Shown here: positions 1 to 64,000 of the stretch, one piece after another | How positions within the stretch are numbered: the stretch's first letter is position 1 | How the letters are laid out: each line of letters starts with the position of its first letter | The notes under the pieces: model-generated | Told to the model about the DNA's origin: nothing | The model's database searches: none | The model's input: only the letters and a program-made list of their open reading frames with translations | IMG/VR virus record: IMGVR_UViG_3300017527_000885 | Strand: one strand, 5' to 3' | Source of the DNA: a virus | DNA: 64,000 nucleotides | Program-made: the position numbers and the translations under genes

Positions 1-115
1 ACTGGTCTTTGAACCGGCCCAACAGGCATATAGGTGGGGCGCGGAATGGATTCGCACACCAGACTTTGTAATCCTGGGGGGAACACCGTTCAACCCAGAA
101 CCATGTCGGGCGATC

Positions 116-379
116 ATGGGGTATAATTTCCTTACTCCCACAAGCGTCCGAAAGTTCTGGGAAGAGTATCACCGCATAAGAAAGCAGGGGATAACTCTTT
201 TTGACCATGACGCGGAAGAGATTCGGTCGGTATTTCTCTCCAACCTCAGCACAGCAGCGGGAGATAAAGCCTGGCACGCCCCTGAAGGCTCTCTTATCTG
301 CACAGCCTTTGTTCCTCTAGTAGAGGTAAGCGGGACTTGTGCGGAGATTAAGAAGCAGATACGCAAAATAGGGAGGTGA
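116..379 (+). CDS. hypothetical protein
   Basis: 87-aa ORF. Its stop (377-379) abuts an RBS/ATG at 381, suggesting translational coupling. No recognisable motif. Confidence 0.3.
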   Translation: MGYNFLTPTSVRKFWEEYHRIRKQGITLFDHDAEEIRSVFLSNLSTAAGDKAWHAPEGSLICTAFVPLVEVSGTCAEIKKQIRKIGR

Positions 380-380
380 C

Positions 381-488
381 ATGGAAGCATCCTGGATGAT
401 CGTAGGAGCATTGATACTCGTGGCTAGCGCAGCCGTAGGGCACCAGCTAGCAATCAGAAAGAAAAATGGAGGGAAGGCAAATGGGTAA
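381..488 (+). CDS. possible small hydrophobic peptide (36 aa, MEASWMIVGALILVASAAVGHQLAIRKKNGGKANG)
   Basis: GGGAGG RBS followed by ATG at 381. Single predicted TM helix. Lies directly upstream of and overlapping the SPFH gene, an arrangement reminiscent of SPFH/NfeD-type membrane partners. Too short for the ORF track. Confidence 0.2.
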   Translation: MEASWMIVGALILVASAAVGHQLAIRKKNGGKANG

Positions 489-1527
489 CTTTCTAGCATT
501 TCTTGGAGCAGCAGGGCCAGCGCTGGCAATTTCCTTTTTCCTGTCATTGCTGGCAGGAGTGGGTCTCTACTCGATGACCCGGAGCGGGATTGCCGGGCTA
601 CTAGCTTTCGTAGTGGCCTTCATGGTAGTCTTCGGTGCAGGTTATGCCATTAGTGCCTACAACCCCGTGGATGTTCGGACGGTGGAGGTAATTACCAGAT
701 GGGGTAGACTGACTGGCGAGGTCTTTGAGCCAGGACTGCACTGGAAAGCCGCATTCATCGAGCGCACCGTCGTAATCCCCACAGCAATCAGGAGTTATGA
801 GACTGGCGATGCTCCTAATGAATCACGGGCTGACTTTACTGATATCCCCGTGACAGCACAGACCATTGACGGTCAGCAAATCGTGATTAAGTATACCGTA
901 ATCTTTCGCATCGACGCTGAAAATGTTGTCAGCGTAGTAGACAACATCGGTGACATCAATGAGGTTGTGGAGAACATCGTGAAGGCCCAGAGTCGTTCCC
1001 AGTCCCGTGTACTAGCACAAAACTACACTGCCGACGCACTGTATAGTGGCGATGGTATCGTGGGCTATCGGGATACTGTGTATCAGGCTCTTGAAGACGG
1101 ATTCGCGCCCTATGGCATCACAATGGTTGACTTTCTAATCCGCAAGATCGACTTCGCCCAAGAGTACATTGATGCTATTGAGGCTCAGCAGATTGCCGAG
1201 GAGAATATCGAAACTCAGCTTTACAACGCCATGGCTGCTGAGAACGAGCGTGACCGCCTAAACACCCTAGCAGAAGCGGACGCAAGGCGCGCAGTATTGC
1301 TGGCGCAGTCCGAAGCAGAGCGCACAAGACTTACGGCTCAGGCTAACGCCGATCAGCAAAGGTTGATGGCAGATGCAGAGGCCTACAGCATCGAGACTCG
1401 CGGGGGGGCACTTCGTGCCTACCCAGAGATGTTGCAACTAGAGTTCATCCTCACACTGGACCATGTGAACTGGGGTATTATGCCAGACACTGGCATTACC
1501 CCCCTACTCCAACTACCAACTCAGTAA
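466..1527 (+). CDS. SPFH/band-7 (stomatin/prohibitin/HflK-C-like) membrane protein
   Basis: N-terminal TM segment, then a region with SPFH-domain character (VIKYTVIFRIDAENVVSVVDNIGD...AQSRSQSRVLAQ), then an Ala/Gln/Glu-rich coiled-coil tail. The likely real start is ATG 481 (MGNFLAF) after a GGAGGGAAGG RBS. Confidence 0.65.
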   Translation: MEGRQMGNFLAFLGAAGPALAISFFLSLLAGVGLYSMTRSGIAGLLAFVVAFMVVFGAGYAISAYNPVDVRTVEVITRWGRLTGEVFEPGLHWKAAFIERTVVIPTAIRSYETGDAPNESRADFTDIPVTAQTIDGQQIVIKYTVIFRIDAENVVSVVDNIGDINEVVENIVKAQSRSQSRVLAQNYTADALYSGDGIVGYRDTVYQALEDGFAPYGITMVDFLIRKIDFAQEYIDAIEAQQIAEENIETQLYNAMAAENERDRLNTLAEADARRAVLLAQSEAERTRLTAQANADQQRLMADAEAYSIETRGGALRAYPEMLQLEFILTLDHVNWGIMPDTGITPLLQLPTQ

Positions 1528-1574
1528 GTCTAACGGGGGCGGGGTTTCGGCTCCGCCCCCACTTGGAGGTCATC

Positions 1575-1829
1575 ATGCACTTTAGAACTAAGTTCCCTGG
1601 CCCCTGGTGGGCCTATGTAGCAGTTGTAATTGTAATCTTTGCCCTGACCGCCTCATGCACACCAGAAGGCTATGATCCAAGCGGATCGACTGTATATACA
1701 GGGCAAGTCACCGAGCTAGCAGATATCAACTACGGCGAACTCATTCGGGTTGTAGATAGAGAGTACAATCGAGTGTGCTGGATAGCAACATACAACGACG
1801 TAGACATGGACTGTATTCCCTTGGAGTAA
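1575..1829 (+). CDS. small membrane/lipoprotein-like protein
   Basis: GGAGG RBS with ATG at 1575. Hydrophobic N-terminus ending LTASC (lipobox-like). Preceded by a GC hairpin at 1535-1560. Confidence 0.3.
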   Translation: MHFRTKFPGPWWAYVAVVIVIFALTASCTPEGYDPSGSTVYTGQVTELADINYGELIRVVDREYNRVCWIATYNDVDMDCIPLE

Positions 1830-1831
1830 CA

Positions 1832-2050
1832 ATGGCAGAATCTACCGTGCCCCGCACCTGTGAATTCTGTGAACACGCGGAACACTATCCCCGCACTCCC
1901 TCTAAGATAAAAAAGGGGGCAAGGCAACCAGCATTCTATATCTGTAAAGCGGGGTATGGTAGCATCACGGAAGACGAGCTAGCTGAGGAAGTAATCAAAG
2001 GTATATGGTTTTGCTGGGCCTGGGAGGAGAGAGATGAAACCCCTGAGTAG
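1832..2050 (+). CDS. small Cys-rich hypothetical protein
   Basis: ATG 1832 with GGAG upstream. CxxC...C...C pattern (CEFCEH...CKAGYG...FCW). Confidence 0.3.
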   Translation: MAESTVPRTCEFCEHAEHYPRTPSKIKKGARQPAFYICKAGYGSITEDELAEEVIKGIWFCWAWEERDETPE

Positions 2051-2354
2051 AGAGGAACTAGACAAGTACACCATTCCTCTAAAGGGCGCATCCGCTGATG
2101 CCTGGTCGGGTAAAGGTTCCGGCCTCAGCCAGCCAATAGCCAGGCCCTGTAACGTATGGGACAATTGGACTAACGAGTTCAAGGGCTGGCGAGTGGCAAC
2201 ATTTGACGCCGATCCCGAGAGTCCTCACTACAATAGAATTCAACAGGTCTTTTTTAGAAATAATCAGGACTACCCGCTCCTTACCGAGCTAACCCAGGAG
2301 AGTTTCCGGGCGGCAGTAGAAGAAGTGGGCCTAAAAATTGCGGAAAGTACTTGA
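2034..2354 (+). CDS. hypothetical protein
   Basis: 106-aa ORF. No motif recognised. Confidence 0.3.
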   Translation: MKPLSREELDKYTIPLKGASADAWSGKGSGLSQPIARPCNVWDNWTNEFKGWRVATFDADPESPHYNRIQQVFFRNNQDYPLLTELTQESFRAAVEEVGLKIAEST

Positions 2355-2379
2355 CATTTGACTGCCGTTTTGCTATAAT
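2351..2379 (+). promoter_or_regulatory. consensus sigma70 promoter TTGACA-17-TATAAT
   Basis: TTGACA at 2351-2356, a 17-nt spacer (which includes TGC before the -10), TATAAT at 2374-2379. Sits about 100 nt upstream of the 2489 operon. Confidence 0.7.
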
Positions 2380-2435
2380 ATGGGTAGCCCAGGCCATACT
2401 CCTGCCAAGGAGTTCAGGCCCATGGCTTTACCCTC

Positions 2436-2472
2436 CGGGAAGCGGCGGCTCTTAATGAGTTCGCCGCTTCCG
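2436..2472 (+). promoter_or_regulatory. 5'-UTR stem-loop immediately upstream of the RBS
   Basis: Perfect 10-bp stem, GGAAGCGGCG (2438-2447) with CGCCGCTTCC (2462-2471), and a 14-nt loop. It sits between the predicted TSS and the AAGGAGG RBS/ATG at 2489. Confidence 0.5.
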
Positions 2473-2488
2473 TACTAAGGAGGATCAG

Positions 2489-2695
2489 ATGTCACAACTT
2501 ACCTACCAAGTCGCGTATTACTTCAAACTAGACAATAGGGTAGAGGGCTGGGGCGATGTCACCCTCACTGTCCACCGTCTTGTCACAAACAAAGCGGAGA
2601 TTGACGAGGTAAAACAGACTATCAGGGATCACCATGATGAATTCAATGACGATACCACTATCGTCATCATGTCCATATCCCGGCTAGGAGTATAA
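2489..2695 (+). CDS. hypothetical protein (68 aa)
   Basis: Strong AAGGAGG RBS. First gene downstream of the consensus promoter. Confidence 0.45.
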   Translation: MSQLTYQVAYYFKLDNRVEGWGDVTLTVHRLVTNKAEIDEVKQTIRDHHDEFNDDTTIVIMSISRLGV

Positions 2696-2696
2696 A

Positions 2697-3443
2697 ATGA
2701 GTGTAATATACCAGCCAAAGGGACGCGCAGGAGAGTACGCAGACTGGGCAGCTAACCTCTATGTTGGTTGTTCCCACAAATGCCGTTACTGTTACGGCGC
2801 TAAAGTCCTACGGATGCCCAGAGAAGAGTTCGATGTACCCCGAGCCAAAGATGACATTGTTGTCCGTATGGGCCAGGCGGCCGCCAACCTGGCACGTAGG
2901 GGACAGACCGAGCAGGTTCTTCTGAGTTTCGTTTGTGATGACTACCAGCCCCTGGATGCAGAGACCGGGATCACCCGTGCCTGCATCAATGCCCTGCACC
3001 GCAATGGCCAGCACGTTTGTATCCTGACCAAGGGTGGGACCCGCGCGCTCAGGGACATTGACCTTATGACTCCCAAAGATGCCTTTGCCTGCTCCCTCAC
3101 CTGCCTGGATGTTGGCGACAGCCTCAGATGGGAACCGGGAGCGGCGACTCCACAGGACAGACTTGTGGCACTGGAGGCCTTTCATCGAGCAGACATTCCT
3201 ACATGGGTAAGCCTGGAACCAGTCATTAGACCGGAGTGGACACTAAGGCTAATCCGGCTGACTCACCGCTGGGTTGATATGTACAAAGTCGGCAAGATGA
3301 ACTACCAGAATTCACTGCCCGACGATCTCAAGAGTGAGGTCATGGGTATAGACTGGGGCCGATTTGGTCGAGATGCAATAAAACTACTAGAGTCCCTTGG
3401 TAAGGATTTTCTAGTTAAAGACGACTTGGCAAAGCTACTTTAA
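2697..3443 (+). CDS. radical SAM enzyme (SplB/COG1533-like motif)
   Basis: CSHKCRYCYGA near the N-terminus gives a CxxxCxxC 4Fe-4S/SAM motif with the C-YCY flavour of DNA-repair-photolyase-like radical SAM proteins. The start overlaps the upstream stop (ATAAAATG). Confidence 0.55.
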   Translation: MSVIYQPKGRAGEYADWAANLYVGCSHKCRYCYGAKVLRMPREEFDVPRAKDDIVVRMGQAAANLARRGQTEQVLLSFVCDDYQPLDAETGITRACINALHRNGQHVCILTKGGTRALRDIDLMTPKDAFACSLTCLDVGDSLRWEPGAATPQDRLVALEAFHRADIPTWVSLEPVIRPEWTLRLIRLTHRWVDMYKVGKMNYQNSLPDDLKSEVMGIDWGRFGRDAIKLLESLGKDFLVKDDLAKLL

Positions 3444-3756
3444 TCTTTGTCACGGCGAGGGCCGATATAACCTCGGCAGCAGGGCGAAGCCTGAAACCCT
3501 GACTTATCACAGAAGCCTTCTGGGGGGAGATACCCGGAAGGTGGGTGCCAACCGATTCCGCTCTGAAACGAGCAAAGCCCTATTGGTGCCGAAAGTGTAT
3601 TCTCTAGAGAAGGCCATATACCCCAATCGGATGGCCGCGCTCCTGAGCGCACAAGCAAGTAGGAGAGGCGCAAGCCTCTGCCACAGTCATTGGTGGAGTG
3701 ATCCTGTAGGAGGGCGAACTTTGTCTGGTGACTAGTCATTAAATGGCAGTATCAAA

Positions 3757-3805
3757 GGCCGCCACTGGCGGCCTCTCGCGCTTCGCGCGAGATTGTTGTA
3801 TAATG
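3757..3805 (+). promoter_or_regulatory. two adjacent perfect palindromes (operator-like) abutting a -10 element upstream of ssb
   Basis: GGCCGCC-act-GGCGGCC (3757-3773) and TCTCGCGC-ttc-GCGCGAGA (3774-3792). TGTATAAT follows, with the -10 at 3799-3804, 45 nt before the ssb ATG. Confidence 0.45.
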
Positions 3806-3848
3806 CTGGTGCTCTCTCCCCTAAACGATAAACTGAATAGGAGAAAAA

Positions 3849-4238
3849 ATGTACCATCAAATAACTGTACTAGGTAGGGCGACAGCAGACCCCGAGGTTA
3901 GAATGACCTCGGCAGATGCCCAAGTAGCCAATTTTACTCTGGCTGTAAATGAGGGATTTGGAGACAACCAAAAGACTCTCTGGTTCCGAGTTGCAGCCTG
4001 GAGAAAGCTGGCCGAAGTGTGCGAGAGAATGGTCACGAAGGGTACCACTATGCTTATCACTGGCAAGCTTGTTGATGACGGTGAGGGCAACCCTCGCGTT
4101 TGGTCTGGCTCTGATGGCAAGGCCAACGCCAGTTTCGAAATCACCGTCAAAGACCTTCGCATCATTGGCGGGACCAAGCCCCGAGGGGATGGGGAAGGTG
4201 GCCCACCAACAGAGGCAGAGGAAGAAATACCCTTCTAA
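3849..4238 (+). CDS. ssb: single-stranded DNA-binding protein
   Basis: OB-fold SSB signature (ITVLGRATADPEVRMT...ANFTLAVN...LWFRVAAWRKLAE...GKLVDD). Gly-rich tail ending in the acidic EEEIPF, the analogue of SSB's DDDIPF. Confidence 0.9.
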   Translation: MYHQITVLGRATADPEVRMTSADAQVANFTLAVNEGFGDNQKTLWFRVAAWRKLAEVCERMVTKGTTMLITGKLVDDGEGNPRVWSGSDGKANASFEITVKDLRIIGGTKPRGDGEGGPPTEAEEEIPF

Positions 4239-4266
4239 TAAACTGAATCGGGAGAGAGTGCTAGCG

Positions 4267-4294
4267 AGGGGGGCGGCTATGTCCGCCCCCTTTT
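4267..4294 (+). terminator. rho-independent terminator after ssb
   Basis: GGGGGCGG-ctatgt-CCGCCCCC followed by TTTT. Confidence 0.7.
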
Positions 4295-4337
4295 GCATGA
4301 ACTCTAAGCCAATTGGTCCGAGTTTCCCCAAAAACTA

Positions 4338-4346
4338 TGGTATAAT
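4338..4346 (+). promoter_or_regulatory. extended -10 promoter TGGTATAAT
   Basis: CTATGGTATAAT. The same 12-mer recurs at 17426-17437. Confidence 0.45.
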
Positions 4347-4394
4347 AATCCCGCGTTGGAATCAACCTTGACACAACACTAGGCCACATGGATA

Positions 4395-4745
4395 ATGATG
4401 ACACGGCGAAAAAAGTTTGCCCCCTCTCAACAACTTGCACTTTTCTTTTGGACCGAGATACTTGAGGAACAGCGCGACCCCTGGCGCACAACCGGGTTCC
4501 GTCGTTACCTTGGGGAAGCATCTCGGGTAATTAAACAGTTTGATGATCTCGACATAGATGCCCTGCGGTCTGCCCTTGAGACGATGAAGGACGACGGATT
4601 GTTCCTTCGGAGTAAACCGCCCGGAATTTGGAGCGCGATGAGTTGGAAGCCTCGGGGCGAGAGCCAGACCTACTATGAGATCGCAGTAGAGGGGGAAGAA
4701 GCACCGCCGATCTACGATGTGTGGGCTATCATCGCACAGGAGTAA
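4395..4745 (+). CDS. hypothetical protein
   Basis: 116-aa ORF following the promoter-like element. Confidence 0.4.
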   Translation: MMTRRKKFAPSQQLALFFWTEILEEQRDPWRTTGFRRYLGEASRVIKQFDDLDIDALRSALETMKDDGLFLRSKPPGIWSAMSWKPRGESQTYYEIAVEGEEAPPIYDVWAIIAQE

Positions 4746-6166
4746 GGGGGTATGGTGTGAGTGCTTCCCAAAGTTCAGACAAGTATCTAGATGCCCAAAG
4801 GGCAGTCATACAAAATCTGTTCGTTGATGCTAGAGAGGGGAAACAGGAAACCATTAAGGTTCTCATGGACCAAGTGGGCCTGAACTCCTCTTTTTTTGGT
4901 TCAGAACACCTTCGCTTGGCCTACCAAGTATTTCAAAGGCTCTACGTCGACAGCGCGCAGAATGGTGTTATCTTTGGGCTGCCAGAGGTATTCACCACTC
5001 TTGAGCTAGAGTACCGAACCAATGGACATGAGGATAACGCCGCCAATCTGGTCGGGCAGTGGAGGGATAAAGTCGATGGCCTGGATAAATCTCTAGTAGG
5101 AAGTCCAAGGAGTGCAGCCCAGGTGCTTATGACATCAGGAATTAAGAAAGCAATTAAAAAGGAACTCCCAGATTTTAGTGAGAGAATACGCAAGGCTCAG
5201 TCGCAGAACAAGTTGGCGGACGAGCTAGCCGGATTCGGTTACTTCCTATTGGGCCTAGCAGAGTCCAGCAACAACGAAGCGGTAACGCTGACCAGTGCCC
5301 TTGAGGAAGCACAGTTCAAGCAGTCTACCTCAACTGGCTACAGATGGCTAGACAAAGAGGTACTGTGGAACAGGTTCACAAACAGTGGCGGGTTTTCTTT
5401 TGGGAGTCTGATTATCTGGATGGCCCCAAGCGGTCACGGCAAGACAAGCGTTGCAGCCTCATTGGCCTCTCGTCAGGCACTTGCTGGCAGACCTACTATT
5501 TTCCTCACCGCCGAGGAATCCACCGCAAGCGTGGCGCTCCGTGTCTTTAGTGCGGTTTCAGGCTTGCCTGCTCATGCGTTTCTAAACCCTTCCGGGAAGG
5601 AAGAGGAAGAGGCGAAGGCCACCGCAATGGAGATAGCCAATAAGTATGTGTTTGCCTACGAGTTCTCCAATATGGCGGATATCGAGACCAAGATCAGGCG
5701 ACACAAAACACAGTTCGGAAAGAACTCCCCAATGCTGGTAGTCCTGGACCACATCTCTGCCTTGGACAGCGGGGCAGGGAACTGGTCAAGAGACCTGGAG
5801 CAGGTTGCCAAGAGCCTCAAGCAATTGGCTATGAGACAGGATGTATGCCTGCTTGTATTTTCCCAGGTTCCAGTGGAAATGGAAACCGAACTGAGAAAGA
5901 AGAACTTTACCCACAGAGCAGATGCCCGTGGGTCGCGTGGTATCAGGATGTGGGCGGACTATGTGGTGGTTTCGTGCCGCCACAATGGCAAGGATGAGTA
6001 TGGAGAGTATGACCCCCGGTTCAACACAGCAACAGTTATTCAGCGCCAGAAGAACCGATACGATACGGCGCGCGCCGTCTGGGGGACATTCGAGTTTGAT
6101 CCGGCTCTCAGTATCATAACGGACAACTTGTTACTCAACTCCTACCCTGCCAAATCAGAGTTCTAG
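4721..6166 (+). CDS. DnaB-like replicative helicase / RecA-fold ATPase
   Basis: Walker A (MAPSGHGKTS) and Walker B-like (MLVVLDHISALD) motifs. Overall DnaB C-terminal domain architecture. Alternative in-frame start GTG 4757 after AGGAGTAAGGGGG. Confidence 0.7.
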   Translation: MGYHRTGVRGYGVSASQSSDKYLDAQRAVIQNLFVDAREGKQETIKVLMDQVGLNSSFFGSEHLRLAYQVFQRLYVDSAQNGVIFGLPEVFTTLELEYRTNGHEDNAANLVGQWRDKVDGLDKSLVGSPRSAAQVLMTSGIKKAIKKELPDFSERIRKAQSQNKLADELAGFGYFLLGLAESSNNEAVTLTSALEEAQFKQSTSTGYRWLDKEVLWNRFTNSGGFSFGSLIIWMAPSGHGKTSVAASLASRQALAGRPTIFLTAEESTASVALRVFSAVSGLPAHAFLNPSGKEEEEAKATAMEIANKYVFAYEFSNMADIETKIRRHKTQFGKNSPMLVVLDHISALDSGAGNWSRDLEQVAKSLKQLAMRQDVCLLVFSQVPVEMETELRKKNFTHRADARGSRGIRMWADYVVVSCRHNGKDEYGEYDPRFNTATVIQRQKNRYDTARAVWGTFEFDPALSIITDNLLLNSYPAKSEF

Positions 6167-6175
6167 GAGAGTAAA

Positions 6176-6535
6176 GTGAATGAGGTCACAGAAGCTAGCT
6201 TGGATATCCGGCTCTCTCAGAGGGCCGTTTGGCGCAGGAACTATCAAAAACAAGTGGCGGCCGAGAAACGCCGCGCAGAAACCGCAGCATCACTCGGCCA
6301 ATGGCGACCCACGGATGATCCCTGTGACTGCGAAACCCCCGGCTTATCCCACAATAAGATAGAGATGCTAAACAGCCAGACCAAAGAGTGGGAGCAAATG
6401 TGCCCCATCGGTTACTACGTGTTCTGTCTTGCGCGACTAGCATTGTGGGGAGAGGTCGAGATGCCAACAAGAGAGCAGTATCATGCGCTGATCGGTCACG
6501 AGGTGAGCCATCAGAGAGGAGAAAATAATGAGTGA
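6176..6535 (+). CDS. hypothetical protein
   Basis: 119-aa ORF. Confidence 0.35.
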   Translation: MNEVTEASLDIRLSQRAVWRRNYQKQVAAEKRRAETAASLGQWRPTDDPCDCETPGLSHNKIEMLNSQTKEWEQMCPIGYYVFCLARLALWGEVEMPTREQYHALIGHEVSHQRGENNE

Positions 6536-7691
6536 GAAAAATGAAGCGATTGTTGAAGAGGCAGCCGCGCAAGGATCAGAGGAGGCAGTGCAGACGTTCA
6601 TTAGAGACCATGCTAATGCACTAAACATTACCCAGTTGCAACTAATCTGGGCTACCTACTATGGAGTAAGCCCGCTGGGTATCACAATGATCCAGAACCG
6701 GGGCCACGTGAACCAGCAGGGGATTTCAGAGAAGTGGTCCGAGCACATGGAAGAGATGGGCTATGAGTTTGAAGCTTTCCAGTTGCGCGATCTAGCCCCT
6801 GGTACCCACGACATAGAAGGCAAACCTCACCGGGTGGTGGGCTATGACACCTACATAGCAGTCCGCACAGCGGACGGAGCACTCAAAGAGGTAGGAACGA
6901 AAGACCCGCTGATAATTAACGACCAGCTTATTCCTACTGGTGAGCCTGGTTGGGCGGCCTACTCGGACAGCCCTGTTGGCCGCAACCAAAAGAGCCGACC
7001 GGGGGGTAGCGGTTACAGCGAGGCAAGCGAGAGCCTGGCCTACCTCAAAATGCATGCCGCAACCCGAGCCAGGCTGAGAGGAAAGAAGGCCCTTTTGCTT
7101 ATGGATGGCAAGTCACTGCCAACACTAGCAGAGGAAATGGATATCGAGACCTTGTTCGGCGGCACGGATGTAGTGCCACTCAACAATGCCAGCCCCAGTG
7201 GGGGCGTGTCTGCTCCCGCAGGCCCTGGCGAGGTTCTGGTTCCATTCAAAAGGGCCAAAGAAATGTTTGGCGGGAACACACCAACCGTCGCCCAGCTTTG
7301 GGAGAAAGATAAGGGTTATTGCCAGTGGATGATCCAGAATGTCACTGATAACTCGGTTGGGGATGCAATGAGAGAGTTCCTAGCTGGCAAGAGTATGAGC
7401 GGGATGGACGGCTCGGTGATGTTCAGAGAGGTCCGCAAGTCCGCCCCAGATTACAAGGTTTTTATGGACACACTGATTGAGAACCTGGATGGGGCAGGAT
7501 TCGATACCAGAAAGAAACGCAAAGACCTTCTCGAGAGTCTTTTCGAGAAACCACAACTAGAGGATTGCACTCTAGAGCAGGTGAGAACATTGAACAGATT
7601 TGCCGCAGCAATAACTGGTGGAATGGAAGAAGACGCCGCCAGAAAGATGATTGAGGCAACCAATGTCGATGCTGAAAGTTCAGCCGCCTAA
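6528..7691 (+). CDS. hypothetical protein
   Basis: 387-aa ORF whose start overlaps the previous stop (ATGAGTGAG). Confidence 0.45.
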   Translation: MSEKNEAIVEEAAAQGSEEAVQTFIRDHANALNITQLQLIWATYYGVSPLGITMIQNRGHVNQQGISEKWSEHMEEMGYEFEAFQLRDLAPGTHDIEGKPHRVVGYDTYIAVRTADGALKEVGTKDPLIINDQLIPTGEPGWAAYSDSPVGRNQKSRPGGSGYSEASESLAYLKMHAATRARLRGKKALLLMDGKSLPTLAEEMDIETLFGGTDVVPLNNASPSGGVSAPAGPGEVLVPFKRAKEMFGGNTPTVAQLWEKDKGYCQWMIQNVTDNSVGDAMREFLAGKSMSGMDGSVMFREVRKSAPDYKVFMDTLIENLDGAGFDTRKKRKDLLESLFEKPQLEDCTLEQVRTLNRFAAAITGGMEEDAARKMIEATNVDAESSAA

Positions 7692-8574
7692 AACCATAGT
7701 CCTAACCGACGACTTTGATGCTGAGTTCAGTCGGCTAATGAAGGCCCTTGAGGGCCAGAAGGGTGCGGCAATAATCGCCCAGCTTCACGCATCCTGGATA
7801 GTTCTCAAGGGCCTGTGGACTCAGGCGAAGATTTGGTACGACTATGAGACCGGGAGGGAGTATGCACACGAAAGTGATATTCCCCTCGAGATCAGGGCAG
7901 TTGTATCCGCTAAGAGAGTCTATGATACCCAGAGAGACTTTCTGAGAGACATGGAGCAGTTCGGCTTGCGGTACTCCACCTTTTTCAAAAGACACAAGCC
8001 CATTGAGAGAGGGATTGCAATTTGGGAGAAGGCGCACGGAGAGTTGATGGGGCCGACTGAACTACTGGGCCTGGTGCGACGTACTATGCTTTCGCCAGCC
8101 TCTGTTGAGGTAGCTCAAGATGCTGTGTTTGAGTTTGGCAAAGACGATTTTACTAAGGAGAGCATAGTCACCGGAGTCCGGGAAGAAGCTGCCAAGCGCC
8201 TACCAGACCTATCAGATGTTGACTTACCCGAGGAACTGGATGAACAGGTGCAGCTAGTGGCTGAAGCTTATGAGAACTTTATCACCCCGCTGCAGTCGGG
8301 GATGGATGAGGCTCAGCAGCTTCCCCGCCAAACTATGCGCGAGGTCAGACGTACTCTTTTGCAGAAGCCAGCTATATCGGCCTACTACGACTACGATATA
8401 AATTGCTTTGGAATATACATCGAATACCCAGAGGGGGCAGGAGAGGGTTGGACGATTAAGGTGCCAGAGCGTTTTACTATGAGAATCTACGACGAGAAGA
8501 AAGAGGACGTGACAGACATCCTGGAACCAGAGATAGATGCCTGGCTCAGGAAGCGCCTAAGAATCTCAGGTTGA
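7651..8574 (+). CDS. hypothetical protein
   Basis: 307-aa ORF, last gene of the + block. Its end converges on the - strand gene (9-nt overlap). Confidence 0.45.
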   Translation: MRQPMSMLKVQPPKTIVLTDDFDAEFSRLMKALEGQKGAAIIAQLHASWIVLKGLWTQAKIWYDYETGREYAHESDIPLEIRAVVSAKRVYDTQRDFLRDMEQFGLRYSTFFKRHKPIERGIAIWEKAHGELMGPTELLGLVRRTMLSPASVEVAQDAVFEFGKDDFTKESIVTGVREEAAKRLPDLSDVDLPEELDEQVQLVAEAYENFITPLQSGMDEAQQLPRQTMREVRRTLLQKPAISAYYDYDINCFGIYIEYPEGAGEGWTIKVPERFTMRIYDEKKEDVTDILEPEIDAWLRKRLRISG

Positions 8575-9357
8575 GCGGGAGCCTATGATTAAGGGGATGG
8601 AGTTGGGCGCGTCGTTCAACTCCCCCCGCCAGGTGATCCACTTATCACTCCGGTTAGCCGAACTGAGAGTGCCGCAAAAAGCCGCGACAACGCGGCCGTT
8701 ATAACGCTCCATTTCTCGCCAGAAGTCAAGGTATTGTCTCGCTTTGACTTCTTTCTTTACTATAGCTGAGGTGTTGGAGAACTCCACATAGACTGGCTTT
8801 CTAAGAGTTAGAACGCGGTACCCAATGCGCCAGACGTGGGGATGGTAGTCGTCTCTCGTATTGCAGTCTTTCCAGAAAGCCTGTTCGCAGATAAAGTCTG
8901 CCAAGTCTATCGCTAGATTGGCCTCAAAGAGAAAGGTTTCCGAGTCCACGTAACCTGCCCCGCGCCCACCAGCGCGCAGAGAAGGGAATCCCCACTGGCA
9001 TCCTGGAAACTCCTCTGCTAATGCTTCCCTGACCTCTATCCACCAGGCAGCAAAATCGTGCCCATTTGTCCAGGTATCCCCAAATCCCATCTTGTGCAGA
9101 TTGGGGTGGGGTTGAATCTCGAAGAGCCGCCCTCCCATTGAATAAGCAGTGCTTATGTAGTCAAGGGCAAAGTCACAGTACTGGATCGGGGGTGCGGGGG
9201 TTACTCCTATGGAGTATAGAACAAGGGAGAGATTGTCCGCATACACCGGGTATCCTACCGATGTCTTGATGGCCCTCACTCCTGCCACATGTAATACAGC
9301 AGTATCGGCCTCGTCTATTTGTCTGGTAGTGGTTACGCCTAAGAGGCAGTTGGTCAT
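8566..9357 (-). CDS. hypothetical protein (leaderless start)
   Basis: 263-aa ORF. On the - strand, TTGAAT-17-TATAAT (9389-9364) puts the predicted TSS at the ATG. Confidence 0.4.
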   Translation of the reverse strand: MTNCLLGVTTTRQIDEADTAVLHVAGVRAIKTSVGYPVYADNLSLVLYSIGVTPAPPIQYCDFALDYISTAYSMGGRLFEIQPHPNLHKMGFGDTWTNGHDFAAWWIEVREALAEEFPGCQWGFPSLRAGGRGAGYVDSETFLFEANLAIDLADFICEQAFWKDCNTRDDYHPHVWRIGYRVLTLRKPVYVEFSNTSAIVKKEVKARQYLDFWREMERYNGRVVAAFCGTLSSANRSDKWITWRGELNDAPNSIPLIIGSRST

Positions 9358-9392
9358 ACCTATATTATAGCGCGTGATACACTTATATTCAA

Positions 9393-9863
9393 CTACCTAC
9401 GAGAAACGCGCCAGACAACCATGCCGCTGTGTGCGACCACCTTTCCCCTATTCCCGGTAGAGTTTGTGGCTTGAATCTTGAGAGTATAGGCAGTTCCACC
9501 TGTTAGTTCAATAACCCAGGTTTGACTTACCTCCGACCTACCCCCTGTGGTCTGTGCCTCAACAAATCCCAGTACCCCATTATCTACCCCATTGACATCG
9601 AGTGCAATCCTGAGATCGTCACCCACATTGCAAGCAGCAGTTCCCGTCCCCTGATTGATGAATACATGAGCGAAACAAACTGCATACTCATTGGTCTGTG
9701 GGGTGAATGAGCCGGTAGTTATTCCTGGGATATCCTGGTAGCTTGTGGAAAGATTGAGGGTGGCAGTAGAGTTATGCCTAGCTGGCACGCTGGGACGGCG
9801 CACGAAGTATGTTGAGAGTGCCGAGACCAGTTGCTTTACGTTAGTTCTAAAAGGGGCTTTCAT
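9393..9863 (-). CDS. hypothetical virion protein
   Basis: 156-aa ORF in the tail module. Confidence 0.35.
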   Translation of the reverse strand: MKAPFRTNVKQLVSALSTYFVRRPSVPARHNSTATLNLSTSYQDIPGITTGSFTPQTNEYAVCFAHVFINQGTGTAACNVGDDLRIALDVNGVDNGVLGFVEAQTTGGRSEVSQTWVIELTGGTAYTLKIQATNSTGNRGKVVAHSGMVVWRVSRR

Positions 9864-9865
9864 GT

Positions 9866-11020
9866 TTACCTCAGAGCATCCATCCGGCTAATTACAGCAT
9901 CAATGGCAAAAGACTCTTGATCTAGGGAGACATTAAGAGAGTTATCTTTGCTTGAGTACTGCATTTCCATGATCTGACCGACACGTAGCCTATCCCAAGA
10001 TGTGTCAAACAGTACTGAATCGGGAAGAATGTCGTTCATCCGCATGTAGCCCCCACCACGCTTTATGGGCATCCAGATAGGCCACTTGCTCTGGTTGTTG
10101 TCCATAATAGACCCCGCGCTTATGGTGAACTCGTACTGTAGCAGAGGCTGCTTGTACTTATCCAAATAGAGATCGCGGTAATATGGTGCAACATCATCCT
10201 CGCAGTCCCCAATAGTGATGTGGGCCTCGCGCGTCCAATAATCTGCATCGCTATCACTATCTGTTCCGGCCGCAGTAACAGCTAAGTAACCCTTTGGATC
10301 GGTGTGGAGAACCTGCACATCATTGGCTAGCTGGGAAATATCTCGTGACAGCACAAGGGAACCTTGTGTCAAGTCGCGCCTCCATATCTGCCAGTTAAAT
10401 GTACCATCATTGACCTGCGCCTTGAAGTAGGGGACAGGCTTTGCCGGGTTTATTCCATCGAGTGGCCCATTCAACAGCCAGTAGTTCCACTGGGCATCGT
10501 TCGTATCTGACAGGGCAGCCAGCATTTGGATCACATCGCCTGGGAACATACCCTCATCAGGAGGTTCCCAGAATCCAATCACTGTGTTTGTCTCACCAAT
10601 ATGATCCTGGTCACTTGAGATTGCCGGAACATTGGTTGTCAGTATATCCTTGAGCACTTCAGATGTGGAATCAGTATCAGTGACAACATTGACATAATAC
10701 TCATCGAAGTGGCGCTCCCAGAAACCACGGCAGCCAACCCGAACCCCCTCTGGGATGAGGGTGACTGTGTAAATAAACCCATCCGCTACTGGAATATCCA
10801 CAAACCTATCCACAACCAGAAGGCGAAAGCCGCAACGGTTCCTGAAGAAATCCCATGCCTCTGCCTGATTCAAATAGATTATAAGGTCGTATGTTTGTAC
10901 GCCGCCATGGATTGCCCAATGAATGTTGACTTCCGAAACGCGCGTATATGTGCCCTTGTGTGTTGGGCTACTGAGATTATTGGTGTAGACAATGGCTTGA
11001 AAAGACATTTTACGAACCAA
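9866..11020 (-). CDS. putative tail-tip/baseplate protein
   Basis: 384-aa ORF, second gene downstream of the tape measure gene. Call rests on position only. Confidence 0.3.
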   Translation of the reverse strand: MVRKMSFQAIVYTNNLSSPTHKGTYTRVSEVNIHWAIHGGVQTYDLIIYLNQAEAWDFFRNRCGFRLLVVDRFVDIPVADGFIYTVTLIPEGVRVGCRGFWERHFDEYYVNVVTDTDSTSEVLKDILTTNVPAISSDQDHIGETNTVIGFWEPPDEGMFPGDVIQMLAALSDTNDAQWNYWLLNGPLDGINPAKPVPYFKAQVNDGTFNWQIWRRDLTQGSLVLSRDISQLANDVQVLHTDPKGYLAVTAAGTDSDSDADYWTREAHITIGDCEDDVAPYYRDLYLDKYKQPLLQYEFTISAGSIMDNNQSKWPIWMPIKRGGGYMRMNDILPDSVLFDTSWDRLRVGQIMEMQYSSKDNSLNVSLDQESFAIDAVISRMDALR

Positions 11021-12929
11021 TCAAGAATTCTGTGCGGGGCTTGTAGGCTACGGTAACGTCTGACACATAGTTCTTTGGTAGCCGATCATCTGAGCCAAAT
11101 TCATGCACCTGCAAGACAATGAATCGCTGGTCATTGAACGGGTCGGCCTCTGGTACACTGCCAACAAGGGGCCACTTTGCATAAAACTCATCTGCAGTGC
11201 CACCCTCGCTCCAAACCTCTTGGCTTTCGGAGTCGGCCTCGATTAGATATCCTCCATCGTTCACGTTTTGTATTTCGGCATACATAGTATCAATGGGCAG
11301 GATCAGCATATAGTCACAGAACACAGTGGCGGTGGTGGCACCAACACTACGTCTGCAATAAGCCTCAATCTTGAGTGTATCCACTACCTGAGTTTTGTCA
11401 CGTAGCGGATAGCCCAAATCTATTGTTCCGAAGTATGCTTCAACCCAGTTGCTTTGTGCATCATCGGTTATCACAACCTCGTCATATTCAGCGCTCGGGT
11501 CAGACCCGCCCACAAGCACGTTCAGGCTACCATATAGTGTACCATCCGAGCCATTATCTCTTATATAGCAGTACACTTGCGCCATGCCGCCATAGGGGGC
11601 CATGGTTGGTGACGAGGTATCATTCAATGTTGCAATGGCCGTTTTACTGGCAGCGCTAGGGGTAATAGAAGCCGAACGATATGCTCCACCAGAGAAGTCG
11701 GTATCTGCAACCCCGGATTCATTCTCTACATAATTACCCTGTGCTGCTAGTCCATTCTTCTTGTGGAACATTCGAATAGCGGTTGTGGACATTGCCCCGG
11801 ATGTGGTGGGATTTAGGGTGAATTTAGTGTGCGCGGGAAGATCGCCCAATACATCTGCCATGTCCAGATAGTTGATACATCCCTCGCCGTCACTCTGATA
11901 GTGGTTTCTCAGGGCCGCTCCACTGGCCCAAGCCTTTGGCCTAGTTGTAGCCCCCAACTGCAGATATGTCTTGTCGGCGTAGAATGTTGTGTTCTCGCTG
12001 GCATCGCCAGTTAGCCGCTCGAGCCTCATGGTCAAGGTTGTATCACCAGTAGTTGTTGCCCCAATCACATCCAGCCGCTTCCAGGTGTTACCGCCAGCCC
12101 CCTCCGCTGTTGGTACAGCGGCATCATAGGAAGCTGTCCCGATACTACCACTGCCATCAGCCTGGACATCCAGCGTGATGTCGTCATTCGCGGAGCTTCG
12201 ATATACCCAAGCATACGACACAAAGTTTTGCACGCCACTTGTAGCCACCGTGTCGCTGTAGATGCCGTCAGTACCCGAGTTGTCGGTGACCACCTTCTGG
12301 CTCTGAGTACCTACCAAATAGATAGATGTGTCAAGAGTAGTGGTTGGCGATCCGTTTCCGGCCCAGTGATCTGCTAGGCCATCCGCGTCTTCATCCTCCT
12401 CAAAGTGAGGGGTGCCAAGCGAGTTCTTCAGAGTTTCGACTGCACCATATCCATCAGGGGTGGTCACCACTGTGACCTTGAAGGCATCCCCAAATGCAAT
12501 ATCATTGCCCTGGCGGTTGAAATAGTCCCACAGGTCAAGGCGATTATATTTCACATCAACCACGCCATAGCGCGTCCAGTTGGCTGCACCCTCAAGCTGA
12601 ATTTCGAGATAAACCTCATCCACATCTCTCTCTATCCAGTGTCGGCGGGCATTTCTGACAAGTTTATTCAATGTTGCTAGGTGATCTGGGATATCGTCCA
12701 CGTCACTTGTTTCTATCTTTAGCTTCATAGGCCAAGTGCGGTTGGTCAGCCGCTCTCTTACAATCTCATCTCCATCCTGCCAATCACTGCTGTGGTAGAG
12801 GTGGCTGTGTTGGGGCAACCCAAATTCATTCCCGCCTGTCATCATTTGGAACCCCGGCGCGCTTGTATCATAGTACAAGTCTATCGTTGTAGTTCCATCA
12901 CTTAGCCTAAAAACATCAGTCCTAGCCAT
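11010..12929 (-). CDS. putative distal tail protein / tail-tip protein
   Basis: 639-aa ORF immediately downstream of the tape measure gene. Call rests on synteny only. Confidence 0.35.
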   Translation of the reverse strand: MARTDVFRLSDGTTTIDLYYDTSAPGFQMMTGGNEFGLPQHSHLYHSSDWQDGDEIVRERLTNRTWPMKLKIETSDVDDIPDHLATLNKLVRNARRHWIERDVDEVYLEIQLEGAANWTRYGVVDVKYNRLDLWDYFNRQGNDIAFGDAFKVTVVTTPDGYGAVETLKNSLGTPHFEEDEDADGLADHWAGNGSPTTTLDTSIYLVGTQSQKVVTDNSGTDGIYSDTVATSGVQNFVSYAWVYRSSANDDITLDVQADGSGSIGTASYDAAVPTAEGAGGNTWKRLDVIGATTTGDTTLTMRLERLTGDASENTTFYADKTYLQLGATTRPKAWASGAALRNHYQSDGEGCINYLDMADVLGDLPAHTKFTLNPTTSGAMSTTAIRMFHKKNGLAAQGNYVENESGVADTDFSGGAYRSASITPSAASKTAIATLNDTSSPTMAPYGGMAQVYCYIRDNGSDGTLYGSLNVLVGGSDPSAEYDEVVITDDAQSNWVEAYFGTIDLGYPLRDKTQVVDTLKIEAYCRRSVGATTATVFCDYMLILPIDTMYAEIQNVNDGGYLIEADSESQEVWSEGGTADEFYAKWPLVGSVPEADPFNDQRFIVLQVHEFGSDDRLPKNYVSDVTVAYKPRTEFLIGS

Positions 12930-12938
12930 CTATTTCTC

Positions 12939-15900
12939 CTACGCTGGTCGCTTCTGATCCCGAGCCATTCTGCCAATGTCCTGGGCGATTTGCTCGGATA
13001 GCTCACGGCCCACCTGCATGTTGGGCACCATCACATTCTCCATTAGAGGGGCATTAATATTGACCACCGTACCGCCCCCCCCCTTCCCCCCGACTGTCCC
13101 ACCTCCACCTCCCAACCCTGGCACCACCCCTCTGTACTGCTGCGGTCCAGGGGTGCCATAGTCATCGAGATAGTCCGGGGGTGGTCCAGGCCACTCAAAG
13201 TCTACCGTGAACTTGGTGTTTTTAAGGAAGTTGTTCATGTTTTTCAGCCCACCGTGCAAGCCATCTAGCTTTTTGTGGTTGCCATCAATGGCACCTGATA
13301 CCAATGAAAGCTGATCTTTTACCACACCTCTCCACTCCTTGAATGAGGCTTGCTGTTTCCTTAGGTTGCTATTTGTAGCGCTAGTAGTAGCCCGTAGCTT
13401 GCCATGATTGGCGCGCAGGGTGCCAGACACCTCACCAACCGATTCTTTAATATTATCTTCCCACTCACCATAAACGTCAATCTGCTTTTTCAGGTCGCTG
13501 ATAGTCATGGCGTTTTGTTCTTGCAGCTTGCCATGATTGGCGCGCTGAGTGCCAGCCACCTCGTTGTAGGATTTCCTAACACTCTTTGACCAGTCATGTA
13601 CCTTTCCGCCCATTGCGTCGAAGGCATCTGCAAAGGCTTTTGCCTCTCCCTTCACAGCCTCTCCTGCAGCCGCAGCCCCAGTTTCAAGAGCATACACATG
13701 GTCGCCGTAACCCACATCTAAATCCATAATGGCCTGGTCAACATTGGTACGCATCTCCTGGGCGGCATCTATATATCCCTGGCCCCAGGTGGCTCCCATA
13801 CCCGCACCGGAAATTACTTCTTCCCCGAACGCTTCGTTGATCCTTCCCGCCACCTCGTCAAACATTCGTCCCACTGCATTTATTCCACTTCCAACAAGCT
13901 CGATCATGCGGGCAACGGCGTAGACAATAGCCCTTGGTACCAGCATGATCGCGCGGCCGAACATCTCCCCGAACCTCAGTAAGTTCATGACAGTCTTCTG
14001 GAACCAGGTTAGTTTGTCAGAGAGTCTGGGTAGGTCTTTATTGCCATAATGGTTCATCAGGGCAACAGCCCCAAGCAGCCCGGTAACGAGAATACCAATC
14101 GGGGTCCAGATTATTCCAATTAACACTCCGATGAGCTTCAGGCCGCCCGCCATCCCAATTATGGTACCAAAGATCGACGCCATATCAGCCCAGTCCTTGC
14201 TAGTAACGGTATCAATTCCCAAGGCTTCAGCGAAACCTGCCCACGCCTCTCCCATCTCTGCGGTACTCTCATCCCAGGATGTCCGAAGTCTCTTTAGCTC
14301 CGCCTGAATCTGGCCCGAAACTTCTGCAAAGGTATCACGAATTCTCTTTAGGCGTTCGGCCAAATCTAGCCCGCCACCTGCGCCAAAACCAGCACCGATG
14401 TCAAGCTCGGGTACTGAGATACCGCCACCGCCACCACCTCCGCCGCCACCTGCGCCACTAGATGCTGAGGCTGTTTCCCTAATAGCTCTCAGTAGCAAGC
14501 GCATTATGTCAAGCTGCTCTTTCAGTAGGTCTTTGCGCTCTTCCAGGATATCAATTTCTGACTTCTGTTCGTCCAGCGCATCCTGGGTTGCGTTGACCTC
14601 CTTGATCTTGTTCCTGATTGCCGTGGGGTCTTTGTTGAGAATCTGTAGGCGGAATAGTTCACCACGCTGCTTCTTCATCACACCCGTTAGGGCATCGAAC
14701 TTCTTCTTGGCTCTGTCTAGCTGGCTTTCAACTGCGTTGGTCAAGAACTCTAGGTCAATGATGGCTAGGCCCTCAGTCCAAGCTGCCATAGCATCAATGC
14801 CCATTTGCAAAAGGGCAGGCTTGACTCCACCCTCAAGCTGGGCTTGCAGAGAGGCGGTGATGCCGGACAGGTCCATTTCCTCGGAGCCTTCCAGTAAACC
14901 GTTCACCCACTCCTGCATTGTAAGCTTGCCCCAAGTGTCAATCTGGGGCGCAACATTCGGAGGTGAACCGGGAGCAAACGCCCAGGTCAGCAACGCCGTA
15001 ATGGCATTCATTACAGTGACAAATATTGCGGTAAACCCTTCTATGATACCAATGCCGAAGTTAACACCTACATTGGTACCCCAGACCAGTGCTTCCATGG
15101 CCCACTGGGCTGCCTCGTTGCCCATTCCCTGAGCCGCGTTCTTTGTGCTTGCTGGTATCTGTGCAAGGCCATCAACAAAGCCCGTTACCCAGTCCTCTGC
15201 AGCTTGTAGGATAGGCCCGGTCGCGTGCTGGATTGATTGCGCCAGCACCGAAAATACGGGAGCGAAATCATTCAGTATGGTATCGCGGGTGTCGACAAAC
15301 GAGTTGCGAAGTGATGCCATGCGGGTTGAGAGAAGCAAGCTGACATTACCCATCCGCATTATGATGTTTTCGCCCTGCGCCATAGCGGCGTTTAGAACCG
15401 CAGTTACACGCTGGGTGTGGGTTAGGGCCTCGGGAAGTACATTAAGCTCGTCAGCGTAGTCGGCATAAGCCTCGGTCAGAGATATCGAGATACCCAGGTT
15501 GTCCAGCCAGCGAGTAGACAGACGGCCAACACCCTTGATCAAGGACTCGAACATGTAGTCCAGGTCCTGCCCCGTGGCTAGAGCAGCGGCCTGGGCCGTT
15601 TGAAGCATTTGGGGCAAGCGGGTTGCCACCTGATCACCAACCAATAGGAACGCCAGGTTGGCGCTCTTCATCATATCGGTGGCGGAGATTGCGCCGTTGG
15701 TGATGTCCCGCATATCACTCAGCAATGAGCTTGCGGTGCCGGAAAATTCAGGAACGGAGGCGCGGGCAGCTTCTGTAAAGTTCTCGAAGGCTATGCGAAC
15801 AGACTGGATCGGCCCGACCTGGCTTGCCAAGTCGCCTATGGCCCGCCCAAGAGCGCGCAATCCATGATACCCGATAAGTCCCGCGATGACAGTGCCAATG

Positions 15901-16070
15901 CTTTTTAGGGCGCGGCCAATCCCCTTGAGACCGGGGGCGCGGAGTTTCTTTAGCGCATCACCAAACTTCTTGATCCCAGAAGTGGCTAGCCTTGTTTGGG
16001 CGACTGCCTTCTTGAGAGCAGGAGTCAGCTTTTCTTTTAGGGTGATAACGATACTTAGATTGAAGTTCAT
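12939..16070 (-). CDS. tail tape measure protein
   Basis: 1043 aa, long alpha-helical Ala/Gln/Leu-rich sequence, poly-Gly tracts (GAGGGGGGGGGG and GGGGGTVGGKGGGG), a TM-like central segment. Sits after the chaperone pair. Confidence 0.8.
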   Translation of the reverse strand: MNFNLSIVITLKEKLTPALKKAVAQTRLATSGIKKFGDALKKLRAPGLKGIGRALKSIGTVIAGLIGYHGLRALGRAIGDLASQVGPIQSVRIAFENFTEAARASVPEFSGTASSLLSDMRDITNGAISATDMMKSANLAFLLVGDQVATRLPQMLQTAQAAALATGQDLDYMFESLIKGVGRLSTRWLDNLGISISLTEAYADYADELNVLPEALTHTQRVTAVLNAAMAQGENIIMRMGNVSLLLSTRMASLRNSFVDTRDTILNDFAPVFSVLAQSIQHATGPILQAAEDWVTGFVDGLAQIPASTKNAAQGMGNEAAQWAMEALVWGTNVGVNFGIGIIEGFTAIFVTVMNAITALLTWAFAPGSPPNVAPQIDTWGKLTMQEWVNGLLEGSEEMDLSGITASLQAQLEGGVKPALLQMGIDAMAAWTEGLAIIDLEFLTNAVESQLDRAKKKFDALTGVMKKQRGELFRLQILNKDPTAIRNKIKEVNATQDALDEQKSEIDILEERKDLLKEQLDIMRLLLRAIRETASASSGAGGGGGGGGGGISVPELDIGAGFGAGGGLDLAERLKRIRDTFAEVSGQIQAELKRLRTSWDESTAEMGEAWAGFAEALGIDTVTSKDWADMASIFGTIIGMAGGLKLIGVLIGIIWTPIGILVTGLLGAVALMNHYGNKDLPRLSDKLTWFQKTVMNLLRFGEMFGRAIMLVPRAIVYAVARMIELVGSGINAVGRMFDEVAGRINEAFGEEVISGAGMGATWGQGYIDAAQEMRTNVDQAIMDLDVGYGDHVYALETGAAAAGEAVKGEAKAFADAFDAMGGKVHDWSKSVRKSYNEVAGTQRANHGKLQEQNAMTISDLKKQIDVYGEWEDNIKESVGEVSGTLRANHGKLRATTSATNSNLRKQQASFKEWRGVVKDQLSLVSGAIDGNHKKLDGLHGGLKNMNNFLKNTKFTVDFEWPGPPPDYLDDYGTPGPQQYRGVVPGLGGGGGTVGGKGGGGTVVNINAPLMENVMVPNMQVGRELSEQIAQDIGRMARDQKRPA

Positions 16071-16788
16071 TCTTGCTTCTGTCTCAACTCAGCCATTAGT
16101 TCAACAGTAAACTCATCTCCTGGCCTCGTAAGGGCTTTATCGTCCCCTTCGCAGGCGAACTGTATGCGAATTCGATCCTCCCCCTCAACTTTGGCGGGGT
16201 CTTCTTTGAACTGGTGCGCTATTTCGCTCCAGTATTTCATTTCCAGCATCTCCATCAACAGCAGGCCATCCTGCCCCTCTAGATCAGAGGGAAGGCAATG
16301 GAACACCTGACATAGTTGTAGGAGAAATGCAGAAGGCGGAATTACCCCTCGTCCTGTGATGATGGTTCTGACGAGGGTTGCGGCGGGTTTTTTTCCTCGC
16401 CCTCCGACGCGCCCCCTGTTACCTCAACCCACTTGCCGATCAGGTACTGCAACTCGTCCAGGCTTATATCACGCAGCGCCTCGGCCGATGGTTTGGGGTA
16501 CTTGGTTGGTTCCTTTGCATTCTCGCTGTAGGGGTCAGTCCAAGTCCAGCTTTGGATAACAGATGGCAGAATCTCACATACATCACTGTACATGAATTCT
16601 GCCATTGCTTGTGTATCCTCGGAATCCTCACCGAACCCCTGTACCTTTAGCAGGGCCATGAGATTGCGCGGCGAAATACGACGACGAAACACTACCTTTT
16701 CTCCCTTGTGGGGGTAGTATTTCTTGTCGTCATGCTCTAGCACAAAGTCATCACTCTTGCTGATAATGAGCGGTGCTCGTTTTGCCAT
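16067..16788 (-). CDS. tail assembly chaperone GT-like fusion via programmed -1 frameshift
   Basis: The -1 frame is open from the slippery site through to the stop at 16067. The 79-aa ORF at 16067-16306 is its 3' part. Confidence 0.55.
16342..16788 (-). CDS. tail assembly chaperone (G-like)
   Basis: 148 aa with acidic C-terminus. Sits between the major tail and tape measure genes. Contains the slippery site near its 3' end. Confidence 0.6.
   Translation of the reverse strand: MAKRAPLIISKSDDFVLEHDDKKYYPHKGEKVVFRRRISPRNLMALLKVQGFGEDSEDTQAMAEFMYSDVCEILPSVIQSWTWTDPYSENAKEPTKYPKPSAEALRDISLDELQYLIGKWVEVTGGASEGEEKNPPQPSSEPSSQDEG
16387..16393 (-). promoter_or_regulatory. -1 ribosomal frameshift slippery heptamer A_AAA_AAC
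   Basis: The mRNA reads GAG GAA AAA AAC CCG (E E K N P) in the G frame. The heptamer is in canonical X_XXY_YYZ register. The -1 frame stays open to 16067. Confidence 0.6.
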
Positions 16789-16887
16789 CTTTCTATATCC
16801 TCCCTGTTTCTTAGGTTCAGCAGTCTAGCTGCTGCTTGAAACGGGCTAGTTGTTTGGAAGCTGGGGAGTAGCCCCAGCCTAAAGGAT

Positions 16888-17283
16888 TTATGAGAATCCT
16901 AGTGCGGTAACATCACCTTCGCACACGCCGCCAAAGTCGATTGACCAGAAGTCCCCTGTCCCTGCACTTACGTTCCAGCGACTGAACTGACCATTGAACC
17001 ACCAGCCATTGGTTGTGTTGGTTCGGTCGGGGTAGACGCTGATAACACTGGTTGTGGTTGCAGACCCAGTTACTTCGTCAAAAATGGTATTGGAAGCGGT
17101 GTTCATTAGTGCCGTACCACTGAACTCGGAGCGATACACACCAACACGACTGATTCCAGACTCGTCACCCATAACCGCTGCCTCGGCAACCTCACGGTCA
17201 ATGCCAATGGTAATGGATGAAACATATTCTAGAATAACACCGTCAATGTATAGCGCGCCATCTAGTCCTGCTTTGTACGCCAT
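16888..17283 (-). CDS. putative major tail (tube) protein
   Basis: 131-aa ORF, first gene of the tail operon, directly upstream of the chaperone pair. Preceded by AGGAGG RBS and a promoter. Confidence 0.45.
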   Translation of the reverse strand: MAYKAGLDGALYIDGVILEYVSSITIGIDREVAEAAVMGDESGISRVGVYRSEFSGTALMNTASNTIFDEVTGSATTTSVISVYPDRTNTTNGWWFNGQFSRWNVSAGTGDFWSIDFGGVCEGDVTALGFS

Positions 17284-17350
17284 GCTGCATACCTCCTGAA
17301 AAAATGTGGCGTTCCTAGCCCCATAGAGCAGAATATCTGCCCTAACTAGT

Positions 17351-17386
17351 ATTATACGCGACGAGAGGAACCAAGGGCAAGGTTAA
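17351..17386 (-). promoter_or_regulatory. promoter TAACC-TTGCCC-N18-TATAAT for the tail operon
   Basis: - strand reading: TAACCTTGCCC...CGCGTATAAT. Member of a 4-copy motif family (see findings). Confidence 0.55.
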
Positions 17387-17428
17387 TTACACCAGTTGCC
17401 CAACTCTAAGCGAAAATCGGGAAATCTA

Positions 17429-17437
17429 TGGTATAAT
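17429..17437 (+). promoter_or_regulatory. extended -10 promoter TGGTATAAT (near-leaderless)
   Basis: CTATGGTATAAT with the ATG only 6 nt downstream (17444). Same 12-mer as at 4335-4346. Confidence 0.5.
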
Positions 17438-17443
17438 GTACCT

Positions 17444-17665
17444 ATGAATACCACAAGACATGATATACTCAACGCAATCGACCAGCTTCCGGCTGATGCA
17501 AAAGCAGAACAAACCAAAAGGCACCTGGAAAGGATCGGAGGGGGAAGTGCCAAGCGCCAGGCCCAAAGTGTGATGGAAAACATCAACAAGGTTGGGGAGG
17601 TGGGGGCCAATGAGCTTGTGCACAAAATCTGGCTATTTCTGGCCGAGCAGTTACCCCCTAGATGA
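17444..17665 (+). CDS. hypothetical protein (73 aa)
   Basis: ATG at 17444 (MNTTRHDILNAIDQL...) right after the -10. The ORF-track start at 17396 lies upstream of the promoter. Confidence 0.4.
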   Translation: MNTTRHDILNAIDQLPADAKAEQTKRHLERIGGGSAKRQAQSVMENINKVGEVGANELVHKIWLFLAEQLPPR

Positions 17666-17812
17666 GATGGAGTTGCCCGATAAGAGACATATGCTGGAAG
17701 CAACGACGAGGGCGCGACGAACCAAGACAGAAAGAGTGCGGGTTTGAGATCGCAAACGCTGTTGAAGAATGCCCCCTGAAAGACTATATTAAAGCTAAGC
17801 AGGAGGAAATAG

Positions 17813-18010
17813 ATGAACGCGAAGATGTGTGACAGATGTAGAGAGGTGTACGGAGAGGATGAGGGTAGCACTTTGTTTCTCAAGATGGAAGAAACAAAGA
17901 GGCGGCAAAAGTCGTACTTGCTGGAAAGGGATGGCCTATGCCCAGGCTGCACCGACGAACTGGTAGCGTGGTTTGCACAGTTCAAGATCGAGGAGGGTGG
18001 AGATGGCTAG
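17813..18010 (+). CDS. small zinc-ribbon protein
   Basis: CDRC...CPGC, two CxxC pairs. 65 aa. Confidence 0.4.
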   Translation: MNAKMCDRCREVYGEDEGSTLFLKMEETKRRQKSYLLERDGLCPGCTDELVAWFAQFKIEEGGDG

Positions 18011-18323
18011 GAGGGTAACAGTAACACTGGATGATGGAACCGAGATTAGGGGCGATCCCACAAGTGACGAGTTTCTGGCTACCATCAAGGCCGTAGGTGG
18101 AGATGGAATAGTTTACTACTCGGAGAAGGATGGGGCTACTCCTATCGCAAATATGAATGTCCACCACGCCCAGAATGCTGTGCTCAAGATGATGCGGGAA
18201 GCAGCAGATAGACTACAGGCACACCTCGCAGAGCCAAAAGAGTTCAGGGACGGTATCATTGCCCTATTCAAGAATAGGACACTTTTGGCCCTCATTGCCC
18301 ACATCGAGGCGAACATCAAATGA
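17973..18323 (+). CDS. hypothetical protein
   Basis: 116-aa ORF. Confidence 0.35.
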   Translation: MHSSRSRRVEMARRVTVTLDDGTEIRGDPTSDEFLATIKAVGGDGIVYYSEKDGATPIANMNVHHAQNAVLKMMREAADRLQAHLAEPKEFRDGIIALFKNRTLLALIAHIEANIK

Positions 18324-19405
18324 CTAGCGGGCCGTTGGATAGCTCAAATAGAAACATAGATTTGGCCTTTACATTCGACACTACGGGTTCAATGTCCCCA
18401 TGCATTTTCGAAGTCAGACGGCGTATCACAGAAACCACAAAGCGCCTGTTCAAAGACCTTCCCGGTCTCCGGGTTGCGATACTGGCACATGGAGACTACT
18501 GTGACCGCGACAAAGCCTACGTGACCCAATGGATAGACTTTACGGCTGACTCACCTACCGTAGTAGACTTTGTAAAGAAGGTGGGCCGGACAGACGGTGG
18601 CGACGAGGCCGAGTGCTATGAGCTTGTGCTGCACGAGGCAAACCAGTTTAGCTGGCGGGATGATGCAGAGAAGGTGCTGGTCATGGTGGGTGATGAAGTA
18701 CCCCACCGAGCGGAGGAAGACCAGAACTTTCTGCATCTCGACTGGACAAACGAGGCTCAGAACTTGGCCGGGAGAGGCATTCTGATCTATGGAGTCCAGT
18801 GTCTACGCAAGCACTGGGCCGACTTTTTCTGGAAGGGCATTGCCCAGATCGGTAACGGTGTCAGGGTCGAACTCCACCAGTTCAGCAACATCGTAGAGCT
18901 AATCCACGCCGTGGCTTACAAGCAGGCTGGCGGCGAGGCTCTGCAGGGATATGCCAACGAGCTAGAATCAAAGGGAGAAATCACCCGCGCAATCGCTGGG
19001 TTCCTGGACATTCTATCTGGCAACAAGGTGACCTATACCATAGACCACGGAGCAATAGACCTTGAGGCGGTGCCTTTGGGCAGGTTCCAGATTCTCCATG
19101 CCGATAGCCGTATCGGGATCAAGCACTTTGTGGAGGAAACCGGGGCCGACTTCAAGATAGGACACGGGTTCTACGAGCATGTCAAGAAAGAGCTTGTCCA
19201 GGAGACCAAGGAGGTGGTGTTGGTACACAAGCGCTCTGGCGATATGTTCACAGGCCACAAGGCGCGAGATATGATTGGCTGCCCCTACGGTGAGCGGCTG
19301 AAAATCACCCCGGCGTTCTTGCCCGACTACGACGTGTTCATCCAAAGCACATCCTGGAACAGGATACTACCACCTAGCACTCGACTACTATACGAGCCTG
19401 TATGA
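18320..19405 (+). CDS. von Willebrand factor A (vWA) domain protein
   Basis: MIDAS-like motif FDTTGSM near the N-terminus. Overall vWA pattern (VAILAHGDY...GGDEAECYE...VLVMVGDEVPH). Confidence 0.6.
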   Translation: MTSGPLDSSNRNIDLAFTFDTTGSMSPCIFEVRRRITETTKRLFKDLPGLRVAILAHGDYCDRDKAYVTQWIDFTADSPTVVDFVKKVGRTDGGDEAECYELVLHEANQFSWRDDAEKVLVMVGDEVPHRAEEDQNFLHLDWTNEAQNLAGRGILIYGVQCLRKHWADFFWKGIAQIGNGVRVELHQFSNIVELIHAVAYKQAGGEALQGYANELESKGEITRAIAGFLDILSGNKVTYTIDHGAIDLEAVPLGRFQILHADSRIGIKHFVEETGADFKIGHGFYEHVKKELVQETKEVVLVHKRSGDMFTGHKARDMIGCPYGERLKITPAFLPDYDVFIQSTSWNRILPPSTRLLYEPV

Positions 19406-19977
19406 AACAATCCATGCAAGTGCTGGTCTCACACGAGACTACCGAATGGTATACTCCACCTGAATGGATAGAGAGATGCCGCAGGGTCTTGGGTCGCATT
19501 GACCTGGACCCTGCGAGTCATCCTGTGTGTCAGACTTGGATTCAGGCCGAGAAGTACTACACAGAGAAAGATGATGGGTTGTCCAAGACATGGAGCGGTA
19601 GAATTTTTTGCAATCCACCGTATGGGAAAACCGGAAGCAAAAGCAATCAACATATCTGGGGCCAGTACCTGGTCGATGAAATCAGGATTGGGAATGTAAT
19701 TGAAGCGATCTTGCTGACCAAGACGGTGCCAGGGTACCAGTGGTGGGATGATATGTTCAATGGGCTTTGGCCTGGGCCAGTATGTATCACGCGGGGCCGC
19801 ATACCCTTTGTCAGGCCCACGGATGTACTGTTATCTCCGGGTGGTGCGGTAGACCTGGGGGCATATGACCCGAGAAAGCTGAGTAAGGCTGCATCCTCAT
19901 TCTGGTACTATGGCCCACACACCTATGCTTTCCGCCGAGAGTTTCAAACAGTTGGGAGGGTGATTGATCCGAAATGA
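19402..19977 (+). CDS. DNA N6-adenine methyltransferase (phage Dam-like)
   Basis: Catalytic motif IV NPPY (RIFCNPPYGKTGSK). Small size, typical of the phage Dam family. Confidence 0.6.
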   Translation: MKQSMQVLVSHETTEWYTPPEWIERCRRVLGRIDLDPASHPVCQTWIQAEKYYTEKDDGLSKTWSGRIFCNPPYGKTGSKSNQHIWGQYLVDEIRIGNVIEAILLTKTVPGYQWWDDMFNGLWPGPVCITRGRIPFVRPTDVLLSPGGAVDLGAYDPRKLSKAASSFWYYGPHTYAFRREFQTVGRVIDPK

Positions 19978-20233
19978 GAAGCGTGATAGTGCGCATAATC
20001 GAGCTATAGGCACAACACAAAAACACCTGGCGCGATAAGCCCGAGCGGTATTGGTTTTTCTCCCTGCTGGAAGAGTTCGTAGAACTGGGCTTTGCTCTTA
20101 TTGGCCTACACAAAGGGCCTGTAGACTGGGAGCTACTGCAAATCTCCACAATCTGTGCAAACTGGATAGAGTATCGTGAAGAAAAAGGGAAATAACGCAC
20201 TAAAGCACATGCTGATTCAGCAGTTTCTGGCTA

Positions 20234-20629
20234 ATGCTGGATACCGGGTTGAGCAGAAAAGTGGGCGAAGGATTAAAAAAGATGCCAATAAGAGGCTGTG
20301 AGGGGTTTGTAGATTACGACATTGTTACGATGGTAGGAAACTATTTCCATGAGCGTGGTCTGAAGTGGCCTGAGAACGCTGACGAAGCCCTGATGTGGGC
20401 ACAGACCGAACTTGCGGAAGCCTACGAACTCCTGTTAGCCCGTAAGGGTGGATGGACTCGGAACAACCCAGAAGAACATCCCCCATTCGACAACCAGAAA
20501 CTGGCCGAAGAACTGGGGGATGCTATTATGATGATCATTGTTGCAGGTATCGTTGAGGGGATTTTTCCCCTAGCTGCCCTGCGCCGAAAGATCGAATGTA
20601 AGCTAGCTCAACTCAGCGATAGCAGTTAG
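20234..20629 (+). CDS. MazG-like nucleotide pyrophosphohydrolase
   Basis: EAxE-type motifs (TELAEAYELL and AEELGDAIMM). The true start may be the internal ATG (MPIRG). Confidence 0.45.
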   Translation: MLDTGLSRKVGEGLKKMPIRGCEGFVDYDIVTMVGNYFHERGLKWPENADEALMWAQTELAEAYELLLARKGGWTRNNPEEHPPFDNQKLAEELGDAIMMIIVAGIVEGIFPLAALRRKIECKLAQLSDSS

Positions 20630-23600
20630 TACTTGCGGCTTGTCGTGAACCTCCCATTCATCGCCGCGCCAGCGGTACATCGCTAGACCTACACACTGGT
20701 TGGCCCCATTGCTACTATTCCAGTCCAAAGCCCGGTCATAAGCTGCAAGCACAACCTCTCGCCCGCGCTCGTCATTCACCCAGCCCCACTCAGGTTCAAC
20801 CTCGGGGTACAGGTGGTTCCACTCAGAAACCACGAAGGGCAAGTTAGTGGCCCACCCCGGCAGATATGGGAGCAGGTCGGTACAACACCTCAGATAGTTC
20901 AGCCCCATTCCTAGAAGCGGGGCGTCCTGAAACTCATCATCACTCCAACACAGAGTCCTGTCAGGCCCCCGAATGTAACCATGCAAGTCTATGTAGTCAG
21001 CACCATCTATTGCCTCCCACATTTCCTGGAACCAGATTCGACTGTCGCCAGCCTGCCCATTATATGGATCAATCGCTCCCGGCGAAAGCCGTGTCACGTC
21101 AGTGTTGTTATATATCTGGTTGTATATCTCAGCAAAGTAGTCTGGCGTGACCGTGTGTCCAACAGGCCACTCTCGGGGGTTATTCATCTCATTGGCGATT
21201 GTCCAACCCATAACTCCGTGACTGTTGTGAATGGTGTTCAGACAGGCTGTTACAAAGTCATCCGCCTGATCTGGCCTGGGCAATGTGCCCTCGCCAGTTT
21301 CTGTACTCCACCCAAACCGGAGATTGACATATACATCTATCCCGGCCTCAAACTCAGCGGTAAAGTCAAGCACCCGTTCATGAGGGCCGATTGCCAGTGG
21401 TACATACAGCAAACCAAAAGGAGCATTAGCTATCATCCAGTCGCCCCCTCCCTGTTCATCCGGGTCATTCAATCCAACCCTAATGATGGTGGGGTCTGGG
21501 TCTGGCGGGTCTGGCGGATTGGAGTCCGGCCACGCGATTAGCATTTCGGGATCAACATAATCCTGCTGATACTTCACATCAATGTGAAGATGATCGCCTG
21601 TTGAGTTGCCCGTGTTGTCTGGTCGGCCAAGTTGCTGTCCGGCCTGGACGCGCTCCCCAACTTGGACATACAGATCGGGAGTCAGATGGGCATAGCGTAT
21701 CGTGATAATGCCCTCATTGTCGAGTTCCGTGATGGTCTTCACCTGATACCCAAACCAGTTCTCTTGCGGGTCTACCCCGGCCATGATGACCTCGCCACTC
21801 ATGGCAGCTAGAATCTCGTCACCCCACACAGACCAGGATGACCGGATATCTAGTCCGTTGTGAACATAGCCATCTCGTAGGTTGCCAAACTCTCCACTAG
21901 CCGTTATGCCCACATTGTGGGTGTGCGTGGTGGGGTAAAGAAGCTCAACGCCCATTCTGAGTAATTCGGCCGCAACAAACCTTCCTCGCAACTGATACTC
22001 GGTTCCCCCCTTCATCGGCAGATAATCCGCGCCTGGATAATGCTCCTCGAAGAAGCCCTCTAGATCATCCTGCCAGTCTTCTGGGTTGATAGCAATGATG
22101 CGCCTGTCCTCTAGGGCACCTATCCCAGCATCATCGGCACTGTTGCCAATGGTGTATCTCCAAGTATTCCACGACGCATCGACAATGCGATTTACTAGCC
22201 CCTCATTTCCTAGAGGGGGCAGTAGTACATATACCCTAGAGTACTGTTCGCGTGGATAGCCTGGGCATTGTGTGCAGTCCACCGGAGGCTCTGGGTCTGG
22301 CGGATCAGGAGAATCCCCTTCTGGAACAGGCGGTAACACCCGGTCCTTCATCGCTATAACATGATCTACAAACAGAGAAAGTGATGGGTCATAATCTACG
22401 CCCGCATCATCCCATGCCGGAGTCGGTGAGAAGGTGAAGGGCTGGCCCGCGAGTATCCACCACTTCTGGCCTGCTATCTCGTCCCACCACGCGAACCGCT
22501 CTACAATCACGCTCGGGTCATACCCCTCGCCCGTGTAGGCATCACCATACCACTCAGAGTTCAGGGTGAGTACCTGTTCGCCGCGCTGGTGAAGTACCTT
22601 GAACCAGTGTTCCAGGCGATAGTGCAAGTCTCCTGCACCAGTTTCATAGTCATACCCCAGGTCAATTGGCACGCCAGGCTGGGCTGGGCCTTCGTGTACA
22701 CAAAAGATATGCCCACCTTTCTGTGCTTGCTCAAACACCCCAGTGTTGATAATTGGCTCTATCATCTCGAGTTCCGGGTTGCCCGTAGCAAAGCTAAAGA
22801 TACCGATACGGAACCCTTCCCGCTCTGCTATGGTCATGCAGTGCTTCATCAGTTCTGCCAGGCGGACATAGGTCTCTACTGGCACCCCAGCACCCAGCGG
22901 CTCGTTTATGACCTCAAACCAGTTGACCTCGTTCAGTAGCTCGGGGTCAATCGCTATAGCCTTTTGAATGATAATCCCGATTACCTGCTCCGCATAGGCC
23001 TCTAGGTCGGTATCGGGGTTGTGGATAGCAGGCACGCCATCCAGATCGTGGGCAAAGCGCCCTACCAAAAGGGTCTCGGGACTACCCGCTCTAACATCTA
23101 GCAGCCACCCCAGGTCGTCTACAGCCTTGACCGCGACTATCGGTGCTCCGGCCTCGGCGGCCCGTATGATCTCGGGAACCGCCTTCGAGTAGCAGGCATG
23201 GGGGCCAAACAGGGAACCACTAAGTTCTGGGTAAGGCCAGGTCTTCGGAGAAGTTATCTCCACAGGAGGCTCGGGAGGCTCTGGTACGTCCCCGAGCACT
23301 ACCAGCCAAGCATCATCCCAGTACACATCATTGTGCTTGAAGGGCATGATGGTGCGCGAGTGCAAGAATACTGTTACAATATCATTCTCGGCCACAGCCT
23401 CCACTTCCCGCAGGGTCACATAGCCATTGTAGCAGTGCTTGCCACCCGACCAAATGACATTGGGGGAGTGTGGATCAACCCCACCCGTTGGGTCTATTCC
23501 AACCCAGAAGGTAATGTTGGAGTCATTGATGTCCAGCCCCCCTTCGCCCTCATCATATGCCACAATGCCAAACCCAACATGCTCTCCCTCTGACCATCTT

Positions 23601-24010
23601 GGATCATCAGGGTGTGGATACCAGTCAGGGTGCGCGGGGTCCAGGTGATTGCTCCAAGCTTGTGGCCTGGCTGAAAAGCGGACAGATGTGCCAGAGCCAA
23701 CATTCACCTGCTGTAGAAAGCCTGCGTCATGCTTGCGGTTAAAGGTAAATAGGTGGATTGCCTTTTGTCCCTGATACACACGTGCAGGGTCCTCATGAAT
23801 CCAGGCATCCCTTATTTCTGGCTGATCCCATACGTCCGGGTCGTGGGAGAACCAGGAAAGCCAGCCAGGGGGAGTGAAGATACTCCCGCGCTCAGCGATA
23901 TATCCCGGCCCGGTTGGGTCAAGGTCTGCGTCGACCGGGAGAATTAGAACCTCATGGTCATCAGCCCACTCGGTCTCAAAGTCCCCGTTTACTAAAAGAT
24001 TCTCCGCCAT
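20603..24010 (-). CDS. multidomain cell-wall hydrolase: N-terminal CBM4_9-like module, two GH clan-A-like domains, M23 peptidase
   Basis: LLVNGDFE start typical of CBM4_9. NEP motifs (FEVINEPLG and TIANEMNNP) typical of GH clan-A catalytic acids. M23 motifs HNGLDI and GNSTGDHLHID. 1135 aa. Last gene of the long - operon. Confidence 0.6.
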   Translation of the reverse strand: MAENLLVNGDFETEWADDHEVLILPVDADLDPTGPGYIAERGSIFTPPGWLSWFSHDPDVWDQPEIRDAWIHEDPARVYQGQKAIHLFTFNRKHDAGFLQQVNVGSGTSVRFSARPQAWSNHLDPAHPDWYPHPDDPRWSEGEHVGFGIVAYDEGEGGLDINDSNITFWVGIDPTGGVDPHSPNVIWSGGKHCYNGYVTLREVEAVAENDIVTVFLHSRTIMPFKHNDVYWDDAWLVVLGDVPEPPEPPVEITSPKTWPYPELSGSLFGPHACYSKAVPEIIRAAEAGAPIVAVKAVDDLGWLLDVRAGSPETLLVGRFAHDLDGVPAIHNPDTDLEAYAEQVIGIIIQKAIAIDPELLNEVNWFEVINEPLGAGVPVETYVRLAELMKHCMTIAEREGFRIGIFSFATGNPELEMIEPIINTGVFEQAQKGGHIFCVHEGPAQPGVPIDLGYDYETGAGDLHYRLEHWFKVLHQRGEQVLTLNSEWYGDAYTGEGYDPSVIVERFAWWDEIAGQKWWILAGQPFTFSPTPAWDDAGVDYDPSLSLFVDHVIAMKDRVLPPVPEGDSPDPPDPEPPVDCTQCPGYPREQYSRVYVLLPPLGNEGLVNRIVDASWNTWRYTIGNSADDAGIGALEDRRIIAINPEDWQDDLEGFFEEHYPGADYLPMKGGTEYQLRGRFVAAELLRMGVELLYPTTHTHNVGITASGEFGNLRDGYVHNGLDIRSSWSVWGDEILAAMSGEVIMAGVDPQENWFGYQVKTITELDNEGIITIRYAHLTPDLYVQVGERVQAGQQLGRPDNTGNSTGDHLHIDVKYQQDYVDPEMLIAWPDSNPPDPPDPDPTIIRVGLNDPDEQGGGDWMIANAPFGLLYVPLAIGPHERVLDFTAEFEAGIDVYVNLRFGWSTETGEGTLPRPDQADDFVTACLNTIHNSHGVMGWTIANEMNNPREWPVGHTVTPDYFAEIYNQIYNNTDVTRLSPGAIDPYNGQAGDSRIWFQEMWEAIDGADYIDLHGYIRGPDRTLCWSDDEFQDAPLLGMGLNYLRCCTDLLPYLPGWATNLPFVVSEWNHLYPEVEPEWGWVNDERGREVVLAAYDRALDWNSSNGANQCVGLAMYRWRGDEWEVHDKPQVLTAIAELS

Positions 24011-24019
24011 CTTATTCTC

Positions 24020-25069
24020 CTATAGCGCGATCCCCTCGAGCAGTCGGGCCGCGCGGTCCTCATAAGTATGTCCAGCAAAAGCAATACGGTTTAGCTCTCT
24101 TCCAATCTCTTTCCTATCCTCCTCGCGCGGTATCCACTCTCGGATAAGTGCCTCAAGTTCCTCGGCAGTATCAAAGGTTGGAACCAGGTCGCCAAATATC
24201 TCCTCGAGTTCCGGGCGGCCCTTCTGCGATACAAAGAATGAGCCGCAACCTGCTAGCTCGTAGCATCGTGGGTTAATACTCTCCGCCTCCACAACAGTTT
24301 CCTCGCCAGCATAGTCCACACTGGTGCGGGAAAGATTCATATTCACCTTAGCACCGTTGTAGAACATTGCAGCCTCCGGGTTAGCGACAATGGCTCGATG
24401 ATAATGCTTCCCCAGTGGATGCTCGTGATCGAACGGGTATTGTCCTATCAGAGTGAAATCAATGCCATCCCAGTTCACTCCCTCAAGCATCTCGATGCGC
24501 TCTTTCCACCCGCTTCCTACAAACACAGCATCCTTTTTGTGCCTTGACGACACAATCATTGGATGATGAATCTCTGGGTCACAGGCTGTGGGGAGATAGG
24601 GAATTCCAAAGGTCCGCGCGCTTGCCCTGTCATTGGCAAACGCAAAGTCAGCAACCTTTGCCAGATAACCATGTATAGGGTCGCGGTAGGGACACTCGGT
24701 CATCACTAGGGCTGTAGGAATACCTACACGCTCCCACGTGTTCCAGGCCAGACGATGTACCTGTGTTCCGTCAATTACAACTATTAGATCGGGGAATGTG
24801 CGCATGGCCTGGAATGCGACATCGCCACTAGCCCTTTCCAGGATTCCCTGCTTGTCGACCTCTGGCTTAGCCTTGCTGTCGAAGAGACCGCGAAAAGTTA
24901 AGGTCTGGTGCCATAGGGTGACTAGGCTATGGAAGTCTATCGCGTTGGCCTGCAGGCCCATATTCCTGAAGGCGTCTAGGTAGCCTACTGCAACATCCTT
25001 TGGGCCAGATGCAGTGGCGGGAAAAACAACAGCTATATGTTTGATTGTCATGGGTCTCCTGTTTGACAT
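24020..25069 (-). CDS. putative glycosyltransferase (GT-B/CgeB-like)
   Basis: 349 aa. Weak resemblance to the GT-B C-terminal half. Context supports the call. Confidence 0.3.
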   Translation of the reverse strand: MSNRRPMTIKHIAVVFPATASGPKDVAVGYLDAFRNMGLQANAIDFHSLVTLWHQTLTFRGLFDSKAKPEVDKQGILERASGDVAFQAMRTFPDLIVVIDGTQVHRLAWNTWERVGIPTALVMTECPYRDPIHGYLAKVADFAFANDRASARTFGIPYLPTACDPEIHHPMIVSSRHKKDAVFVGSGWKERIEMLEGVNWDGIDFTLIGQYPFDHEHPLGKHYHRAIVANPEAAMFYNGAKVNMNLSRTSVDYAGEETVVEAESINPRCYELAGCGSFFVSQKGRPELEEIFGDLVPTFDTAEELEALIREWIPREEDRKEIGRELNRIAFAGHTYEDRAARLLEGIAL

Positions 25070-25100
25070 AATCGCAATATGATGTTATCATAAACGTATC

Positions 25101-25850
25101 ATGCCTATTAGATATTTACAGTGCAAAGTGTGTGATTCTACCCTCAATCCCAAAACTCAGTTTAGGGGATTTTGCAAGGCTTGTCAAGAAGCAACCCATC
25201 CATGCGAATGTGGGTGCGGCAATCCCGTCAAAAGCTGGTACCTGTACAGCGGGAAAACTCCAAAAAGAAGAAGGTTTCTTCCGAAGCATCTCGCACGCAC
25301 GCTGATCGGGAGTTCTCGTCCGTCTTTCAGCGAGGCTTGGCGAGAAAATCTGGTGCGCTCCCATACCCCCTGGTCGAGAGAGGAAGACAGGCTGCTTGTT
25401 AGCCTCTATCCCCGCCTGGTATCCAAGAAGCTTCGGGAGTTCTTTCCCAGATTTACCGCCCAGCAAATTGCGGTTCGGGCCAATCACCTCGGAGCCAAAA
25501 AGACCAAGCAGGCCCTGAGTGAGGCTGCAAAGGCAAACATGAAAAGCCGCTGGAGTGGACATGTGTATAAAATCAAGGACGATGGACGCAGGGGACCAAG
25601 CTGGGGCCAGCAGCGAAGAAATGCACGCTATCGCGCGGAATACAAGTGTGAATTCTGTGGGGCCAGCGAAGATGTGCTTGGTGCCCAACTTGTAGTTCAC
25701 CATATTGTTCCCTTTAGAGAGTTTGGCGACGATTACGTCCAGGCCAACAGAATGTCCAATCTAGTTGCTTTATGTCGTCAATGCCATCCCAAGATAGAGC
25801 AGCAGATTTTTACAAACAGGGAAGGGCTATTGGCAAGCTGGACTGATTAG
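25101..25850 (+). CDS. HNH endonuclease
   Basis: N-terminal Cys cluster (CKVC...CKAC...CECGCG), then an HNH core (VVHHIVPF...N...LCRQCH). Sits on the opposite strand inside the late operon, typical of homing-type HNH genes. Confidence 0.6.
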   Translation: MPIRYLQCKVCDSTLNPKTQFRGFCKACQEATHPCECGCGNPVKSWYLYSGKTPKRRRFLPKHLARTLIGSSRPSFSEAWRENLVRSHTPWSREEDRLLVSLYPRLVSKKLREFFPRFTAQQIAVRANHLGAKKTKQALSEAAKANMKSRWSGHVYKIKDDGRRGPSWGQQRRNARYRAEYKCEFCGASEDVLGAQLVVHHIVPFREFGDDYVQANRMSNLVALCRQCHPKIEQQIFTNREGLLASWTD

Positions 25851-26641
25851 ATATGCCCATACTCTGGAGTTACGCCATTCAATTCCTCAAACAGATGTTT
25901 GTTTGCTGTCTTTTGTCTGATCCAGTCTATATATTCGTCCCAGGGCTTTTCCCAGGGATAGCCATGGTACTGGTGCATTGGCTTGACCTTCACATCAAAG
26001 ACGCACTTGCAGCCAGCGTCAAACAGTAGATAGGAAAAATGCAAATCCTCGTAGCCATATTTCCCATCGAAGGCGCTCTCATGCCCCACGAGCCTTGCCT
26101 TATCCATTGGAACAGAGAGACCATGCCCGCTCATATATTGCCAGCGCAGGACAACGGGGGTCTGCACAGGGTCCATTCTTCGGTTCCACCACGCATGGTC
26201 GAATCCCAATGAGCCATCTGAAAGCTCGGAAACGAAGGGATTGAAAACAAGCCAGGGGCCATTGCTGCTTGTGTGCCAGGGTATATGGCTCTCAACCCAC
26301 TCGGGAGGATATACCATATCATCCTGCGCTCCCAGGTACACATCTCCTTCTTGGATGTCGAGGGCCATCTGGTTGTGTGTGGCTCGACCATGGAGAGAAG
26401 GACACTCACAAACTTGGACCTTTATCTCGAATGGTGGACGATCTTGTTTGTCAAGCCACTCCCGCACAGCGCCGTTGCGCTCGACGATTACCAGAGAGAC
26501 TTCTAGTGGGGAGTACGTCTGTTGTAGAAGAGAGGCCCACGTGTTTCTAAAGGTGCCTATCTTCCAGTCTGCTGCCGCTATGTTCACGGATGCTTTCACC
26601 CGCGCCTCCTTTAGTTGCAAGATACATCCGTGCCCAGTCAA
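25847..26641 (-). CDS. putative glycosyltransferase (GT-A-like)
   Basis: EVSLVIVERNG...GAQDDMVYPP gives a DxD-like motif. Weak. Confidence 0.35.
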   Translation of the reverse strand: MTGHGCILQLKEARVKASVNIAAADWKIGTFRNTWASLLQQTYSPLEVSLVIVERNGAVREWLDKQDRPPFEIKVQVCECPSLHGRATHNQMALDIQEGDVYLGAQDDMVYPPEWVESHIPWHTSSNGPWLVFNPFVSELSDGSLGFDHAWWNRRMDPVQTPVVLRWQYMSGHGLSVPMDKARLVGHESAFDGKYGYEDLHFSYLLFDAGCKCVFDVKVKPMHQYHGYPWEKPWDEYIDWIRQKTANKHLFEELNGVTPEYGHI

Positions 26642-27236
26642 GGAATGTCCCTAAAGACATGGTGCTGTTCTTTGGAGCACGGTAAGGGATTGGTACAGAC
26701 CTAATGTTGTGATTCTTGTGTTTGAGTAGCAATTCAACCTGGAAGGCATGTGGGGTACGAGACTGAAACCTTTCCAGATTTAGACTGTCTAGACGGTAGA
26801 GCCGGAACCCGCTTGTGCTGTCGGGCAGGCCCAGCCCTGTGATACGCGAGGCAATGTTGGAAATCAGTCGGCGCAAGCCACGACCATGGAACTCCCTGGC
26901 CCCAATCACTATATCGGCCACGCCGTCAGTGTTTGCTATAACCAACTTGTTGATCCAATCGGGGTCAAAGTTCTCGCCGCTGTCCATAGTGCATGCCCAA
27001 TCGTACCCTGACTGCCGCGCATACTTTAGCCCATAAAGATACTTCAGGGGAATAAACTGCCAGGCCACATTAGGAAAGGATACAGTAGTGGCCCCCCTCT
27101 CCTTGGCAAGCTGGGCTGTGTTGTCAGTACTGTCGTCAAGAATGATGGGGTGACAGTACTCTGGCATCCCCTCTAGGAGAGGGATGATGCGCTTTCTTTC
27201 GTTGTGTGTTGGTACGACAACTGCTATTTCTACCAT
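26547..27236 (-). CDS. glycosyltransferase family 2 (polyprenol-phosphate sugar transferase-like)
   Basis: VVVPTHNERKRI...ILDDSTDNT...TMDSGENFDP motifs. Confidence 0.6.
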   Translation of the reverse strand: MVEIAVVVPTHNERKRIIPLLEGMPEYCHPIILDDSTDNTAQLAKERGATTVSFPNVAWQFIPLKYLYGLKYARQSGYDWACTMDSGENFDPDWINKLVIANTDGVADIVIGAREFHGRGLRRLISNIASRITGLGLPDSTSGFRLYRLDSLNLERFQSRTPHAFQVELLLKHKNHNIRSVPIPYRAPKNSTMSLGTFLDWARMYLATKGGAGESIREHSGSRLEDRHL

Positions 27237-27559
27237 AACCCCGCTAGCTTTGCAACAGCAGCAACTAGGGCCGCAAGCTCTGCTAGACGAACCCCCTGAT
27301 CGAATAGGCGCGCGGTATTACTTTTTTGCCCTTCCGCCAGCGTTGAAAGTGTCTCAGTGATATGCTTGTGTTCGTTGGTGGTGTGACCCAACTGCCGCTC
27401 TTCCAGCGTAATCATACGCCCACATAGTTCGTGGTGATCTTCTCGTAGTCCCTTTATTTCTGTAACTGATTCCTTGCGATAGCCCTCAATCTTTTTGGCT
27501 AGATGACCAAAATTCTGCTCAATCAACTTCTTCAACTCCGTGTTGCTAATACCTGCCAT
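27230..27559 (-). CDS. hypothetical coiled-coil protein
   Basis: 109-aa ORF. Confidence 0.35.
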   Translation of the reverse strand: MAGISNTELKKLIEQNFGHLAKKIEGYRKESVTEIKGLREDHHELCGRMITLEERQLGHTTNEHKHITETLSTLAEGQKSNTARLFDQGVRLAELAALVAAVAKLAGLW

Positions 27560-27568
27560 GCATCACTC

Positions 27569-28039
27569 CTATTCTGATGACGTTCTTGCTACTTGTAGTT
27601 GTACTGTTAGCACAAGCTGCTGTCTAAGAAAGTACGGCCCCTTGCCTGTGTCGCGGTCCATGACGGCCTCTGGCTCCAATCCTTGAGAGATATATGCCAA
27701 TGATACACCAGTAGTGCTATCCAGTGTTGGGTACTTGTCGAACTCGGCCACTATGACATCTACATCATCAACCAAGTTGGTATAAGTGTCGCCGTCTTCC
27801 TCGTACTTCCGATAAACGTATAGAGCATACTCATGCTCGGCTGCATAAAAACCCATCATGCCCAGTTGGCCGCCCTCGGGTCCGTGGGTAAAGGGGGCCA
27901 GCCGCTCCAAGACTACTGCCCGTTTCAGCCCCTTGTCAATCACTTTATGATCCGCAATAGACACGTTAGTCTTGTCGTAGTTACTTGCCTTCCGTGTTAC
28001 TGCCGCCGCCCCTTCGAGTACGCCTTTTGCTGTTCCCAT
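27569..28039 (-). CDS. hypothetical virion protein
   Basis: 156 aa. Connector-size ORF in the late operon. Confidence 0.35.
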   Translation of the reverse strand: MGTAKGVLEGAAAVTRKASNYDKTNVSIADHKVIDKGLKRAVVLERLAPFTHGPEGGQLGMMGFYAAEHEYALYVYRKYEEDGDTYTNLVDDVDVIVAEFDKYPTLDSTTGVSLAYISQGLEPEAVMDRDTGKGPYFLRQQLVLTVQLQVARTSSE

Positions 28040-28040
28040 T

Positions 28041-28610
28041 TTACACTCCTACAAAACGAACTCCGCCAGATTTGCCAGTTATGGACATTATTATCGCGCG
28101 CCCGAGACGCTTAGATGCATAGATTCCCGCCTTGAGTGTATCCTTAGAGTTCATAGTTAATTCCAAAAATGGAAAGCCGGGATCGCCATGCTGCTGCACT
28201 TGCCACTGAGAGGTTCCTCTCTGGCGAATCATTTCCTGAATTGGGTATGCCGCCATACGGTCCCCCAGCTTGAACTCGGCCCAATCCATCAGATCGTTAA
28301 TGTCCTCGTTGCGAGGGGGGCCGCCAAAATGAATCCACTTTACAGTAATCCAGGGGACTGTTACGCCCCTAACATTCGGTCCCACAACAGCGACATTATC
28401 ATTCAAAAGCCTGTAGTTGATTGATGATTCAAATGCCCCGGTGTAGCGGATAGGTCTTGATTCCCTGCGCATGACCTGTGTAAGGCGGTCACCCAAGAAA
28501 GACAGCACTGATCTAGAGAGTGCCGGAAACTTTGCTTCAGCGCGCTTCAAGTTAGCAGCAAACCGAATCAATTCTCGCTGATTAATTTTAACAACCATTA
28601 CCCCTGACAT
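28041..28610 (-). CDS. hypothetical virion protein
   Basis: 189 aa. Start abuts the previous stop. Confidence 0.35.
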   Translation of the reverse strand: MSGVMVVKINQRELIRFAANLKRAEAKFPALSRSVLSFLGDRLTQVMRRESRPIRYTGAFESSINYRLLNDNVAVVGPNVRGVTVPWITVKWIHFGGPPRNEDINDLMDWAEFKLGDRMAAYPIQEMIRQRGTSQWQVQQHGDPGFPFLELTMNSKDTLKAGIYASKRLGRAIIMSITGKSGGVRFVGV

Positions 28611-29623
28611 TAGTTATTATCCCACATATCAGTCTTGAATGTTGGCGAGATTATATCTTCGTCGTCCCTGTAATCGTCCCGCTCGTCCACATCAATGTGT
28701 CCGGCAGTTAGCCCGGAACTCAGCTTTGTTGAGGTTGTGCGATCCAACCCAATAGAGACAAGCATATCAACCATCGCACCGCCATCCTGCAACTCGTCCC
28801 GCAGATAGTAATACTGTGAGCGGAATGCACCTGCGCGAGTGTCAGTCTCGCCTATGGTAAATCCGGCTGTGCGCTGTGTGAGTTCACACCTCATTGCCAC
28901 GCCAAAGTTAGCATAGCTCCTAATTAGCTTGATGGCAGTATCATCTGTGAGCGGTGTATCAAATCCAGCGCCAGCCAGCCAGGAATCCACCTCGTTGCAG
29001 GTATCCTCTTCAAAGTCCATTACCGCCATGATAGAGACTGCGGAGTCAGTGTTATATTTACCCTTATCGGTTAGGTGACGTGTTGACGCCTCGATCTCAG
29101 ACAGGCTAGTGTACACAACACGCTCGCGGCTGAAAAGCTTGAAGCAGAAATCAGTGTCTGTACCTATGTTGCTCCAGGCCGAACCGCTGTATGCCTCCCC
29201 CTCACCATCCAAATAGATTGGGGCGGTCTGGTCACAACCCCAAACAATCTCGGTGACGCCATTTGCATAAGTATATCCACTCGAGCGGAGAACCACATGG
29301 TAGCTGGTCAACGGGGATATAATCTCTCGCGCATCATCTAGAATGTCAAAGTCCACCCAAGTATAGCCTGTGCCAACGCCGGACATAATGACAGGAGTGG
29401 AGGTGCAGCTACCAATTACTGAGCCAGAAGGGTTGTCAGAGGATGTGTACTGAAGGTCTACAACTAGATAGCCAGCAGGAGAGCCGACCTTCTTCAGGTA
29501 AAGGGAGACGCGGCCAATGGGCGCGGCTCGATGTAGCCTGAACCGCTGGCCTAGCTGCTGATCGGCCCCCGTGCTAGTGAGATCAACCCCTGCGTTCTGC
29601 GTGGTGTACTCTAGTAGTTTCAT
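28610..29623 (-). CDS. hypothetical structural protein
   Basis: 337 aa, Thr/Ser/Gly-rich beta-type composition. Confidence 0.4.
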   Translation of the reverse strand: MKLLEYTTQNAGVDLTSTGADQQLGQRFRLHRAAPIGRVSLYLKKVGSPAGYLVVDLQYTSSDNPSGSVIGSCTSTPVIMSGVGTGYTWVDFDILDDAREIISPLTSYHVVLRSSGYTYANGVTEIVWGCDQTAPIYLDGEGEAYSGSAWSNIGTDTDFCFKLFSRERVVYTSLSEIEASTRHLTDKGKYNTDSAVSIMAVMDFEEDTCNEVDSWLAGAGFDTPLTDDTAIKLIRSYANFGVAMRCELTQRTAGFTIGETDTRAGAFRSQYYYLRDELQDGGAMVDMLVSIGLDRTTSTKLSSGLTAGHIDVDERDDYRDDEDIISPTFKTDMWDNN

Positions 29624-29937
29624 TACTGCAACCTCTTACCTACGGTGAATTTTACTGCCACGCTGTAGATTTCCTGGGCAGCAGACACAACGTAGGCCTG
29701 AACCTCCCATTCTCCCTTCTGGTCTATATCCCCGGCTGCTAAGGTGCACTGAATCTTTCCATCAGTGCCATCAGTCGTAAATGATGCTGTCTTGGTGACC
29801 AGCTTGCCATCCAGCCCCTTAAAGAGAATTTCCTTGGTTGTGGTAAAACCAGAAATATCCTTGGCGCTATCATCTTCGGTAACGGTCAAGATTATCACTT
29901 GCCCGGAACCGTCTTCTACTAGATCGTCTAAGCTCAT
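29623..29937 (-). CDS. hypothetical small structural protein
   Basis: 104 aa. Preceded by a promoter-motif copy and a GGAG RBS. Confidence 0.4.
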   Translation of the reverse strand: MSLDDLVEDGSGQVIILTVTEDDSAKDISGFTTTKEILFKGLDGKLVTKTASFTTDGTDGKIQCTLAAGDIDQKGEWEVQAYVVSAAQEIYSVAVKFTVGKRLQ

Positions 29938-29958
29938 GAAGCTACTCCTATACCCCTA

Positions 29959-29992
29959 ATTCTAACGCCGGAACAATCCGATGGCAAGGTTA
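29959..29992 (-). promoter_or_regulatory. promoter TAACC-TTGCCA-N17-TAGAAT
   Basis: - strand: TAACCTTGCCATCGGATTGTTCCGGCGTTAGAAT. It overlaps the stop of the Ser/Thr-rich gene and lies about 20 nt upstream of the next ATG. Confidence 0.5.
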
Positions 29993-32900
29993 GTACTCTG
30001 TGTTAGCTGTCCCGGTGACGCGTACCTTCACATTGCTGGTACCAGTGATCTTTACGCTGACGTTGCTTGTTACTGTTGACTTTATCTTTGCGTCAGAAGT
30101 GCCCGTTAGGCGTGCCTCTGCATCCGAAGTCGCCGTGAGGCGCACCTCCGTGCTTTCCGTGTATTCCAGCAGTGTTGTAGTTGTACTTGTTAGCGTTGTA
30201 GTTGTCGAGGTCGAGCTAGATGTTGTAGTGCTGGTTGTAGTTGATGTACTGGTAGAACTACTGGTTGTAGTCGTACTAGTCGAAGTTGAGGTCGAGGTGG
30301 ATGTACTCGAACTGGTTGTAGTGGTCGAAGTACTGGTCGAAGTACTTGAAGAAGTTGTCGTAGTACTGGTACTGGTTGACGTACTGCTTGACGTGGTGGT
30401 CGTAGTACTGGTGCTAGTTGACGTACTACTTGATGTGGTGGTTGTAGATGTAGACGTACTTGTACTGCTCGATGTGGTCGTAGTTGAAGTGGATGTGCTC
30501 GTAGATGTGGATGAACTAGTTGTGGTTGTGCTAGTTGACGTACTTGTGCTAGTTGAACTACTCGTGGTGGTAGTTGACGTGCTTGTGCTGGTTGAGCTAC
30601 TGGTCGTGGTGGTGCTAGTTGATGTGCTGGTCGAGCTACTGGTTGTGGTAGTTGATGTGCTCGTTGACGTGCTTGTAGAACTCGACGTGGTAGTAGTCGA
30701 GGTGCTAGTGCTCGTACTGGTCGTGGTAGAAGTACTTGAGCTTGTCGTGGTAGTCGAGGTCGAGGTAGACGACGAGGTAGTAGTGGTGCTGGTCGATGTT
30801 GAGGTAGTCGAGGTAGTAGATGTGCTTGTGAGCGAAGTGGTAGTCGAGGTTGAGGTGCTGGTGCTGGACGAAGTTGTGGTGGTAGATGTGCTTGTGCTGG
30901 TTGTAGTTGACGTAGACGATGACGTGGTAGTTGTGCTGGTTGAGCTACTGGTTGTGGTGGTGGATGTACTCGTAGACGTGCTGGTAGAACTTGACGTAGT
31001 AGTAGTAGACGTGCTTGTGCTGGTTGTAGTTGATGTGGACGAGGATGTAGTAGTTGTGCTAGTGCTAGTTGACGTACTTGTAGATGTCGAGCTTGACGTG
31101 GTGGTAGTGCTCGTGCTAGTGCTCGTAGACGTAGATGACGACGTGGTAGTAGTGCTCGTGCTCGTGCTGGTACTCGTAGATGACGATGTAGTGGTTGTGC
31201 TAGTACTGGTGGATGTGGTTGTACTGGTAGAGCTTGACGTTGTAGTTGTGCTGGTTGAAGTCGATGTTGTAGTAGACGTGCTCGTAGATGACGATGTGGT
31301 AGTAGTAGACGTGCTCGTAGATGTCGTCGTGCTAGTCGAGCTACTGGTTGTAGTAGTAGATGTGCTGGTGCTAGTTGTCGTAGACGTAGATGAGGATGTG
31401 GTGGTAGTAGACGTGCTGGTGCTGGTTGAGCTACTAGTTGTGGTCGTGCTAGTAGATGTAGAAGTTGACGATGATGTAGTGGTAGTAGAAGTACTCGTGC
31501 TAGTTGTCGTGGAAGTCGAAGATGATGTAGTGGTAGTACTGGTTGATGTAGATGAGGATGTGGTAGTGCTGGTAGACGATGACGTGGTTGTCGTGCTAGT
31601 GGAGGTAGAGGTCGTGGTAGACGTACTAGAACTCGTTGTAGTGGTGCTCGTAGAAGTGCTGGTGGTGGTGCTCGTGGACGTAGTTGCCCATTCCAGGATC
31701 ACATCATCCACTTGGTATGGCAGCGTTGTCGTAGTACTGGTAGATGTAGACGACGAGGTAGTAGTGGTACTGGTCGATGTGCTTGTAGTTGTCGATGTAC
31801 TAGACGATGTGGTGGTAGTTGATGTGGATGTCGAGGTTGAAGTTGAGGTCGAGCTTGATGTGGTTGTGGTGGATGTAGAAGTCGAAGTTGTGGTTGAGGT
31901 AGATGTAGTCGCGGCGGCGACCAGAGTACTAATCCTGAGTGCAGACATTCCAACACTGTCGCCCACCGTCTGTCCTAGACCAGCCGAGGAAGCCTGAAAG
32001 AACTCAAACTCAATCTCGTCATCAACCGCGAGGGCGGCCATGAAGCTGCCAGAAAAAGCGGCATCGTATGTGGCGGTGCTGCTCTGCAACCCTCGCATAT
32101 ACTTAATGGAAATCTCTTCCTGATTCGCGTCGTTGTTAGTCCACCTTAGACCATGCTGGCTACGTGTACCCGTGGAAGATGCACGGTTGATCCTAGCCCC
32201 AACCGTGAACAAATAATCATCCTCAACCTCTACCTCAATGGTGGTATTGTCATTCCTTGTGAATGAAGCTGCATCTATCGTTGGGGTAGTTCTGCACGCA
32301 TTGAGGTAGCCAGTGGCGGTTGTTTCCTGCGCACCTGTTGCATCGTTGCCAATTACAACCTCGGCGGAGCTTGGTAGCTCCATCACAAACAGGCCACTCT
32401 CCCACCCAGCCGTAGCACTTCTGGCACCAGAAGTGCTGCTAGCGCCCTGATACACCTCTATTTGTAGGTCTAGATTCTCGGTGTCATTGTCTACAATGAA
32501 AATACAGGATGCAGTCTCATAGTCTGTGTCGGTGTCACGCAAATACAGCGCACTGTTACTCTGCGGAATAATCGTTCCATCTAGCGTGGCACAGACAACC
32601 CTTGCCGCACGAGCGGTGCCCGCAAATGTCACATTGTACGCTACCAAATACCGTGCTATCGACTTGAGCGTGATGGCCTCGTTGTCAACTCCCTGAATCT
32701 CAATTACGCCCGTGTCGGTTTCCTCGGTTGTGGTGTCGAACATCAGCGGGGCAAAGGAACCGGAGTTGTAGGCACCAGTGTCGGTGCCCTCGGCGTACAA
32801 CCCAAACGCAACAGCGGGTGTAACATCAGCCAGCTTGATTAGTGCTAGCTCCGAGTCTGCGGTTGCATCGTCTGTGGGAGTGGAATCCTCTCCACGGGTC

Positions 32901-33271
32901 ATGTACTCCACGCGGAAGTCTGCACCCGTGCTGGTTACCTTGAAGATACAATGGCCCCCCGCACAAATCTCGTCATCTTCATTCTGCCGCATAAAGTTGG
33001 CGCTGCGACCGCCTACGATCTCGCTACTGTTCCACAAGGCCCGAACAGCACCAATCATGCGGCTATCTGACTCGCCAACAGTCCTCACCCGATAGATCGC
33101 CAGGTAATACCCAGTCTCATCTATTTGTACATCTATGTCATTGGCATCTTGGACAAAAATGGCCGCTGGCGTACCGACAGGAGCAGAAAACTCCACGCCT
33201 TCCCAGCTATCCTCTGACGTTGGGAGCGCGAAGGTGCCTACCCTATATTTTGCGGTATCACCAATAGGCAT
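29990..33271 (-). CDS. mucin-like Ser/Thr-rich fiber protein (putative O-glycosylation substrate)
   Basis: 1093 aa. A globular N-terminal domain of about 450 aa, then about 590 aa of near-pure (T/S) repeats (TTSTSTSTTTTSSSTS...), then five C-terminal tandem 10-aa beta repeats (RLTATSDAEA/RLTGTSDAKI/KSTVTSNVSV/KITGTSNVKV/RVTGTANTEY). Confidence 0.6.
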   Translation of the reverse strand: MPIGDTAKYRVGTFALPTSEDSWEGVEFSAPVGTPAAIFVQDANDIDVQIDETGYYLAIYRVRTVGESDSRMIGAVRALWNSSEIVGGRSANFMRQNEDDEICAGGHCIFKVTSTGADFRVEYMTRGEDSTPTDDATADSELALIKLADVTPAVAFGLYAEGTDTGAYNSGSFAPLMFDTTTEETDTGVIEIQGVDNEAITLKSIARYLVAYNVTFAGTARAARVVCATLDGTIIPQSNSALYLRDTDTDYETASCIFIVDNDTENLDLQIEVYQGASSTSGARSATAGWESGLFVMELPSSAEVVIGNDATGAQETTATGYLNACRTTPTIDAASFTRNDNTTIEVEVEDDYLFTVGARINRASSTGTRSQHGLRWTNNDANQEEISIKYMRGLQSSTATYDAAFSGSFMAALAVDDEIEFEFFQASSAGLGQTVGDSVGMSALRISTLVAAATTSTSTTTSTSTSTTTTSSSTSTSTSTSTSTTTTSSSTSTTTSTSTSTTTTSSSTSTSTTTTLPYQVDDVILEWATTSTSTTTSTSTSTTTTSSSTSTTTSTSTSTTTTSSSTSTTTSSSTSTSTTTTSSSTSTTTSTSTSTTTTSSSTSTSTSTTTTSSSTSTSTSTTTTSSSTSTTTSTSTSTTTTSSSTSTTTSTSTSTTTTSSSTSTSTTTSTSTSTTTTSSSTSTTTSTSTSTTTTSSSTSTSTSTSTTTTSSSTSTSTSTSTTTTSSSTSTSTSTSTSTTTTSSSTSTTTSTSTSTTTTSSSTSTSTSTSTTTTSSSTSTTTTSSSTSTTTSTSTSTTTTSSSTSTSTSTTTSLTSTSTTSTTSTSTSTTTTSSSTSTSTTTTSSSTSTTTSTSTSTSTTTTSSSTSTSTSTSTTTTSSSTSTSTSTTTTSSSTSTSTSTTTTSSSTSTSTSTSTTTTSSSTSTSTSTSTTTTSSSTSTSTSTTTTSSSTSTSTSTTTTTSSSTSTSTSTTTTSSSTSTSTSTTTTSSSTSTSTSTSTSTTTTSSSTSTSTTTSTTTSSSTSTTTTLTSTTTTLLEYTESTEVRLTATSDAEARLTGTSDAKIKSTVTSNVSVKITGTSNVKVRVTGTANTEY
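30150..31920 (-). repeat. low-complexity tandem codon repeats encoding poly-Ser/Thr
   Basis: About 1.8 kb of imperfect repeats (GTAGTTGTGCTGGT-type units on the + strand). They yield a spurious V/L/D/E-rich + strand ORF at 30000-31997. Confidence 0.8.
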
Positions 33272-33615
33272 TAGTTACAGACCTCTGTACAGCACTTGCA
33301 ATTTACCAAGAAACACTCATACTGCCAATCATGGGGGCACTCATCGCAGGGGCAAGGGCGCAGATAATGGGCCAGGGTGAGATAGGCCTTGTCTTTCCTG
33401 CCCTCCTTCTGGTTCTTGATATGACTTATATCAACCAGTATAGCGTTGGGCTGATTCTCCTCAATAGACCCCTCGATAATAGTAATCTCGTCCTTGATCT
33501 GATGCCACCGAGCAACAATGTACGGAAACTCCCAGTCTTCAACCATGCGGTCACCATAGCTATTAACACAGAATAGCCATTCTACAAGCTTCTTGGGCAG
33601 TCCGCTATTGTTCAT
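33271..33615 (-). CDS. hypothetical protein with Cys-rich C-terminus
   Basis: 114 aa ending CPCDECPHDWQYECFLVNCKCCTEVCN. Confidence 0.35.
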   Translation of the reverse strand: MNNSGLPKKLVEWLFCVNSYGDRMVEDWEFPYIVARWHQIKDEITIIEGSIEENQPNAILVDISHIKNQKEGRKDKAYLTLAHYLRPCPCDECPHDWQYECFLVNCKCCTEVCN

Positions 33616-34748
33616 TAGCTATCGTATATCTCCCTGACCTGCACGTAGCGCCACTCCCGATCCAGGGGCGCGGAATAGGTTGTCCAAGCTGGGTTTACAT
33701 CATCCTGGGCAAATGTGCTAGTATCACCCCGAATCTGTAAGGTTGCATCCTCTTGGCCTGCACCATATCTATTCTCAGTAAGGGTATAAGTGCGGACATC
33801 CGAGTTGCCAAAATCATAGACCGCGCTACGCCCCTCCTCATTGAAATTAAGTTCTAGCTTGCCCCAATCCGAGTCACCGTCAATAGTAGGTGTTCCAGCG
33901 GCACCATCGCTCCAGGTCTGCCAGCTAACAGCGGTCTCTCCCTCTGTAGGAGACTCCTCACCAAATGCCAAGCCACCTGTTGGAGCCAGCGTGGTGGTTG
34001 TCGTAGTGCTGGTTGATGTGCTGGTACTAGACGAAGTTGTGGTGGTAGATGTGCTTGTGCTAGTACTAGTTGTGGCACCAGTCTTATAAGACAGCATCGA
34101 GGTTGCAGGGTAAATAACCGCAGGGTGATCAACAATTGTGGGGCTACCAGAGTCAGCCAGATGCTGCCCACTAACTCGATCCTGGTCACCATCCCGAATC
34201 AGCGGGTAGTAGTGAACTAGGTTTTCTGGCTTGACAAATAGGGGTGAGTACCCAGCCGCCAAAATCAGTGCGTCGGCAGCGGTCAGAGCCACGTTCCAGA
34301 TAGCCACCTCGCCTGCCATACCAGACAGGTACAGATCGGCAAAACTGAATGTAGCACGGGCCACCCGCACTTGGTCTAGGTCTGCTACGGATGTATTATC
34401 TGTGTTGGTGGTCGTATTCACCCCATCACAGTAAATGGTGCGACTAGAGGTAGAGGCAAACACAGCAAGGCCATAGTGCCAAGTGTTAGTCGATAGCACA
34501 CTTGCCACCTGTGCATTCTTCGCCCCAGCACCGCCGTAGGTGTATGCTTCGAGCGGGTCGTTAAGTACGTCACCCCGAATAGCCATGGCGCACATATCGT
34601 TATCGCTGTCATCCCCGACTGATGCCACAACCTGACGCAACGTGAGCGAATCGGTTTGAAAAACCGCAGCTATGGAAATAGGGGTGCCCGTGACAAGCGA
34701 AGTGCCCTCTAGATATTGAGAACTGCCATCATCAAACCCTCTAGCCAT
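33615..34748 (-). CDS. structural protein with a poly-Ser/Thr linker, possibly a concanavalin/LamG-like lectin fold
   Basis: 377 aa. Central GATTSTSTSTSTTTTSSSTSTSTSTTTTTT tract. The N-terminal part has a beta-rich LamG-like character (weak). Confidence 0.35.
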   Translation of the reverse strand: MARGFDDGSSQYLEGTSLVTGTPISIAAVFQTDSLTLRQVVASVGDDSDNDMCAMAIRGDVLNDPLEAYTYGGAGAKNAQVASVLSTNTWHYGLAVFASTSSRTIYCDGVNTTTNTDNTSVADLDQVRVARATFSFADLYLSGMAGEVAIWNVALTAADALILAAGYSPLFVKPENLVHYYPLIRDGDQDRVSGQHLADSGSPTIVDHPAVIYPATSMLSYKTGATTSTSTSTSTTTTSSSTSTSTSTTTTTTLAPTGGLAFGEESPTEGETAVSWQTWSDGAAGTPTIDGDSDWGKLELNFNEEGRSAVYDFGNSDVRTYTLTENRYGAGQEDATLQIRGDTSTFAQDDVNPAWTTYSAPLDREWRYVQVREIYDS

Positions 34749-34768
34749 GTACCCCGCCTATTTAGCTA

Positions 34769-35266
34769 CTATGTTTCCCTGATTTCGACCCGTAGAAGCT
34801 CGGCATCACCAGTCATGTTATCAGACCCGTTGTTTGCATCCCTGTTTACCTTGAGTCTGAATGACTCGCCAGCAGCCACGCTGTCCATCTCCGCACCATC
34901 GGTGAACGCAATGTCAGTGTACTGTGGCTCGCCACTCGCACTTGCCGTAGCAGCAGTTGCTGATTGCACAGCCGCGAAGCTGTCCGAGTCCAGGTCTGTG
35001 GTGTCATCTTGGTGACGCTCGAAGGACACGTCCCAGATTACATTGTCGGCAGTTGCCGTGGATGCAAGCCAAACCAAGCTCACAGTAACACCAGTTGTGC
35101 CAGCATAGTTGCGGGGCATCACAGCACCAAACACCGCCGCCTCATCTGTGTCAGCATCAAAGTCCAGTACCGCGTGCTGATTACGGGTGTCTAGCGTTGC
35201 AGGGTTGCTTGCAGGCGGTTCGTTATGCAACGGGGTAAAGATTATAAGTGTATCGCCACTAGCCAT
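34769..35266 (-). CDS. hypothetical protein
   Basis: 165-aa ORF. Confidence 0.35.
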   Translation of the reverse strand: MASGDTLIIFTPLHNEPPASNPATLDTRNQHAVLDFDADTDEAAVFGAVMPRNYAGTTGVTVSLVWLASTATADNVIWDVSFERHQDDTTDLDSDSFAAVQSATAATASASGEPQYTDIAFTDGAEMDSVAAGESFRLKVNRDANNGSDNMTGDAELLRVEIRET

Positions 35267-35277
35267 TATCTACTCCT

Positions 35278-35562
35278 TTAGTCAACATTTCCAAATAGTC
35301 TGCGCGCAAACGCCACGCTCATTCTCGTCGCTGCTACTGCCACAAAGATAAACGTTTTCTGCGTAGCGGTTAGATCGGTACGCGCAGGCAGTGGCAATGC
35401 CGCGTTAAATGATGCTTGGTTGTCTTCAATCCAGGTATCCGTAGCATCCACAGCCGCCCTAAGCTCGGGCTTGTCCAGGGCCATAAGCTCCCTGTCCCTG
35501 CTCCAAAAGCGCATTAGGCCACGCCACACCCGTTTCCTGTCTTCATCCGATAGTTGTGCCAT
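35278..35562 (-). CDS. hypothetical protein
   Basis: 94-aa ORF. Confidence 0.3.
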   Translation of the reverse strand: MAQLSDEDRKRVWRGLMRFWSRDRELMALDKPELRAAVDATDTWIEDNQASFNAALPLPARTDLTATQKTFIFVAVAATRMSVAFARRLFGNVD

Positions 35563-35611
35563 TGTTTCTCCCTTATGGGGGCGGCAGCCCCCTCCTGGCC
35601 GCTTGAGCGGC

Positions 35612-36436
35612 CTACAAATACTCTCTATATATCTCGGGGTCTGTCCTTACCCCACTCTTGCCCCAGACATCACAGTCCGGGTCCCACAACCCCTCATCTC
35701 CAAAGCCCTTGGTGGACAGCTTGTTCCAAAAGGGCCGAGCGTGGGGCAGTGCCACATTGTAACCCGTGGGTTCATCCTTGGACTGTCCCCAATGATGCCA
35801 AATCCATGAATAGCTGGTGGACAGGGCGCGAAATCCCGCCTGGTAAATACGAGAGTCCATATCATAATCCTCACCACCTCCTGGAAAGAACCGCTCGTCA
35901 AAAAGCCCAACCTTCTCGATCCATTCCTTCCTTCTAAATGTGACCATCCACATAGCTATGCCATCGACAACCGCACCCTTCTTCTCTTCCCTGAGCCTTT
36001 GAATGTTCTCTGGGTGCCGGGCATCCTTTAAGCTGAGATGTATTCGGTATCCTTCCTCACCATACCCCCATCCCGGCTCTTTGGGCGACATAGGGGCTAC
36101 AGCTATGGCATTGTCAAACCTCTCAAAGGTCTCAATAATGCCAGGCCACCAGCCCTGAAGAAAGATCACATCGTCATTGGCTATGGTAACGTACTCGGTC
36201 TGACATAGCCGCACCCCTATGTTGGCAGCCTGTGCAAACCCATAGTTCTTACTCGTAGTAACCACGACATCGGCCTGCTCTCGCAACTCCTGCTCGAACT
36301 CGGGAGCGGGTTTAGTCTGATTGACCACTATAGTATTATAGTTGCTGGGTGTGACCTCGCGCAAGGTTGATAGCGCGGGAAGAATGAAATCCTGGCGAAT
36401 AATAGGAAACACAAAGGTATTTATGAGATTCGACAT
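35612..36436 (-). CDS. glycosyltransferase family 2
   Basis: TSKNYGFAQAANIGVRLCQTEYVTIANDDVIF, a GT2 signature. Confidence 0.55.
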   Translation of the reverse strand: MSNLINTFVFPIIRQDFILPALSTLREVTPSNYNTIVVNQTKPAPEFEQELREQADVVVTTSKNYGFAQAANIGVRLCQTEYVTIANDDVIFLQGWWPGIIETFERFDNAIAVAPMSPKEPGWGYGEEGYRIHLSLKDARHPENIQRLREEKKGAVVDGIAMWMVTFRRKEWIEKVGLFDERFFPGGGEDYDMDSRIYQAGFRALSTSYSWIWHHWGQSKDEPTGYNVALPHARPFWNKLSTKGFGDEGLWDPDCDVWGKSGVRTDPEIYREYL

Positions 36437-37320
36437 ACTCGGTTGATGCCCTCCATCATGTGATCTAAGGTGTAGTTTTGCATAACGAAATCGCGGTACT
36501 CATGACTGTCATACGGCCCGTGAATCATCTCTATACACTCGTCTATTGTTGTCCATACCCAGGACTCGGGCCAGATATCTTTGGCGCGCCAAAAGTTGTG
36601 AACCAAAGGCTTGATACCCTTCAGGGCAGCCTCCGCAGTGACGTAACTGAATGCTTCCTTCTGACTCGAGACTATTAGGTAGTCCTTATCCTCAAGCCAC
36701 TCGTCCACAGATTCAACACTGGCGGTGAACTCTACATCTAGCCTCATCTCGTCAATAATGTGTCTCTTGTACCAGTGTAACCAGCGCTCTGTGTTCTCAG
36801 TGCCCAGAACATGAAGCTTCCAGCCTGGCAGTTTAGCCATCACCTGAAATAGCAGGGGAAGACCCTTGGCCGACCATTGGTGTGCCACAAACGCCATGTT
36901 TCTCCCTGCGCCATTCCTGACCCGGAAACCCCACAGGGAAGGTAAAACCCCAAAGGGGACGTGGGCGACCTCCAGGGATTCAGGTAGGTCGGTGTATGAT
37001 CGAACCAACTCTTCAATGTGCTTGGCACCAAAGATGAGCGCGTCCACATTCTCCCAGGTCACAGCGCGAGGCTGTCTAACCCAGCACTCAATATCAATCG
37101 CCCGAATCACGAGGCGCGATCCCTCGAACTTGTACGTGCTTCCGACATTGGCATTATGGTCACACACATCAATGAGACACACATCGGCCCACTCATGCTT
37201 GGCTGGATCGTAGCCCATTGTGTACTCCACCTCGTGACCATTGGCCCTCCAAGCATCTAGGATAGGGCCAAGGAACTTTAGTCTCCAGTTACAGCAAGCA
37301 TATAGTTTCATTTTAAGCAC
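36421..37320 (-). CDS. glycosyltransferase, GT-B fold (GT4-like)
   Basis: EAFSYVTAEAALKGIKPLV matches the E-x7-E/EAxAxG-P-V motif of GT4. Confidence 0.45.
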   Translation of the reverse strand: MLKMKLYACCNWRLKFLGPILDAWRANGHEVEYTMGYDPAKHEWADVCLIDVCDHNANVGSTYKFEGSRLVIRAIDIECWVRQPRAVTWENVDALIFGAKHIEELVRSYTDLPESLEVAHVPFGVLPSLWGFRVRNGAGRNMAFVAHQWSAKGLPLLFQVMAKLPGWKLHVLGTENTERWLHWYKRHIIDEMRLDVEFTASVESVDEWLEDKDYLIVSSQKEAFSYVTAEAALKGIKPLVHNFWRAKDIWPESWVWTTIDECIEMIHGPYDSHEYRDFVMQNYTLDHMMEGINRVCRIS

Positions 37321-38366
37321 CTAAATAGAGGGCGGGGGCCGTGATCCCTTGTCATCCCCAGGAATTCCACCTCTCGGAAATGTTGCTCGAGTCTCGGTCG
37401 GAATGTTTCCTCTCTGTCTGGTACGTGGCCCTCCAAGTAGAACACATCCGCACACAGGTTCGCCATCCATTCGCTGTATCCAACCTGGCGGTCGACAGAA
37501 AGGGCAAACACAATGTCATATTGCTGATCTAGTGCGGGATGTTGCTCGTCAGGAAGATGTAAGCCCAAAAAATCTATGTTCCAGTAGCAGTTCCAGTTAG
37601 CTAGTTCTGCGGCGACACTGGTAACGTGGGGCAAGTCAATTCCTACCACGCGCCCTGCTTTCTGCCTGGTAGCCTCGTAACAGAACAGGCCTAGATTGCA
37701 ACCAATATCCAGCACGGTCTTTCCCTCAAAGGAGAGCTTGTCCAGTTCCATCATCTCTGCACGGTGTTGGAAGTCGCGTTGGCCTCCAACATCAAAGACA
37801 GACTGGTAAGGCTCGGGACGCGATCCCCAAGCTGCATACTCGAACGCGCTGTCAATTAACTGTTGTACATAGCGCTGGGGGTGAGTGAAAGTCCAGGGCT
37901 GGAAATCAACCAGCTTGCCAGCCACCCAGTTCTTAGGGTTCATATCCCAGGAGGCTCTGACATGAGCGTGGCGCATGATCTCTTTGATGCACTCGGGTTT
38001 CCATTCACCCTCACCCGAGAGGTAGTCGGTAACCTGGGCATACTGATCATTCGCTCGGACTATGGCGTACACTCTGGGGGCCAAGTCGCGCATGGCAAAG
38101 ATATTCTGTATTCTGGTACAGTCAATCAGGGGATTGGTGCCCCACTGCAGAGTGTCTAGTTTGAATACCTTGAGACACAGGGCGGGGCGGCCGTAACGCG
38201 AGAGGAGTTGCTGTTCTATTTGCTCGTTGTGAGCAATGAAAGTGTAGACACCCTGCTGTCGCTTGGTGACAGGCGCAAGGGTGCCGGGGAACTCAATGTG
38301 CTCTATTTTCGGTATGCCACTATGATCATATACGGTCCCTGTCTTATCTTCTCCCACAATATCCAT
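37308..38366 (-). CDS. class I SAM-dependent methyltransferase (two-domain)
   Basis: Motif I VLDIGCNLGLF in the C-terminal half. Confidence 0.5.
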   Translation of the reverse strand: MDIVGEDKTGTVYDHSGIPKIEHIEFPGTLAPVTKRQQGVYTFIAHNEQIEQQLLSRYGRPALCLKVFKLDTLQWGTNPLIDCTRIQNIFAMRDLAPRVYAIVRANDQYAQVTDYLSGEGEWKPECIKEIMRHAHVRASWDMNPKNWVAGKLVDFQPWTFTHPQRYVQQLIDSAFEYAAWGSRPEPYQSVFDVGGQRDFQHRAEMMELDKLSFEGKTVLDIGCNLGLFCYEATRQKAGRVVGIDLPHVTSVAAELANWNCYWNIDFLGLHLPDEQHPALDQQYDIVFALSVDRQVGYSEWMANLCADVFYLEGHVPDREETFRPRLEQHFREVEFLGMTRDHGPRPLFRCLK

Positions 38367-38884
38367 TCCTCATCCAGTATTAGCCCTTGCAACTCCCCCT
38401 CCGTAAAATCGTGCTCGTGATGCGGGTTGGCATGTACCGTGGGAATGACTGGCGCACTAAGAATAATCAGGTTTCTCGTAGCGGCCTTCAACATCCCCAC
38501 AAAATGCTCGGGTGGACAACCCAGATGCTCAATGGTCTCAAACGATACAGCGACGGTGCAGTCAGGAAGCTTGTCAATTTCGCACAAGTCCATTTGTACA
38601 TACTCAATGTTCGTTCTGGGCCATTGCTTATGAGCAATCTTTAGAGCCTCAATGTCAATGTCAATTGCTGTGACCCCACTAGCGATACTGGCAAGAAATG
38701 CGCTGCCATATCCTGTCCCGCAGGCTACATCTAGCACGTTGTCATACTCGTTGACAAAGCCCTTTGCTAGATAATAGCGAAAGGTATGACCCAGCCACTG
38801 GCGGGACTGATATCCATACGCGACCGGGTTTATCCATCCTGGCATATTTCCCCCACAAAGTGGAACCGTGTTTTCTCGTCCCAA
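38303..38884 (-). CDS. class I SAM-dependent methyltransferase
   Basis: NVLDVACGTGYGSAFLA. Confidence 0.6.
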   Translation of the reverse strand: MGRENTVPLCGGNMPGWINPVAYGYQSRQWLGHTFRYYLAKGFVNEYDNVLDVACGTGYGSAFLASIASGVTAIDIDIEALKIAHKQWPRTNIEYVQMDLCEIDKLPDCTVAVSFETIEHLGCPPEHFVGMLKAATRNLIILSAPVIPTVHANPHHEHDFTEGELQGLILDEEWILWEKIRQGPYMIIVAYRK

Positions 38885-39984
38885 GGAAGCCCGCGTTCCT
38901 CCACTAGCTGCTTGAGGCCATTGCGTAATGCCCAGTTGTTACTGCGAATATCTTGAAAATGACCGTGTACCGACCAGGGGTGACCTCCTGCATAGTACAC
39001 AGGTATTCCGGCAGTCTTCGCCTTGCCCTTGTCCCGTGGCTGTAGACTGACCCAGTAACCACGCTCGGCCAGAACATTCACCGCATCCTGACTGATCTGC
39101 CATCCGGGGGGCCTGAACCCCTTGACAAACACACCCATTGCCTCAGCTTTGTCCAAGCATTCGTGCATCTCTGCTTCTGTCCATTCCAGGCACTCGGTGT
39201 TCGGCGTGTGTGTCCAGCCATGTACTGCTATCTCCACCCAGTCCAACTCAGAAAGGGGGTACAGGTGCTTGGCAGTTGATGCTGAAGGCATGGCAAATAG
39301 TGTCACCTTGAGATCGGGGTGCTGTTCTTTAAGAGCAAAAAGTAACTCCTGGTTGGGAGCATCATCACATAGATCGTCCAGGTCAAAGATAGAATCATCC
39401 AAGTACTTGCGGATCGCCCAGCCCCAGTTCTTGCGGTCACCGGGGAACTCCTGAAACTCCACGGGAAAATGGTAGGAATGTATGTAAGTGAGAAACTGCT
39501 TGGCGTTGTAGTCAGAGGTGTAACTGTCGTCTCCCAGGTCATCTATCTTGTCCTCCAGGGAGAACAGGGGTCGCCACTTAACAATAATAACGCGGCGACG
39601 AGCTACGCGGACAGCCTCTGCAATAGACTCGCGGTAGCCAGGGACGTGCTCTAGCACATGCCGTAAGAGCACGGTGTCGAATGAACCATCCGGGAAGTCG
39701 AGTGACCGCGCATCCCCTAAGGTAAAGCACGCCTCTGGGAAAAGCTCCAGGCAGGCATCCACAAAGCTCTGGCAGTAGTCAATACCCTGATACTCCACAT
39801 CCCTGTTGTGACGGACTAGGTTCTCGTACACGCAACCTGGGCCACACCCTATGTCCAACAGGCTTTCCCCATCGTTGATACAGGAAAGGGTCCAGATATG
39901 GCTTAGAGTATCCACACACTCGCCATAGCTCCGAATGTAGGTCTTATGATTGGATATGTTCTGATCCCACCAGGTATTAGTCAC
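38830..39984 (-). CDS. SAM-dependent methyltransferase fused to a putative polysaccharide-deacetylase-like domain
   Basis: N-terminal LLDIGCGPG...FDTVLLRHVLEHV (type-11 methyltransferase). The C-terminal half carries HGWTH and looks like a carbohydrate esterase/deacetylase fold (weak). Confidence 0.5.
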   Translation of the reverse strand: MTNTWWDQNISNHKTYIRSYGECVDTLSHIWTLSCINDGESLLDIGCGPGCVYENLVRHNRDVEYQGIDYCQSFVDACLELFPEACFTLGDARSLDFPDGSFDTVLLRHVLEHVPGYRESIAEAVRVARRRVIIVKWRPLFSLEDKIDDLGDDSYTSDYNAKQFLTYIHSYHFPVEFQEFPGDRKNWGWAIRKYLDDSIFDLDDLCDDAPNQELLFALKEQHPDLKVTLFAMPSASTAKHLYPLSELDWVEIAVHGWTHTPNTECLEWTEAEMHECLDKAEAMGVFVKGFRPPGWQISQDAVNVLAERGYWVSLQPRDKGKAKTAGIPVYYAGGHPWSVHGHFQDIRSNNWALRNGLKQLVEERGLPWDEKTRFHFVGEICQDG

Positions 39985-40759
39985 TGCACGTCTCCCAATT
40001 CACTCCCAGCCTCTCCCAACCAAAGTGGTTCACGGGCGGCCATACATCCCGGTGCCCATGCTCCGAGCCTTCCGGGTAGCCCCATGGGTCTTCCCCGAAC
40101 TCCTCTTTGCCGAAGAGGTGTATGGCGCGGACATCCCTGGCATACCCAACCTTCCAGCCAGCCTTGCGTAGCTTTCCGCAGATGTATCGCTCCTCCCCAT
40201 TCCGAGAGGGTCGTTTAACCTGCTTCCATCCTCCTACGGCGCGAACGGCCTCGGTGCGCATCAGTCGCAGCACTGCTCCCACATGCGCGCGCTCGACAAT
40301 CACAGGAGCACTCTCGAACATCTTGCTGGCGGAATCCCCTATCATCACATGGGGGCGACAGGCTATAGCGGCGTAATTCTCTGTATGGTAATGTCGCAGG
40401 AATACTGTTTCCAGCGCCTCAAGCCAGTCATACGTAAGCTCAAGCACTGTATGGTCTAGCTCGTAGTAACGCATTGTTTGTGGTATCAGGTCGCCATCAG
40501 CAGACACATATAACTGTGTCCCCACATGCTCCAAAAGTACATTGTGGCCCCAGTGAACACCCGTATTCTCATTCAGCAGAATCAACTCATCTATGATCCC
40601 CTCGGCTTTCAGGGCTGTCAGCATCTCTGGCGTTCCGTCTTCCGAACCATTATCACACACAATCAGGCGATGATCCATGAGAGTGCGCTTACGAATCTCT
40701 CGCAGGGAAATCTCATGAATGCGCTTGCGATTGCAGGTTAGAACTGCTATATCTATCAT
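39977..40759 (-). CDS. glycosyltransferase family 2
   Basis: IDIAVLTCNRK...LIVCDNGSEDGT. Confidence 0.65.
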   Translation of the reverse strand: MIDIAVLTCNRKRIHEISLREIRKRTLMDHRLIVCDNGSEDGTPEMLTALKAEGIIDELILLNENTGVHWGHNVLLEHVGTQLYVSADGDLIPQTMRYYELDHTVLELTYDWLEALETVFLRHYHTENYAAIACRPHVMIGDSASKMFESAPVIVERAHVGAVLRLMRTEAVRAVGGWKQVKRPSRNGEERYICGKLRKAGWKVGYARDVRAIHLFGKEEFGEDPWGYPEGSEHGHRDVWPPVNHFGWERLGVNWETCSD

Positions 40760-40760
40760 C

Positions 40761-41519
40761 TTACCTCACATAGTGAGTATATAGGCAGGCATCTATCAAA
40801 TGCACTCGGTAGTGCATTGTCAGCTTCCTAAAGTAGGCCCAGTCGTCACCCCACGGGTTGCCCACCAGTTTCTTGGCAGAGCCATAGCCAGTCTCGTAAC
40901 CCAGCCACTCGTCCACACCATCAGCCACCTTATTGTGATTTGTCCAGGGGGGAAGGGGACCGATCTTCTCGTAGCACTCACGGTGGTGTACGAACATTCC
41001 AGTCCCAATCTTCCCAGAAGGGAAGTGGGAGTGGACACCATTCGTGTCTACCGGAGGCATCCAAGCCTTACGAAGCTTTGTCCAGCGCGGGACTGTATGT
41101 GTGCCGTTTTCTTTGTGAATCCCATGCACAACCGCGCCCAACACCCACAGTCGCACATCTGGCTCTTGCTCAATGTTATGAGCCAAAGTAGCTAGATACA
41201 TTGGGTCATAAGCGTCATCCGAATCTAGCCAACAGAACCATTCGCCTTGTGCTGCCTCCATTCCGGCATTTCTGGCGAAGATGCGACCCTGATGCTCTAT
41301 CCCAAATGGCTTAAATCGCTCATCAAACCGCTCAAACCATAGAAGAAGTTCCGCTGTGTCATCGGTAGACCCATCATCTACCACAACACACTCGAAATTC
41401 CTAAAGGTCTGATCCTGGATGGATTTCAGGCAGCGGTCAAGCTTCCCGCCCTCCATCCGGTTGTAAGTAGGAATGATAATGCTAAACTTGGGTTTCGCGT
41501 TGGACTCGGAAGTCATCAC
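40761..41519 (-). CDS. glycosyltransferase family 2
   Basis: FSIIIPTYNR...CVVVDDGSTDDT. Confidence 0.7.
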   Translation of the reverse strand: MMTSESNAKPKFSIIIPTYNRMEGGKLDRCLKSIQDQTFRNFECVVVDDGSTDDTAELLLWFERFDERFKPFGIEHQGRIFARNAGMEAAQGEWFCWLDSDDAYDPMYLATLAHNIEQEPDVRLWVLGAVVHGIHKENGTHTVPRWTKLRKAWMPPVDTNGVHSHFPSGKIGTGMFVHHRECYEKIGPLPPWTNHNKVADGVDEWLGYETGYGSAKKLVGNPWGDDWAYFRKLTMHYRVHLIDACLYTHYVR

Positions 41520-41676
41520 TTAGCCTCACAGCTTTGTCTCGACACGTAGGGCAAACCAGCACAGTGCGTTTGATAAGGCTGAGTGCATCACCTCGATAGC
41601 GAAGCACCCGCACTGGCACAGCCGTTTCCTTTTCCAGTAGCCTATGACATCCTAAGCATTGTAGAAAGGTGTCCAT
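41482..41676 (-). CDS. small zinc-ribbon protein (possible)
   Basis: CLGC...CPTC. 64 aa. Overlaps neighbours. Confidence 0.25.
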   Translation of the reverse strand: MDTFLQCLGCHRLLEKETAVPVRVLRYRGDALSLIKRTVLVCPTCRDKAVRLSDDFRVQRETQV

Positions 41677-42945
41677 TTATCCCTCCCAGGTATGGAACAG
41701 CGGTTCAATAAACTTTTTGAACACATAGTCTGGATTGCGCTCCTGTCGAATCCTGCGCTGTTGAGCCAGTACTATGTTGTGCTGTAGCTCATAAGCAACC
41801 CGGAGAGCAATCGAGTGGAAATAGTCATCCACATCCTCGTACTCTGTTGTGGTCGTGCCGTCATTGCCAGTGAGTGCGTCAATGTTGGATGAGAACTGGT
41901 AATAGGCTGCATCCGGGCCGTAGATGGAGCGCATTGGTGGGAAGTCCCGATTGAGAATAAGCATTGCCCCACACAGAGCAGCCTCTTGGGCAATAAGACT
42001 GTACGTTTCAGAGCGACTGGGCATTACAAACACGTTGCACAGAAGCATCAGATCGCGGATAACCTCACGGGGCGATCTAGTCTTTAGGCTGTCATCGAAC
42101 TGTGACAGGAATGTCATCTCATTGTCATCTAGGCCCAAGTCTATCGCTAGACTGGCGAGGTGTTCACGGTAGTTGACCTTATCCCCACCAGTGCTATGAA
42201 AATCGGCACAGATAACCCGCACGCTTCGACCAAGCTTCTTGAGCGCAGCCCCTGTGCGGATCACGTACTCAACCTGTTTACCCCTATCTAGCCTCACTGG
42301 ATACAAAAGGATTGCGTCAGCTTCGAGCAACCGCTTCTCATACACCAGTTTCTTTGTGATGTCCTGGAAGCCAAGATAGCCACACACATCGGTGGAGTGG
42401 GGTACGACAGCTACCGTATCTATCTCACAGCGGAAGTTTCTGGCAACGCGGGGAACATCAAAGGCATTAGGGAAAATAATATTGGTGCGCTCTGGGTGAA
42501 TCTGTACAGGGGCCAGTTTGGGATTCACTGCCCACATGGGGCTAGGGGAAGCGGAGTGTATCCAGTGAAGCCAGCCCACATCTGGATGCTCCCTTGCATA
42601 ATCGTGCGCAGCAAAGTTGTGACACATAAGGGCTGCCTGATAGATCAGGTCGTGGGTAATAACAACGTCCAGGCCATTGAGAGCAGCATTAAAGCTCTCG
42701 CGCAACTTGGTTACATTGTCCTCCCAGCCCTCATAGAACTCAATCTTGTTTGACTTGCGCACAGAAGGAATGTGACGTAGCTCAACATCACACCACACAC
42801 GCTCTGGCGAGAATCCCTCTTCCACAATTGCCACAGGCTCATAGCCCGCTCGTAGCAACATCCCCAATTGCTCTTCCGCCACAATCGTTAGAGAATATGT
42901 GGGGTCTGGGGATGCAAAGTCGGTCAGAATGCCGATTCTTTTCAT
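41677..42945 (-). CDS. glycosyltransferase, GT-B fold (GT4-like)
   Basis: VFVMPSRSETYSLIAQEAALCGAMLI. Confidence 0.5.
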   Translation of the reverse strand: MKRIGILTDFASPDPTYSLTIVAEEQLGMLLRAGYEPVAIVEEGFSPERVWCDVELRHIPSVRKSNKIEFYEGWEDNVTKLRESFNAALNGLDVVITHDLIYQAALMCHNFAAHDYAREHPDVGWLHWIHSASPSPMWAVNPKLAPVQIHPERTNIIFPNAFDVPRVARNFRCEIDTVAVVPHSTDVCGYLGFQDITKKLVYEKRLLEADAILLYPVRLDRGKQVEYVIRTGAALKKLGRSVRVICADFHSTGGDKVNYREHLASLAIDLGLDDNEMTFLSQFDDSLKTRSPREVIRDLMLLCNVFVMPSRSETYSLIAQEAALCGAMLILNRDFPPMRSIYGPDAAYYQFSSNIDALTGNDGTTTTEYEDVDDYFHSIALRVAYELQHNIVLAQQRRIRQERNPDYVFKKFIEPLFHTWEG

Positions 42946-42964
42946 CCTGCTCCTTTTTAATTGG

Positions 42965-43333
42965 TTATGATCTGAGAATTGCTATGATTGTCCTTGCCCC
43001 ACCCTGTGTCACAGGCGTGCCTGCGGTACCAGAGCGAATCTTCATATACTGGAACGCGCCTAGCGCATCCATGTCAGATGTAGTCAGGCCAATCGAGCGC
43101 GAAGCTCCTGCGGTCACGTTTAGCTCAGTGCCTGCTCCATCATACACATTGGCAAATGTGCCGCTTGACTTGTCTGCCGCCTGGAATGTCAGGTTGGCTG
43201 AAGTCCACGCTGCTGGCATGATAATCCCGGCCAGTGGCAAGCCATCAGTATTTAGTTCTGCTGACAAGCTGGCACCCTGCGCAATCACCACACTCTTTGC
43301 CTGATAACGTCGTCTAATTCTTTGGTCACTCAT
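42965..43333 (-). CDS. hypothetical protein
   Basis: 122 aa, Ala/Gly/Thr-rich. Confidence 0.35.
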   Translation of the reverse strand: MSDQRIRRRYQAKSVVIAQGASLSAELNTDGLPLAGIIMPAAWTSANLTFQAADKSSGTFANVYDGAGTELNVTAGASRSIGLTTSDMDALGAFQYMKIRSGTAGTPVTQGGARTIIAILRS

Positions 43334-43336
43334 TTA

Positions 43337-43924
43337 CTAGCTCTCCTGGTAGTATTCTAACACGATGGAGATATCCTTTGCGGACCCGGCCTTATTTGTC
43401 ACCCTGGCTAAATAGTCGGTGGACTTGGCAAGTATCCACTCTGCGCCAGAGCGGGCATCTCCCCCAACGGCCTGATTCTTCTGGCCGCCTGGTATAAACC
43501 CAGCAGCCAACTGTGTTCCAGCACTACTAACGGTGGGAGTGTGACGCACATCGGCATCAGATGCATCGGTTCCATCCTCTCGATTCATATTCCTGGGGGT
43601 AATTGCTGTGCCTATGGCAGATGTTGTGGTCCCTGAGTAAAGATAGAAATAAGCATCCCCACCAGCAACCACGGCTATAGCGGAGTGCAGTTCCTTATTT
43701 GCCCCAACCTTAATCAACATATCCGCATTTGCATCATCCCCAATCGTTGTGTACAGATGCGAGGCATGGTACATCCCGGCCTCATGCACCTCTGCATGTG
43801 CAACAAGAATGCCCTCACCTGCACCAACCTTACTGTCAACGCCCTGATTTGTAGTACCGTCCCAACTTATTGTTTTATCCGCCTTGCTTCCCATTACTCT
43901 TTCCTCTGATAGTTCTTCTCCCAA
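43337..43924 (-). CDS. hypothetical protein
   Basis: 195 aa, Ala/Gly-rich. Confidence 0.35.
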   Translation of the reverse strand: MGEELSEERVMGSKADKTISWDGTTNQGVDSKVGAGEGILVAHAEVHEAGMYHASHLYTTIGDDANADMLIKVGANKELHSAIAVVAGGDAYFYLYSGTTTSAIGTAITPRNMNREDGTDASDADVRHTPTVSSAGTQLAAGFIPGGQKNQAVGGDARSGAEWILAKSTDYLARVTNKAGSAKDISIVLEYYQES

Positions 43925-44637
43925 GCTTTGTACTGGCGGAAATGAGCCTGTGTTATCACGGAATTACCTATATGACCACACTGCACATTAAGATCACAAT
44001 ACACTTTGAAACCAGCCTCCCCGGCCTTGCGGCAAAATACTACATCTTCGCCAGTTGCCGGGTTTGGCCCCAAGTAACGAGGCACCTTTATTGCCTCTAC
44101 AACCTTGCGTTCAATAAGAACACAACCAAACCCCATGGAGTCGCATTCCATCAAGCTGTTCTGGAACTGCATCACGGCAGGCTCGAGAACGATGGGAACT
44201 TCATATTCCTCAAACCAATCCAGAACCTCCTGGCTCATGGACATTGTGCCGCCATCCTCGGTGGCCTCATAAACCAGGGCAAACGGTGACTTGCGCCTCC
44301 CGAAATATAGCGAACCGACCATTGGCAACTTGTGCTGGTATAGGGTGTAGATAGCCCCTGGCGGAAGCACCATATCGCTGTCAATAAAACAGAGGTGTGT
44401 AGCGTCCTCAATCTTCAGGAACTCCTTCGTCATCTGTTCCCGACCCTCGTGAATGTAGGTTGGCTGTATCGCCCCCACGGTCCACGATACATTTTGGCGG
44501 GACAGATAAGTAAGAGCAGCATCAAGCGAATCAACATACTCCCACATACCGAATCGCTCTCGTAGTGTCACAACAACGATCTTGTCCTTCCGGGCAGGGT
44601 TTCCCTGTTTCCTCATCTTTTTCTTCCGCTTTTTCAA
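43894..44637 (-). CDS. putative GT-A-fold glycosyltransferase (paralog of 53434-54114)
   Basis: CFIDSDMVLPP...VGSLYFGRR is similar to FIVDCDMLIPQ...ISGLYFSRG in the other gene. Downstream of a TTGCCA-18-TATAAT promoter. The likely start is the internal ATG (MRKQG). Confidence 0.4.
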   Translation of the reverse strand: MKKRKKKMRKQGNPARKDKIVVVTLRERFGMWEYVDSLDAALTYLSRQNVSWTVGAIQPTYIHEGREQMTKEFLKIEDATHLCFIDSDMVLPPGAIYTLYQHKLPMVGSLYFGRRKSPFALVYEATEDGGTMSMSQEVLDWFEEYEVPIVLEPAVMQFQNSLMECDSMGFGCVLIERKVVEAIKVPRYLGPNPATGEDVVFCRKAGEAGFKVYCDLNVQCGHIGNSVITQAHFRQYKAWEKNYQRKE

Positions 44638-44650
44638 TGTACTAGCTCCT

Positions 44651-44685
44651 ATTATAAGGGTTGGGGTGATCCAATGGCAAGGTTA
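44651..44685 (-). promoter_or_regulatory. promoter TAACC-TTGCCA-N18-TATAAT
   Basis: - strand: TAACCTTGCCATTGGATCACCCCAACCCTTATAAT. It is embedded in the 3' end of the upstream epimerase gene. Confidence 0.5.
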
Positions 44686-45632
44686 TCCCGATACCACTTC
44701 ACTGTTCCCATTAAACCCTCTCGGAGGGCAAAGGAGGGACACCAGCCGCCCGTTACCTTCATCATCTTTGTGATGTCGTTCTTCCGGCGCGGGTAGCCCT
44801 CTGGTTTACCGGTATCATAGTAAGCTGTCTTGCCCTCCGCTCCCATCACATCCCAAACTGTATGAAGGAGTCTTCTGATAGAGACATCCTGCCCTGTCCC
44901 GATGTTTACAGGATCGGCTTCTGGATAGTGCTCTAGCACCTTCATTGCCCCAATCGCGGCATCCGTGCTGTAAAGAAACTCACGCCGCTGATTTCCCGAC
45001 CCAAAGACATGCACGGTGTCATTCTCGTCTGTTTTGCGGATGAGCGCGGGGATGACGTGAGATGTCTCGTGGTCAAAGTAGTCAGATGGCCCATAACAGT
45101 TAGCAAAGCGCGTGATCCCCACCTTTATAGGGTGCTTCTCTGCAGCCCACTGAGCATACCGCTCACCCATCCTTTTGGCCCATCCATAGCCAGCGTTGGT
45201 CGGTTCTGGCTCCCCTCTATGTCCCTCTTCCTCTGGGACAGGATACATCATATCATGGGGATACACACACACCGTACTGGCCTGCAAGAATAGTGGCACC
45301 TTGGCTAGTATGGCATAGTGCAAGGGGGTAGTCTGTAGAAGCATATTCTGGCGAAACATCTCGTCATGGTTCTTTCGGTTGAAGTGCATGCCAGTGACCC
45401 TGGCGGCCAGATTAAACACAGCATCCTTTCCTGCATAATCAAAGGGTGTCTTGCAAGCATCCTGGTCAACAACACCACAGGGAAGGTCCTCTAGATTCTC
45501 CCTTCTGCCCCGGCTGAAGTTATCCAGCACGGTAACTTCTGCGTTCTCCTCACACAACAGCCTCACAAGCTGGTGGCCGATCATCCCGGCCCCGCCCGTA
45601 ACTAACACTTTCTTTCCTTCCCAGAAACTCAT
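44652..45632 (-). CDS. NAD-dependent sugar epimerase/dehydratase (SDR family)
   Basis: Rossmann motif VLVTGGAGMIGHQL near the N-terminus. YxxxK (YGWAK) catalytic pair. Confidence 0.75.
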   Translation of the reverse strand: MSFWEGKKVLVTGGAGMIGHQLVRLLCEENAEVTVLDNFSRGRRENLEDLPCGVVDQDACKTPFDYAGKDAVFNLAARVTGMHFNRKNHDEMFRQNMLLQTTPLHYAILAKVPLFLQASTVCVYPHDMMYPVPEEEGHRGEPEPTNAGYGWAKRMGERYAQWAAEKHPIKVGITRFANCYGPSDYFDHETSHVIPALIRKTDENDTVHVFGSGNQRREFLYSTDAAIGAMKVLEHYPEADPVNIGTGQDVSIRRLLHTVWDVMGAEGKTAYYDTGKPEGYPRRKNDITKMMKVTGGWCPSFALREGLMGTVKWYRDNLAIGSPQPL

Positions 45633-45633
45633 A

Positions 45634-46755
45634 TTATCCTCCCGGATCAGCTTGATACAATGCTTGAATGACCATATCCTGTTCTTCTTCTGTAAGCTGC
45701 GGGAACATTGGCAGCGAAAGCACCGTCCCGGCCGCCTCCCATGTCCAGTCTAAACACTGCTCAATTGGCTCTGCCATAGACCAAAACGCTGGGTGCGTTG
45801 CAACTGGCGGATAGTAATGCACGCCACAATGAATGCCCCTTTCCCTCAATATGCGCCTGACATTATCCCGGTCGCTGGTAGCAATCACGTACATATTGTA
45901 GGAGTGCAGGCCTCCTGGCGGGTCACTCGGTAACCCGTAGGAGGTATCCAGTAGATAATTTCGATATGTCCTGGCAATGATTCGGCGGCGGTGTAGGTCA
46001 TACTTGATATTACTTAGCTTAACTCGCAGAATGGCAGCCTGGAGGGAATCCAGGCGTGAGTTGATTCCCCTATCATGACAAATCTGCTGGTAGGAGCGTG
46101 ACCCCAGCGCTTCCCATCCATATTGCCGAAGCTCTATGGCCCTCTCAGCAAGCAAGAGATCGCTGGTCACTACAGCACCACCATCTCCCAAGGCACCCAG
46201 GTTCTTGGTGGGGTAGAAAGAGAATGCCGCCATGTCTCCCCAGGACCCTGCGGGTGACCCGAACCAAGCGGAGCCTACGGCCTGTGCGCAGTCCTCGATA
46301 ATCTTAATGCCATGCTTTGTGCCCACCCGGATCATCCGGGACATATCAACCGGACATCCATACAAATGAACTGGGATGATAGCCCTGGTCTGGGGCGTGA
46401 TTGCTTCTTCTATTCGGTCTATGTCAATGAGACAGGTCGCAGTGATGTCGACAAACACTGGCGTTGCCCCCACCTGCTTGACAGCCGAGACTGTAGGCGG
46501 AGCAGTATGGCCCGGAACAATTACCTCATCCCCTGGCCCTACGTCACATGCCATGAGGCAAATGGCAAGTGCGTCAGTCCCAGAATTAACGCCAATAGCA
46601 TAGCCCGCTGAGCAAAAATCTGCGAATTCCTCTTCGAATCTCTCAACAGACTCGCCCAGTATGTACTGCCCAGCCTCAAGCTCTGCAAGAATTGCATCGC
46701 CTATTGCATACCTATGTTCCAGGTAGCTTCGTTTCGGATCGGCGTAAGCCAACAT
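45634..46755 (-). CDS. DegT/DnrJ/EryC1/StrS-family PLP-dependent sugar aminotransferase
   Basis: GVNSGTDAL, DEVIVPGHT, AIIPVHLYG, IIEDCAQAVGS, FSFYPTKNLGALGDGGAVV. Confidence 0.85.
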   Translation of the reverse strand: MLAYADPKRSYLEHRYAIGDAILAELEAGQYILGESVERFEEEFADFCSAGYAIGVNSGTDALAICLMACDVGPGDEVIVPGHTAPPTVSAVKQVGATPVFVDITATCLIDIDRIEEAITPQTRAIIPVHLYGCPVDMSRMIRVGTKHGIKIIEDCAQAVGSAWFGSPAGSWGDMAAFSFYPTKNLGALGDGGAVVTSDLLLAERAIELRQYGWEALGSRSYQQICHDRGINSRLDSLQAAILRVKLSNIKYDLHRRRIIARTYRNYLLDTSYGLPSDPPGGLHSYNMYVIATSDRDNVRRILRERGIHCGVHYYPPVATHPAFWSMAEPIEQCLDWTWEAAGTVLSLPMFPQLTEEEQDMVIQALYQADPGG

Positions 46756-47227
46756 CTCCCCACCCCCAGTCAGAAGTCATCTCTAAACGATGCTCGTCCT
46801 CTGGATCATAAACTTTGTCACACAAAACAACTAGCGTTGCAGACCCGAATCCATCCGGTGTTCTCACGGAGTGTAGCTCGCCGGGGAGCACAGTGATGGC
46901 CCATGGTAACTGTGCATCGAGCCTGTACCGGATCAGTGCGCCCAATCCCTTGTTGGGATATGTGGCGACCAATATCTCAGAGACACCCTTCACCGGGATA
47001 AAGGTCTCTGTCTTGTGCTTATGAAAGTGCCACACCTTGGCATCCCTCGCCTGTCTGACCTTGGTGGTGACACAGTACGCCATAGCAACATCGTGTTCGG
47101 CCGTTCGGAATAGCTCAAACAGGTTACCCCTCTTGTCCGCGTGTAAGGTTATCTCCCGCTCCCGCTGCATGTATCTTCTCCCCAATTGCTTGTAGCAATT
47201 CTGCATATGGCGTATACAAATACTCAT
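46712..47227 (-). CDS. cupin-fold sugar 3,4-ketoisomerase (FdtA/QdtA/WxcM-C-like)
   Basis: RGNLFELFR...VRQARDAKVWHFHKH matches the RG-L-E...RG-H-H pattern of FdtA-type isomerases. Confidence 0.5.
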   Translation of the reverse strand: MSICIRHMQNCYKQLGRRYMQREREITLHADKRGNLFELFRTAEHDVAMAYCVTTKVRQARDAKVWHFHKHKTETFIPVKGVSEILVATYPNKGLGALIRYRLDAQLPWAITVLPGELHSVRTPDGFGSATLVVLCDKVYDPEDEHRLEMTSDWGWGDVGLRRSETKLPGT

Positions 47228-48008
47228 GCACTATCGGATTAAGCTGATATGTGGCCCACTGGCTTTGTAAGAATCTGTGAAAATGGTAGATCAACACCTG
47301 GTCCGTGTTCACAAACATCTTGCTGCCTGCAACAGTATAAATATACTGCTCCTGGTTCCAGGGGGCCAGATTCACCCCCAGATGCTGGATAATGTGCGCG
47401 CCATAATCTTGGGGCCAGGTATCCAGATACATTTGGTCGCCAAACTTGCCATCCTCGTTTCGGTAATAGCACCACTCAATACACTGGTCACTCCAAGTCT
47501 TTGCACACTCGCGGCCTACCGGGTCATTCTTAAAGTAAACTACCCCAACATTGAAGGTCCCATTGATCGCCTTATGCTTCAGCGCTGGAGGGAACCTGTG
47601 CGGAGTGATTGCCACACTCGCGCCTCCAATCTCTTGGTAGAGCGGGGCGAGGTCCCCGAACAGAAAACAGTCAGCGTCAACATAGGTGATATGAGGCGCG
47701 CCCAGCCCGGATAGACAGACATTAGACCACACTGAAGCTAGGGTCCACATGAACTCGGTGTGGGTCCTGCCCTCGTGGGCTTCCTTTAGTCCCTCTACAT
47801 TCAGATGAAACAACGGCATAACAATTACATTCTCGGCCGGATTGTTCTGGAACCACGCCGCAGTCAGGTCGTCACAAGCCAGTACATACAGCCGATATGA
47901 TTTGAGATGGTGTTGGAGCGAGGAGATGAATGCAACTCCTCTGTCTAGATAGTGTGAATCAAACAGCGTTGCTAAATGTATCATCTCGTCCATTGGCATC
48001 TCCTGCAT
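47124..48008 (-). CDS. putative GT-A-fold glycosyltransferase (DxD)
   Basis: YRLYVLACDD...ITYVDADCFLF, a nucleotide-sugar transferase DxD motif. Confidence 0.4.
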   Translation of the reverse strand: MQEMPMDEMIHLATLFDSHYLDRGVAFISSLQHHLKSYRLYVLACDDLTAAWFQNNPAENVIVMPLFHLNVEGLKEAHEGRTHTEFMWTLASVWSNVCLSGLGAPHITYVDADCFLFGDLAPLYQEIGGASVAITPHRFPPALKHKAINGTFNVGVVYFKNDPVGRECAKTWSDQCIEWCYYRNEDGKFGDQMYLDTWPQDYGAHIIQHLGVNLAPWNQEQYIYTVAGSKMFVNTDQVLIYHFHRFLQSQWATYQLNPIVHEYLYTPYAELLQAIGEKIHAAGAGDNLTRGQEG

Positions 48009-48685
48009 ATGTCCAGTATGCCTCTATGTCCTTGGCTAAGAGCCTGGTAAATTCCATTGGCTTTATCACCCAATAGCACCTCGGCCAATCTGTCGGCAGG
48101 CCCTAGTGTATGCTTGCGCGCGTGGTCCATACAACATAGACCTACCTGCCGATCACAAGTAATGATGACTTGGTTCAGCGGGGCAAGACAGGGAAGGTCC
48201 AGGTCCACATATAGTCCATCGTAGATACCCAGGCGCGAGTCTAGCCCCACGTTCATTGTAGAGACATCTCCATTTCTCACCCACGGCACTATGCGATCTC
48301 TCACCTCTGGCTTATAGGGCGTAACAAGTACCTTGGCCCCGTAGTCCTGCAATTCTCTCAGCATTACCTCGGTTAGCCGCCCTCCATTAGTTACAACATA
48401 CGGGTCAGCGAAAGGACATGCCTCAATCGCAAAATTTAACAGGTAGAATAGCCGGGGGTCTTCCAAAGGCTCATTGTACAGATGGAAAGCCAGTTCGCCT
48501 GAATACTCATACCGACCAAGAGTCTCGATAACAGTCTCGGCAGTTGAAACTGGCAGAGTAATTGGTTCCTTTACATAGTGTGCCGGACAGCGAGGGTGCA
48601 AAGGAGCATAACTGCACTGATTGGATAGCTCAATAGCAACACTACGAGTGTGTTCGAACGGGTTTGTGCTGGTAATATGATCCAT
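47981..48685 (-). CDS. hypothetical protein (Cys-containing, possible Fe-S)
   Basis: 234 aa. ELSNQCSYAPLHPRCP is radical-SAM-like but not canonical. Confidence 0.3.
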   Translation of the reverse strand: MDHITSTNPFEHTRSVAIELSNQCSYAPLHPRCPAHYVKEPITLPVSTAETVIETLGRYEYSGELAFHLYNEPLEDPRLFYLLNFAIEACPFADPYVVTNGGRLTEVMLRELQDYGAKVLVTPYKPEVRDRIVPWVRNGDVSTMNVGLDSRLGIYDGLYVDLDLPCLAPLNQVIITCDRQVGLCCMDHARKHTLGPADRLAEVLLGDKANGIYQALSQGHRGILDICRRCQWTR

Positions 48686-49274
48686 TTTCGCTTATGGGCA
48701 TAACTACAATGCCATACTCCTCTTTAATGTACTCAATAGCCACGCTGACAGGTGCCACTCCGTCGACACTCCACTTTACGTCGTCAAAGAAAATAATACC
48801 GTTATCTTTGATGCAATGAAGGGCACTCCTAAAGTCCTCGATGACAGCCACCGTGCTGTGGTCTGCATCAATATAGATAAAGTCGAACAGCATGCCATCG
48901 CGTGCGAACAACGCCAGGGCCTCGGTCGTCAGCATTCTGTACGGAACGATCTTGTCCTGAAAGCCCTTGATGTTGTGCAAGAAAATCTCGTACAATTCAT
49001 CTGTTCTGTACTTGTCTTTCAGACCCTCGAAGCGCTCTTTTGAGGGATTGCTGTCCTCCCACTTGCCCACATCCCAGGTGTCCACGCAGGATACCTGACT
49101 GCCCTTCCCGGTCAGAATGTTTTCCACAAGCCAGATCGCGCTCCGTCCCTTCCAAGAACCAAGCTCTAAGAACTCCACGCCAGGTTCCCCCACGAACCTG
49201 TCCAGAAGAAATGTGAACGGTCGCATATGGTTAAACCAATTCTCTTCCGGCAAACCTAAATCAAGCTCGGTCAT
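48642..49274 (-). CDS. class I SAM-dependent methyltransferase (TylF/O-MT-like)
   Basis: EFLELGSWKGRSAIWL...DADH pattern. Confidence 0.45.
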   Translation of the reverse strand: MTELDLGLPEENWFNHMRPFTFLLDRFVGEPGVEFLELGSWKGRSAIWLVENILTGKGSQVSCVDTWDVGKWEDSNPSKERFEGLKDKYRTDELYEIFLHNIKGFQDKIVPYRMLTTEALALFARDGMLFDFIYIDADHSTVAVIEDFRSALHCIKDNGIIFFDDVKWSVDGVAPVSVAIEYIKEEYGIVVMPISENGSYYQHKPVRTHS

Positions 49275-49905
49275 CTTCCCTCCATATCACGTATGTGCCA
49301 ATGTCGCCCCTGCCCCACCTGACTCGTAGGCAGTGTGTGAATCCGAACTCCGCAAAGAGATTTACAAACGTTCCTTGATTGTATGTGACAGAATAGGTTA
49401 GCTTCTTTTCATAACTAGGGCGCAATTCCACATATGTGGGACATGCAGAAGCTTTCACTCGATGCCAGATAATAGTTCCCTCGGCCCGCGATGCAATATG
49501 GTTCATATATGCCATATGCTCATTTGTAACGTCAGCCACAGAAGAGGCTAGCACTGTATCAAATCCAGTGAAATCAAAGTCAAATAGATCGGTGGCGAGA
49601 AATGTGCCATTATTTCCGAACTCTGCCTGCGCAAGCTCTATCATTGATTCCGAGAAGTCAATGCCAGTGTACTCCACTTCCGGGTAGAACCTCCGCAATA
49701 GTTCTGAGTAATGGCCTACGCCACAGCCCACATCCAGTAGCTTGCGAGGCATTAAGTCTGTCTCGTGCATCTCTTGCATGGTCTCAAGAAAGAACCTGAA
49801 TGGGGCCACATCCAGCGGGTTCACAAGTTCCTTTCTCACGAGGCCTAGTTGCGCCTGTGCAACCTCGGGAGCTTGCCAGGCTTGGACTATGTGGTCATGG
49901 CGCAT
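49261..49905 (-). CDS. class I SAM-dependent methyltransferase
   Basis: LLDVGCGVGHYSELL...FDTVLAS. Confidence 0.65.
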   Translation of the reverse strand: MRHDHIVQAWQAPEVAQAQLGLVRKELVNPLDVAPFRFFLETMQEMHETDLMPRKLLDVGCGVGHYSELLRRFYPEVEYTGIDFSESMIELAQAEFGNNGTFLATDLFDFDFTGFDTVLASSVADVTNEHMAYMNHIASRAEGTIIWHRVKASACPTYVELRPSYEKKLTYSVTYNQGTFVNLFAEFGFTHCLRVRWGRGDIGTYVIWREDDRA

Positions 49906-50495
49906 TTTGTAGCCTTTATCACTATCGCGGGATAGTCATGGAAGTTGCGCTGCGGCTCAATGTCAGTGAAGCCAGCCTCCTCAAGCATTCTAGTCAGCTT
50001 GGCTAGCGAGTATCCATCATAGTGATGAGCGTAATCATCCTTGTGGCTCCCGTAGATTTGACGCAAGCACCAATCCTTTTCTTCCTCGGTTTCTGCCATC
50101 AAGTACATTCGTGCAACTTCTGGAAAATCGGGTACGGAGAGCAAGAGGTGCCCACCATGCTTTAGGGTGAGATACCAGGTTTCCAGTGCTATCTTCGCAT
50201 CCTCTGGCACAAAGTGCTCAAGCGCCTGGATTGCCACTATCTCTGTTGCCTCCTGAGAACTGTAGCCAAATGACATAAAAGTGTCAAGATGAACAATGTC
50301 ATCACGGAAATCTACGACCACCTCTCTTGTAGGAGCAGCCTTGATTGCCTCCTTCACTGGTAACTTGTAGTAATTGTCGAGCGTTGTACAGTTTACTTCG
50401 ACAAGATCGGGGCGGTCGACCGCCAAATGTCCAATAATGTCTACATTGCAGTACCCATCCAGATAAACTGTTCCACAACCTAAGTGTAATTTCAT
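49887..50495 (-). CDS. class I SAM-dependent methyltransferase
   Basis: MKLHLGCG at the N-terminus. ...LEHF. Confidence 0.5.
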   Translation of the reverse strand: MKLHLGCGTVYLDGYCNVDIIGHLAVDRPDLVEVNCTTLDNYYKLPVKEAIKAAPTREVVVDFRDDIVHLDTFMSFGYSSQEATEIVAIQALEHFVPEDAKIALETWYLTLKHGGHLLLSVPDFPEVARMYLMAETEEEKDWCLRQIYGSHKDDYAHHYDGYSLAKLTRMLEEAGFTDIEPQRNFHDYPAIVIKATKCAMTT

Positions 50496-51355
50496 GTGTG
50501 TTTCTCCAACTCGCGGTCCAGTCGCTCCTGTAGCGAGTCTATCGCTAGACTGATGACCTCGGGATGCTCCCCTTTGAATGGCTCGGTCCTGCTATGCATT
50601 CTGTTCACAGGCCATAGCTCGTGGACTCCATCGTACTGTTCCTCGACTTCTTCCCTCTTTCCCAGAACCCAGGGAAGGTAAACCCGGTTAAAGTAGTCCG
50701 GGATAGTCCGCTGTGGCGATCTCTGGAAGTAGTATTCAGTCTTTGTCTTGACCTGAGATGGGAAAACATAACTGTAATGATAGATTCTCAGGTCATACTG
50801 AAGCAGGGTCTGACCGCCCAGGGTGCTTGGTTTATCGCCGTCTGGCAGGAGAATTGTTGGAGGGCGATGTGTCAACCACTTGGCCCCTGGGTAATACCGT
50901 TGCACCCTGCGCCAAATGGCCTTTTCCTCATGTCCGGTCATGTAGTAATCAAAGCCCCCATAGAATGAGTAGGGCTTAAACTCTACGCTGTCATATCCAT
51001 ATTCATCTATCTGTTGAACGATAAATTCTAGGTCATCCGGCTTATACACTTCGTCAGAGTCGACCATCCACAGGTGCGTGGTGTCATCAGGGACCAGATG
51101 CATAGCAGCATTCATCATATAGTCTTTCTCGATGAATGCACCGCTCACTACCCCTAGTATCCCATGCCCATAGTTCCGGTATTCCTCTAGAATTTCCAGG
51201 GTTCTGTCAGTGCTACCAGTAAAACCGCGACTGCGCCAGTAGTCCACTGGCCCCTCAGTAACGACCAGGGGGCCAAAGGGAAGAATGGACTGCAAGACCT
51301 GCTCGAGAACATGATCCCCGTTGAACACTATCATTTGGAAAGTTATCTTGGGCAT
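50492..51355 (-). CDS. putative glycosyltransferase (GT-A-like)
   Basis: ITFQMIVFNGDHVLEQ...VDSDEVY. Weak. Confidence 0.3.
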   Translation of the reverse strand: MPKITFQMIVFNGDHVLEQVLQSILPFGPLVVTEGPVDYWRSRGFTGSTDRTLEILEEYRNYGHGILGVVSGAFIEKDYMMNAAMHLVPDDTTHLWMVDSDEVYKPDDLEFIVQQIDEYGYDSVEFKPYSFYGGFDYYMTGHEEKAIWRRVQRYYPGAKWLTHRPPTILLPDGDKPSTLGGQTLLQYDLRIYHYSYVFPSQVKTKTEYYFQRSPQRTIPDYFNRVYLPWVLGKREEVEEQYDGVHELWPVNRMHSRTEPFKGEHPEVISLAIDSLQERLDRELEKHT

Positions 51356-51359
51356 AGTC

Positions 51360-52115
51360 TTATGAGATGAACGGCAGGTCTCCGCTCTCGTACTGTTTCT
51401 CTGTCAGTAGTGGGTACTCGGGGCAAGGGAACCAGTCACGCCCCCAGCGCGCGTATAGCTGCTCGTTATCTTTGTTTATCTGGTACCTTGCACGAAGAGT
51501 ATCATGGTGGCGGAGATGGTCCACCACACAATTATTACTTCCCACCACCCTGAAGCCTCGGGCCTGGATTGAAAGGCTCAACTCGGGGTCACCAGAGTAG
51601 GTGTGCGCGCGTGTGCCCCACCATCCCACGTGGTTCCCCAGCCATCTCCTGGTCATGCCAAAGTTTGCATAGGGACGGTGGGAGACCAGTTGCAACTTAT
51701 ATTCTTGTCCCGGATCACGGAACGGGAAGGCTAACTGCCCGACGTTCCAGGAATCCTCATTTTCAAGAAACTCCCAGGCATCGTAGATACAGTCACCCAC
51801 AACCTCGCAATCATCATTGAGGTGGACCACGTATCGGCCCCTAGCGTGTGCGAATCCAGTGTTGAATGCGCGAATGGCCCCAACCAATTCCTTTTGCGCG
51901 ATCAGAACCACATCGGGCTGTGCAAGACACCAGCGCTGCGTGCCATCATCTGAGCCTCCGTCGACAACAACGATCTCATAGCTGAGCCATTTGGTAGAAC
52001 GGCGGGCACTCTTGATACACTTCTTTAGAAGCCGAAGCCTATTCCACGTGGCTACAACAACTGAAACCTCAAGGGTGCCAAACAATCTTCGCCAACGCGC
52101 CTTTATCCCGAGCAT
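51360..52115 (-). CDS. glycosyltransferase family 2
   Basis: VSVVVATWNR...IVVVDGGSDDGT. Confidence 0.7.
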   Translation of the reverse strand: MLGIKARWRRLFGTLEVSVVVATWNRLRLLKKCIKSARRSTKWLSYEIVVVDGGSDDGTQRWCLAQPDVVLIAQKELVGAIRAFNTGFAHARGRYVVHLNDDCEVVGDCIYDAWEFLENEDSWNVGQLAFPFRDPGQEYKLQLVSHRPYANFGMTRRWLGNHVGWWGTRAHTYSGDPELSLSIQARGFRVVGSNNCVVDHLRHHDTLRARYQINKDNEQLYARWGRDWFPCPEYPLLTEKQYESGDLPFIS

Positions 52116-52732
52116 AGTTCCCTAGCCCTTTCCAGGTCCTTCCTGGTGTTCACATTTATCCATCCGGTTTTGATAATGTCTACAGGCATCCTTGCCTGCC
52201 ACAAGTACTCAACCCGGTCCTCGCAACGGTCCCGGCAATCATCTATTGTGTCCTGGTTGGGCTTGAGAGCATAGAGCACTATCCACTCCCAAGGATCAAG
52301 GATAGCCCACTTGAGGCCACGTGGAACGCGGTCGATATGACCAGGAATCACGGTGTCGGCCGCAATTATCAGGGACTGGTCAGCCTCCCGTGAAGCCTCT
52401 AGTCCGGCTGCAACCGAGTGGCCGATGGATAGTCCTGGGTCCATCTTTACCACCTGCCCGAATTCTGCGGCCTCTGCTATATGGGAACCGTCCCAAGTTG
52501 CCCCGACCACAGTTACAATGGGCATATTAAGCTGGCGTGCAAGACGGCCGAGGATTGTTTGTCCGTTTAGCCGCTGCAAGCATTTAGGTGCCTCATCCTC
52601 GCCAAAGCGGGTTTGCAGGCCCGCTGCCAGGACAACGGCACTAGAAGATATACCGATCCTCATATCTATAACCCCACTTTTCGAAAATCTCGGCGTCCTG
52701 AAGGTATACACGATCAACCATCCAGGGTGCAT
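52103..52732 (-). CDS. sugar-phosphate nucleotidyltransferase (IspD/MobA-like)
   Basis: AVVLAAGLQTRFGEDEAPKCLQRLNGQTIL. The likely start is the internal MRIGISS. Confidence 0.55.
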   Translation of the reverse strand: MHPGWLIVYTFRTPRFSKSGVIDMRIGISSSAVVLAAGLQTRFGEDEAPKCLQRLNGQTILGRLARQLNMPIVTVVGATWDGSHIAEAAEFGQVVKMDPGLSIGHSVAAGLEASREADQSLIIAADTVIPGHIDRVPRGLKWAILDPWEWIVLYALKPNQDTIDDCRDRCEDRVEYLWQARMPVDIIKTGWINVNTRKDLERARELCSG

Positions 52733-53228
52733 AAAGTTCGTCTCGCATATACTGCTCGATACTCTCTATCCAGGGCCGGGTACCCCACTGCCTGTATGCA
52801 TCTGGGAACCAGCTAAGCACCTCCACCTTAGTCACCAGGCCCGGTGCTATCTCCGGCAAGATGTTTGACAGGTCCTCTGCCAGGGATTCAAACTGCCCTA
52901 CATGCTCTATGCCGGGCTTTGTAAAATTATCCCAGTAATTTGCCATACACACACCCTTGCCATTGTAACCAACCAGCCAGCTACCAAAGTCCCCGCGCCA
53001 TCGCTGTAGTTTTAATTCATGAATCCAGAACGAGATATACCAGTCAAATGGATTGCGGACAAAGGAAAAAGCAGGAGCATCAGAGTACTTGCGCGCATCT
53101 GTCAGCCAGCGGTGTGCCTGACTGTCAATCCAGGCGACCTTTCCCGCCATATGCGTGTGAAGGGCATAGCGAATCATGCCCTCCCCAGTATCGCCCATTC
53201 CTATGTGGATGAACTCTTTACATATCAT
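52641..53228 (-). CDS. putative sulfotransferase-like protein
   Basis: P-loop-like IGMGDTGEG and FSFVRNPFDWYISFW resemble the PAPS-binding motifs of sulfotransferases. Weak. Confidence 0.3.
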   Translation of the reverse strand: MICKEFIHIGMGDTGEGMIRYALHTHMAGKVAWIDSQAHRWLTDARKYSDAPAFSFVRNPFDWYISFWIHELKLQRWRGDFGSWLVGYNGKGVCMANYWDNFTKPGIEHVGQFESLAEDLSNILPEIAPGLVTKVEVLSWFPDAYRQWGTRPWIESIEQYMRDELYAPWMVDRVYLQDAEIFEKWGYRYEDRYIF

Positions 53229-53467
53229 TGGTCGCTTTCAGCATTAGGGTCTGTGGCCGGATTAACGTCCTCTGCTAGCTGCTTGCCAAGCAGAAGAATC
53301 TGATCGAGGGCTGCAACAGCGCCCTTGTGCTGGTTCAATTCACCTATCAGGTCCTCTATCTGATCCTCTATCTGGTCTTTCCTTGCCAGGTGTTGCTGTC
53401 TCATTTGGACCAAGTGATTTCCGGTTAACTGTGTCATTTTTCTCTCTCCCTTAGATAATTTGTCCAT
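53225..53467 (-). CDS. small coiled-coil protein
   Basis: 80-aa ORF. Confidence 0.3.
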   Translation of the reverse strand: MDKLSKGERKMTQLTGNHLVQMRQQHLARKDQIEDQIEDLIGELNQHKGAVAALDQILLLGKQLAEDVNPATDPNAESDQ

Positions 53468-54114
53468 TCTGCTATTGATTGTTCTTTTATAGCTTCCCAG
53501 TCCTTTTCCTCAACTGCTCTTGTCGTCAGATGCCCGCACCTCACAGAAAAGTCACACCAAATTTTCTCGTTGGTTTCATCTCTTATCTTGAGACAAAGCC
53601 TTACATCGCTGCCAACAAGAGGCTCGTCCATAAACGGCCCTAGTTGAGAGTAGGGTGGCTCAAGTTGCTCCAAAACGCTTTTGTGAATCAGCAGGCAGCC
53701 ATGTCCGGTTGCCCCCACAGGATATACCCCGCCGTCTGGATAGTCAAACCAGCGAGACATTGGAAATCGTCCCACTGGCTCTTCTTCCCGGAACACTATA
53801 GGCCAGGTCCGGTCTCCACGAGAGAAGTACAATCCACTAATGACCTTTTTGCCACTATTCAGTAGCTTTGGAAGAGCATCCTGAGGTATAAGCATATCAC
53901 AGTCAACAATAAAAAGCCATTCATACTCGGGCATCTCAAGGAACTGCCTAATCAAGACCTCTCGAGCATACTCCGAGCGCATTCCAATCTTAGTGAGAAG
54001 CATGCTGATGTGTGGCAGACCCATAAGGGGAACCAGCGTCTCGACCACAAACTTTGCGTGGATCAATTCCGGGAAAATAACAAGTAGTGCTACCGAAGGT
54101 ACTGTCATAGTCAC
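53434..54114 (-). CDS. putative GT-A-fold glycosyltransferase (paralog of 43894-44637)
   Basis: FIVDCDMLIPQDALPKLLNSGKKVISGLYFSR. Confidence 0.4.
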   Translation of the reverse strand: MTMTVPSVALLVIFPELIHAKFVVETLVPLMGLPHISMLLTKIGMRSEYAREVLIRQFLEMPEYEWLFIVDCDMLIPQDALPKLLNSGKKVISGLYFSRGDRTWPIVFREEEPVGRFPMSRWFDYPDGGVYPVGATGHGCLLIHKSVLEQLEPPYSQLGPFMDEPLVGSDVRLCLKIRDETNEKIWCDFSVRCGHLTTRAVEEKDWEAIKEQSIAEWTNYLREREK

Positions 54115-54291
54115 CCCTGAACGGGGCGTAAGCCCCTCTGGAAAGGCGGGTTTCCCGCCCTGTAAAAAGATAACCGTAGACCATTCTCAGAATAGCCTAC
54201 GGTTCTTTCTGCTGGATAATTCGGCATGGCTCTGTCTCCATACCGCTAATAGCGGTAAGTCTATTGTACAGTGTGATACACTGGTTGTCAA

Positions 54292-54666
54292 CTATACAGT
54301 GGAAGTTGTTGCGATTGCGACGTACTTGTAGCTACCACTGCCAACGTGACATGCCAGGAACCACTTGTCGTTGGTACCCTTCAGAATACGAACAGCACCA
54401 GTGTCCGGCGTGCCGCCAACTGCTACGGCGTTCAGATAACCAATGTCGCACCAGCCACCCGCATCAAGCGCTAGTGTACTAGTGTTCTTGGCAGAAATCT
54501 CTAGCTCGGCATTAGTCATAATCATCTTGTCTAGACTCATGTCAAACAGGATTGACGAGCCAGTTGTGTGAGTATAGATAGTGATATCGCGGGTGCTGGT
54601 ATCAGCGTTGTAGCCGAACTTCACAGGACCACGGAATACCTCGGTCATTTGCCACTTTCTTGTCAT
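54292..54666 (-). CDS. hypothetical head-associated protein
   Basis: 124-aa ORF between the capsid gene and the glycosylation locus. Confidence 0.35.
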   Translation of the reverse strand: MTRKWQMTEVFRGPVKFGYNADTSTRDITIYTHTTGSSILFDMSLDKMIMTNAELEISAKNTSTLALDAGGWCDIGYLNAVAVGGTPDTGAVRILKGTNDKWFLACHVGSGSYKYVAIATTSTV

Positions 54667-54800
54667 TTCTTTCTCCTTAAAGACTGCGGGGCGCTAGATG
54701 CGCCCCACATAGGCGCGGAAACAGACCTCCGCGTAAGGTCGGTGCAGACTATAGACCTCTGCACAGGGTCGATATTCAGAGACGGAAAACCCGCTCTTTG

Positions 54801-55049
54801 TTATTCGCTCTCGGCGTGTCGTGAATTGCCGTGCTGTTCGAGGTGGCCGGGAAGAACAAACCTAGCGCCACACTCGCTACACTGGAATAGGTCGCCCTCT
54901 TTGATTCCACTTGCTTCAAGAAGACGAGCTAGCTCGTTGCGCAGTAGCCCCGCATCATTCTTGAGACCTTTCATCTCAAAGACCTGTCCACGGTCTAGCT
55001 GCTTCCCGCCATACACGTAATCACGCTCGGCGTATGCTAATGTACTCAT
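54801..55049 (-). CDS. C2H2-type zinc-finger small protein
   Basis: FQCSECGARFVLPGHLEQHGNSRH gives C-x2-C-x12-H-x5-H. Confidence 0.45.
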   Translation of the reverse strand: MSTLAYAERDYVYGGKQLDRGQVFEMKGLKNDAGLLRNELARLLEASGIKEGDLFQCSECGARFVLPGHLEQHGNSRHAESE

Positions 55050-55121
55050 TTTGATCTCCTTTCGAGACTAGGGGGCGGGTGTTACCCCGCCCTTTTCTCA
55101 GAACAAGAGTTGCTTGCTAGA

Positions 55122-56093
55122 CTAGTCTACGATATCGCTGAAGAAAACGCCTGCGTTTGCCACAGTCGCCTTCTGGTCGAAGTACGAGCGAACCTCAACA
55201 TAGTCACCTAGACGCTCAGTGTCGCGGTACTTGCGAATCCACTGTGGGCCACGGCCTGCGTTGCCAGAAGTCTGCCACACGAAAGTGTAGCCTGCTGCTG
55301 GGTTCATTAGGGATGGGCGCTGAGGAACGTACAGAAGAAGTGCGTCGTCATCCCAGTTCGCGGAGTAGGTCACGCTACCTTCAGCAAGACCTTCCTCGTC
55401 AGCGGTGTAGAATGAGGTGCCTACCAAAACCTTGTCCACGCCGAATAGGGTTGCCAGCAAGTCCTTGTTGGCAATACCAGTCTGAGTGTACTTGATCCTG
55501 TCCAAAACGTCTGGGTGGTCAAGTAGCTTGTCGAAGGTTAGGTCGCCCAAAACTAGAGTGTTGGGGGTACGGGCGATCATTCTACGGGAAGTGCGCTTGT
55601 AGGTACGAAGGTCCACGATAGGATCGGATGCACCAAAGTCTGACCACTTGGTCACTGTGGTTGTTCCGGTCACATCGGTTGTCCATACACCAGTCTTCCA
55701 GAAGTCGGCAACGAAAGCCCTCTCGCGCCTCATCTGTAGCTTGTCGGTTACGAACTCAGTCGCATCGCGGTCAATCTCGAAAGGACTGTCCTGGTTGATG
55801 CGCTGGTCATCGGAAACAAAGTACCTGAGACCGAAGCGGTCGCAGTAGTATGTCGCCGTGGTTGTAACCTTGAAACCGCTGGATGGTGCAATCCCGGTCT
55901 CAGCGATTCGGTCTGCTTCATCCCTGAACCAGTGTGACTGGTCATACTCGGGGATGATGTCAGTTTGCTTGCTCACTAGAACAAGCGGGAAAATCTCATC
56001 AGCGATGTACGTTTCGTTGATGTAAGCCAATGAAAGATTGGTCAACATCTTATTTACGTGAAGATCGCTGGCTGCTGGCATAATTACGGCCAT
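55122..56093 (-). CDS. putative major capsid protein (HK97-fold)
   Basis: 323 aa. Position after the scaffold gene. Composition and length typical of a major capsid protein. Strong RBS. Confidence 0.55.
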   Translation of the reverse strand: MAVIMPAASDLHVNKMLTNLSLAYINETYIADEIFPLVLVSKQTDIIPEYDQSHWFRDEADRIAETGIAPSSGFKVTTTATYYCDRFGLRYFVSDDQRINQDSPFEIDRDATEFVTDKLQMRRERAFVADFWKTGVWTTDVTGTTTVTKWSDFGASDPIVDLRTYKRTSRRMIARTPNTLVLGDLTFDKLLDHPDVLDRIKYTQTGIANKDLLATLFGVDKVLVGTSFYTADEEGLAEGSVTYSANWDDDALLLYVPQRPSLMNPAAGYTFVWQTSGNAGRGPQWIRKYRDTERLGDYVEVRSYFDQKATVANAGVFFSDIVD

Positions 56094-56111
56094 TTTTCAT
56101 TACCTCCCTTA

Positions 56112-56498
56112 TTATGTAGCTAGGTATGAGCAACCGAAGAATACGATCTCTGCAATATCGCCTGCAGAGCCGCATCCGTAGGTGCATACACCAAGCCAGC
56201 GTTCTCCGGCATCGGAGCCGGGAACAACAACTGCCGCCTGACCATCTGTGCTAACACCAACTGGGTCATTAGCGCTCAGGGCCTCGTCTGCAGAAACCTT
56301 CGAGTGGCCGAAAATCCTAACTAGGGCTTCCTGACCAGTTGTGGGCTTGTTCTGCAGAATACCGATGGCATTATCTGTCGTACCATCGCAGGCATCAACT
56401 TGACCATTGCCGGAAATCTCAACAAAGTAGTACTGCTTACTCGATAGATCATTCTCGGCCTTGAAACTTACGTCCTGTCCATCATACTGTTTCGCCAT
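56112..56498 (-). CDS. hypothetical head protein
   Basis: 128 aa between the scaffold and capsid genes. Confidence 0.35.
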   Translation of the reverse strand: MAKQYDGQDVSFKAENDLSSKQYYFVEISGNGQVDACDGTTDNAIGILQNKPTTGQEALVRIFGHSKVSADEALSANDPVGVSTDGQAAVVVPGSDAGERWLGVCTYGCGSAGDIAEIVFFGCSYLAT

Positions 56499-57739
56499 TA
56501 CTCAACCTCCTGCATCTGACGCATGGCCTTGGTAGTAGCCTTGTCGTATTCTGCGTAAAGCTCTGGCTCCTGTACAGCTACAACCTCGATTGCATCTGCA
56601 TAGCTCTTGCCTGACTCTTCCGCGTGCTTGCGGACTGCAGCATCGAACCTGCTGGTTGCATCGTTGTTTGTGCTATCACTACCAACCTCGCTCAAAGCTC
56701 CAACCTCTGCGGCATTACCCATCGCCTTCATAATCGCCAACAAGTCCTTGTACTCTGCCTCGCCAACCTTGTCGGCAAATTCGAGCATCAAAGGAGCAAC
56801 CTTCTCGACCTCGACAGGTAGTGTCTCGATCTCAGAAAGCTCGTCGGAGAACTGGCGGAGTCTTTCCGCGTGCTCTGCCTCGGCCAACTTTGCAGTGTGG
56901 GTCTCAAGCTGTGCTTGGGCCTCAGCTAGCTGCTCGGATAGAGTGGTAATCTCAGTTACCTTGTCCTCTAGCTCTGCGGCCTGCTCATCGACCTTGGCTT
57001 CTAGTTCCTTACTCATTTCTTCGTCCTCCTCTTCGTCCTCGGTAGGTTCTTTTTCTACCACTGGTGTTGCTTCTGGCTCTACTACTGGCTCAACTACTGG
57101 TTCCGGTTCCACTATTGGTTCCGCCTCCGGTTCCGGTGCTGGCTCAGGCTCCGCTGTTACTGCGGTAGCTAGCTCATCGAACTTGACCTTCAATTCAGCA
57201 AGCCCAAATGCAATAGGAGCTACGAAAGCCTTTAGCTGTTCGCTAAAATCCAAACTCATAGTTTCCTCCTCTGCTGGGTCGTCTTCGACAACCCATTCTC
57301 CATCGGAAAACACGGCTGCTTGCCTTCCCAGGCGAGGCCTTGGAGTCAGGGCCACACCTACAGCCACATTGTTGTGTGTCTTGCCGTCTAGAGCCTGATA
57401 CTGCCTGAACTGAATCTCGGGGCTTGCATACTTATAGCCCTTGCTCTTGATCTCTTCGGCTTTCTCATCTCTAAACTCTGGCTTCCACTCAACATTCCCG
57501 GTATCTCCCACTCTCAGGTCACCAACATATCCAAACACACCGTGTTCGTCTTTGTGAAGCATGTTGATGGGGAGATCGTAGTCAGGCACCTTCTTCTTGA
57601 AGTTTGATACTAGCTCACTCGCATCGGTCTTTGTAAATTTGATGCGCTTGCCTCGGTGCCAGACCGTACCCACCGGGAAAAACAGCCTCCAGTCAGTATC
57701 AGTTGCGTCAAACGGAATAAAGTATCTCATTTCACTCAT
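56498..57739 (-). CDS. putative capsid scaffolding protein (globular N-terminal domain plus acidic coiled-coil)
   Basis: 413 aa. EPEPAPEPEAEP linker. Long Glu/Ala-rich coiled-coil C-terminal half. Position upstream of the capsid gene. Confidence 0.45.
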   Translation of the reverse strand: MSEMRYFIPFDATDTDWRLFFPVGTVWHRGKRIKFTKTDASELVSNFKKKVPDYDLPINMLHKDEHGVFGYVGDLRVGDTGNVEWKPEFRDEKAEEIKSKGYKYASPEIQFRQYQALDGKTHNNVAVGVALTPRPRLGRQAAVFSDGEWVVEDDPAEEETMSLDFSEQLKAFVAPIAFGLAELKVKFDELATAVTAEPEPAPEPEAEPIVEPEPVVEPVVEPEATPVVEKEPTEDEEEDEEMSKELEAKVDEQAAELEDKVTEITTLSEQLAEAQAQLETHTAKLAEAEHAERLRQFSDELSEIETLPVEVEKVAPLMLEFADKVGEAEYKDLLAIMKAMGNAAEVGALSEVGSDSTNNDATSRFDAAVRKHAEESGKSYADAIEVVAVQEPELYAEYDKATTKAMRQMQEVE

Positions 57740-57828
57740 CTTAATCCATTCGCCCTCCCCGTTTTTGCGCCAGTCTTTGGCTATTTGGAACGCCTTGCTT
57801 CATCATCTTACTGGCGCATTTAGGTAAC

Positions 57829-57865
57829 AAAAAAAGCAGCAAGTGCAAAAAATCGCACCTGCTGC
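57829..57865 (-). terminator. rho-independent terminator (- strand)
   Basis: - strand: GCAGCAGGTGC-gattttttg-GCACTTGCTGC followed by TTTTTTT. Confidence 0.6.
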
Positions 57866-57930
57866 TCGAATCAGATACGCGACTAACTAAAAACTAGCTT
57901 CCCAGAACTTTACTTCCCCCGTTATTGTAT

Positions 57931-57964
57931 AGTATATGGAAAAAAGTAACACAGCGCAAGGTTA
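57931..57964 (-). promoter_or_regulatory. promoter TAACC-TTGCGC-N17-TATACT
   Basis: - strand: TAACCTTGCGCTGTGTTACTTTTTTCCATATACT. It lies upstream of the terminator and the scaffold gene. Confidence 0.4.
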
Positions 57965-57983
57965 AATCCAACTTTCCTTTGGG

Positions 57984-58625
57984 TTATTCTAGCTCTATCA
58001 TTCCCATTAGTAGAGCGTCATCATTCATATTTTCTTGCAGTATTGGTATCGGATTTACCCATTCTATGTCTTCTGCAAGCCAGACATTCCAGTCAAAGGG
58101 AACCAACGCAGCATCAAAGTGAAGGTGATCTTCCCCTGGATCGCTCGTGTAGTTCCCGATAACCCCAAGGCGTTCGCCGCGCGCCACTAACTGTCCCTTT
58201 ATCAGGTGTGCAATGCTAGCCGGGTCCAGGTGGGCATAACGAAGAAAAACACACCCGCCATCAAGCAGGGCATGCTTTACAACTACCACGCCAAGCCATC
58301 CCGTGCTGGACCCCATGCTGTGTACGGTGCCATCTGACACTGCATAGACTGGCTCACCGCGCTCCACCTCATGCCAGGGAGATGCATCAAGGCTCAGGTC
58401 AATGCCTGAATGGCCCCCTCCATACCAGGCCGTCTGGGTCCAGAGCGTTGCCCATGGATCGTGCCAAGTGGTACAGAACCACTCAGAAGTCGGATGTTCG
58501 ACTGTGCCTAGTGGGGGTATCCAGGGAACCTCCGCATCTACAGTCGCCGTGGAAGTCATCGTAACGGTCGTCGTAAACGTCATTACTACTACTATTACAC
58601 TCATATAGCCCCTCCAATCTGCCAT
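57984..58625 (-). CDS. M23 family metallopeptidase with N-terminal signal/TM
   Basis: HSGIDLS and GEDHLHFD (HxxxD...HxH) motifs. Hydrophobic N-terminus. Confidence 0.6.
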   Translation of the reverse strand: MADWRGYMSVIVVVMTFTTTVTMTSTATVDAEVPWIPPLGTVEHPTSEWFCTTWHDPWATLWTQTAWYGGGHSGIDLSLDASPWHEVERGEPVYAVSDGTVHSMGSSTGWLGVVVVKHALLDGGCVFLRYAHLDPASIAHLIKGQLVARGERLGVIGNYTSDPGEDHLHFDAALVPFDWNVWLAEDIEWVNPIPILQENMNDDALLMGMIELE

Positions 58626-58976
58626 TATAGCACAAAAAAGGCCAAAATGGCCTTAGAGATAGTTAACGCCCGACATCACGGCCGGGCGTTAAAAGTAATA
58701 CTTATATTCTGCTGTATATGACAATCTTCAGTATCGGTCATATAGCCACAAGTCTACCACGGAGACTAGAAATGTCAATCTGGCTCTTTACTGCCATCCG
58801 CAAGCTCCACGGCCCAATCTCCCTGTGATGGTAATGTTTCCCTTGGGCCGGAGGCGGAGACTGACACCGCATGCCTGCCATGTAGCGTGACAACATACTG
58901 ACCATACCCTGTGGTCTGGTCGAGATAGTCCATCAACGCACCATAGCGCACTAGCCAGCGTGCAACGCGGGACATG

Positions 58977-60191
58977 TCAATTCTCTTGCTCATGCGCACT
59001 CCTATAGTCCCATCGGCGGTAATACCCTGAATCATAGAACGGTATCCAACGATGTGTGATGTGGCCCACGCCACCCATTGGCGTCATCTGAACCTCAAGG
59101 ATCGCGCCGCCCACGTGGGCCTCGATATGCTGCTTGCGCATCCAAATGGTCTGGTCACAGGTTGTTCCTGCTCCCACGATGTAAACCCCCCTGGTATGGG
59201 CCGTGAAAAACTTGTGATAGTGGCCGAATACCATTATTGCTGGCTTCTCGCCTCCGCTCAGGCTCTCCACAATCTTCTGCGGCTTGTACGTCAGAGCATA
59301 AGCAGTGCCTCCGCCAGGGTGCAGAACTCGCAAGACCGAGGGAGTATCGAGATCGTCCAGCAATAAGTCTGCCTCGACATGCCCTATCCATTGCAAATCC
59401 TGCCTGCCATTGTCCTCAAAGGTCAACTGCATGTAACGTCCTACATCCAGCCCCAGGTCCTTTGCCCACCAGCCCTCATGGCAACTCCCGGTAATGAACT
59501 TGGTAACCATATCCTCTTTCTGAGGATAGTTCTCCTGAACATACATCAGTTGCCCCTCAACTCCATGGGCAACCAACTCTTGAGAGTTGAGACGAGATTC
59601 CCCCGCGACCAGGTTGCCAGCATTTAGCACTATCTCTATCCCCTCTTCCTCGAAAATATCGTAGAGGGCATCAAGTACATCGAGCCGCGAGGCCCGGTTG
59701 CCGAGATGGTTGTCAGAGACAATGCCAAAGCGGTAACACTTACCACTCAAATACTCGGTGACCGGGATAGACCAACTGCTCTTTTGGGGCGCAGAGGGCA
59801 TCAACAAAGATGAGTCATCTGTCACCTTGACGTTATAGCCCCGCCTTACGAGCATGTCCGCAGCTTCCATTACGCTCAACGGTGAACGATCTAGATAGTT
59901 GCTGAGGTCAAGCAAGGAGAGCGCGCGGACACGCCCCTTGACCCTGAGCCTCTGTAGAATGTCCTGCTCCAACTCGGACATCTCCTTCTCAGTTCCCTCT
60001 AGCCTGGATTTTAGTGTTGTAAAAGAATTATACTCTCCGAACGTCCTAACTAGTCCATCTCGCAACGTTGTCTTTGGTATTGGTGTCCCAAGGCGATTGG
60101 TAAGTGCTGCAATTAGCTCCTTAAAAGTGTCTGTGTCACCTATTAGTTCCTGTACCCACGTAGCAATATGTTCCCAGTTGTAGTCCGACAC
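58977..60191 (-). CDS. calcineurin-like metallophosphoesterase domain protein
   Basis: IVSDNHLG...NAGNLV...MVFGHYHKF match metallophosphatase motifs I, III and V. Confidence 0.45.
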   Translation of the reverse strand: MSDYNWEHIATWVQELIGDTDTFKELIAALTNRLGTPIPKTTLRDGLVRTFGEYNSFTTLKSRLEGTEKEMSELEQDILQRLRVKGRVRALSLLDLSNYLDRSPLSVMEAADMLVRRGYNVKVTDDSSLLMPSAPQKSSWSIPVTEYLSGKCYRFGIVSDNHLGNRASRLDVLDALYDIFEEEGIEIVLNAGNLVAGESRLNSQELVAHGVEGQLMYVQENYPQKEDMVTKFITGSCHEGWWAKDLGLDVGRYMQLTFEDNGRQDLQWIGHVEADLLLDDLDTPSVLRVLHPGGGTAYALTYKPQKIVESLSGGEKPAIMVFGHYHKFFTAHTRGVYIVGAGTTCDQTIWMRKQHIEAHVGGAILEVQMTPMGGVGHITHRWIPFYDSGYYRRWDYRSAHEQEN

Positions 60192-60211
60192 AGCCCCTCC
60201 TTAGGGTGAGT

Positions 60212-62308
60212 CTAACGATAGACTTTTCGCTTGAACTTATATTCGATTGTATGACGACAGTTTACATTACATCTCAGGCTACCAATCGGGGGAATCGCAC
60301 TAGCGCCCATCCAGCCCGCTCCCACTACATCAGCACACTCCGGGCAGGTCCGCGTGTCATCTGGGCCATGGTAGCGTGCCACAACGCCAAGCCCCATCAG
60401 CGTACCGCGACTCCAATCAAGGGATATATCAGCGCCACTCTTTTGGATCGCTGGTTGCATATCATCCAGGATTGCAAGCGCCTTGCCGTGATTGGCATGA
60501 ATCTTGTAGATACTGCCCGAATAAGACCCAACTCGGTGTCTGAAGGTACTAAAGGTCCCTCGTAGAGCCATAATCACAGCAGCATCATCTGCGCCATCAT
60601 CCCTTAGACGATGCATTAGTTCTAGAGTCGCTTTGCGCACAGCGGGGTTTAGCTTGTCTTCCATAAAGCGCTCTTGATTAGCTAGCTCGGCAGTGATAAC
60701 TCCCAAGCCCTGTGTGGAAGGGTCGCTCTCTGTGGTTAGGTCCCACATATGCAGCATTCCCATTCTGAGTCTACCTCTCATTATCCTCGATAGAGCGGAG
60801 AGGAAAGAGTCCACTATGTCTGCCCACTCGTCTTCGGTTTTGGCCTCATTGAGTTCAGAGATTGTGGTGCTCACAAGCCTATCGTAATCCCTGACCAGGC
60901 TGCGGCCGATCCTCTTAACATAGTCTACTGCATCACTGTAAGGAATAGACTCGGTGAAAGTGGTCAGATCAGATAGCTCCTCTTCCTCTTCCTCTTTTTC
61001 CTTCTTAGGAGTGCTGGCGCTGGCAGGAATCTCGGGGTGGATAGCCGTCGCTGGCGGCTGCGCTGGCAAGTTAGGCTTTAGTAGTAGACCTGGCTCCTCA
61101 ATCTCTGGCAACCCGGCCTGGCGACGAACTGCAAGCTCTGTCTCTAGGTCATAAGTGATTGCGCCAGAGTTGAATAGGCTACTGACAACTTCCGCAAAAT
61201 CGCCAATGTCAATCTTGGTGATTGGTGTAAAGTGCACCTCGGGAAGAGCAGACAGCCCGCTAAAAGCATTTACATCAAACAAGCGGGGTACACCATGACG
61301 GTTGATGACAGAGGCTATCTGTCTCAGGTAGCCATTGATACCCTTCACGAACAAGCCGGACTTATCCTTGTGCATTGCCCAGCTTCCCTGATCCCCGCCT
61401 CCCAGCAAAATAAAGTCAGCCATAAGCACCCGCGCCATATCGCGCTGGTGATGCAAAATGGTGCTGAGTGGATCGACAGGGGGCGTTCCTTGGGGCATTT
61501 CATACTTGAACTCCCATCCGGCCGGAAGCGTCATGCCCATATCGTCGCCAACCTTAACCAGGCGCACTACTTTCTTTGCGCGAGATAGGTCAGAGTTGGA
61601 ATCCGTCGCATCCATCGTAGCCCCTTCGGGCATCACGATCACAGGGGTACCAGACATACGCTCGATCACAATAGCAGTCTGAATACGCAGGTTCTTTGCA
61701 AAGAACCAGGAGGTGTACCCACCCTCGAAAATACTACGGCCCTCAGGGTTGTTCTTCCCTGCTCCGGTGGTTGTAAAGTGCAACAGCTTCTTAATAGGAA
61801 TGAAGACCATGCTCATATCCGTCTGCTGCCACATGCCCTGCAAGCCGCCGTTCCTATCCAGTGCCCAATAGCCCAAGGTTACGGGGTGACGAGGTGCCCA
61901 CTTGCGCCACCCAATCCGGCCATCGCTGAACTGGGACTTTTTCCCATCACGGCGCTTGTAAACTAGCTCGGCATCGAAGAACCCGTAAGCCAGAAACTGT
62001 ACAATGTCGGCCATAGTCTCTGGAAACGACTTGCTCATATCGTGCAGACAGGACTCAAGGAACTCTGCAGCCGAAAGGTCTTGCGCACTCATACTCGCAG
62101 GTATGGCGCGAATGTCGGCCTGGCGCATAAACATAGCAGCCATTGACATAATTGCCGCGCCCGTAGGATCAAGCCGCGAAATCTCATCCCAGACCTTAAC
62201 CCTTTGCGAGTTGGTCCGTAGATCAGCCACCCATTGCTCGGTGACGTAACCGTTATATTCATCTAGGCCCGTAATGCCTAGTTCCCCAAATCTTACTCCA
62301 TTTGCCAT
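60212..62308 (-). CDS. portal protein fused to a Mu-F/SPP1-gp7-like head morphogenesis domain
   Basis: 698 aa, immediately downstream of terminase. C-terminal CPECADV...PPIGSLRCNVNCRHT resembles the conserved MuF/gp7 C-terminus. Confidence 0.5.
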   Translation of the reverse strand: MANGVRFGELGITGLDEYNGYVTEQWVADLRTNSQRVKVWDEISRLDPTGAAIMSMAAMFMRQADIRAIPASMSAQDLSAAEFLESCLHDMSKSFPETMADIVQFLAYGFFDAELVYKRRDGKKSQFSDGRIGWRKWAPRHPVTLGYWALDRNGGLQGMWQQTDMSMVFIPIKKLLHFTTTGAGKNNPEGRSIFEGGYTSWFFAKNLRIQTAIVIERMSGTPVIVMPEGATMDATDSNSDLSRAKKVVRLVKVGDDMGMTLPAGWEFKYEMPQGTPPVDPLSTILHHQRDMARVLMADFILLGGGDQGSWAMHKDKSGLFVKGINGYLRQIASVINRHGVPRLFDVNAFSGLSALPEVHFTPITKIDIGDFAEVVSSLFNSGAITYDLETELAVRRQAGLPEIEEPGLLLKPNLPAQPPATAIHPEIPASASTPKKEKEEEEEELSDLTTFTESIPYSDAVDYVKRIGRSLVRDYDRLVSTTISELNEAKTEDEWADIVDSFLSALSRIMRGRLRMGMLHMWDLTTESDPSTQGLGVITAELANQERFMEDKLNPAVRKATLELMHRLRDDGADDAAVIMALRGTFSTFRHRVGSYSGSIYKIHANHGKALAILDDMQPAIQKSGADISLDWSRGTLMGLGVVARYHGPDDTRTCPECADVVGAGWMGASAIPPIGSLRCNVNCRHTIEYKFKRKVYR

Positions 62309-62366
62309 GTTTCACCTTCTGCGCGGTTGGGGGGATGGCAGAACCATCCCCCTTCCCGCTATTCAA

Positions 62367-62756
62367 TTATGCGTTCAAGCGATCACGTACTCGCAGTGAT
62401 GTACGTCCGTGCCTAACTGTAGCCCCGGTAAACCCGATACCACCTAGTGCTAGAATCAGATTGATCCAGCCCATCAGATCGGGCGGCAGGGGAACAAAGG
62501 CCAGTGCGCCTGCCACACCATATGCGGCAGTAGCCACTATAGCAGAAAAAATGACTGCTAGTAGCCTTGTGGTCTCGCTAGGGCCAGCTACACCAAAGAT
62601 TGCCAACCATCCCGCAACCCTGGTCGCCAGGGCTTCGCCCGCTGGTGTGTTTAGGAACCAGTGAACGAGTACGGTTGCTCCACCACCACCAATGACATAC
62701 ATCAGAAACTCACGAACGGCATTCTGCTCAAGCAAACCTGCTAGAAACTCTGCCAT
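62367..62756 (-). CDS. small multi-TM membrane protein
   Basis: About 3 predicted TM helices. Start ATG 62756 (MAEFLAG) is coupled to the terminase stop. Confidence 0.35.
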   Translation of the reverse strand: MAEFLAGLLEQNAVREFLMYVIGGGGATVLVHWFLNTPAGEALATRVAGWLAIFGVAGPSETTRLLAVIFSAIVATAAYGVAGALAFVPLPPDLMGWINLILALGGIGFTGATVRHGRTSLRVRDRLNA

Positions 62757-62758
62757 CT

Positions 62759-64000
62759 CTACCTCCTTCCATATGGAACCCACTTTGATCTGGTGCCTCT
62801 TTCATCATCGCCTCCGTGGTCTGGTAGATGGGCGGCACCTAAGCTCCCACCAACCATCGCGTATCTCCAAGCGTCGGGAAAGTCGCTCCCCTCATCGTCC
62901 GGTGTATCCCGGTCATAAGCCAGGTTCCCAGATGCATCCTTGATCCGCTTGCAGTGATAAATGTCTGCCAGGCTAGTTATCAAGCCGTGGCACTTCTTGT
63001 CGAAATAGACGGACGTTGTGCTGCTTACGTCCCTCAAGTAGTCCCGGCAATACCCGATTCCATAAGATACGTTTGACCGCTCTTTCTGTACGGTTCTGCC
63101 GTTTAGGCCCTCGTCTACCCAGTCTTTTGCCTCGTCGCTGGCGGTGCGCTCCATCCAAAACACAGAGATGTGTAGTCCCCATTGTTGAATCACCCTTTCC
63201 CTGATCTCGCGGGCAGCGCGCCGGATAGTACTTGGTGTGGCTGCGTCATCTGACCACTCATCAATGCACCATCTCAATCTCTTGCCATTATCGAGAGTTC
63301 CGGGAGCTTGCGCAATGACTACAACCCGGCCTCGAGAGCGCAGGTCGACCCCAGCAAAAGCAGTCCATTTGTCTAGACTGGCCCCCTCAGGAGGGAACGG
63401 CTTGATGTGTCTCACTCGTGAGAACTGGGGATAAACCATCCCCTGGCTTTGACCGCGCATCAAAAGGTTCTGTAGCGCGAAGGTCTCTGGATCAGTGCTC
63501 ACGAATTTGGAAATGACATCCCGGAATCTATAGTGTCCAACCGCCTGGCTTCCACGTCCAGCGCAAAGCTCTTCCTCCACTCCGGTATAAGGATTTTCCC
63601 ATGTGTAGAGAGGGCATTCCTTGCACTCAGCCGGGTAGCTCTTGCCGCAAGACTCCATTACATCCAGGATGTCATATTCGTAAAGTTCAATCCCGCGCTT
63701 CTTGGATTCCGAGCGCAGGGCCTGCATCGTACCATAGCTGTGATACTGGCTTGATGCCATGAGCGTCATGGCGTCGTAGCCCCTGCTTGTCATGGGCATC
63801 TGTAAAGCTGTATTAAGTACGGGCCAGGTAATATGGTCTAGCTCATCGACTACCAGAATGTTTGGGTGGGGGCCGGAAACCGACTTCTCCGAGCCACCAG
63901 TTCTAATCTCAATTTTACTGCCACTTTTTAGAATTGTCTTCGTCACCATAGGCTCAGAAGCAAGCATCTCGTTGAATGGGCGGCGGCGAACTAGCCCCTG
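62759..64000 (-). CDS. terminase large subunit (5' end outside window)
   Basis: Walker B ILVVDELD with a downstream nuclease-type region. No Walker A inside the window, so the gene continues past position 64000. Confidence 0.7.
   Translation of the reverse strand, partial: QGLVRRRPFNEMLASEPMVTKTILKSGSKIEIRTGGSEKSVSGPHPNILVVDELDHITWPVLNTALQMPMTSRGYDAMTLMASSQYHSYGTMQALRSESKKRGIELYEYDILDVMESCGKSYPAECKECPLYTWENPYTGVEEELCAGRGSQAVGHYRFRDVISKFVSTDPETFALQNLLMRGQSQGMVYPQFSRVRHIKPFPPEGASLDKWTAFAGVDLRSRGRVVVIAQAPGTLDNGKRLRWCIDEWSDDAATPSTIRRAAREIRERVIQQWGLHISVFWMERTASDEAKDWVDEGLNGRTVQKERSNVSYGIGYCRDYLRDVSSTTSVYFDKKCHGLITSLADIYHCKRIKDASGNLAYDRDTPDDEGSDFPDAWRYAMVGGSLGAAHLPDHGGDDERGTRSKWVPYGRR

Follow-up and report, generated by a model that had tools for sequence, protein, structure and literature searches.

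The window, the whole 64,000-nt stretch of DNA from IMG/VR virus record IMGVR_UViG_3300017527_000885 that we analysed, carries five nearly identical, promoter-like sites on the minus strand, each with a box of the TAACCTT type and, 21-22 bases later, a -10 element of the TATAAT type (Table 1). All five point in the direction of the genes, and 4 of the 5 stand at gene boundaries in a region whose non-coding share is only about 3%. Synteny places sites 1, 2 and 5 exactly at the points of return to the conserved core gene order behind insertions. Site 1 lies in a 160-bp divergent intergenic region, 67 nt before the ATG (17283) with which the 131-aa first tail gene starts; this gene heads the tail block and encodes the major tail protein by synteny. 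The predicted transcription start of site 1 is at about 17344. At site 2, where the core order returns past an inserted island, the TAA of the box is the stop codon of a 1093-aa S/T-repeat ORF, and the ATG (29937) of a 104-aa BppU_N-like gene follows after 21 nt, with a conserved 337-aa gene next. Site 4 lies within the final codons of a Pfam Epimerase gene, and its -10 element overlaps the stop codon; the gene downstream is glycosyltransferase-like (43894-44637). Site 5 lies 20 nt past the stop of a Peptidase_M23 gene and precedes genes for a protease/scaffold (56498-57739), a scaffold-like protein (56112-56498) and the major capsid protein (55122-56093). The earlier note had described sites 1, 2, 4 and 5 by these neighbours (before the tail gene, at the S/T-repeat stop, in the epimerase end and after the M23 gene), and the description holds. 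Site 3 falls at about codons 22-34 of a family-2 glycosyltransferase gene (35612-36436); because the Pfam Glycos_transf_2 match begins at residue 15, this site is truly intragenic.

Table 1. Positions and parts of the five promoter-like box sites, the candidate hybrid and the terminator downstream of site 5.
Feature	Position	Strand	Box	-35-like hexamer	Spacer (nt)	-10 hexamer	Remarks
Site 1	17351..17385	-	TAACCTT (17385-17379)	TTGCCC (17380-17375)	18	TATAAT (17356-17351)	
Site 2	29959..29992	-	TAACCTT (29992-29986)	TTGCCA	17	TAGAAT (29964-29959)	
Site 3	36335..36369	-	CAACCTT (36369-36363)	TTGCGC	18	TATAAT (36340-36335)	
Site 4	44651..44685	-	TAACCTT (44685-44679)	TTGCCA	18	TATAAT (44656-44651)	
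Site 5	57931..57964	-	TAACCTT (57964-57958)	TTGCGC	17	TATACT (57936-57931)	
Intrinsic terminator hairpin	57834..57867	-					15-bp stem, then T7 run; strong
Candidate hybrid member	4363..4396	+	CAACCTT	TTGACA	17	GATAAT	box fused to canonical TTGACA

Count and anatomy of the sites

The earlier note had reported four sites on the minus strand. We recovered all four, with the first starting at 17385 and not at 17386, and found a fifth that it had missed, cAACCTTGCGC-N18-TATAAT. Full matches to TAACCTTGC occur exactly 4 times in the window, all on the minus strand, at 17385, 29992, 44685 and 57964, and each is followed after 17-18 nt by TATAAT, TAGAAT, TATAAT or TATACT. The claim that a 10-mer expected fewer than 0.1 times is present in three copies was also borne out: GGCAAGGTTA has 3 copies against 0.08 expected, and 0 of 100 shuffles reached 3. 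For the combined pattern AACCTTG[AC]-N18-21-TA.A.T, the window has 5 copies where 0.05 are expected, and the most seen in any of 300 Markov simulations was 2. When both strands were scanned with a position weight matrix of the 17-nt core, the five sites scored 17.9-23.8 bits and the next best sequence on either strand 13.2. The family is closed on these scores, and the scan gave no above-background copy of the box that lacks a -10 element at the fixed distance.

The -10 hexamers (TATAAT three times, TAGAAT and TATACT) match the consensus at 5-6 of 6 positions, and none carries a TGn extension. At 17-18 nt upstream of them stand the -35-like hexamers TTGCCA, TTGCCC and TTGCGC (4-5 of 6), so that TTGC(C/G)(A/C)-17/18-TATAAT amounts to a 10-11 of 12 match to the sigma-70 consensus. 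Alternative sigma factors have other signatures: AAC...CGT for ECF sigmas, TAAAGTTT-N11-GCCGATAA for sigma-28 and GG-N10-GC for sigma-54. Compared by hand with the spacing of the sites, none of them accounts for the family: the ECF signature fits site 1 only and the sigma-54 signature site 5 only; the spacing is 5-6 nt too short for sigma-28 and likewise too short for sigma-H.

Other strong promoters in the window are canonical, with TTGACA at + 2351, + 4368, + 25063, - 54291 and - 58778 and TTGAAT at - 9392, and they precede replication, HNH, M23 (moron) and accessory genes. The box is absent from 5 of these 6, the exception being the plus-strand hybrid, which lies upstream of a block with a DnaB-like helicase gene. 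The hybrid reaches 17.1 bits, where the five sites score 22.9-25.5, and it has no copy of the downstream element G-W-Y described below; it possibly belongs to the family, but its membership is uncertain.

The terminator hairpin (-36.4 kcal/mol, z = -4.2) follows the -10 element of site 5 by about 65 nt and precedes the protease/scaffold ATG by about 95 nt, and no credible promoter was found between it and that ATG. The capsid genes can be reached from site 5 only by transcripts that read past the hairpin, which complicates a simple reading of site 5 as the promoter for those genes.

The box in related phages

We found relatives through the capsid protein at 61-76% identity, none being closer among those with DNA. 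Nine non-redundant relatives (86 kb) hold 15 coding-strand copies of TAAGGTT-N21/22-TAnnnT and 0 on the other strand, with 0.12 expected. Orthologous positions that carry the box exist for three of the window sites: site 5 of the head operon, site 4 before one glycosyltransferase gene, and site 1 before the major tail gene. The site 5 orthologues, in L001, L002, L004, L007, L122-L125, L127, L128, L157 and L158, stand upstream of a protease or ChaB-protease gene. The gene after site 4 has orthologues in L002 (8431), L004 (6675), L122 (6179) and L128 (6182); in front of each stands an intrinsic terminator, followed by TAAGGTT-N21/22-TA(C/A/T)A(A/G)T. The site 1 orthologue, TAAGGTT-N21-TAAAAT at L001:17100, lies upstream of a homologous 133-aa gene. 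As in the window, CAACCTT is found at the head promoter of four relatives, closer or equidistant (76%, 76% and 62% capsid identity). An IMG/VR pattern scan for the exact window motif returned 10 single matches, consistent with chance, and the tail protein and the 337-aa protein had no matches when queried against viral contigs.

The logo of 22 promoters reads T-A-A-S-S-T-T-(G-C)-N5-G-W-Y, then TAnAAT, the -10 elements of the relatives being TA(A/C/G/T)A(A/T)T. The first T of the box is kept in 20/22 promoters and AA and TT in 22/22; of the downstream element, 18/22 keep the G, 20/22 the W and 22/22 the Y. Only 16/22 have the G of "TTG"; the other 6 have T or C in its place, while TAA..TT is kept with little or no change. 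What is conserved is thus the box and not the sigma-70 -35 hexamer, and since spacers and flanks are otherwise unconserved, selection appears to act on the former. The two central bases of the box vary, being GG in the relatives and CC in the window, with both CT and GG in L001; a sequence-specific factor must tolerate this variation or have co-evolved with it.

The earlier note had offered TAACC as either an UP-like element or the site of a phage-encoded factor. UP elements of the rrnB P1 type are A/T-rich tracts at -40 to -60 contacted by the alpha C-terminal domains. Here the box is G/C-centred, ends at -34 and abuts or overlaps the -35 region, and the columns above it hold 0.1-0.6 bits, are not A/T-rich and show no conservation upstream of -41. 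Together with the persistence of TAA..TT where TTG is lost, these comparative data disfavour the UP-like element and favour a site for a dedicated factor.

Known promoter systems and the search for a factor

Several phage systems share parts of this arrangement. As in T4 middle promoters, a host primary-sigma -10 element is kept while a phage-specific box would replace or override the -35, in a class separate from the canonical early promoters of the same genome. The T4 MotA box, however, reads (a/t)(a/t)(a/t)TGCTTtA and has its centre at -30, whereas here TAASSTT lies at about -40 to -34 and G-W-Y at about -26, and the window retains a fairly good -35-like TTGC. As in Mu (Mor/C) and P2/P4 (Ogr/Delta), 4-5 promoters with one upstream element split the late region, with the -10 present and the -35 weak in many clade members; the portal is of the Mu type (Pfam Portal_Mu). 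Unlike the Mu C site, a dyad with its centre at about -43.5, and the P2 site, TGT-N12-ACA at about -55, the element seen here is short and asymmetric and borders on or overlaps the -35. The layout of site 5, a sigma-70-type promoter with a strong terminator within ~100 nt and head genes after it, resembles lambda PR′-tR′, but it is found at 1 of the 5 sites only and shows no clear promoter-proximal pause element. In lambda CII-activated promoters, TTGC-N6-TTGC straddles the -35; here too, two short elements, separated by about one helical turn, lie on either side of the -35 and a TTGC occurs, but the elements are TAASS and G-W-Y with no TTGC direct repeat, and the genes are structural and not those of lysogeny. 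In mycobacteriophage L5, the stoperators repeat an asymmetric sequence in a single orientation at numerous sites, the majority of which are not promoters, whereas every above-background copy of the box is coupled to a -10 element at a fixed distance.

In the ~67 ORFs scanned with Pfam or PHROGs, from a window that is probably not the whole genome, we found no transcription factor, sigma, MotA/AsiA, Mor/C, Ogr (Ogr_Delta) or Q-like domain. Searches of the early and small ORFs against Pfam, PHROGs and PDB sequences gave no DNA-binding regulator, a 65-aa CxxC...CxxC protein (17813-18010) had no Pfam match, and neither Rfam nor tRNA searches, run on the window and on the leader regions, gave a match. 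INPHARED megablast likewise returned no match, and the best cultured-phage proteins (34-37% identical) are from Arthrobacter, Rhizobium and Pseudomonas phages. As for the host, the terminase had no match, the capsid protein is absent from GTDB genomes, the DegT aminotransferase has only 45% matches spread over many phyla, and no exact protein match was found; the only clue is an "Anaerolineae bacterium" MAG label on two distant relatives. A literature search with the motif string gave unrelated primer matches only.

Roles considered for the box

The five sites could be ordinary constitutive host sigma-70 promoters in which TAACC and G-W-Y supply extra contacts to host polymerase, through sigma region 4 or an alpha C-terminal domain as in an extended -35 or UP element, strengthening an imperfect TTGC -35 so that no phage factor is needed; we regard this as a minority possibility. 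The good sigma-70 match with correct spacing could work with host polymerase alone, the box is combined with a perfect TTGACA in the plus-strand hybrid and in the head promoter of L007, the search of the ORFs gave no factor, and a host-specific extended -35 is compatible with the data. Loss of the G of TTG in 6/22 promoters while TAA..TT stays is, however, the opposite of sigma-70 selection, and 5 of the 6 TTGAnn-class promoters of the same genome do without the box. Its base composition and surroundings are unlike those of UP elements, and its ~16 bits of upstream information are far above natural -35 regions. The box might instead load an antiterminator like lambda Q, so that polymerase started at a box promoter reads through terminators such as that after site 5, where polymerase arriving from upstream stops. 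The succession of promoter, terminator and capsid operon at site 5 recurs in L007 and L009 (in L158 it was seen by eye, not folded), no credible promoter follows the terminator, and G-W-Y lies within the spacer, where the Q-binding element of lambda is located. We consider this improbable: terminators just downstream are lacking at sites 1-4 and in most relatives, the ORF scan gave no Q-family domain, no -10-like pause element is shared in register by the first transcribed bases (+1 to +6), and the terminator may simply be leaky.

Less probable still is a repressor operator, stoperator-like or the dyad AACC-N8-GGTT, that silences constitutive promoters. An imperfect dyad with its centre near -32, AACC-N8-GG(T/A)T, is indeed present at the window sites, of which site 3 comes close to a palindrome, and multi-copy sites in one direction recall the L5 stoperators. 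The dyad, suggested by sites 1 and 3, was dropped as the main reading because relatives carry AAGG...G-W-Y, which is not a dyad. Many box promoters of the relatives have a poor -35 and would need activation and not repression, the box never rises above background without a -10 element, and we saw no integrase or repressor in the window. Chance similarity, or scars of recombination or duplication without function, we can hardly credit. In its favour, sites 2 and 4 are identical at 16 of 17 core positions, but the excess over expectation in both the window and the relatives, the strict strand bias, and conservation of position at 61-76% capsid identity with fully diverged spacers and flanks all argue otherwise.

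We prefer to read the five sites, at a probability of roughly 60%, as a class of promoters that serve this phage's structural and glycosylation ("late") genes; the label "late" is taken only from the genes downstream. The view that such internal promoters sub-divide the long structural operon, which the earlier note had raised, is well supported in silico by the primary-sigma anatomy, the shared direction, the gene boundaries at 4 of the 5 sites and the three positional orthologues. Our best reading is a clade-specific structural-gene promoter class with a host primary-sigma -10 element and a dedicated upstream box; it appears to be the phage group's own type of late-gene promoter, probably assisted by a factor. 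In these sites, the host primary-sigma hexamer (TAnAnT) is retained at its normal distance, below the clade box TAA-SS-TT at about -40 to -34 with a weakly kept GC after it, and a second small element, G-W-Y at about -26 to -24, lies about one helical turn downstream of the box. A dedicated protein, most likely phage-encoded, would read the box and recruit or re-target host RNA polymerase, replacing the contact of sigma region 4 with the -35. The box promoters may restart or boost transcription of the core structural genes past each interruption, be it the M23 moron, the sugar/fibre island or the block on the opposite strand, and may also be active inside the island; with such a protein, they would be set apart in time or strength from the TTGACA promoters of replication genes and morons. 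Several observations speak against this reading: the ~67 ORFs scanned gave no factor domain, the sigma-70 match in the window could serve host polymerase alone, the central bases of the box differ among relatives, site 3 is intragenic, and a strong terminator separates site 5 from the genes it would serve. More tentatively, TAA-SS-TT...G-W-Y might be the site of a clade-encoded protein that takes over the upstream promoter contact and lets polymerase pass the head-leader terminator (window, L007 and L158). Such a system would be an analogue of sigma appropriation built from unrelated parts, with the capsid genes expressed only from factor-loaded polymerase.

For a phage clade seen so far only in metagenomes, the box provides a precise and testable late-promoter signature (~16 bits), which can be used for annotating transcription units in these genomes and for fishing out the binding factor by DNA pull-down. 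It also opens the question of how the resident promoter type came to inserted modules, here the ~25-kb sugar/glycosyltransferase and S/T-fibre island and the morons. Should there be a dedicated factor, host polymerase would be re-targeted in a new way.

The box family and its genomic setting

Five promoter-like sites on the − strand of the window share a TAACCTT box followed by a TATAAT-type −10 element. The earlier note had placed this motif at four positions, and all four are present: TAACCTTGC has exactly four copies in the window, all of them on the − strand, where it begins sites 1, 2, 4 and 5, and direct reading of the sequence confirms −10-like hexamers (TATAAT, TAGAAT, TATAAT and TATACT) 17-18 nt past TTGCnn. 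The note's 10-mer, said to occur three times on one strand with fewer than 0.1 copies expected, was likewise recovered (GGCAAGGTTA, n = 3 vs 0.08 expected). A fifth − strand member, cAACCTTGCGC-N18-TATAAT (site 3), had been overlooked and emerged from a regular-expression scan. The composite pattern is thus observed 5 times vs 0.05 expected, the maximum among 300 first-order Markov simulations being 2. The note had also called for a full scan of both strands; with a weight matrix built on the 17-nt core, the five sites score 17.9-23.8 bits and the next best match on either strand only 13.2 bits, so that we regard the family as closed. Four of the five sites lie at gene boundaries, though about 97% of the region is coding.

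Features of the window
Feature	Strand	Position	Remarks
Site 1	−	17385-17351	160-bp divergent intergenic region ahead of first tail gene
Site 2	−	29992-29959	TAA doubles as stop codon of long S/T fibre gene; 21 nt ahead of 104-aa gene
Site 3	−	36369-36335	intragenic: family-2 glycosyltransferase gene, inside Pfam domain
Site 4	−	44685-44651	upstream of glycosyltransferase-like gene; box codes epimerase C-terminus D-N-L-A-I-G-S; −10 over stop codon
Site 5	−	57964-57931	upstream of protease/scaffold, scaffold-like and capsid genes
Unit 1	−	58778-58632	TTGACA-16-TAGACT at 58778; terminator 58654-58638
Unit 2	−	57964-57826	site 5; terminator 57867-57834
Unit 3	−	54291-54165	TTGACA-17-TACAAT at 54291; terminator 54204-54172
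TTGACA promoters (predicted)	+	2351, 4368, 25063	12/12 at 2351
TTGACA promoters (predicted)	−	58778, 54291
TTGAAT variant promoter (predicted)	−	9392
CAACC-TTGACA hybrid	+	4363	box fused to the TTGACA at + 4368 (same promoter)
GTGTATCAC	−	9374-9382, 54273-54281	GTG..CAC inverted repeat
TATAAT, exactly 6 nt, ATG	+	17432-17446
TATAAT, exactly 6 nt, ATG	−	9355-9369
Zinc-ribbon protein, 65 aa	+	17813-18010	CxxC...CxxC; divergent block adjoining site 1
Zinc-finger ORF, 82 aa	−	54801-55049	immediately 3' of major capsid gene
M23 peptidase gene		57984-58625
M23 extended −10 (predicted)		~58625-58630 (hexamer)	TGcTATAAT
Island		~29990-54114	~25 kb
S/T-repeat proteins of island		29990-33271, 33615-34748	n = 2
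Palindrome core (A)GTCTAGCGATAGACT		8904-8917, 42138-42151, 50536-50549	exact, in three unrelated genes
Palindrome variant AGTCTATCGTTAGACT		60209-60224	portal-stop/next-gene junction

At about 52% G+C, the window represents a segment of a tailed-phage genome. Its − strand carries, in order, terminase-like, Mu-type portal, 404-aa phosphoesterase and 99-aa genes; an M23 peptidase gene and then protease/scaffold, scaffold-like and major capsid genes; some 20 kb given over to sugar-nucleotide and glycosyltransferase genes, then two S/T-repeat fibre genes; and connector-like genes, a gene for a 1135-aa M23 protein and tail genes. The terminase-like gene carries no annotation, and its homologues all come from related metagenomic contigs. 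On the + strand lie the replication genes and two small blocks. No close relatives were found in INPHARED, IMG/VR, JGI metagenomes or GTDB genomes; with the capsid protein as query, a clade of metagenomic phages emerges (41-76% identity), and two distant relatives carry Anaerolineae MAG labels. Contigs of relatives include Ga0401366_0000037 (110.7 kb), IMGVR_UViG_3300037826_000058 (119 kb) and 3300029288_000114 (97 kb). A 93%-identical capsid homologue was also found (contig in 3300042731); the DNA comparisons cover less similar relatives. From tblastn synteny, the compact relatives L001 and L007 have the order terminase, portal, p99, protease, scaffold, capsid, Zn-finger ORF, further genes, 337-aa gene, connectors, 349-aa glycosyltransferase-like gene, major tail and tape measure. 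Set against this order, three stretches are inserted in the window, namely the M23 gene, a block of sugar, glycosyltransferase and fibre genes of about 25 kb (the island), and the 1135-aa gene with a + strand block. After the insertions the core order resumes exactly at sites 5, 2 and 1, and sites 3 and 4 lie within the island.

Several other features were observed in the window. The M23 gene, with its own predicted extended −10 promoter, lies between p99 and the protease gene, neighbours in L002 and L004, and looks like a moron insertion. The island, extra vs the compact relatives, holds sugar-nucleotide enzymes and many glycosyltransferases and methyltransferases, a content that points to glycosylation of the phage's fibres by its own enzymes; comparable islands, with sulfotransferases, occur in L157 and L158. 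The 82-aa ORF encodes a C2H2-like zinc finger (CSECG...H...H; Pfam zf-C2H2 21 bits, under the family cutoff) and is kept in place in most of about 40 relatives, G+C-rich ones included (tblastn E < 1e-4 at most loci). A 16-bp palindrome core, present in three exact copies, has 13 matches with ≤3 mismatches vs 4 expected and may be the binding site of a dimeric protein. Over the whole window TTAA is strongly depleted (observed/expected 0.35) and ACGT stands at 0.51, CTAG is not depleted (0.95), and there is no HIP1 site; this pattern may reflect restriction systems of the host or its composition.

Conservation of the box across the clade

In the relatives, loci of metagenomic phages found via the capsid protein, the intergenic region ahead of the protease (or ChaB-protease) gene contains TAAGGTTGC-N-TA(A/G/T)A(A/T)T in L002, L004, L122, L123, L124, L125 and L128, TAAGGTTGTAG in L127, TAACTTTGCGA-N17-TATACT in L001, and CAACCTTG in L007, L157 and L158/L159. 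In L002, L004, L122 and L128, the orthologue of the gene that follows site 4 comes after an intrinsic terminator and a TAAGGTT-N21/22-TA(C/A/T)A(A/G)T element, in that order; the L002:8431-type promoter reads TAAGGTTC, and L124 has a site equivalent to the site 4-type promoter. An additional box site lies between the opposite-strand Dam gene and the portal gene of L002, and the major tail gene of L001 is preceded by TAAGGTTGGCA-N17-TAAAAT. A count of TAAGGTT-N21/22-TAnnnT over nine non-redundant relatives (86.4 kb) gave 15 copies on the coding strand and none on the other, with 0.12 expected; the bare box gave 20 vs 2. As an independent check, a matrix made from the window sites only placed the orthologous head promoter at rank 1 in L001 and rank 3 in L007. 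Of additional note, cgtgaccctattataccacaaa is found twice in L157, a 110-kb relative (8100-8125 and 16300-16325), in divergent promoter regions, each copy adjoining CAACCTT.

We aligned 22 promoters on the box. In this logo the first half reads T (20/22) and A-A (22/22), the central S-S is GG in 15, CC in 6 and CT in 1, and T-T (22/22) is followed by G (16/22) and C (14/22). Five unconserved positions then lead to G-W-Y (18/22, 20/22 and 22/22), a second small element some 11 bp past the box centre and on the same face of the DNA, after which the spacer is unconserved and the −10 begins 21-22 nt past the box. Columns upstream of the box carry no useful information. The G of TTG is the most conserved base of the sigma-70 −35; here it is replaced in 6 of the 22 promoters, while TAA..TT is nearly constant. 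The upstream region holds about 16 bits of information, far above a natural −35.

How the box could be read

Judged from sequence, the box sites are probably promoters (probability about 0.85), and the in silico analysis shows a closed, strand-specific, positionally conserved family whose putative primary-sigma −10 elements head structural-gene units. A consensus scan also predicts TTGACA-16/17-TAnnnT promoters and one TTGAAT variant. The TTGACA class stands ahead of replication, HNH, M23 and accessory genes and lacks the TAACC extension, the sole exception being the CAACC-TTGACA hybrid. The host polymerase would therefore use ordinary TTGACA promoters in this same genome, and the box promoters form a class apart. 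The promoters at − 9392 and − 54291 (TTGAnn-17-TAnAAT) share GTGTATCAC in the same register of their spacers, which suggests a separate operator. From two TATAAT-ATG arrangements we predict that the first gene of the + block and the 263-aa gene ending the tail block have leaderless mRNAs.

We propose that a dedicated factor, most likely encoded by the phage, recognises the box; it would act as an activator or as a substitute for sigma region 4. Our grounds are that many clade members have no usable −35, that the same genome has plain TTGACA promoters for other genes, and that conservation tracks the phage clade across relatives of 42 to 55% G+C. We rate the involvement of such a factor at even or a little above. 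Against it, no candidate factor was seen in about 67 ORFs scanned, the TTGC hexamers of the window would suffice for host polymerase by itself, and the central dinucleotide varies among subclades and even within L001. The 65-aa zinc-ribbon protein, which has no match in Pfam, PHROG or PDB, is a conceivable candidate small regulator.

The layout at site 5 raises another reading. Its transcript would reach a terminator with a 15-bp stem and a T7 run after about 95 nt, and no credible promoter was found between this terminator and the protease ATG. This resembles lambda PR'-tR', where a promoter and then a terminator lie ahead of genes, and a polymerase started at the box may similarly be terminator-resistant. 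The layout is repeated in L007 and L009, and in L158 as judged by eye, unfolded; it is missing in the TAAGGTT relatives. Because none of the other four sites is followed by a terminator of this kind, and Q-like proteins were not found, we keep terminator resistance as an improbable minority reading; the site 5 terminator may instead be leaky. Three − strand units, one of them starting at site 5, share a layout of promoter, structured RNA of about 90-115 nt and strong intrinsic terminator (fold z-scores −4.2 to −6.1; no Rfam match), and could be small RNAs of the phage or regulated leaders. Unit 3 has a counterpart by position in L158 (5832-6026), with GCCATGCCGAAT common to both.

Stage-specific promoter classes of phages in which a host −10 is joined to a phage element replacing the −35 are well known, among them those of T4 MotA, Mu C/Mor, P2 Ogr and lambda CII. 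From each of these the box described here departs in sequence, position and symmetry, and no factor homologous to theirs was detectable; we therefore place it outside these families.

Follow-up and report, generated by a model that had tools for sequence, protein, structure and literature searches.

Known systems related to the phage protein

The C1q/TNF fold normally serves as the ligand-binding knob of trimeric fibers, including BclA, C1q and phage receptor-binding heads. BclA is glycosylated and has an associated anthrose pathway, and in Mimivirus a virus-encoded glycosylation machinery coats the particle with fibers. The BclA glycoprotein, which makes up the hair-like nap of the Bacillus anthracis/cereus exosporium (C-terminal domain structures 1WCK and 3TWI; related proteins F-BclA, 9H38, and ExsFA, 7R1M), is a close known system for the protein analyzed here. 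It places a knob on a long Thr-rich, O-glycosylated stalk to form surface hairs, has dedicated deoxy-amino-sugar and methylation genes, and is composed of three chains with an N-terminal anchor, a collagen GXY triple helix and a C-terminal knob. In Gram-positive bacteria, the serine-rich repeat (SRR) adhesins Fap1, GspB and SraP (PMC6973325, PMC7948813) combine a folded binding region with a very long Ser-rich repeat stalk and are O-glycosylated in the cytoplasm before assembly. In secreted bacterial carbohydrate-active enzymes, folded modules can be joined by low-complexity linkers of hydroxy amino acids (poly-serine or PT/ST), with a typical length of some tens of residues.

Among viruses, the comparison set consists of the Mimivirus fibrils and the phage head fibers and decoration proteins (phi29 gp8.5, T4 Hoc and SPP1 gp12; reviewed in PMC7602432). 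Known phage decoration proteins are Ig-like, OB-fold, β-tulip or collagen-like and have not been reported as mucin-like glycoproteins. Accessory capsid appendages are encoded near the capsid gene and serve adhesion or stability (PMC7602432). For actinobacteriophages, it is assumed that virion proteins receive their modifications in the cytoplasm, from glycosyltransferases and methyltransferases that the phages themselves encode (Freeman et al. 2023, Cell Host Microbe 31:1216, as cited in PMC12582341 and PMC13313380). Here, we describe the corresponding features of a phage gene found in a 64,000-nucleotide stretch of viral DNA (the window; IMG/VR record IMGVR_UViG_3300017527_000885).

Organization of the gene and its surroundings

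The 1093-aa open reading frame reported in an earlier note on this DNA was confirmed at its coordinates, on the minus strand and with an ATG start. It lies downstream of the major head protein gene (phrog_1005, 6e-80) and upstream of the tape-measure gene. It forms part of a block of genes on one strand, located between those for capsid and tail, and is translationally coupled there. The gene and its surroundings comprise the following features.

29990..33271, minus strand: head-stalk-tail protein gene, 1093 aa (ORF list; ATG start, stop codon 29990-29992)
31910..33271, minus strand: head, aa 1-454, three predicted tandem C1q/TNF-type jelly rolls in one chain
31724..31909, minus strand: S/T tract 1, aa 455-516, 62 aa, 100% S/T
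31685..31723, minus strand: island LPYQVDDVILEWA, aa 517-529, a conserved short motif inside the S/T tract that recurs in phage contig L025
30173..31684, minus strand: S/T tract 2, aa 530-1033, 504 aa (composition, unit grammar and codon scrambling)
29993..30172, minus strand: C-terminal 60 aa, with decapeptides aa 1044-1093 at 29993-30142
33271..33615, minus strand: 114-aa Cys-rich partner gene, in TAATG overlap with the head gene
33615..34748, minus strand: 377-aa sister protein with a Laminin_G_3/ConA-like lectin domain, S/T linker and C-terminal module
30000..31997, plus strand: antisense "mirror" ORF, 665 aa, V/L/D/E-rich, not a gene
35612..52732, minus strand: upstream glycosylation island, presumed modifying machinery (Pfam and NCBIfam)
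24020..27236, minus strand: second, smaller glycosyltransferase block downstream, with three glycosyltransferase-like ORFs (Pfam), split by a plus-strand HNH gene

No structural match for the 1093-aa gene was found in PHROG or Pfam, and none of ten local proteins matched a PHROG family, so the structural assignment rests on position. A reading of three ORFs further downstream (337, 189 and 156 aa) as connectors found no support in database searches. The 114-aa Cys-rich protein, to whose gene the 377-aa gene is TAATG-coupled, has no family or PDB match. The 1093-aa protein has no transmembrane segment and no signal peptide, its N-terminus not being hydrophobic (maximum KD19 1.50, at aa 142), which suggests that both its synthesis and its modification take place in the cytoplasm.

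The head and its family

The conserved 454-aa head is predicted by modeling to adopt a single-chain, pseudo-trimeric C1q/TNF-like fold, with jelly rolls at about aa 1-150, 151-300 and 301-454. The modeled head shows the ten-strand jelly-roll β-sandwich with C1q/TNF topology that is typical of the superfamily, and also the bell-shaped, three-fold packing of three jelly rolls. Identity to the structural matches is 10-13%, and neither Pfam C1q (PF00386) nor TNF (PF00229) matched the head at E <= 0.1; a Mimivirus-clade protein matches it structurally with a TM of 0.78. Among the closest known systems are the engineered single-chain trimers scAPRIL-BAFF-BAFF (4ZCH), sc-Cbln1 (5KCA), sc-gC1q (5HZF) and sc-adiponectin (4DOU), to which the head is 10-12% identical. 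These are laboratory fusions of natural trimers, whereas the phage head comes from a family of genes, about 580 clusters in size, that occurs in nature. If confirmed, the head would be a single-chain C1q/TNF trimer made by nature, such as protein engineers have built by hand, and a candidate lectin scaffold. The "mucin-like fiber" of the earlier note is not a classical trimeric fiber.

Homologues of the N-terminal 454 aa were found in 18 metagenomic or viral loci at 53-65% identity, and profile searches returned 580 representatives at E <= 1e-3 (209 at E <= 1e-30). Immediately upstream of the head gene, the window and 12 other loci (at 36-49% identity) carry the Cys-rich partner. From these full-length profile matches and the adjacent partner, the head defines an unannotated family shared by phages and CPR bacteria, the CPR homologues carrying it at the mature N-terminus of long, secreted surface proteins.

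Behind the constant head, the tails of the relatives vary, being absent (P0002, L010 and L016), a globular domain, or Ser-rich tracts with differing units. The latter include (SSSSE)n, (SASESPSE)n and poly-S with Q/L, and several are pure poly-Ser. The L014 tail has an end of only 19 non-repeat residues. Close relatives are either tail-less or Ser-rich in the tail, with quite different units. The head-only relatives suggest that the stalk is dispensable for whatever the head does. A short S/T tract occurs in only 2 of 152 head-family representatives, and the long S/T tract is not a feature of the family. Neighboring genes in related loci encode collagen-like proteins, which were found only in this setting, as well as lectin-domain proteins and neck or adaptor proteins, including a T4 neck-protein-like gene upstream in L014.

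A stalk with fixed peptide order and scrambled codons

The S/T tract spans aa 455-1033, and 564 of its 579 residues are S or T (321 T and 243 S; 97.4%). The remainder are the 13-aa island and two single leucines (L814 and L1027), so that the previous estimate of about 590 residues of pure S/T was essentially right, if slightly generous. Long Ser/Thr-dominated tandem repeats, which in mucin-type (PTS) domains usually also contain Pro, are present as 33 units; Gly is absent and the sole Pro lies within the island, making the stalk an S/T-type rather than a PTS-type domain. The order of the residues is non-random. It consists of TTTTSSS(TS)n units, with TTTTSSS found 33 times against 4.8 expected (maximum of 14 in 2000 shuffles), and with S in runs of only 1 or 3 and T in runs of 1, 3 or 4, rarely 2 or 5. 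GC skew over S/T tract 2 is +0.40 to +0.45 on the plus strand.

This order is encoded by highly diverged DNA. All ten S/T codons are in use at near-maximal entropy, the 18 peptide copies of TTTTSSSTSTSTS are specified by 18 different DNA strings with a third-position identity of 0.28, and the longest exact DNA repeat of the 1.7-kb tract is 23 nt. S and T interconvert by single substitutions, yet the order is fixed at saturated synonymous divergence, suggesting that the order itself is read. The codon pattern argues that selection acts on the peptide pattern of the tract and not on its DNA, and a fixed S/T order would be expected from sequence-specific modification. If confirmed, such tracts would provide a clean natural case of a peptide repeat kept while the DNA repeat is erased by selection, with value for work on how stable repeats are and for the design of synthetic mucins.

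The same data bear on whether the region could be a mis-assembled or non-coding low-complexity repeat, or whether the antisense 665-aa ORF could be the real gene, both of which we consider extremely improbable. Assemblies often break at low-complexity regions, several related contigs terminate inside Ser-rich tracts, and the antisense frame is open. However, the DNA is non-repetitive, with each peptide unit having unique DNA, which excludes the assembly artefact that had been a concern; one continuous frame runs from the conserved head to the periodic C-terminus; and an independent contig (L025) repeats the same architecture. The antisense ORF is a V/L/D/E mirror without homologous context, and stops are absent from the antisense frame of an ACN/TCN/AGY tract. 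In L025, gene callers chose the antisense mirror ORFs over the S/T genes. If the finding is confirmed, the class is probably larger than counts from protein databases indicate, since mirror ORFs mask its members there.

The stalk is followed by the five tandem 10-aa repeats noticed earlier, which were borne out at aa 1044-1093 (RLTATSDAEA, RLTGTSDAKI, KSTVTSNVSV, KITGTSNVKV and RVTGTANTEY) by a lag-10 identity of 24/50 that was reached by 0 of 20,000 shuffles. The C-terminal 60 aa gave a weak match to Pfam DUF2807/GIN, a putative autotransporter adhesin head (20.0 bits, below the gathering threshold of 24.2; E = 6e-4), and shared no words with any of 5.8 billion proteins, leaving this segment an orphan.

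The 377-aa sister protein and contig L025

In the window, S/T runs are found only in the 1093-aa and 377-aa proteins. The 377-aa protein begins with a Pfam Laminin_G_3 domain (aa 8-159, E = 7.6e-11), and the shorter S/T linker attributed to it was confirmed as the 28-aa stretch TTSTSTSTSTTTTSSSTSTSTSTTTTTT (aa 226-253, window 33990-34073), which carries a TTTTSSS unit and has 80% DNA identity with one stretch of the long tract. For its C-terminal module (124 aa, window 33618-33989), 65 homologues were found that are 48-75% identical; some of them stand alone, and others come after S/T linkers. An orthologue of the 377-aa protein is present in L025, where five S/T-tract proteins are encoded in succession, directly before an SU10_adaptor head-tail adaptor gene. 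One of these tracts is 761 aa long with the grammar TTTTSTSSS, found 34 times and with codons likewise scrambled. The LPYQVDD motif of the 13-aa island is also located inside the S/T tracts of two L025 proteins (LPYQVDDIIWEWS and VPYQVDDIVIFWEG).

Glycosylation genes

The 1093-aa gene is flanked in the window by about 11 glycosyltransferase-like ORFs, at least five methyltransferases and an amino-sugar pathway, none of them with a transmembrane segment. The upstream island contains GT2 and GT4 genes, methyltransferases, an SDR epimerase/dehydratase, a DegT/PseC-like aminotransferase, a nucleotidyltransferase and a SPASM protein, and no transmembrane-like segment was found in its ORFs. A lipid-linked route keeps some probability in view of a 226-aa ORF (53434-54114) whose hydrophobic segments are marginal and whose match to a dolichyl-phosphate hexose transferase is very weak. 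Three ORFs in the window belong to the GT4/GT1 families (24020-25069, 36421-37320 and 41677-42945), but gave no specific assignment to GtfA/GtfB, the initiating O-GlcNAc transferase pair of the SRR adhesins.

Glycosyltransferase islands also adjoin S/T or Ser-rich relatives, or the C-terminal module of the 377-aa protein, in L014, L025 and L027, and a methyltransferase gene is similarly placed in L012. The L014 genes comprise GT8-like, radical SAM, GT2 and FkbM genes and a weak MptE-like match, which we read as Maf-type. The link between glycosyltransferases and tract is not strict, since in L003 such genes lie beside a head protein without any S/T tract; none were found within 7 kb in L001 and L009. 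The S/T tract is a plausible O-glycosylation scaffold, though the targets of the glycosyltransferase island may instead be the capsid, DNA or the surface of the host.

Proposed model and alternatives

We somewhat favor a model in which the 1093-aa protein is a monomeric, putatively O-glycosylated hair on the virion head or neck, and for which we infer glycosylation, virion attachment, the anchored end and function. The location between capsid and tape measure, together with the adaptor gene next to the L025 cluster, fits head or neck appendages. The head would be one polypeptide of three C1q/TNF-type jelly rolls packed as a pseudo-trimer, and because the head is thereby already a "trimer" within a single chain, the stalk would be not a three-chain collagen or coiled coil but a single mucin-like chain with T4-S3-(TS)n grammar. 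The 13-aa hydrophobic island and the 50-aa β-repeat end may serve for docking or capping. In the cytoplasm, soluble glycosyltransferases encoded by the phage itself would most likely O-glycosylate the tract, with nucleotide sugars supplied by the adjacent amino-sugar and methylation genes, and the dense glycans would make the tract stiff and extended, like a bottle-brush. Mucin domains extend about 0.25 nm per residue, and on this figure the glycosylated stalk could reach roughly 100 nm or more. Together, the 1093-aa protein and the 377-aa lectin-linker-module protein may cover the head or neck region with a glycan-rich coat that shields the virion and/or lets it adhere reversibly. A hair with this head-stalk-tail design has not yet been described for phages.

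Whether the tract is glycosylated at all is the point on which an unlikely but reasonable alternative turns, namely that it is a naked, disordered spacer resembling the poly-serine linkers of bacterial glycoside hydrolases, with the glycosyltransferase island serving capsid subunits, DNA or the host envelope. The chemically different Ser-rich tails of the relatives suggest that composition outweighs a specific sequon, and the tail-less head protein beside glycosyltransferase genes in L003, like the head or Ser-rich genes of L001 and L009 that have none nearby, would suit such a spacer. A pure spacer should tolerate S/T shuffling, however, and each lineage maintains a rigid order (TTTTSSS in the window, TTTTSTSSS in L025) despite randomized synonymous sites. 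S/T-tract genes and the shared C-terminal module also repeatedly adjoin large soluble glycosyltransferase islands, and the window has no other obvious S/T-run acceptor.

Similarly doubtful is a receptor-binding tail fiber, in which the head would be a host-receptor knob on a long flexible stalk anchored to the baseplate or tail through the C-terminal β-repeats. A BppU_N (baseplate upper protein) domain in the gene next to the 1093-aa gene points in this direction, as does the N-terminal placement of the head in long CPR surface proteins, but distal tail genes follow the tape measure, whereas the 1093-aa gene stands between it and the capsid gene, and in L025 a head-tail adaptor gene bounds the cluster. 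Head-only relatives would lack the anchoring part, the L014 tail ends with only its short non-repeat segment, and a monomer on a 579-aa flexible stalk would be unlike known trigger-transmitting fibers. Lower still we place a non-virion product, a lectin-like protein that stays in the cytoplasm or is released and that acts, for example, as a decoy, in superinfection exclusion, or as a biofilm or host-surface binder freed at lysis. It would account for the missing PHROG structural family, the head-only homologues and the secreted cellular proteins of CPR bacteria, but it is at odds with the absence of a signal peptide and transmembrane segment, with translational coupling inside the capsid-to-tail block, and with related-locus neighbors (collagen-like, lectin-domain and neck/adaptor) typical of virion modules.

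A more speculative extension of the hair model, which we put forward tentatively, is a self-contained phage "mucin" system, in which a group of environmental tailed phages builds glycan hairs of ~100 nm from monomers. The S/T grammar, specific to each lineage, would be a sequon for the phage's own cytoplasmic glycosyltransferases, the LPYQVDD island and β ends docking peptides for enzymes or capsid, and the head a lectin or attachment knob shared with CPR surface proteins. Such a system would be a convergent one-chain counterpart of the BclA nap and Mimivirus fibrils, largely missed by annotation because gene callers pick the mirror ORFs.

Comparison with the known systems

The phage protein differs from BclA in having a one-chain pseudo-trimer and an N-terminal knob, in its S/T rather than collagen stalk, and in being carried by a phage and not a spore, and sequence similarity is absent (10-13% identity); no collagen GXY stalk N-terminal to a C-terminal C1q-like knob was found in the 1093-aa protein. 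No homology to the known phage decoration proteins was detected with Pfam or PHROG. The phage tracts exceed the linkers of carbohydrate-active enzymes in length (579-761 aa) and differ from them in their fixed grammar, embedded conserved motif and location in a phage morphogenesis block.

In actinobacteriophages, the acceptors are reportedly capsid and tail-tube subunits, with few glycosyltransferase genes per phage, whereas this phage has a dedicated 579-aa mucin-like putative acceptor, about 11 glycosyltransferase-like genes and a sugar-nucleotide pathway. If confirmed, virion glycosylation, documented so far for a few capsid and tail proteins of actinobacteriophages, would extend to a dedicated mucin-like acceptor with a length of hundreds of residues and about a dozen phage enzymes to serve it. 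Glycosylation on this scale would matter for the way phages adhere to surfaces and mucus and are protected from grazers, enzymes and antibodies, and for the reading of "auxiliary" glycosyltransferase islands in viromes. The head would define a large unannotated family common to phages and CPR bacteria.

The phage protein shares with the SRR adhesins a folded region on a very long stalk and, as proposed here, cytoplasmic O-glycosylation before assembly; it differs in lacking a signal peptide, in the fold of its binding region and in being carried by a phage. The SRR adhesins leave the cell through accessory Sec (SecA2/SecY2/Asp) and have a C-terminal LPXTG cell-wall anchor; no Sec-like gene was seen among the window's Pfam matches, and the C-terminus of the phage protein ends ...TGTANTEY, without LPXTG. 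The tails of the relatives L008 and L009 (SASESASESPSE...) resemble the SRR dipeptide repeats.

Architecture of the 1093-aa protein and its Ser/Thr tract

The minus-strand ORF at 29990..33271 was recovered in the ORF list as the earlier note had described it, with an ATG start and a product of 1093 aa. The protein is composed of a folded N-terminal head, a Ser/Thr (S/T) stalk and a short C-terminus.

Layout of the 1093-aa protein
aa 1–454, N-terminal region of mixed composition, folded head
aa 455–516, S/T tract 1, 100% S/T
aa 517–529, island LPYQVDDVILEWA
aa 530–1033, S/T tract 2, interrupted only by L814 and L1027
aa 1034–1093, non-repeat C-terminus (outside the S/T units), 60 aa

The earlier description of the stalk as pure S/T stands for 564 of the 579 residues at aa 455–1033 (321 Thr and 243 Ser), but the tract is broken by the island, L814 and L1027. 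It consists of 33 units, mostly of 13, 15 or 17 aa, each of which starts with TTTTSSS and continues as (TS)n or TSTTT(ST)n; Ser occurs only in runs of 1 or 3, and Thr runs are of 1, 3 or 4, rarely 2 or 5. TTTTSSS was observed 33 times where 4.8 copies would be expected, and 2000 shuffles never gave more than 14. The shorter S/T linker previously noted in the neighboring 377-aa protein (33615–34748, −) was also found; it spans 28 aa, contains a TTTTSSS-type unit as in the long tract, and its DNA is 80% identical to one stretch of that tract. The five C-terminal 10-aa repeats were likewise observed, the last 50 residues forming decapeptides of the pattern [RK]-x-T-[AGV]-T-[SA]-[DN]-x-x-x with a lag-10 identity of 24/50 (reached by 0 of 20,000 shuffles). 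The C-terminal 67 aa used as a query returned no homologue. Exact-sequence look-ups with the 1093-aa and 377-aa proteins, and with a 50-mer in IMG/VR, were likewise without a match.

All ten S/T codons are used in the tract, with entropies of 2.50/2.58 bits for Ser and 1.98/2.00 bits for Thr. The 18 copies of TTTTSSSTSTSTS are encoded by 18 distinct DNA strings (mean nucleotide identity 0.60, third-position identity 0.28), and Tandem Repeats Finder detected only degenerate arrays with 60–85% matches. That the repeat region is an assembly artefact, which the earlier note had named as a possible refutation, is excluded by such diverse codons and by a longest exact DNA repeat of 23 nt within the 1.7 kb tract. 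Recent slippage expansion or a contingency locus was rejected as the origin of the tract because the DNA is not repetitive. The codon diversity may spread tRNA demand or protect against recombinational deletion. A 665-aa plus-strand ORF (30000–31997) was rejected as a gene, since it is the stop-free, V/L/D/E-rich antisense mirror of the ACN/TCN/AGY tract.

S/T proteins of the related contig L025 and the 124-aa module

L025, a 44.6-kb contig also present in IMG/VR, encodes five consecutive S/T-tract proteins (413, 630, 967, 485 and 312 aa), of which the 485-aa protein (LamG, S/T and module) is the orthologue of the 377-aa protein of the window. The 967-aa protein contains a 761-aa tract that is 97.8% S/T, with 34 copies of TTTTSTSSS and none of TTTTSSS. 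This tract is codon-scrambled, 21 copies occurring in 21 DNA versions (third-position identity 0.32), and its longest exact repeat is 27 nt. The L025 S/T cluster stops directly at a SU10_adaptor head-tail adaptor gene. Public gene calls on L025 are antisense V/E/L/D mirror ORFs (8811–9608, 9663–11120 and 11878–12453, −) rather than the S/T genes; the actual S/T products are thus absent from protein databases, which in part accounts for the few relatives there.

Inside the L025 tracts of the 967-aa and 312-aa proteins lie LPYQVDDIIWEWS and VPYQVDDIVIFWEG, which have the same motif as the island of the window; the consensus [LV]PYQVDD[VI][IV]..W is found in three proteins that have unrelated N-terminal domains and come from two phages.

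Copies of the island motif
Window 31685–31723, −, in the 1093-aa gene
L025 9649–9687, in the 967-aa gene
L025 13197–13238, in the 312-aa gene

The island thus represents a short motif that is conserved within S/T tracts and may serve as a docking strand, either for an enzyme or for the capsid. When IMG/VR was searched at the DNA level with a degenerate version of the PYQVDD island, the only matches were the L025 contig and a portal gene hit by chance. Similar short hydrophobic peptides end several S/T proteins (LPYKFRVEMV, FPFMWTVEEVGV and LLEYTESTEVRL).

The 124-aa C-terminal module of the 377-aa protein (33618–33989, −) has 65 metagenomic homologues at 48–75% identity, many of which are stand-alone proteins of 105–145 aa, while some come after Thr-rich S/T linkers (e.g. 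P0169 and P0177); the module may act as an anchor that binds the virion or as a decoration unit linked to glycosylation. Genes for it repeatedly adjoin large glycosylation islands: L027 carries a radical SAM gene, four glycosyltransferase (GT)-like ORFs, methyltransferases, a SIS isomerase and a GHMP kinase, and L025 carries DegT, cupin, methyltransferase and GT2 genes. The C-terminal domain of the head relative P0001 was compared with the module by BLASTP and rejected as a copy of it, there being no similarity.

Predicted structure of the head

Residues 1–455 gave nothing significant in Pfam or PHROGs, and a word-indexed search with the head found only three relatives. Searching 1.84 billion cluster representatives with a profile gave 580 matches at E ≤ 1e-3 (209 at E ≤ 1e-30), the matched proteins being 174–7287 aa long. 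The structure prediction that had been proposed for the N-terminal region was run with AlphaFold2 on a 33-sequence alignment (pLDDT 88.9, pTM 0.91) and yielded an all-beta fold divided into three sub-domains that resemble one another; an initial model built on four sequences agreed with this at lower confidence.

Structural matches of the head model, with scores
4zch_B, APRIL-BAFF-BAFF, 36.4 (372 aa aligned, 2.5 Å)
5kca_A, Cbln1, 32.9
5hzf_A, C1q globular head, 32.5
4dou_A, adiponectin, 31.0

On the strength of the three modeled sub-domains and these matches, the head is predicted to be a pseudo-trimer in which a single natural chain forms all three C1q/TNF jelly rolls. Sequence resemblance persists between sub-domains 1 and 2 (z = 7.1 versus shuffles); the relationship to C1q/TNF is seen at the level of the fold and not at the level of sequence. 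Foldseek returned similar whole-head matches among predicted viral structures, all uncharacterised, including A0A516MN79 (TM 0.87), a Mimivirus-clade protein (TM 0.78) and an uncultured Caudovirales phage protein named 'C1q domain-containing protein' (TM 0.72). GenBank phages gave no match by tblastn with the head or by megablast with 24 kb of the window.

Variable tails and the Cys-rich cassette

Close relatives of the head (53–65% identity) come from IMG/VR and metagenomes, and they differ sharply in what comes after it.

Regions after the head in related loci
P0002/L001, L010, L016: nothing
L003: 100-aa globular domain, also present in the next ORF
P0001/L002: 35 aa of poly-Ser and a 115-aa domain
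L008/L009: at least 260 aa of (SASESPSE)n
L011: at least 212 aa of poly-S(Q/L)
L014: 440 aa of (SSESSSSQSSP)n, then 19 residues
L005/L017: (SSSSE)n, ~700 folded residues, ~900 aa of (SSSSE)n (tract length not to be trusted)

An S/T-rich stretch of even 30 aa is present in only 2 of 152 family representatives, and the head is therefore the constant element. In the nearest clade a Ser-rich tail recurs as an add-on specific to individual lineages; the Thr-rich form of 579 aa belongs to the lineage of the window. In L005/L017 (IMGVR_UViG_3300028920_001474, 10,001 bp) the head gene lies in two pieces, aa 158–452 at the start of the contig and aa 1–192 at its end, which suggests a circularised or repeat-collapsed assembly around the longer (SSSSE)n tract.

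A 114-aa Cys-rich ORF (33271–33615, −, in the window) directly precedes the head gene both here and in 12 further loci (36–49% identity). In the window, TAATG overlaps couple the 377-aa, 114-aa and 1093-aa genes. The C-terminus of the 114-aa protein carries a Cys cluster, CPCDECPHDWQYECFLVNCKCCTEVCN; the protein had no family match, a PDB sequence search gave nothing, and it could be a chaperone, adaptor or metal-binding partner. Beyond this two-gene cassette, related loci have almost no genes in common with the window. Recurrent cassette neighbors include collagen-like proteins (L001, L004 and L014), Laminin_G_3 lectin-domain proteins (the 377-aa protein and two ~1000-aa proteins in L009) and a T4 neck-protein-like gene in L014. 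A von Willebrand factor A domain (VWA) protein adjoins the head gene in L001 (9113–10501, −), and another is positioned near structural genes in the window (18320–19405, +).

Genomic context and glycosylation genes

The window belongs to the genome of a tailed phage, and its 1093-aa gene falls between capsid and tail genes.

Features of the window, in order of transcription
60212–62308, −, Mu-like portal
56498–57739, −, head maturation protease-like
55122–56093, −, major head protein (phrog_1005, E = 6e-80)
35612–52732, −, glycosylation island, 17 kb
27230–35562, −, block with the 1093-aa gene
24020–27236, −, three further GT-like ORFs
20603–24010, −, 1135-aa protein with a central M23 peptidase domain (aa 716–821), separate from the tape measure
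12939–16070, −, tape measure, beyond a short plus-strand block

The interval between capsid and tail genes is the usual place of decoration, head-fibre and connector genes. Phage decoration proteins have been reviewed (PMC7602432). Ten local proteins had no match in PHROGs, and a 337-aa neighbor used as an IMG/VR query returned zero loci; a connector role for the 337-, 189- and 156-aa ORFs is unsupported, because NCBIfam gave nothing useful for ten neighbors. The 1135-aa M23 protein is probably a virion-associated cell-wall hydrolase.

The 17-kb island contains six GT2-like and two GT4/GT1-like ORFs, at least five methyltransferases (one fused to a polysaccharide deacetylase), an Fcl/RmlB-like SDR, a PseC/DegT-like aminotransferase, a MobA-like nucleotidyltransferase and a SPASM protein. 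The SAM-methyltransferase/polysaccharide-deacetylase fusion (38830–39984, −; 384 aa), which has 37–40% identical counterparts in L025, suggests N-deacetylation and methylation of the sugar made. Among the glycosylation ORFs of the window, none has a transmembrane-like segment and no flippase or polymerase was seen. A 226-aa ORF (53434–54114, −) between the island and the capsid gene has marginal hydrophobic segments, a very weak match to a dolichyl-phosphate hexose transferase and 30% identity to a GT-A-like ORF of L003 (8924–9676) directly upstream of the Cys-rich gene. No other ORF is a candidate for a step at the membrane or on a lipid carrier. S/T runs in the window are found only in the 1093-aa and 377-aa proteins.

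An HNH endonuclease gene (25101–25850, +) is inserted on the opposite strand among the GT genes, and an HNH/NUMOD3 gene lies near the head cassette in L012; both may be mobile homing elements within glycosylation and fibre modules. The plus-strand early/replication block, unrelated to the hair proposed below, encodes an SPFH/Band-7 protein with two transmembrane-like segments (466–1527) and a DnaB-like helicase (4721–6166). No tRNA genes and no Rfam match were found in the window, and promoter and terminator scans stayed at chance level.

In L014 (Ga0180433_10000018, 264 kb, jumbo-phage-sized; locus 9730–11421) the gene for the head and its 440-aa Ser-rich tail is followed directly by that of a 564-aa protein, whose matches, one MptE-like and one GT8-like, fall short of the Pfam thresholds, and then by radical SAM, GT2 and FkbM methyltransferase genes. 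The MptE-like match is presumably of the Maf flagellin-glycosyltransferase type.

Proposed function of the 1093-aa protein

We lean towards the 1093-aa protein being a glycosylated hair on the virion, in the region of its head or neck. The gene is flanked on both sides by sugar-pathway genes and genes for soluble GTs, and the association of S/T tracts with GT genes recurs in independent phage contigs. The protein lacks a signal peptide, pointing to cytoplasmic synthesis, where the phage GTs would O-glycosylate the tract. O-glycosylation in the cytoplasm has precedents in SRRP adhesins (PMC6973325, PMC7948813), in flagellins (PMC7591256) and, according to Freeman 2023 as cited in PMC12582341, in actinobacteriophage virions. 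The strongest internal argument for glycosylation is the fixed S/T order: it is kept at saturated synonymous divergence even though single substitutions interconvert Ser and Thr, which would imply that the order is read. Once glycosylated, the tract would become an extended brush, and a one-chain stalk would be the natural partner of the head, since the head is predicted to be a closed pseudo-trimer already.

This fixed order also bears on a naked tether, in which the S/T tract would serve as an unglycosylated linker; given that order and the neighboring GT genes together, we consider such a linker unlikely. A tail receptor-binding fibre is about equally improbable. A non-virion product has a distinctly smaller chance, the gene being part of a same-strand block between capsid and tail genes, and an artefact, against which the codon diversity speaks, has next to none. 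For the virion hair, the constancy of the head, the head-only relatives and the 19-residue end of L014 suggest that the head, perhaps via its Cys-rich partner, is attached with the tail outward. Opposite polarity, at least for the 377-aa protein, is suggested by the lectin-like C1q/LamG domains, by the head at the mature N-terminus in Patescibacteria-type (CPR) proteins and by the stand-alone 124-aa module as a possible anchor.

Comparison with known systems and cellular relatives

The BclA nap of Bacillus spores is the closest known system in function and shape. It has a C1q-like knob, a Thr-rich glycosylated stalk and a dedicated sugar pathway. However, the 1093-aa protein has neither the collagen triple helix nor the C-terminal knob that define BclA, and its one-chain stalk contrasts with the three-chain collagen stalks of BclA, C1q and collagen-like neighbors. 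Unlike SRRP adhesins, it shows no export or anchoring features. A 2025 cyanophage paper regarded 13 glycosyltransferases as possibly the most in a marine phage genome (PMC12801897), compared with ~11 GT-like ORFs in the 64-kb window alone. Literature searches found neither mucin-like fibres of phages nor a C1q/TNF head that is naturally single-chain described; the domain architecture is new and the family was previously unannotated, while glycosylated virion appendages are already known.

Cellular homologues of the head include some in Patescibacteria/CPR MAGs (Peribacteria and Saccharibacteria) and one in a Thermoplasmatales MAG, and signal-peptide-like N-termini are present in 18 of 152 representatives. 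A contig search of genomes with the phage-type head alignment found none, and the CPR-type alignment found four MAG loci (L021–L024, from CPR and Thermoplasmatales MAGs). The head also follows signal peptides in very large proteins of up to 7287 aa, sometimes twice per protein (P0008, P0012, P0061 and P0080 are examples), and these cellular proteins may be adhesin tips of episymbiont surface fibres.

Follow-up and report, generated by a model that had tools for sequence, protein, structure and literature searches.

A sugar-modification gene locus beside mucin-like fibre genes in the late region of an uncultivated tailed phage

Results

The window analysed here, a stretch of 64,000 nucleotides, represents the late (structural) region of a tailed phage that has not been cultivated, with portal, protease/scaffold, capsid, adaptor and tape-measure genes found on the contig. 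On its minus strand, about 20 genes for sugar-making or sugar-transferring enzymes are located between the capsid and neck genes (35612-54114) and adjoin genes for mucin-like fibres. We propose, with a probability of roughly 60%, that the phage uses these enzymes to O-glycosylate its own fibres in the cytoplasm.

Enzyme content of the locus

Families were assigned by Pfam, PHROGs, NCBIfam and PDB searches.

35612-36436, 39977-40759, 40761-41519, 50492-51355 and 51360-52115, minus strand: five GT2 glycosyltransferases (GTs), over the Pfam gathering score
36421-37320 and 41677-42945, minus strand: two Glycos_transf_1/Glyco_trans_1_4 proteins (GT1/GT4-type), barely over threshold
53434-54114 and 43894-44637, minus strand: two GT-A-like proteins with PHROG glycosyltransferase matches and a conserved DxD motif
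47124-48008, minus strand: third GT-A-like candidate, 294 aa, with a 'VDADCF' motif; homologues occur in the islands of relatives
37308-38366, 38303-38884, 38830-39984, 48642-49274, 49261-49905 and 49887-50495, minus strand: six SAM methyltransferases
45634-46755, minus strand: C3-type DegT aminotransferase (E 7.5e-101)
52103-52732, minus strand: NTP_transf_3 nucleotidyltransferase
44652-45632, minus strand: Fcl-like SDR, nearest to GDP-fucose synthase-type epimerase/reductases
46712-47227, minus strand: soluble cupin with a weak FdtA match

The initial annotation had counted at least ten GTs, and nine of these hold up by family match; the 294-aa protein, judged by its motif, matched none of the families searched and so is unproven as a GT. 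The six methyltransferases were recovered, as was the fusion of one of them (38830-39984) to a deacetylase-like domain, whose match of 22 bits lies under the cut-off. From the dehydratase, aminotransferase and ketoisomerase set that had been described, the aminotransferase stands, the supposed dehydratase is the GDP-fucose synthase-type SDR, and the ketoisomerase corresponds to the cupin. The sugar nucleotidyltransferase was correctly recognized, and the possible sulfotransferase gave a sub-threshold match, with a clear sulfotransferase in the same island of relatives. Neither a clear 4,6-dehydratase (family and PDB searches) nor an N-acyltransferase was identified in the locus, so the sugar pathway drawn below is incomplete. 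Protein-O-GT activity was assignable from sequence to no GT of the locus; DUF1975 was not detected, and a PDB search gave no sequence relative for the GT4-type proteins.

No transmembrane segment was predicted among the 26 minus-strand ORFs from 35278 to 54114 (highest Kyte-Doolittle 19-residue mean 1.68, reached at the very N-terminus of one GT), which leaves no flippase, polymerase or lipid-carrier step. Family and transmembrane searches likewise found no Wzx, Wzy, WaaL, polyprenyl-phosphate GT or Gtr-type protein in the locus. The absence of such membrane and export components argues against serotype conversion or surface-polysaccharide assembly.

Boundaries and late-region setting

55122-56093, minus strand: major capsid protein, upstream boundary (phrog_1005, E 6.4e-80; weak Phage_cap_E match)
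54292-54666, minus strand: small conserved protein after the capsid gene, with homologues at the same position in L003, L005, L007 and L029
54115-54291, minus strand: structured 5' leader of the locus, a 177-nt gap upstream of the first GT
29623-29937, minus strand: BppU_N-like small protein (Pfam E 3.6e-9) directly upstream of the adaptor gene
28610-29623, minus strand: head-to-tail adaptor with an extra N-terminal beta-sandwich domain, downstream boundary
24020-26641, minus strand: GT pair in the tail module, outside 35612-54114
25847-26641, minus strand: 264-aa GT2-like member of that pair; its L040/L041 counterpart, by position and size, carries PF00535
25101-25850, plus strand: HNH gene between the two tail-module GTs
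24020-25069, minus strand: 349-aa Glyco_trans_1_2 member of the pair (E 4.7e-22)

Capsid homologues, 41-76% identical, anchor the related loci (L numbers). The capsid match and the adaptor fold confirm the reported placement between capsid and connector genes. The 54292-54666 protein, which matched no Pfam or PHROGs family, is possibly a decoration protein, and the BppU_N-like protein, with a homologue at the same position in L038, is a candidate fibre anchor.

All genes of the locus are co-oriented, as had been noted, with intergenic gaps of at most 19 nt within 35612-54114. Membership of one operon with the capsid gene, also claimed, is not established, because a putative terminator-like hairpin and a putative promoter-like site precede the first GT: the leader holds a near-consensus TTGACA-17-TACAAT, followed by a hairpin of 15 bp with a U-run and by two GC-rich hairpins (MFE -63.5 kcal/mol, z = -5.6). 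The extent given for the locus also needs qualifying, with the two tail-module GTs lying outside it and conserved non-enzyme phage genes (42965-43333, 43337-43924 and 53225-53467) interrupting the enzymes inside. The tail-module pair is conserved in L001, L033, L040 and L041, and homologues of 24020-25069 occur without the partner in L007, L037, L038, L042 and L043.

A two-GT cassette with two insertions

Gene order in relatives shows that the locus is an ancestral two-GT cassette that received two insertions.

53434-54114, minus strand: lineage-core GT-A-like glycosyltransferase, first cassette gene (phrog_12406, E 6.6e-13)
53225-53467, minus strand: small coiled-coil-like protein of the ancestral cassette, with homologues in L003, L005, L007 and L029
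44652-53228, minus strand: insertion block A, 12 genes
43894-44637, minus strand: second lineage-core GT-A-like protein (phrog_1574, E 1e-20; phrog_12406, E 1e-9)
42965-43924, minus strand: two non-enzyme phage genes, 195 aa (phrog_5335) and 122 aa
35612-42945, minus strand: insertion block B enzymes, nine genes

The first core GT has invariant DxD and GHGCLLIH motifs, is 27% identical (E 8e-12) to the gp12 glycosyltransferase that adjoins the capsid gene in Cluster J mycobacteriophages, and has homologues in many Synechococcus phages; the second has homologues in L002, L003, L005, L007, L029 and L038. In L007 the order is capsid, GT, GT, adaptor, and L001 has between capsid and adaptor about 1.1 kb with one 131-aa plus-strand ORF and an opposite-strand ORF. 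The genes flanking block A are neighbours in L003/L007, and the closest relative, L029, has a related yet different block at this site. In L007 the gene for the 122-aa protein (42965-43333) is conserved and immediately precedes the adaptor gene.

Block A comprises the weak sulfotransferase-like protein, the NTP_transf_3 protein, two GT2, three methyltransferases, a Cys-rich SPASM-like protein, the 294-aa candidate, the FdtA-like cupin, the aminotransferase and the SDR. Block B runs from the GT4-type protein at 41677-42945 through a 64-aa Cys4 protein, two GT2, the methyltransferase/deacetylase-like fusion, a methyltransferase, a methyltransferase with an N-terminal domain lacking assignment and a GT4-type protein to a GT2. 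This second insertion carries enzymes and fibres together.

Mucin-like fibres and their enzyme neighbours

34769-35562, minus strand: two small proteins (94 and 165 aa) separating enzymes from fibres
33615-34748, minus strand: second fibre-type protein with a Laminin_G_3 (ConA-like lectin) domain (Pfam E 7.6e-11)
33271-33615, minus strand: 114-aa Cys-rich protein, paired with the fibre-head gene in L017, L019, L025 and L027
29990-33271, minus strand: mucin-like fibre, 1093 aa

The mucin-like structural proteins that had been reported beside the enzymes are real (29990-33271 and 33615-34748). The larger has an N-terminal head (aa 1-452), a single-chain pseudo-trimer of C1q/TNF-like jelly rolls whose fold matches distal domains found in known fibres and in the glycoprotein BclA, then a stalk (aa 453-1033; window 30173-31915) in which 564 of 581 residues (97%) are Ser or Thr, and five C-terminal 10-aa repeats. 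Because the stalk uses all ten Ser/Thr codons at genome-like frequencies and its DNA repeats match only 60-84%, selection on protein composition is implied. In the second fibre-type protein, the Laminin_G_3 domain is followed by a Ser/Thr linker of about 40 aa and a C-terminal domain common to L019 fibre-like proteins. The 114-aa protein is a candidate fibre assembly partner; family searches gave no match for the two small proteins.

On the unrelated contig L044, seven block B enzymes recur in the same order (48-66% identity) and adjoin a 610-aa STST-repeat protein (79% Ser/Thr), with no further homology to the window. Directly upstream of the adaptor, L037 has a GT1, two nucleotidyltransferases, a GT2, a GT and a LamG protein, followed by a 996-aa protein of which about 760 aa are poly-Ser, its island including a 41677-42945 homologue; L042 has a methyltransferase and GTs, then a poly-Ser protein, and L041 a 1160-aa SASA-repeat fibre, then GT2, methyltransferase and GT2. 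In L002 a GT precedes a 399-aa protein whose tail consists of Ser/Ala repeats. In L025 a GT lies directly upstream of the fibre-head gene pair, whose fibre has no Ser/Thr stalk, and the large island of L029 has no Ser/Thr-rich fibre in the 20 kb examined; the enzymes thus need not be confined to Ser/Thr stalks, or act on them at all. Across the about 10 loci on which the association is based, at least three glyco genes occur in 4/5 loci with Ser-rich fibres and 1/5 without, a difference that is not significant (Fisher two-sided p ~0.2).

Proposed pathway and alternative explanations

Late in infection, the nucleotidyltransferase, SDR, cupin isomerase and C3-aminotransferase would use sugar phosphates or NDP-sugars of the host to make an unusual amino-deoxy sugar, probably one of the 3-amino-3,6-dideoxyhexose type. 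In the host cytoplasm, a GT-B enzyme would initiate O-linked chains on the Ser/Thr stalk; the candidate initiator is the 41677-42945 family, because it is found with Ser-rich fibres in L037 and L044. GT2 enzymes would extend the chains and methyltransferases, possibly with the deacetylase and sulfotransferase, decorate them, yielding a stiff bottle-brush fibre with a C1q/TNF-like or lectin-like head, anchored near the neck via its C-terminal repeats. Mucins rise roughly 0.2-0.25 nm per residue, from which the stalk would be about 120-145 nm long. If the fibres are glycosylated, likely benefits are resistance to proteases and shear, shielding, and reach or adhesion when a host is captured. The earlier preference for a glycan on the phage's own virion over serotype conversion is favoured by the absence of membrane and export genes and by a cassette that travels with an STST-repeat protein; the glycan itself is predicted in silico.

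Poly-Ser linkers can function unglycosylated, and a less probable explanation is that the Ser/Thr stretches are flexible linkers of this kind while the locus glycosylates capsid, decoration or tail-tube subunits. The two core GTs adjoin the capsid gene in L003 and L007, both without Ser/Thr fibres, the tail-gene GT pair is conserved in relatives, and L029 combines a large island with no detected Ser/Thr fibre; the remote gp12 homology and the glycan sites reported for mycobacteriophages (below) point the same way. Left unexplained are the joint movement of block B and an STST-repeat protein between unrelated contexts and the recurrence of poly-Ser fibres by islands in L037, L041 and L042. The two readings are compatible: the inserted blocks may serve fibres, and the capsid-adjacent and tail-module core GTs may glycosylate capsid, decoration or tail-tube proteins, as in mycobacteriophages.

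Remodelling of the host's envelope glycans (LPS, capsule, S-layer or cell-wall polysaccharide), which would exclude superinfecting phages or keep progeny from re-adsorbing, is the usual proposal for cyanophage GT clusters and serotype-converting phages. Cyanomyoviruses with up to 13 GTs plus sugar epimerases, the Synechococcus phage homologues of the core GT and the JGI label of 41677-type relatives ('involved in cell wall biosynthesis') fit it, and soluble GTs could work on lipid-linked host intermediates at the inner face of the membrane. We nevertheless consider it unlikely here, since the locus lacks any membrane-spanning protein, flippase, polymerase, ligase, lipid-carrier GT or GtrA/B-like gene, searches of the 64-kb window gave no integrase, and the enzymes sit among virion genes, where relatives have fibre genes. 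Very improbable, in our view, is hypermodification of phage DNA (glycosylated hydroxymethyl-pyrimidines) against restriction: to our knowledge, no DNA-glycosylation system is as large as this set of ~10 GTs, six methyltransferases and an amino-sugar pathway. The window does encode a Dam methylase and a radical-SAM enzyme, but no 5-hydroxymethylase, TET/5mYOX or C5-methyltransferase was found in it, and the locus lies in the virion module in association with Ser/Thr-repeat proteins. Diverse DNA glycans built by phage GTs have been described (bioRxiv 10.1101/2023.12.21.572611).

The least credible alternative is a host polysaccharide island, misassembled or prophage-adjacent, the latter having been raised in the initial annotation. 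Bacterial O-antigen and natural-product sugar loci typically contain these enzyme families, and some parts have homologues in MAGs binned as Patescibacteria. The contig is, however, a phage structural module, and the genes on either side of the block are neighbours in relatives. Conserved phage genes both border and break up the block, its genes abut or overlap unbroken, related or alternative islands occupy the same site in five or more independent contigs that come from different samples, and 100% identical proteins lie on a 68.9-kb JGI contig. In GC (0.51-0.52) and codon usage (RSCU r 0.58-0.75) the blocks match the remainder of the phage.

Comparison with known systems

Describing such a locus as highly unusual for a phage was an overstatement. 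Virion glycosylation has been demonstrated for Che8, Corndog and Myrna (Freeman et al. 2023, as described in citing papers), with mycobacteriophage glycans reported at the C-termini of capsid and tail-tube subunits, and one cyanomyovirus encodes 13 GTs, which together with sugar epimerases have been interpreted as cell-surface modification genes. As to the gene-order comparison with actinophages that had been suggested, Cluster J mycobacteriophages carry a published insertion of 8-10 genes, GTs and methyltransferases, at exactly the same position. Our locus shares this architecture and is about 2-3 times larger than this, its closest precedent; what it adds is scale, sugar-biosynthesis genes and a probable mucin-like substrate rather than a new category.

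Genomic setting and transcription of the locus

Genes on the - strand run co-oriented and unbroken from ~63967 down to 27230 (ORF calling), and the glycosylation locus (35612-54114) lies within this run, with intergenic gaps of at most 19 nt and many overlapping genes. Its flanks are those of a phage late region, as guessed in the initial annotation, with a capsid gene upstream and an adaptor (connector) gene downstream:

60212-62308 (- strand): portal, upstream of the locus
Between the portal and capsid genes (- strand), upstream of the locus: M23 peptidase, protease/scaffold and scaffold protein
55122-56093 (- strand): major capsid protein (phrog_1005, E 6e-80)
28610-29623 (- strand): head-to-tail adaptor (structure model from a 19-sequence alignment, pLDDT 81)
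Downstream of the adaptor: TM-containing tape-measure-like protein of 1043 aa and other tail genes

The genes for the glycosyltransferases (GTs) thus belong to the virion structural module, where they are flanked by the capsid gene and the head-tail adaptor gene. No integrase, tRNA or Rfam element was detected within the 64-kb window. A megablast search with the locus and head module gave no match among 50,697 phage genomes, and the phage has no cultured close relative. Looking up the exact capsid and adaptor protein sequences in an assembly index likewise returned no record. Its capsid protein shares at most ~36% identity with capsids of Rhizobium, Arthrobacter and Pseudomonas siphophages, which have no glyco genes after the capsid gene.

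Several neighbouring genes merit mention. Directly after the capsid gene, an 82-aa ORF (54801-55049, - strand) contains a typical C2H2 zinc-finger motif (FQCSECGARFVLPGHLEQHGNSRH); when only the longest ORF is called, an overlapping + strand ORF is chosen instead, and ORFs of ~90 aa occupy the corresponding position in three relatives (L003, L005, L040). A calcineurin-like phosphoesterase (58977-60191) is encoded between the portal and M23 peptidase genes. The window also encodes a radical-SAM enzyme (2697-3443) and an SPFH/Band-7 membrane protein (466-1527), the latter conserved in the relative L033.

The locus had been described as transcriptionally inside the structural operon. Co-orientation and tight packing agree with this view, but a promoter-like site and a terminator-like hairpin in the preceding gap make it uncertain. 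This 177-nt gap before the first GT gene (54115-54291, - strand) contains a promoter-like TTGACA-17-TACAAT, an 11/12 match to the sigma-70 promoter, and behind it a 146-nt leader that forms a 15-bp hairpin with U-run plus two GC-rich hairpins in the predicted fold (MFE -63.5 kcal/mol, z = -5.6 versus shuffles). The gap matches no Rfam family; judged from its predicted folding, it may act as a terminator behind the capsid genes, as an attenuator or as a small RNA. When the locus was scanned for promoters and terminators, neither was enriched over shuffles, and transcription units are therefore not definable from such scans. A strong terminator-like hairpin (15-bp stem and U-run; 57834-57867, - strand) also occurs inside the co-oriented head-gene run, between the M23 peptidase and protease/scaffold genes.

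Enzyme complement and predicted sugar pathway

Domain searches and the flanking genes confirm the presence of a glycosylation locus, and nearly every enzyme proposed in the initial annotation was upheld by the domain searches. The inventory comprises six SAM methyltransferases and the following - strand genes, and three or four genes within the block are non-enzyme genes:

35612-36436, 39977-40759, 40761-41519, 50492-51355, 51360-52115: five GT2 enzymes, above the Pfam gathering score
36421-37320, 41677-42945: two Glycos_transf_1/Glyco_trans_1_4 enzymes (Pfam)
53434-54114, 43894-44637: two GT-A-like enzymes (PHROG glycosyltransferase families, DxD motif kept)
47124-48008: candidate GT-A-like enzyme (motif only)
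45634-46755: DegT-family aminotransferase (E 7.5e-101)
44652-45632: NAD-dependent SDR
46712-47227: small cupin
52103-52732: NTP_transf_3 nucleotidyltransferase

Some assignments require qualification. In the predicted methyltransferase/deacetylase fusion (38830-39984), the methyltransferase stands, and the C-terminal polysaccharide-deacetylase match is weak. The possible sulfotransferase corresponds to a sub-threshold match in the window. The claimed dehydratase had to be abandoned: the only SDR of the locus most resembles epimerase/reductases of the GDP-fucose synthase type (182 bits, whereas the dTDP-glucose dehydratase model reaches 98 bits; PDB 7ll6, E 1.6e-40), and no clear NDP-hexose 4,6-dehydratase was found in the locus. 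Pfam searches of the locus found no acetyltransferase domain either, and the 4,6-dehydratase and N-acetyltransferase steps may come from the host. The aminotransferase is of the C3 type used in the dTDP-3-amino-3,6-dideoxyhexose pathway (RmlA, RmlB, FdtA/QdtA, FdtB/QdtB, FdtC). Its named best PDB relatives are the C3-aminotransferases DesV (2oga, 4.8e-77), QdtB (3frk, 4.7e-71) and WbpE (1.5e-62); the top PDB match is 7b0d (E 1.1e-84), deposited as a glutamine-scyllo-inositol transaminase. As for the proposed ketoisomerase, the 46712-47227 product is cupin-like with an HxH motif, but its assignment to FdtA (3,4-ketoisomerase) falls under the Pfam cut-off (E 4.4e-4), and PDB and NCBIfam searches gave no match. 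PDB sequence searches with the GT4-type protein, the 294-aa GT-like protein and the adaptor profile returned nothing usable.

A second, conserved GT pair belongs to the tail module:

25847-26641 (- strand): GT2-like, 264 aa
24020-25069 (- strand): Glyco_trans_1_2, 349 aa

These genes are separated by an HNH gene on the + strand. The 24020-type GT was found in all relatives examined, immediately upstream of a small (~130-aa) tail gene, a position suggesting that it may glycosylate tail proteins. Relatives join this GT directly to the 16888-type gene, where the window has an insert of ~6.7 kb (17283-24010). This insert contains the gene for an M23 peptidase-domain protein of 1135 aa, + strand genes for a VWA protein and a Dam methylase, and an apparently spurious low-complexity ORF of 200 aa (17383-17985).

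Ser/Thr-rich fibre proteins

The mucin-like structural proteins that the initial annotation placed beside the locus are borne out by two genes, which a third accompanies:

29990-33271 (- strand): fibre of 1093 residues with a C1q/TNF-like head and a Ser/Thr stalk
33271-33615 (- strand): Cys-rich 114-aa protein, paired with the fibre-head gene in every case
33615-34748 (- strand): Laminin_G_3 lectin-like domain, 40-residue Ser/Thr linker, and a C-terminal domain common to other fibre-like proteins

The fibre stalk (residues 453-1033) consists of Ser and Thr at 564 of its 581 positions (321 Thr, 243 Ser), with a repeat period of ~12 residues (STSTSTTTTSSS). All ten Ser/Thr codons occur about as often as in the genome as a whole, and the underlying DNA repeats agree at only 60-84%, which argues that the protein composition is selected rather than a recent slippage artefact. 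The head is a compact trimer of 10-strand jelly rolls, and the C-terminus comprises five 10-residue repeats. A PHROGs search of the fibre module and neck genes gave no matches.

Comparable architectures occur elsewhere. On a 10-kb viral contig (L027:210-5384), a fibre of >1724 aa combines the same C1q-like head with a Laminin_G_3 domain and ~900 residues of (SSSSSE)n, and a second head gene with a Cys-rich partner is found on the same contig. In L043 (3-1805), the fibre slot upstream of the adaptor gene is filled by ~50 copies of an 11-12-residue repeat (SSVTADAIIKK...). By eye, the C-terminal repeats of the window fibre resemble it, which suggests a shared anchoring or stalk module.

Modular growth of the locus and its association with Ser-rich fibres

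Related loci were collected from IMG/VR with the capsid protein (14 relatives) and with adaptor and core-GT profiles, the core GTs being 53434-54114 and 43894-44637; a metagenome scan with the core-GT profile yielded only three loci, all distant. The gene orders of the IMG/VR relatives show how the locus was built. In L001, the capsid gene is followed by a 131-aa + strand ORF, an opposite-strand ORF (~1.1 kb) and the adaptor gene. L003 and L007 have the order capsid, small protein, 53434-type GT, 77-aa protein, 43894-type GT, 134-aa protein, adaptor. The window retains this two-GT cassette, enlarged by two big insertions: block A (44652-53228), between the 53225 gene and the 43894 GT, and block B (29990-42945), between the 42965 gene and the BppU_N-like gene preceding the adaptor. 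The closest relative (L029/L033, a 110.7-kb contig; capsid identity 76%) lacks block B and holds a different block A at the same site, consisting of two GT2 enzymes (48-54% identical), a DUF268 protein, a 47124-type protein, an SDR, a methyltransferase-SDR fusion and a clear sulfotransferase (E 1.5e-14).

All that L044 has in common with the window is seven of the nine block-B enzymes, in the same order and at 48-66% identity; ~2.5 kb downstream of them it encodes a 610-aa protein that is 79% Ser/Thr, with STST-type repeats as in the window. Other Ser-rich fibres are preceded by other islands at the site used in the window, just upstream of the adaptor gene. In L037, a LamG protein, two nucleotidyltransferases, a GT1 (homologous to 41677-42945, E 8.5e-64), a GT2 and a further GT come before a 996-aa protein that is poly-Ser over ~760 residues. 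L042 carries a methyltransferase and GTs, then a 382-aa poly-Ser protein, and L041 a 1160-aa (SASASPS)n fibre, then a GT2, a methyltransferase and a GT2. In L002, the gene after that for the 43894-type GT encodes a protein whose tail consists of Ser/Ala repeats over 250 residues, and in L025 the 53434-type GT lies immediately upstream of the fibre-head gene pair. Ser-rich fibres are absent from relatives without islands (L001, L038, L040). At least three glyco genes were found in 4/5 loci with Ser-rich fibres versus 1/5 loci without, in a small sample (Fisher p ~0.2). L029 is a counter-example, with a large island and no Ser/Thr fibre within the 20 kb covered.

Automatic gene calls in several loci run on the opposite strand across the Ser-rich repeats, as a result of which metagenomic annotation systematically overlooks proteins of this kind. 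Repeat proteins overlooked by public gene calls are the following (+ strand, locus coordinates):

L037:6672-9662
L042:5501-6649
L041:2351-5833
L044:18832-20661

The opposite-strand ORFs across Ser-, Ser/Thr- or Ser/Ala-repeats give products such as 'LELELDDE...'. The repeat proteins of L037, L041 and L042 have in common ~3 copies of a C-terminal (E/G)(S/T)R(T/V)Y motif, and those of L042 and L044 a 'FExWLWDR' motif.

The glycan acceptor and alternative readings

The initial annotation interpreted the locus as building a glycan on the phage's own virion proteins, and our data support this in part. We put the probability that virion proteins, Ser/Thr fibres included, are glycosylated by the locus at roughly 60%, judging from gene content and arrangement. 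None of the proteins encoded at 35278-54114 has a transmembrane-grade hydrophobic segment, an N-terminal stretch of 53434-54114 being borderline. Wzx, Wzy, WaaL, a polyprenyl-phosphate GT, an ABC transporter and Gtr components were likewise not detected in the locus, and a PF14667 match on 46712-47227 falls on the soluble cupin-like protein of 171 aa. With no TM, flippase, polymerase or ligase component, the predicted pathway is wholly cytoplasmic and ends on a soluble acceptor.

A surface polysaccharide locus of the Wzx/Wzy type or dependent on an ABC transporter was considered and rejected, since neither matching families nor membrane-grade proteins are present. A serotype-conversion cassette would consist of GtrA/GtrB and a membrane GT, and none of these was found in the locus. 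We also rejected the locus as a host island or misassembly; blocks A and B both have the same GC content and codon usage as the rest of the phage, and a 68.9-kb JGI contig encodes proteins 100% identical to window gene products. Glycosylation of DNA was rejected as well.

Host hints

Two capsid relatives (L020, L021) fall in Chloroflexi/Anaerolineales MAG bins (scan of genome contigs), and fibre-head and GT homologues occur in Patescibacteria MAGs. These hints, drawn from homologues, conflict, and naming a host was rejected. Among the homologues, a fibre head in a Patescibacteria MAG (L018, GCA_041389145.1; 38% identity) lies beside tRNA-synthetase genes, another listed alongside it (protein entries P0004, P0131) has a signal peptide, and a 41677-type GT homologue (49% identity) is labelled Candidatus Curtissbacteria.

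Proposed mechanism and significance

In the proposed mechanism, the nucleotidyltransferase, Fcl-like SDR, cupin and C3-aminotransferase would make a nucleotide sugar of the 3-amino-3,6-dideoxyhexose type, the host probably providing the 4,6-dehydratase step. O-linked chains would be initiated on the Ser/Thr stalks by a GT-B enzyme and lengthened by GT2 enzymes, and the six methyltransferases, possibly with the deacetylase and sulfotransferase, would decorate them. The fibre would form a stiff bottle-brush of ~120-145 nm (estimated at ~0.2-0.25 nm per residue), carrying its C1q-like binding head and presumably anchored near the neck. The core GTs may act on capsid or tail proteins, as in mycobacteriophages.

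A broader reading, to which we give slightly less than even odds, is that an environmental tailed-phage lineage bears true viral mucins in the form of single-chain fibres. Their Ser/Thr stalks of several hundred residues would be densely O-glycosylated (methylated, aminated, possibly sulfated) by a mobile, self-contained cassette exchanged horizontally with the substrate gene. The capsid-neck glyco-island would then be a hypervariable determinant of particle surface chemistry, the phage counterpart of clade-specific fibril glycosylation in giant viruses and of bacterial SRRP adhesins.

To our knowledge, self-glycosylation of phage particles has been demonstrated so far only in a few mycobacteriophages. 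The present locus suggests that some environmental phages spend close to a third of a 64-kb region on a glycan coat, that dedicated mucin-like fibre substrates have evolved, and that the enzyme set is swapped together with its substrate as a cassette. If true, this would extend mucin-type protein O-glycosylation to bacterial viruses, provide a defined enzyme-substrate pair (seven conserved enzymes and the STST repeat) for glyco-engineering in the bacterial cytoplasm, and introduce a new variable into how phages recognise their hosts, how stable their particles are, and how they evade immunity or grazers.

Comparison with known systems

Comparing gene order with actinophages, as the initial annotation had advised, revealed the same capsid-to-connector layout in Optimus, a layout also described in PMC3706429. 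In Cluster J mycobacteriophages (Omegavirus), insertion genes that vary between members include five GTs and methyltransferases, with targets stated as unknown in 2013 (PMC3706429). The genome position and the kinds of genes (GTs and SAM methyltransferases) are the same, and 53434-54114 is remotely homologous to gp12-type GTs such as Optimus gp12 (27% identity over 79% of the query, E 8e-12). However, the Cluster J insertion spans ~6 kb versus 18.5 kb, lacks the nucleotide-sugar genes present in the window (aminotransferase, SDR, cupin, nucleotidyltransferase), and has a Ser/Thr kinase and a Zn-protease, neither of which was seen in our locus. No Ser/Thr-repeat fibre like that of the window is described for Cluster J, and its capsid proteins are not close relatives of the window capsid.

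According to papers that cite Freeman et al. 2023, phage-encoded GTs of the mycobacteriophages Che8, Corndog and Myrna glycosylate the phages' own virion proteins in the host cytoplasm, Che8 gp110 and Corndog gp38 being essential GTs, and the glycans reportedly protect the particles against antibodies. In these phages, a handful of enzymes adds short glycans to capsid and tail-tube subunits, at their short C-terminal tails, whereas the window combines a large enzyme set with a dedicated Ser/Thr stalk of several hundred residues.

Cyanomyovirus GT genes lie outside the virion module, either dispersed or in clusters, and the genomes are probably larger than 170 kb. The GT/LPS-type clusters of S-SCSM2R and P-SSM2 are comparable to the window in GT number, S-SCSM2R having 13 GTs, described as possibly the highest number in a marine phage, and core-GT homologues occur in Synechococcus phages. 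Cyanomyovirus GT genes are, however, interpreted as modifying host cell wall or DNA, with no Ser/Thr-repeat substrate described.

By analogy, the closest functional counterparts would be SRRP loci, BclA and the Megavirinae fibril clusters. In the SRRP loci of Gram-positive bacteria, which comprise GtfA/GtfB, further GTs and accessory Sec, a long Ser-rich substrate is likewise encoded beside a varying complement of soluble GTs, and its cytoplasmic O-glycosylation is initiated by GT-B and extended by GT-A enzymes; in the window, the Ser-rich gene 29990-33271 lies 2.3 kb from the nearest GT gene. The DUF1975 GtfA/GtfB priming pair is missing from the window, where 36421-37320 and 41677-42945 give only Glycos_transf_1/Glyco_trans_1_4 matches in Pfam and no PDB sequence match at E <= 0.01, hence none to solved GtfA chains. 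SecA2/SecY2/Asp export genes have no Pfam matches in the locus, which encodes no transmembrane proteins. Lacking DUF1975 GtfA/B and accessory Sec, the locus does not belong to the SRRP family. Moreover, it adds methyltransferases and an amino-sugar pathway, and its putative substrate is a virion fibre released by lysis instead of an LPXTG adhesin. The collagen-like glycoprotein BclA from the exosporium of Bacillus anthracis forms a true homotrimer that contains a collagen triple helix and bears its head at the C-terminus, whereas the window fibre fuses three C1q-like domains in one chain at its N-terminus and has a single Ser/Thr chain as its stalk. Megavirinae (Mimivirus and relatives) glycosylate their virion fibrils with clade-variable clusters of 6-33 genes for rare amino-sugar biosynthesis and GTs, and island content differs between close relatives in the window's lineage too. 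They are eukaryotic giant viruses with unrelated virions and genomes more than 10 times larger, and the likeness is drawn from descriptions of gene content. In conclusion, the locus represents a known kind of phage locus in a much larger and biosynthetically autonomous form, coupled to mucin-like fibres that are a previously undescribed class of putative substrates, and exchanged as a cassette.
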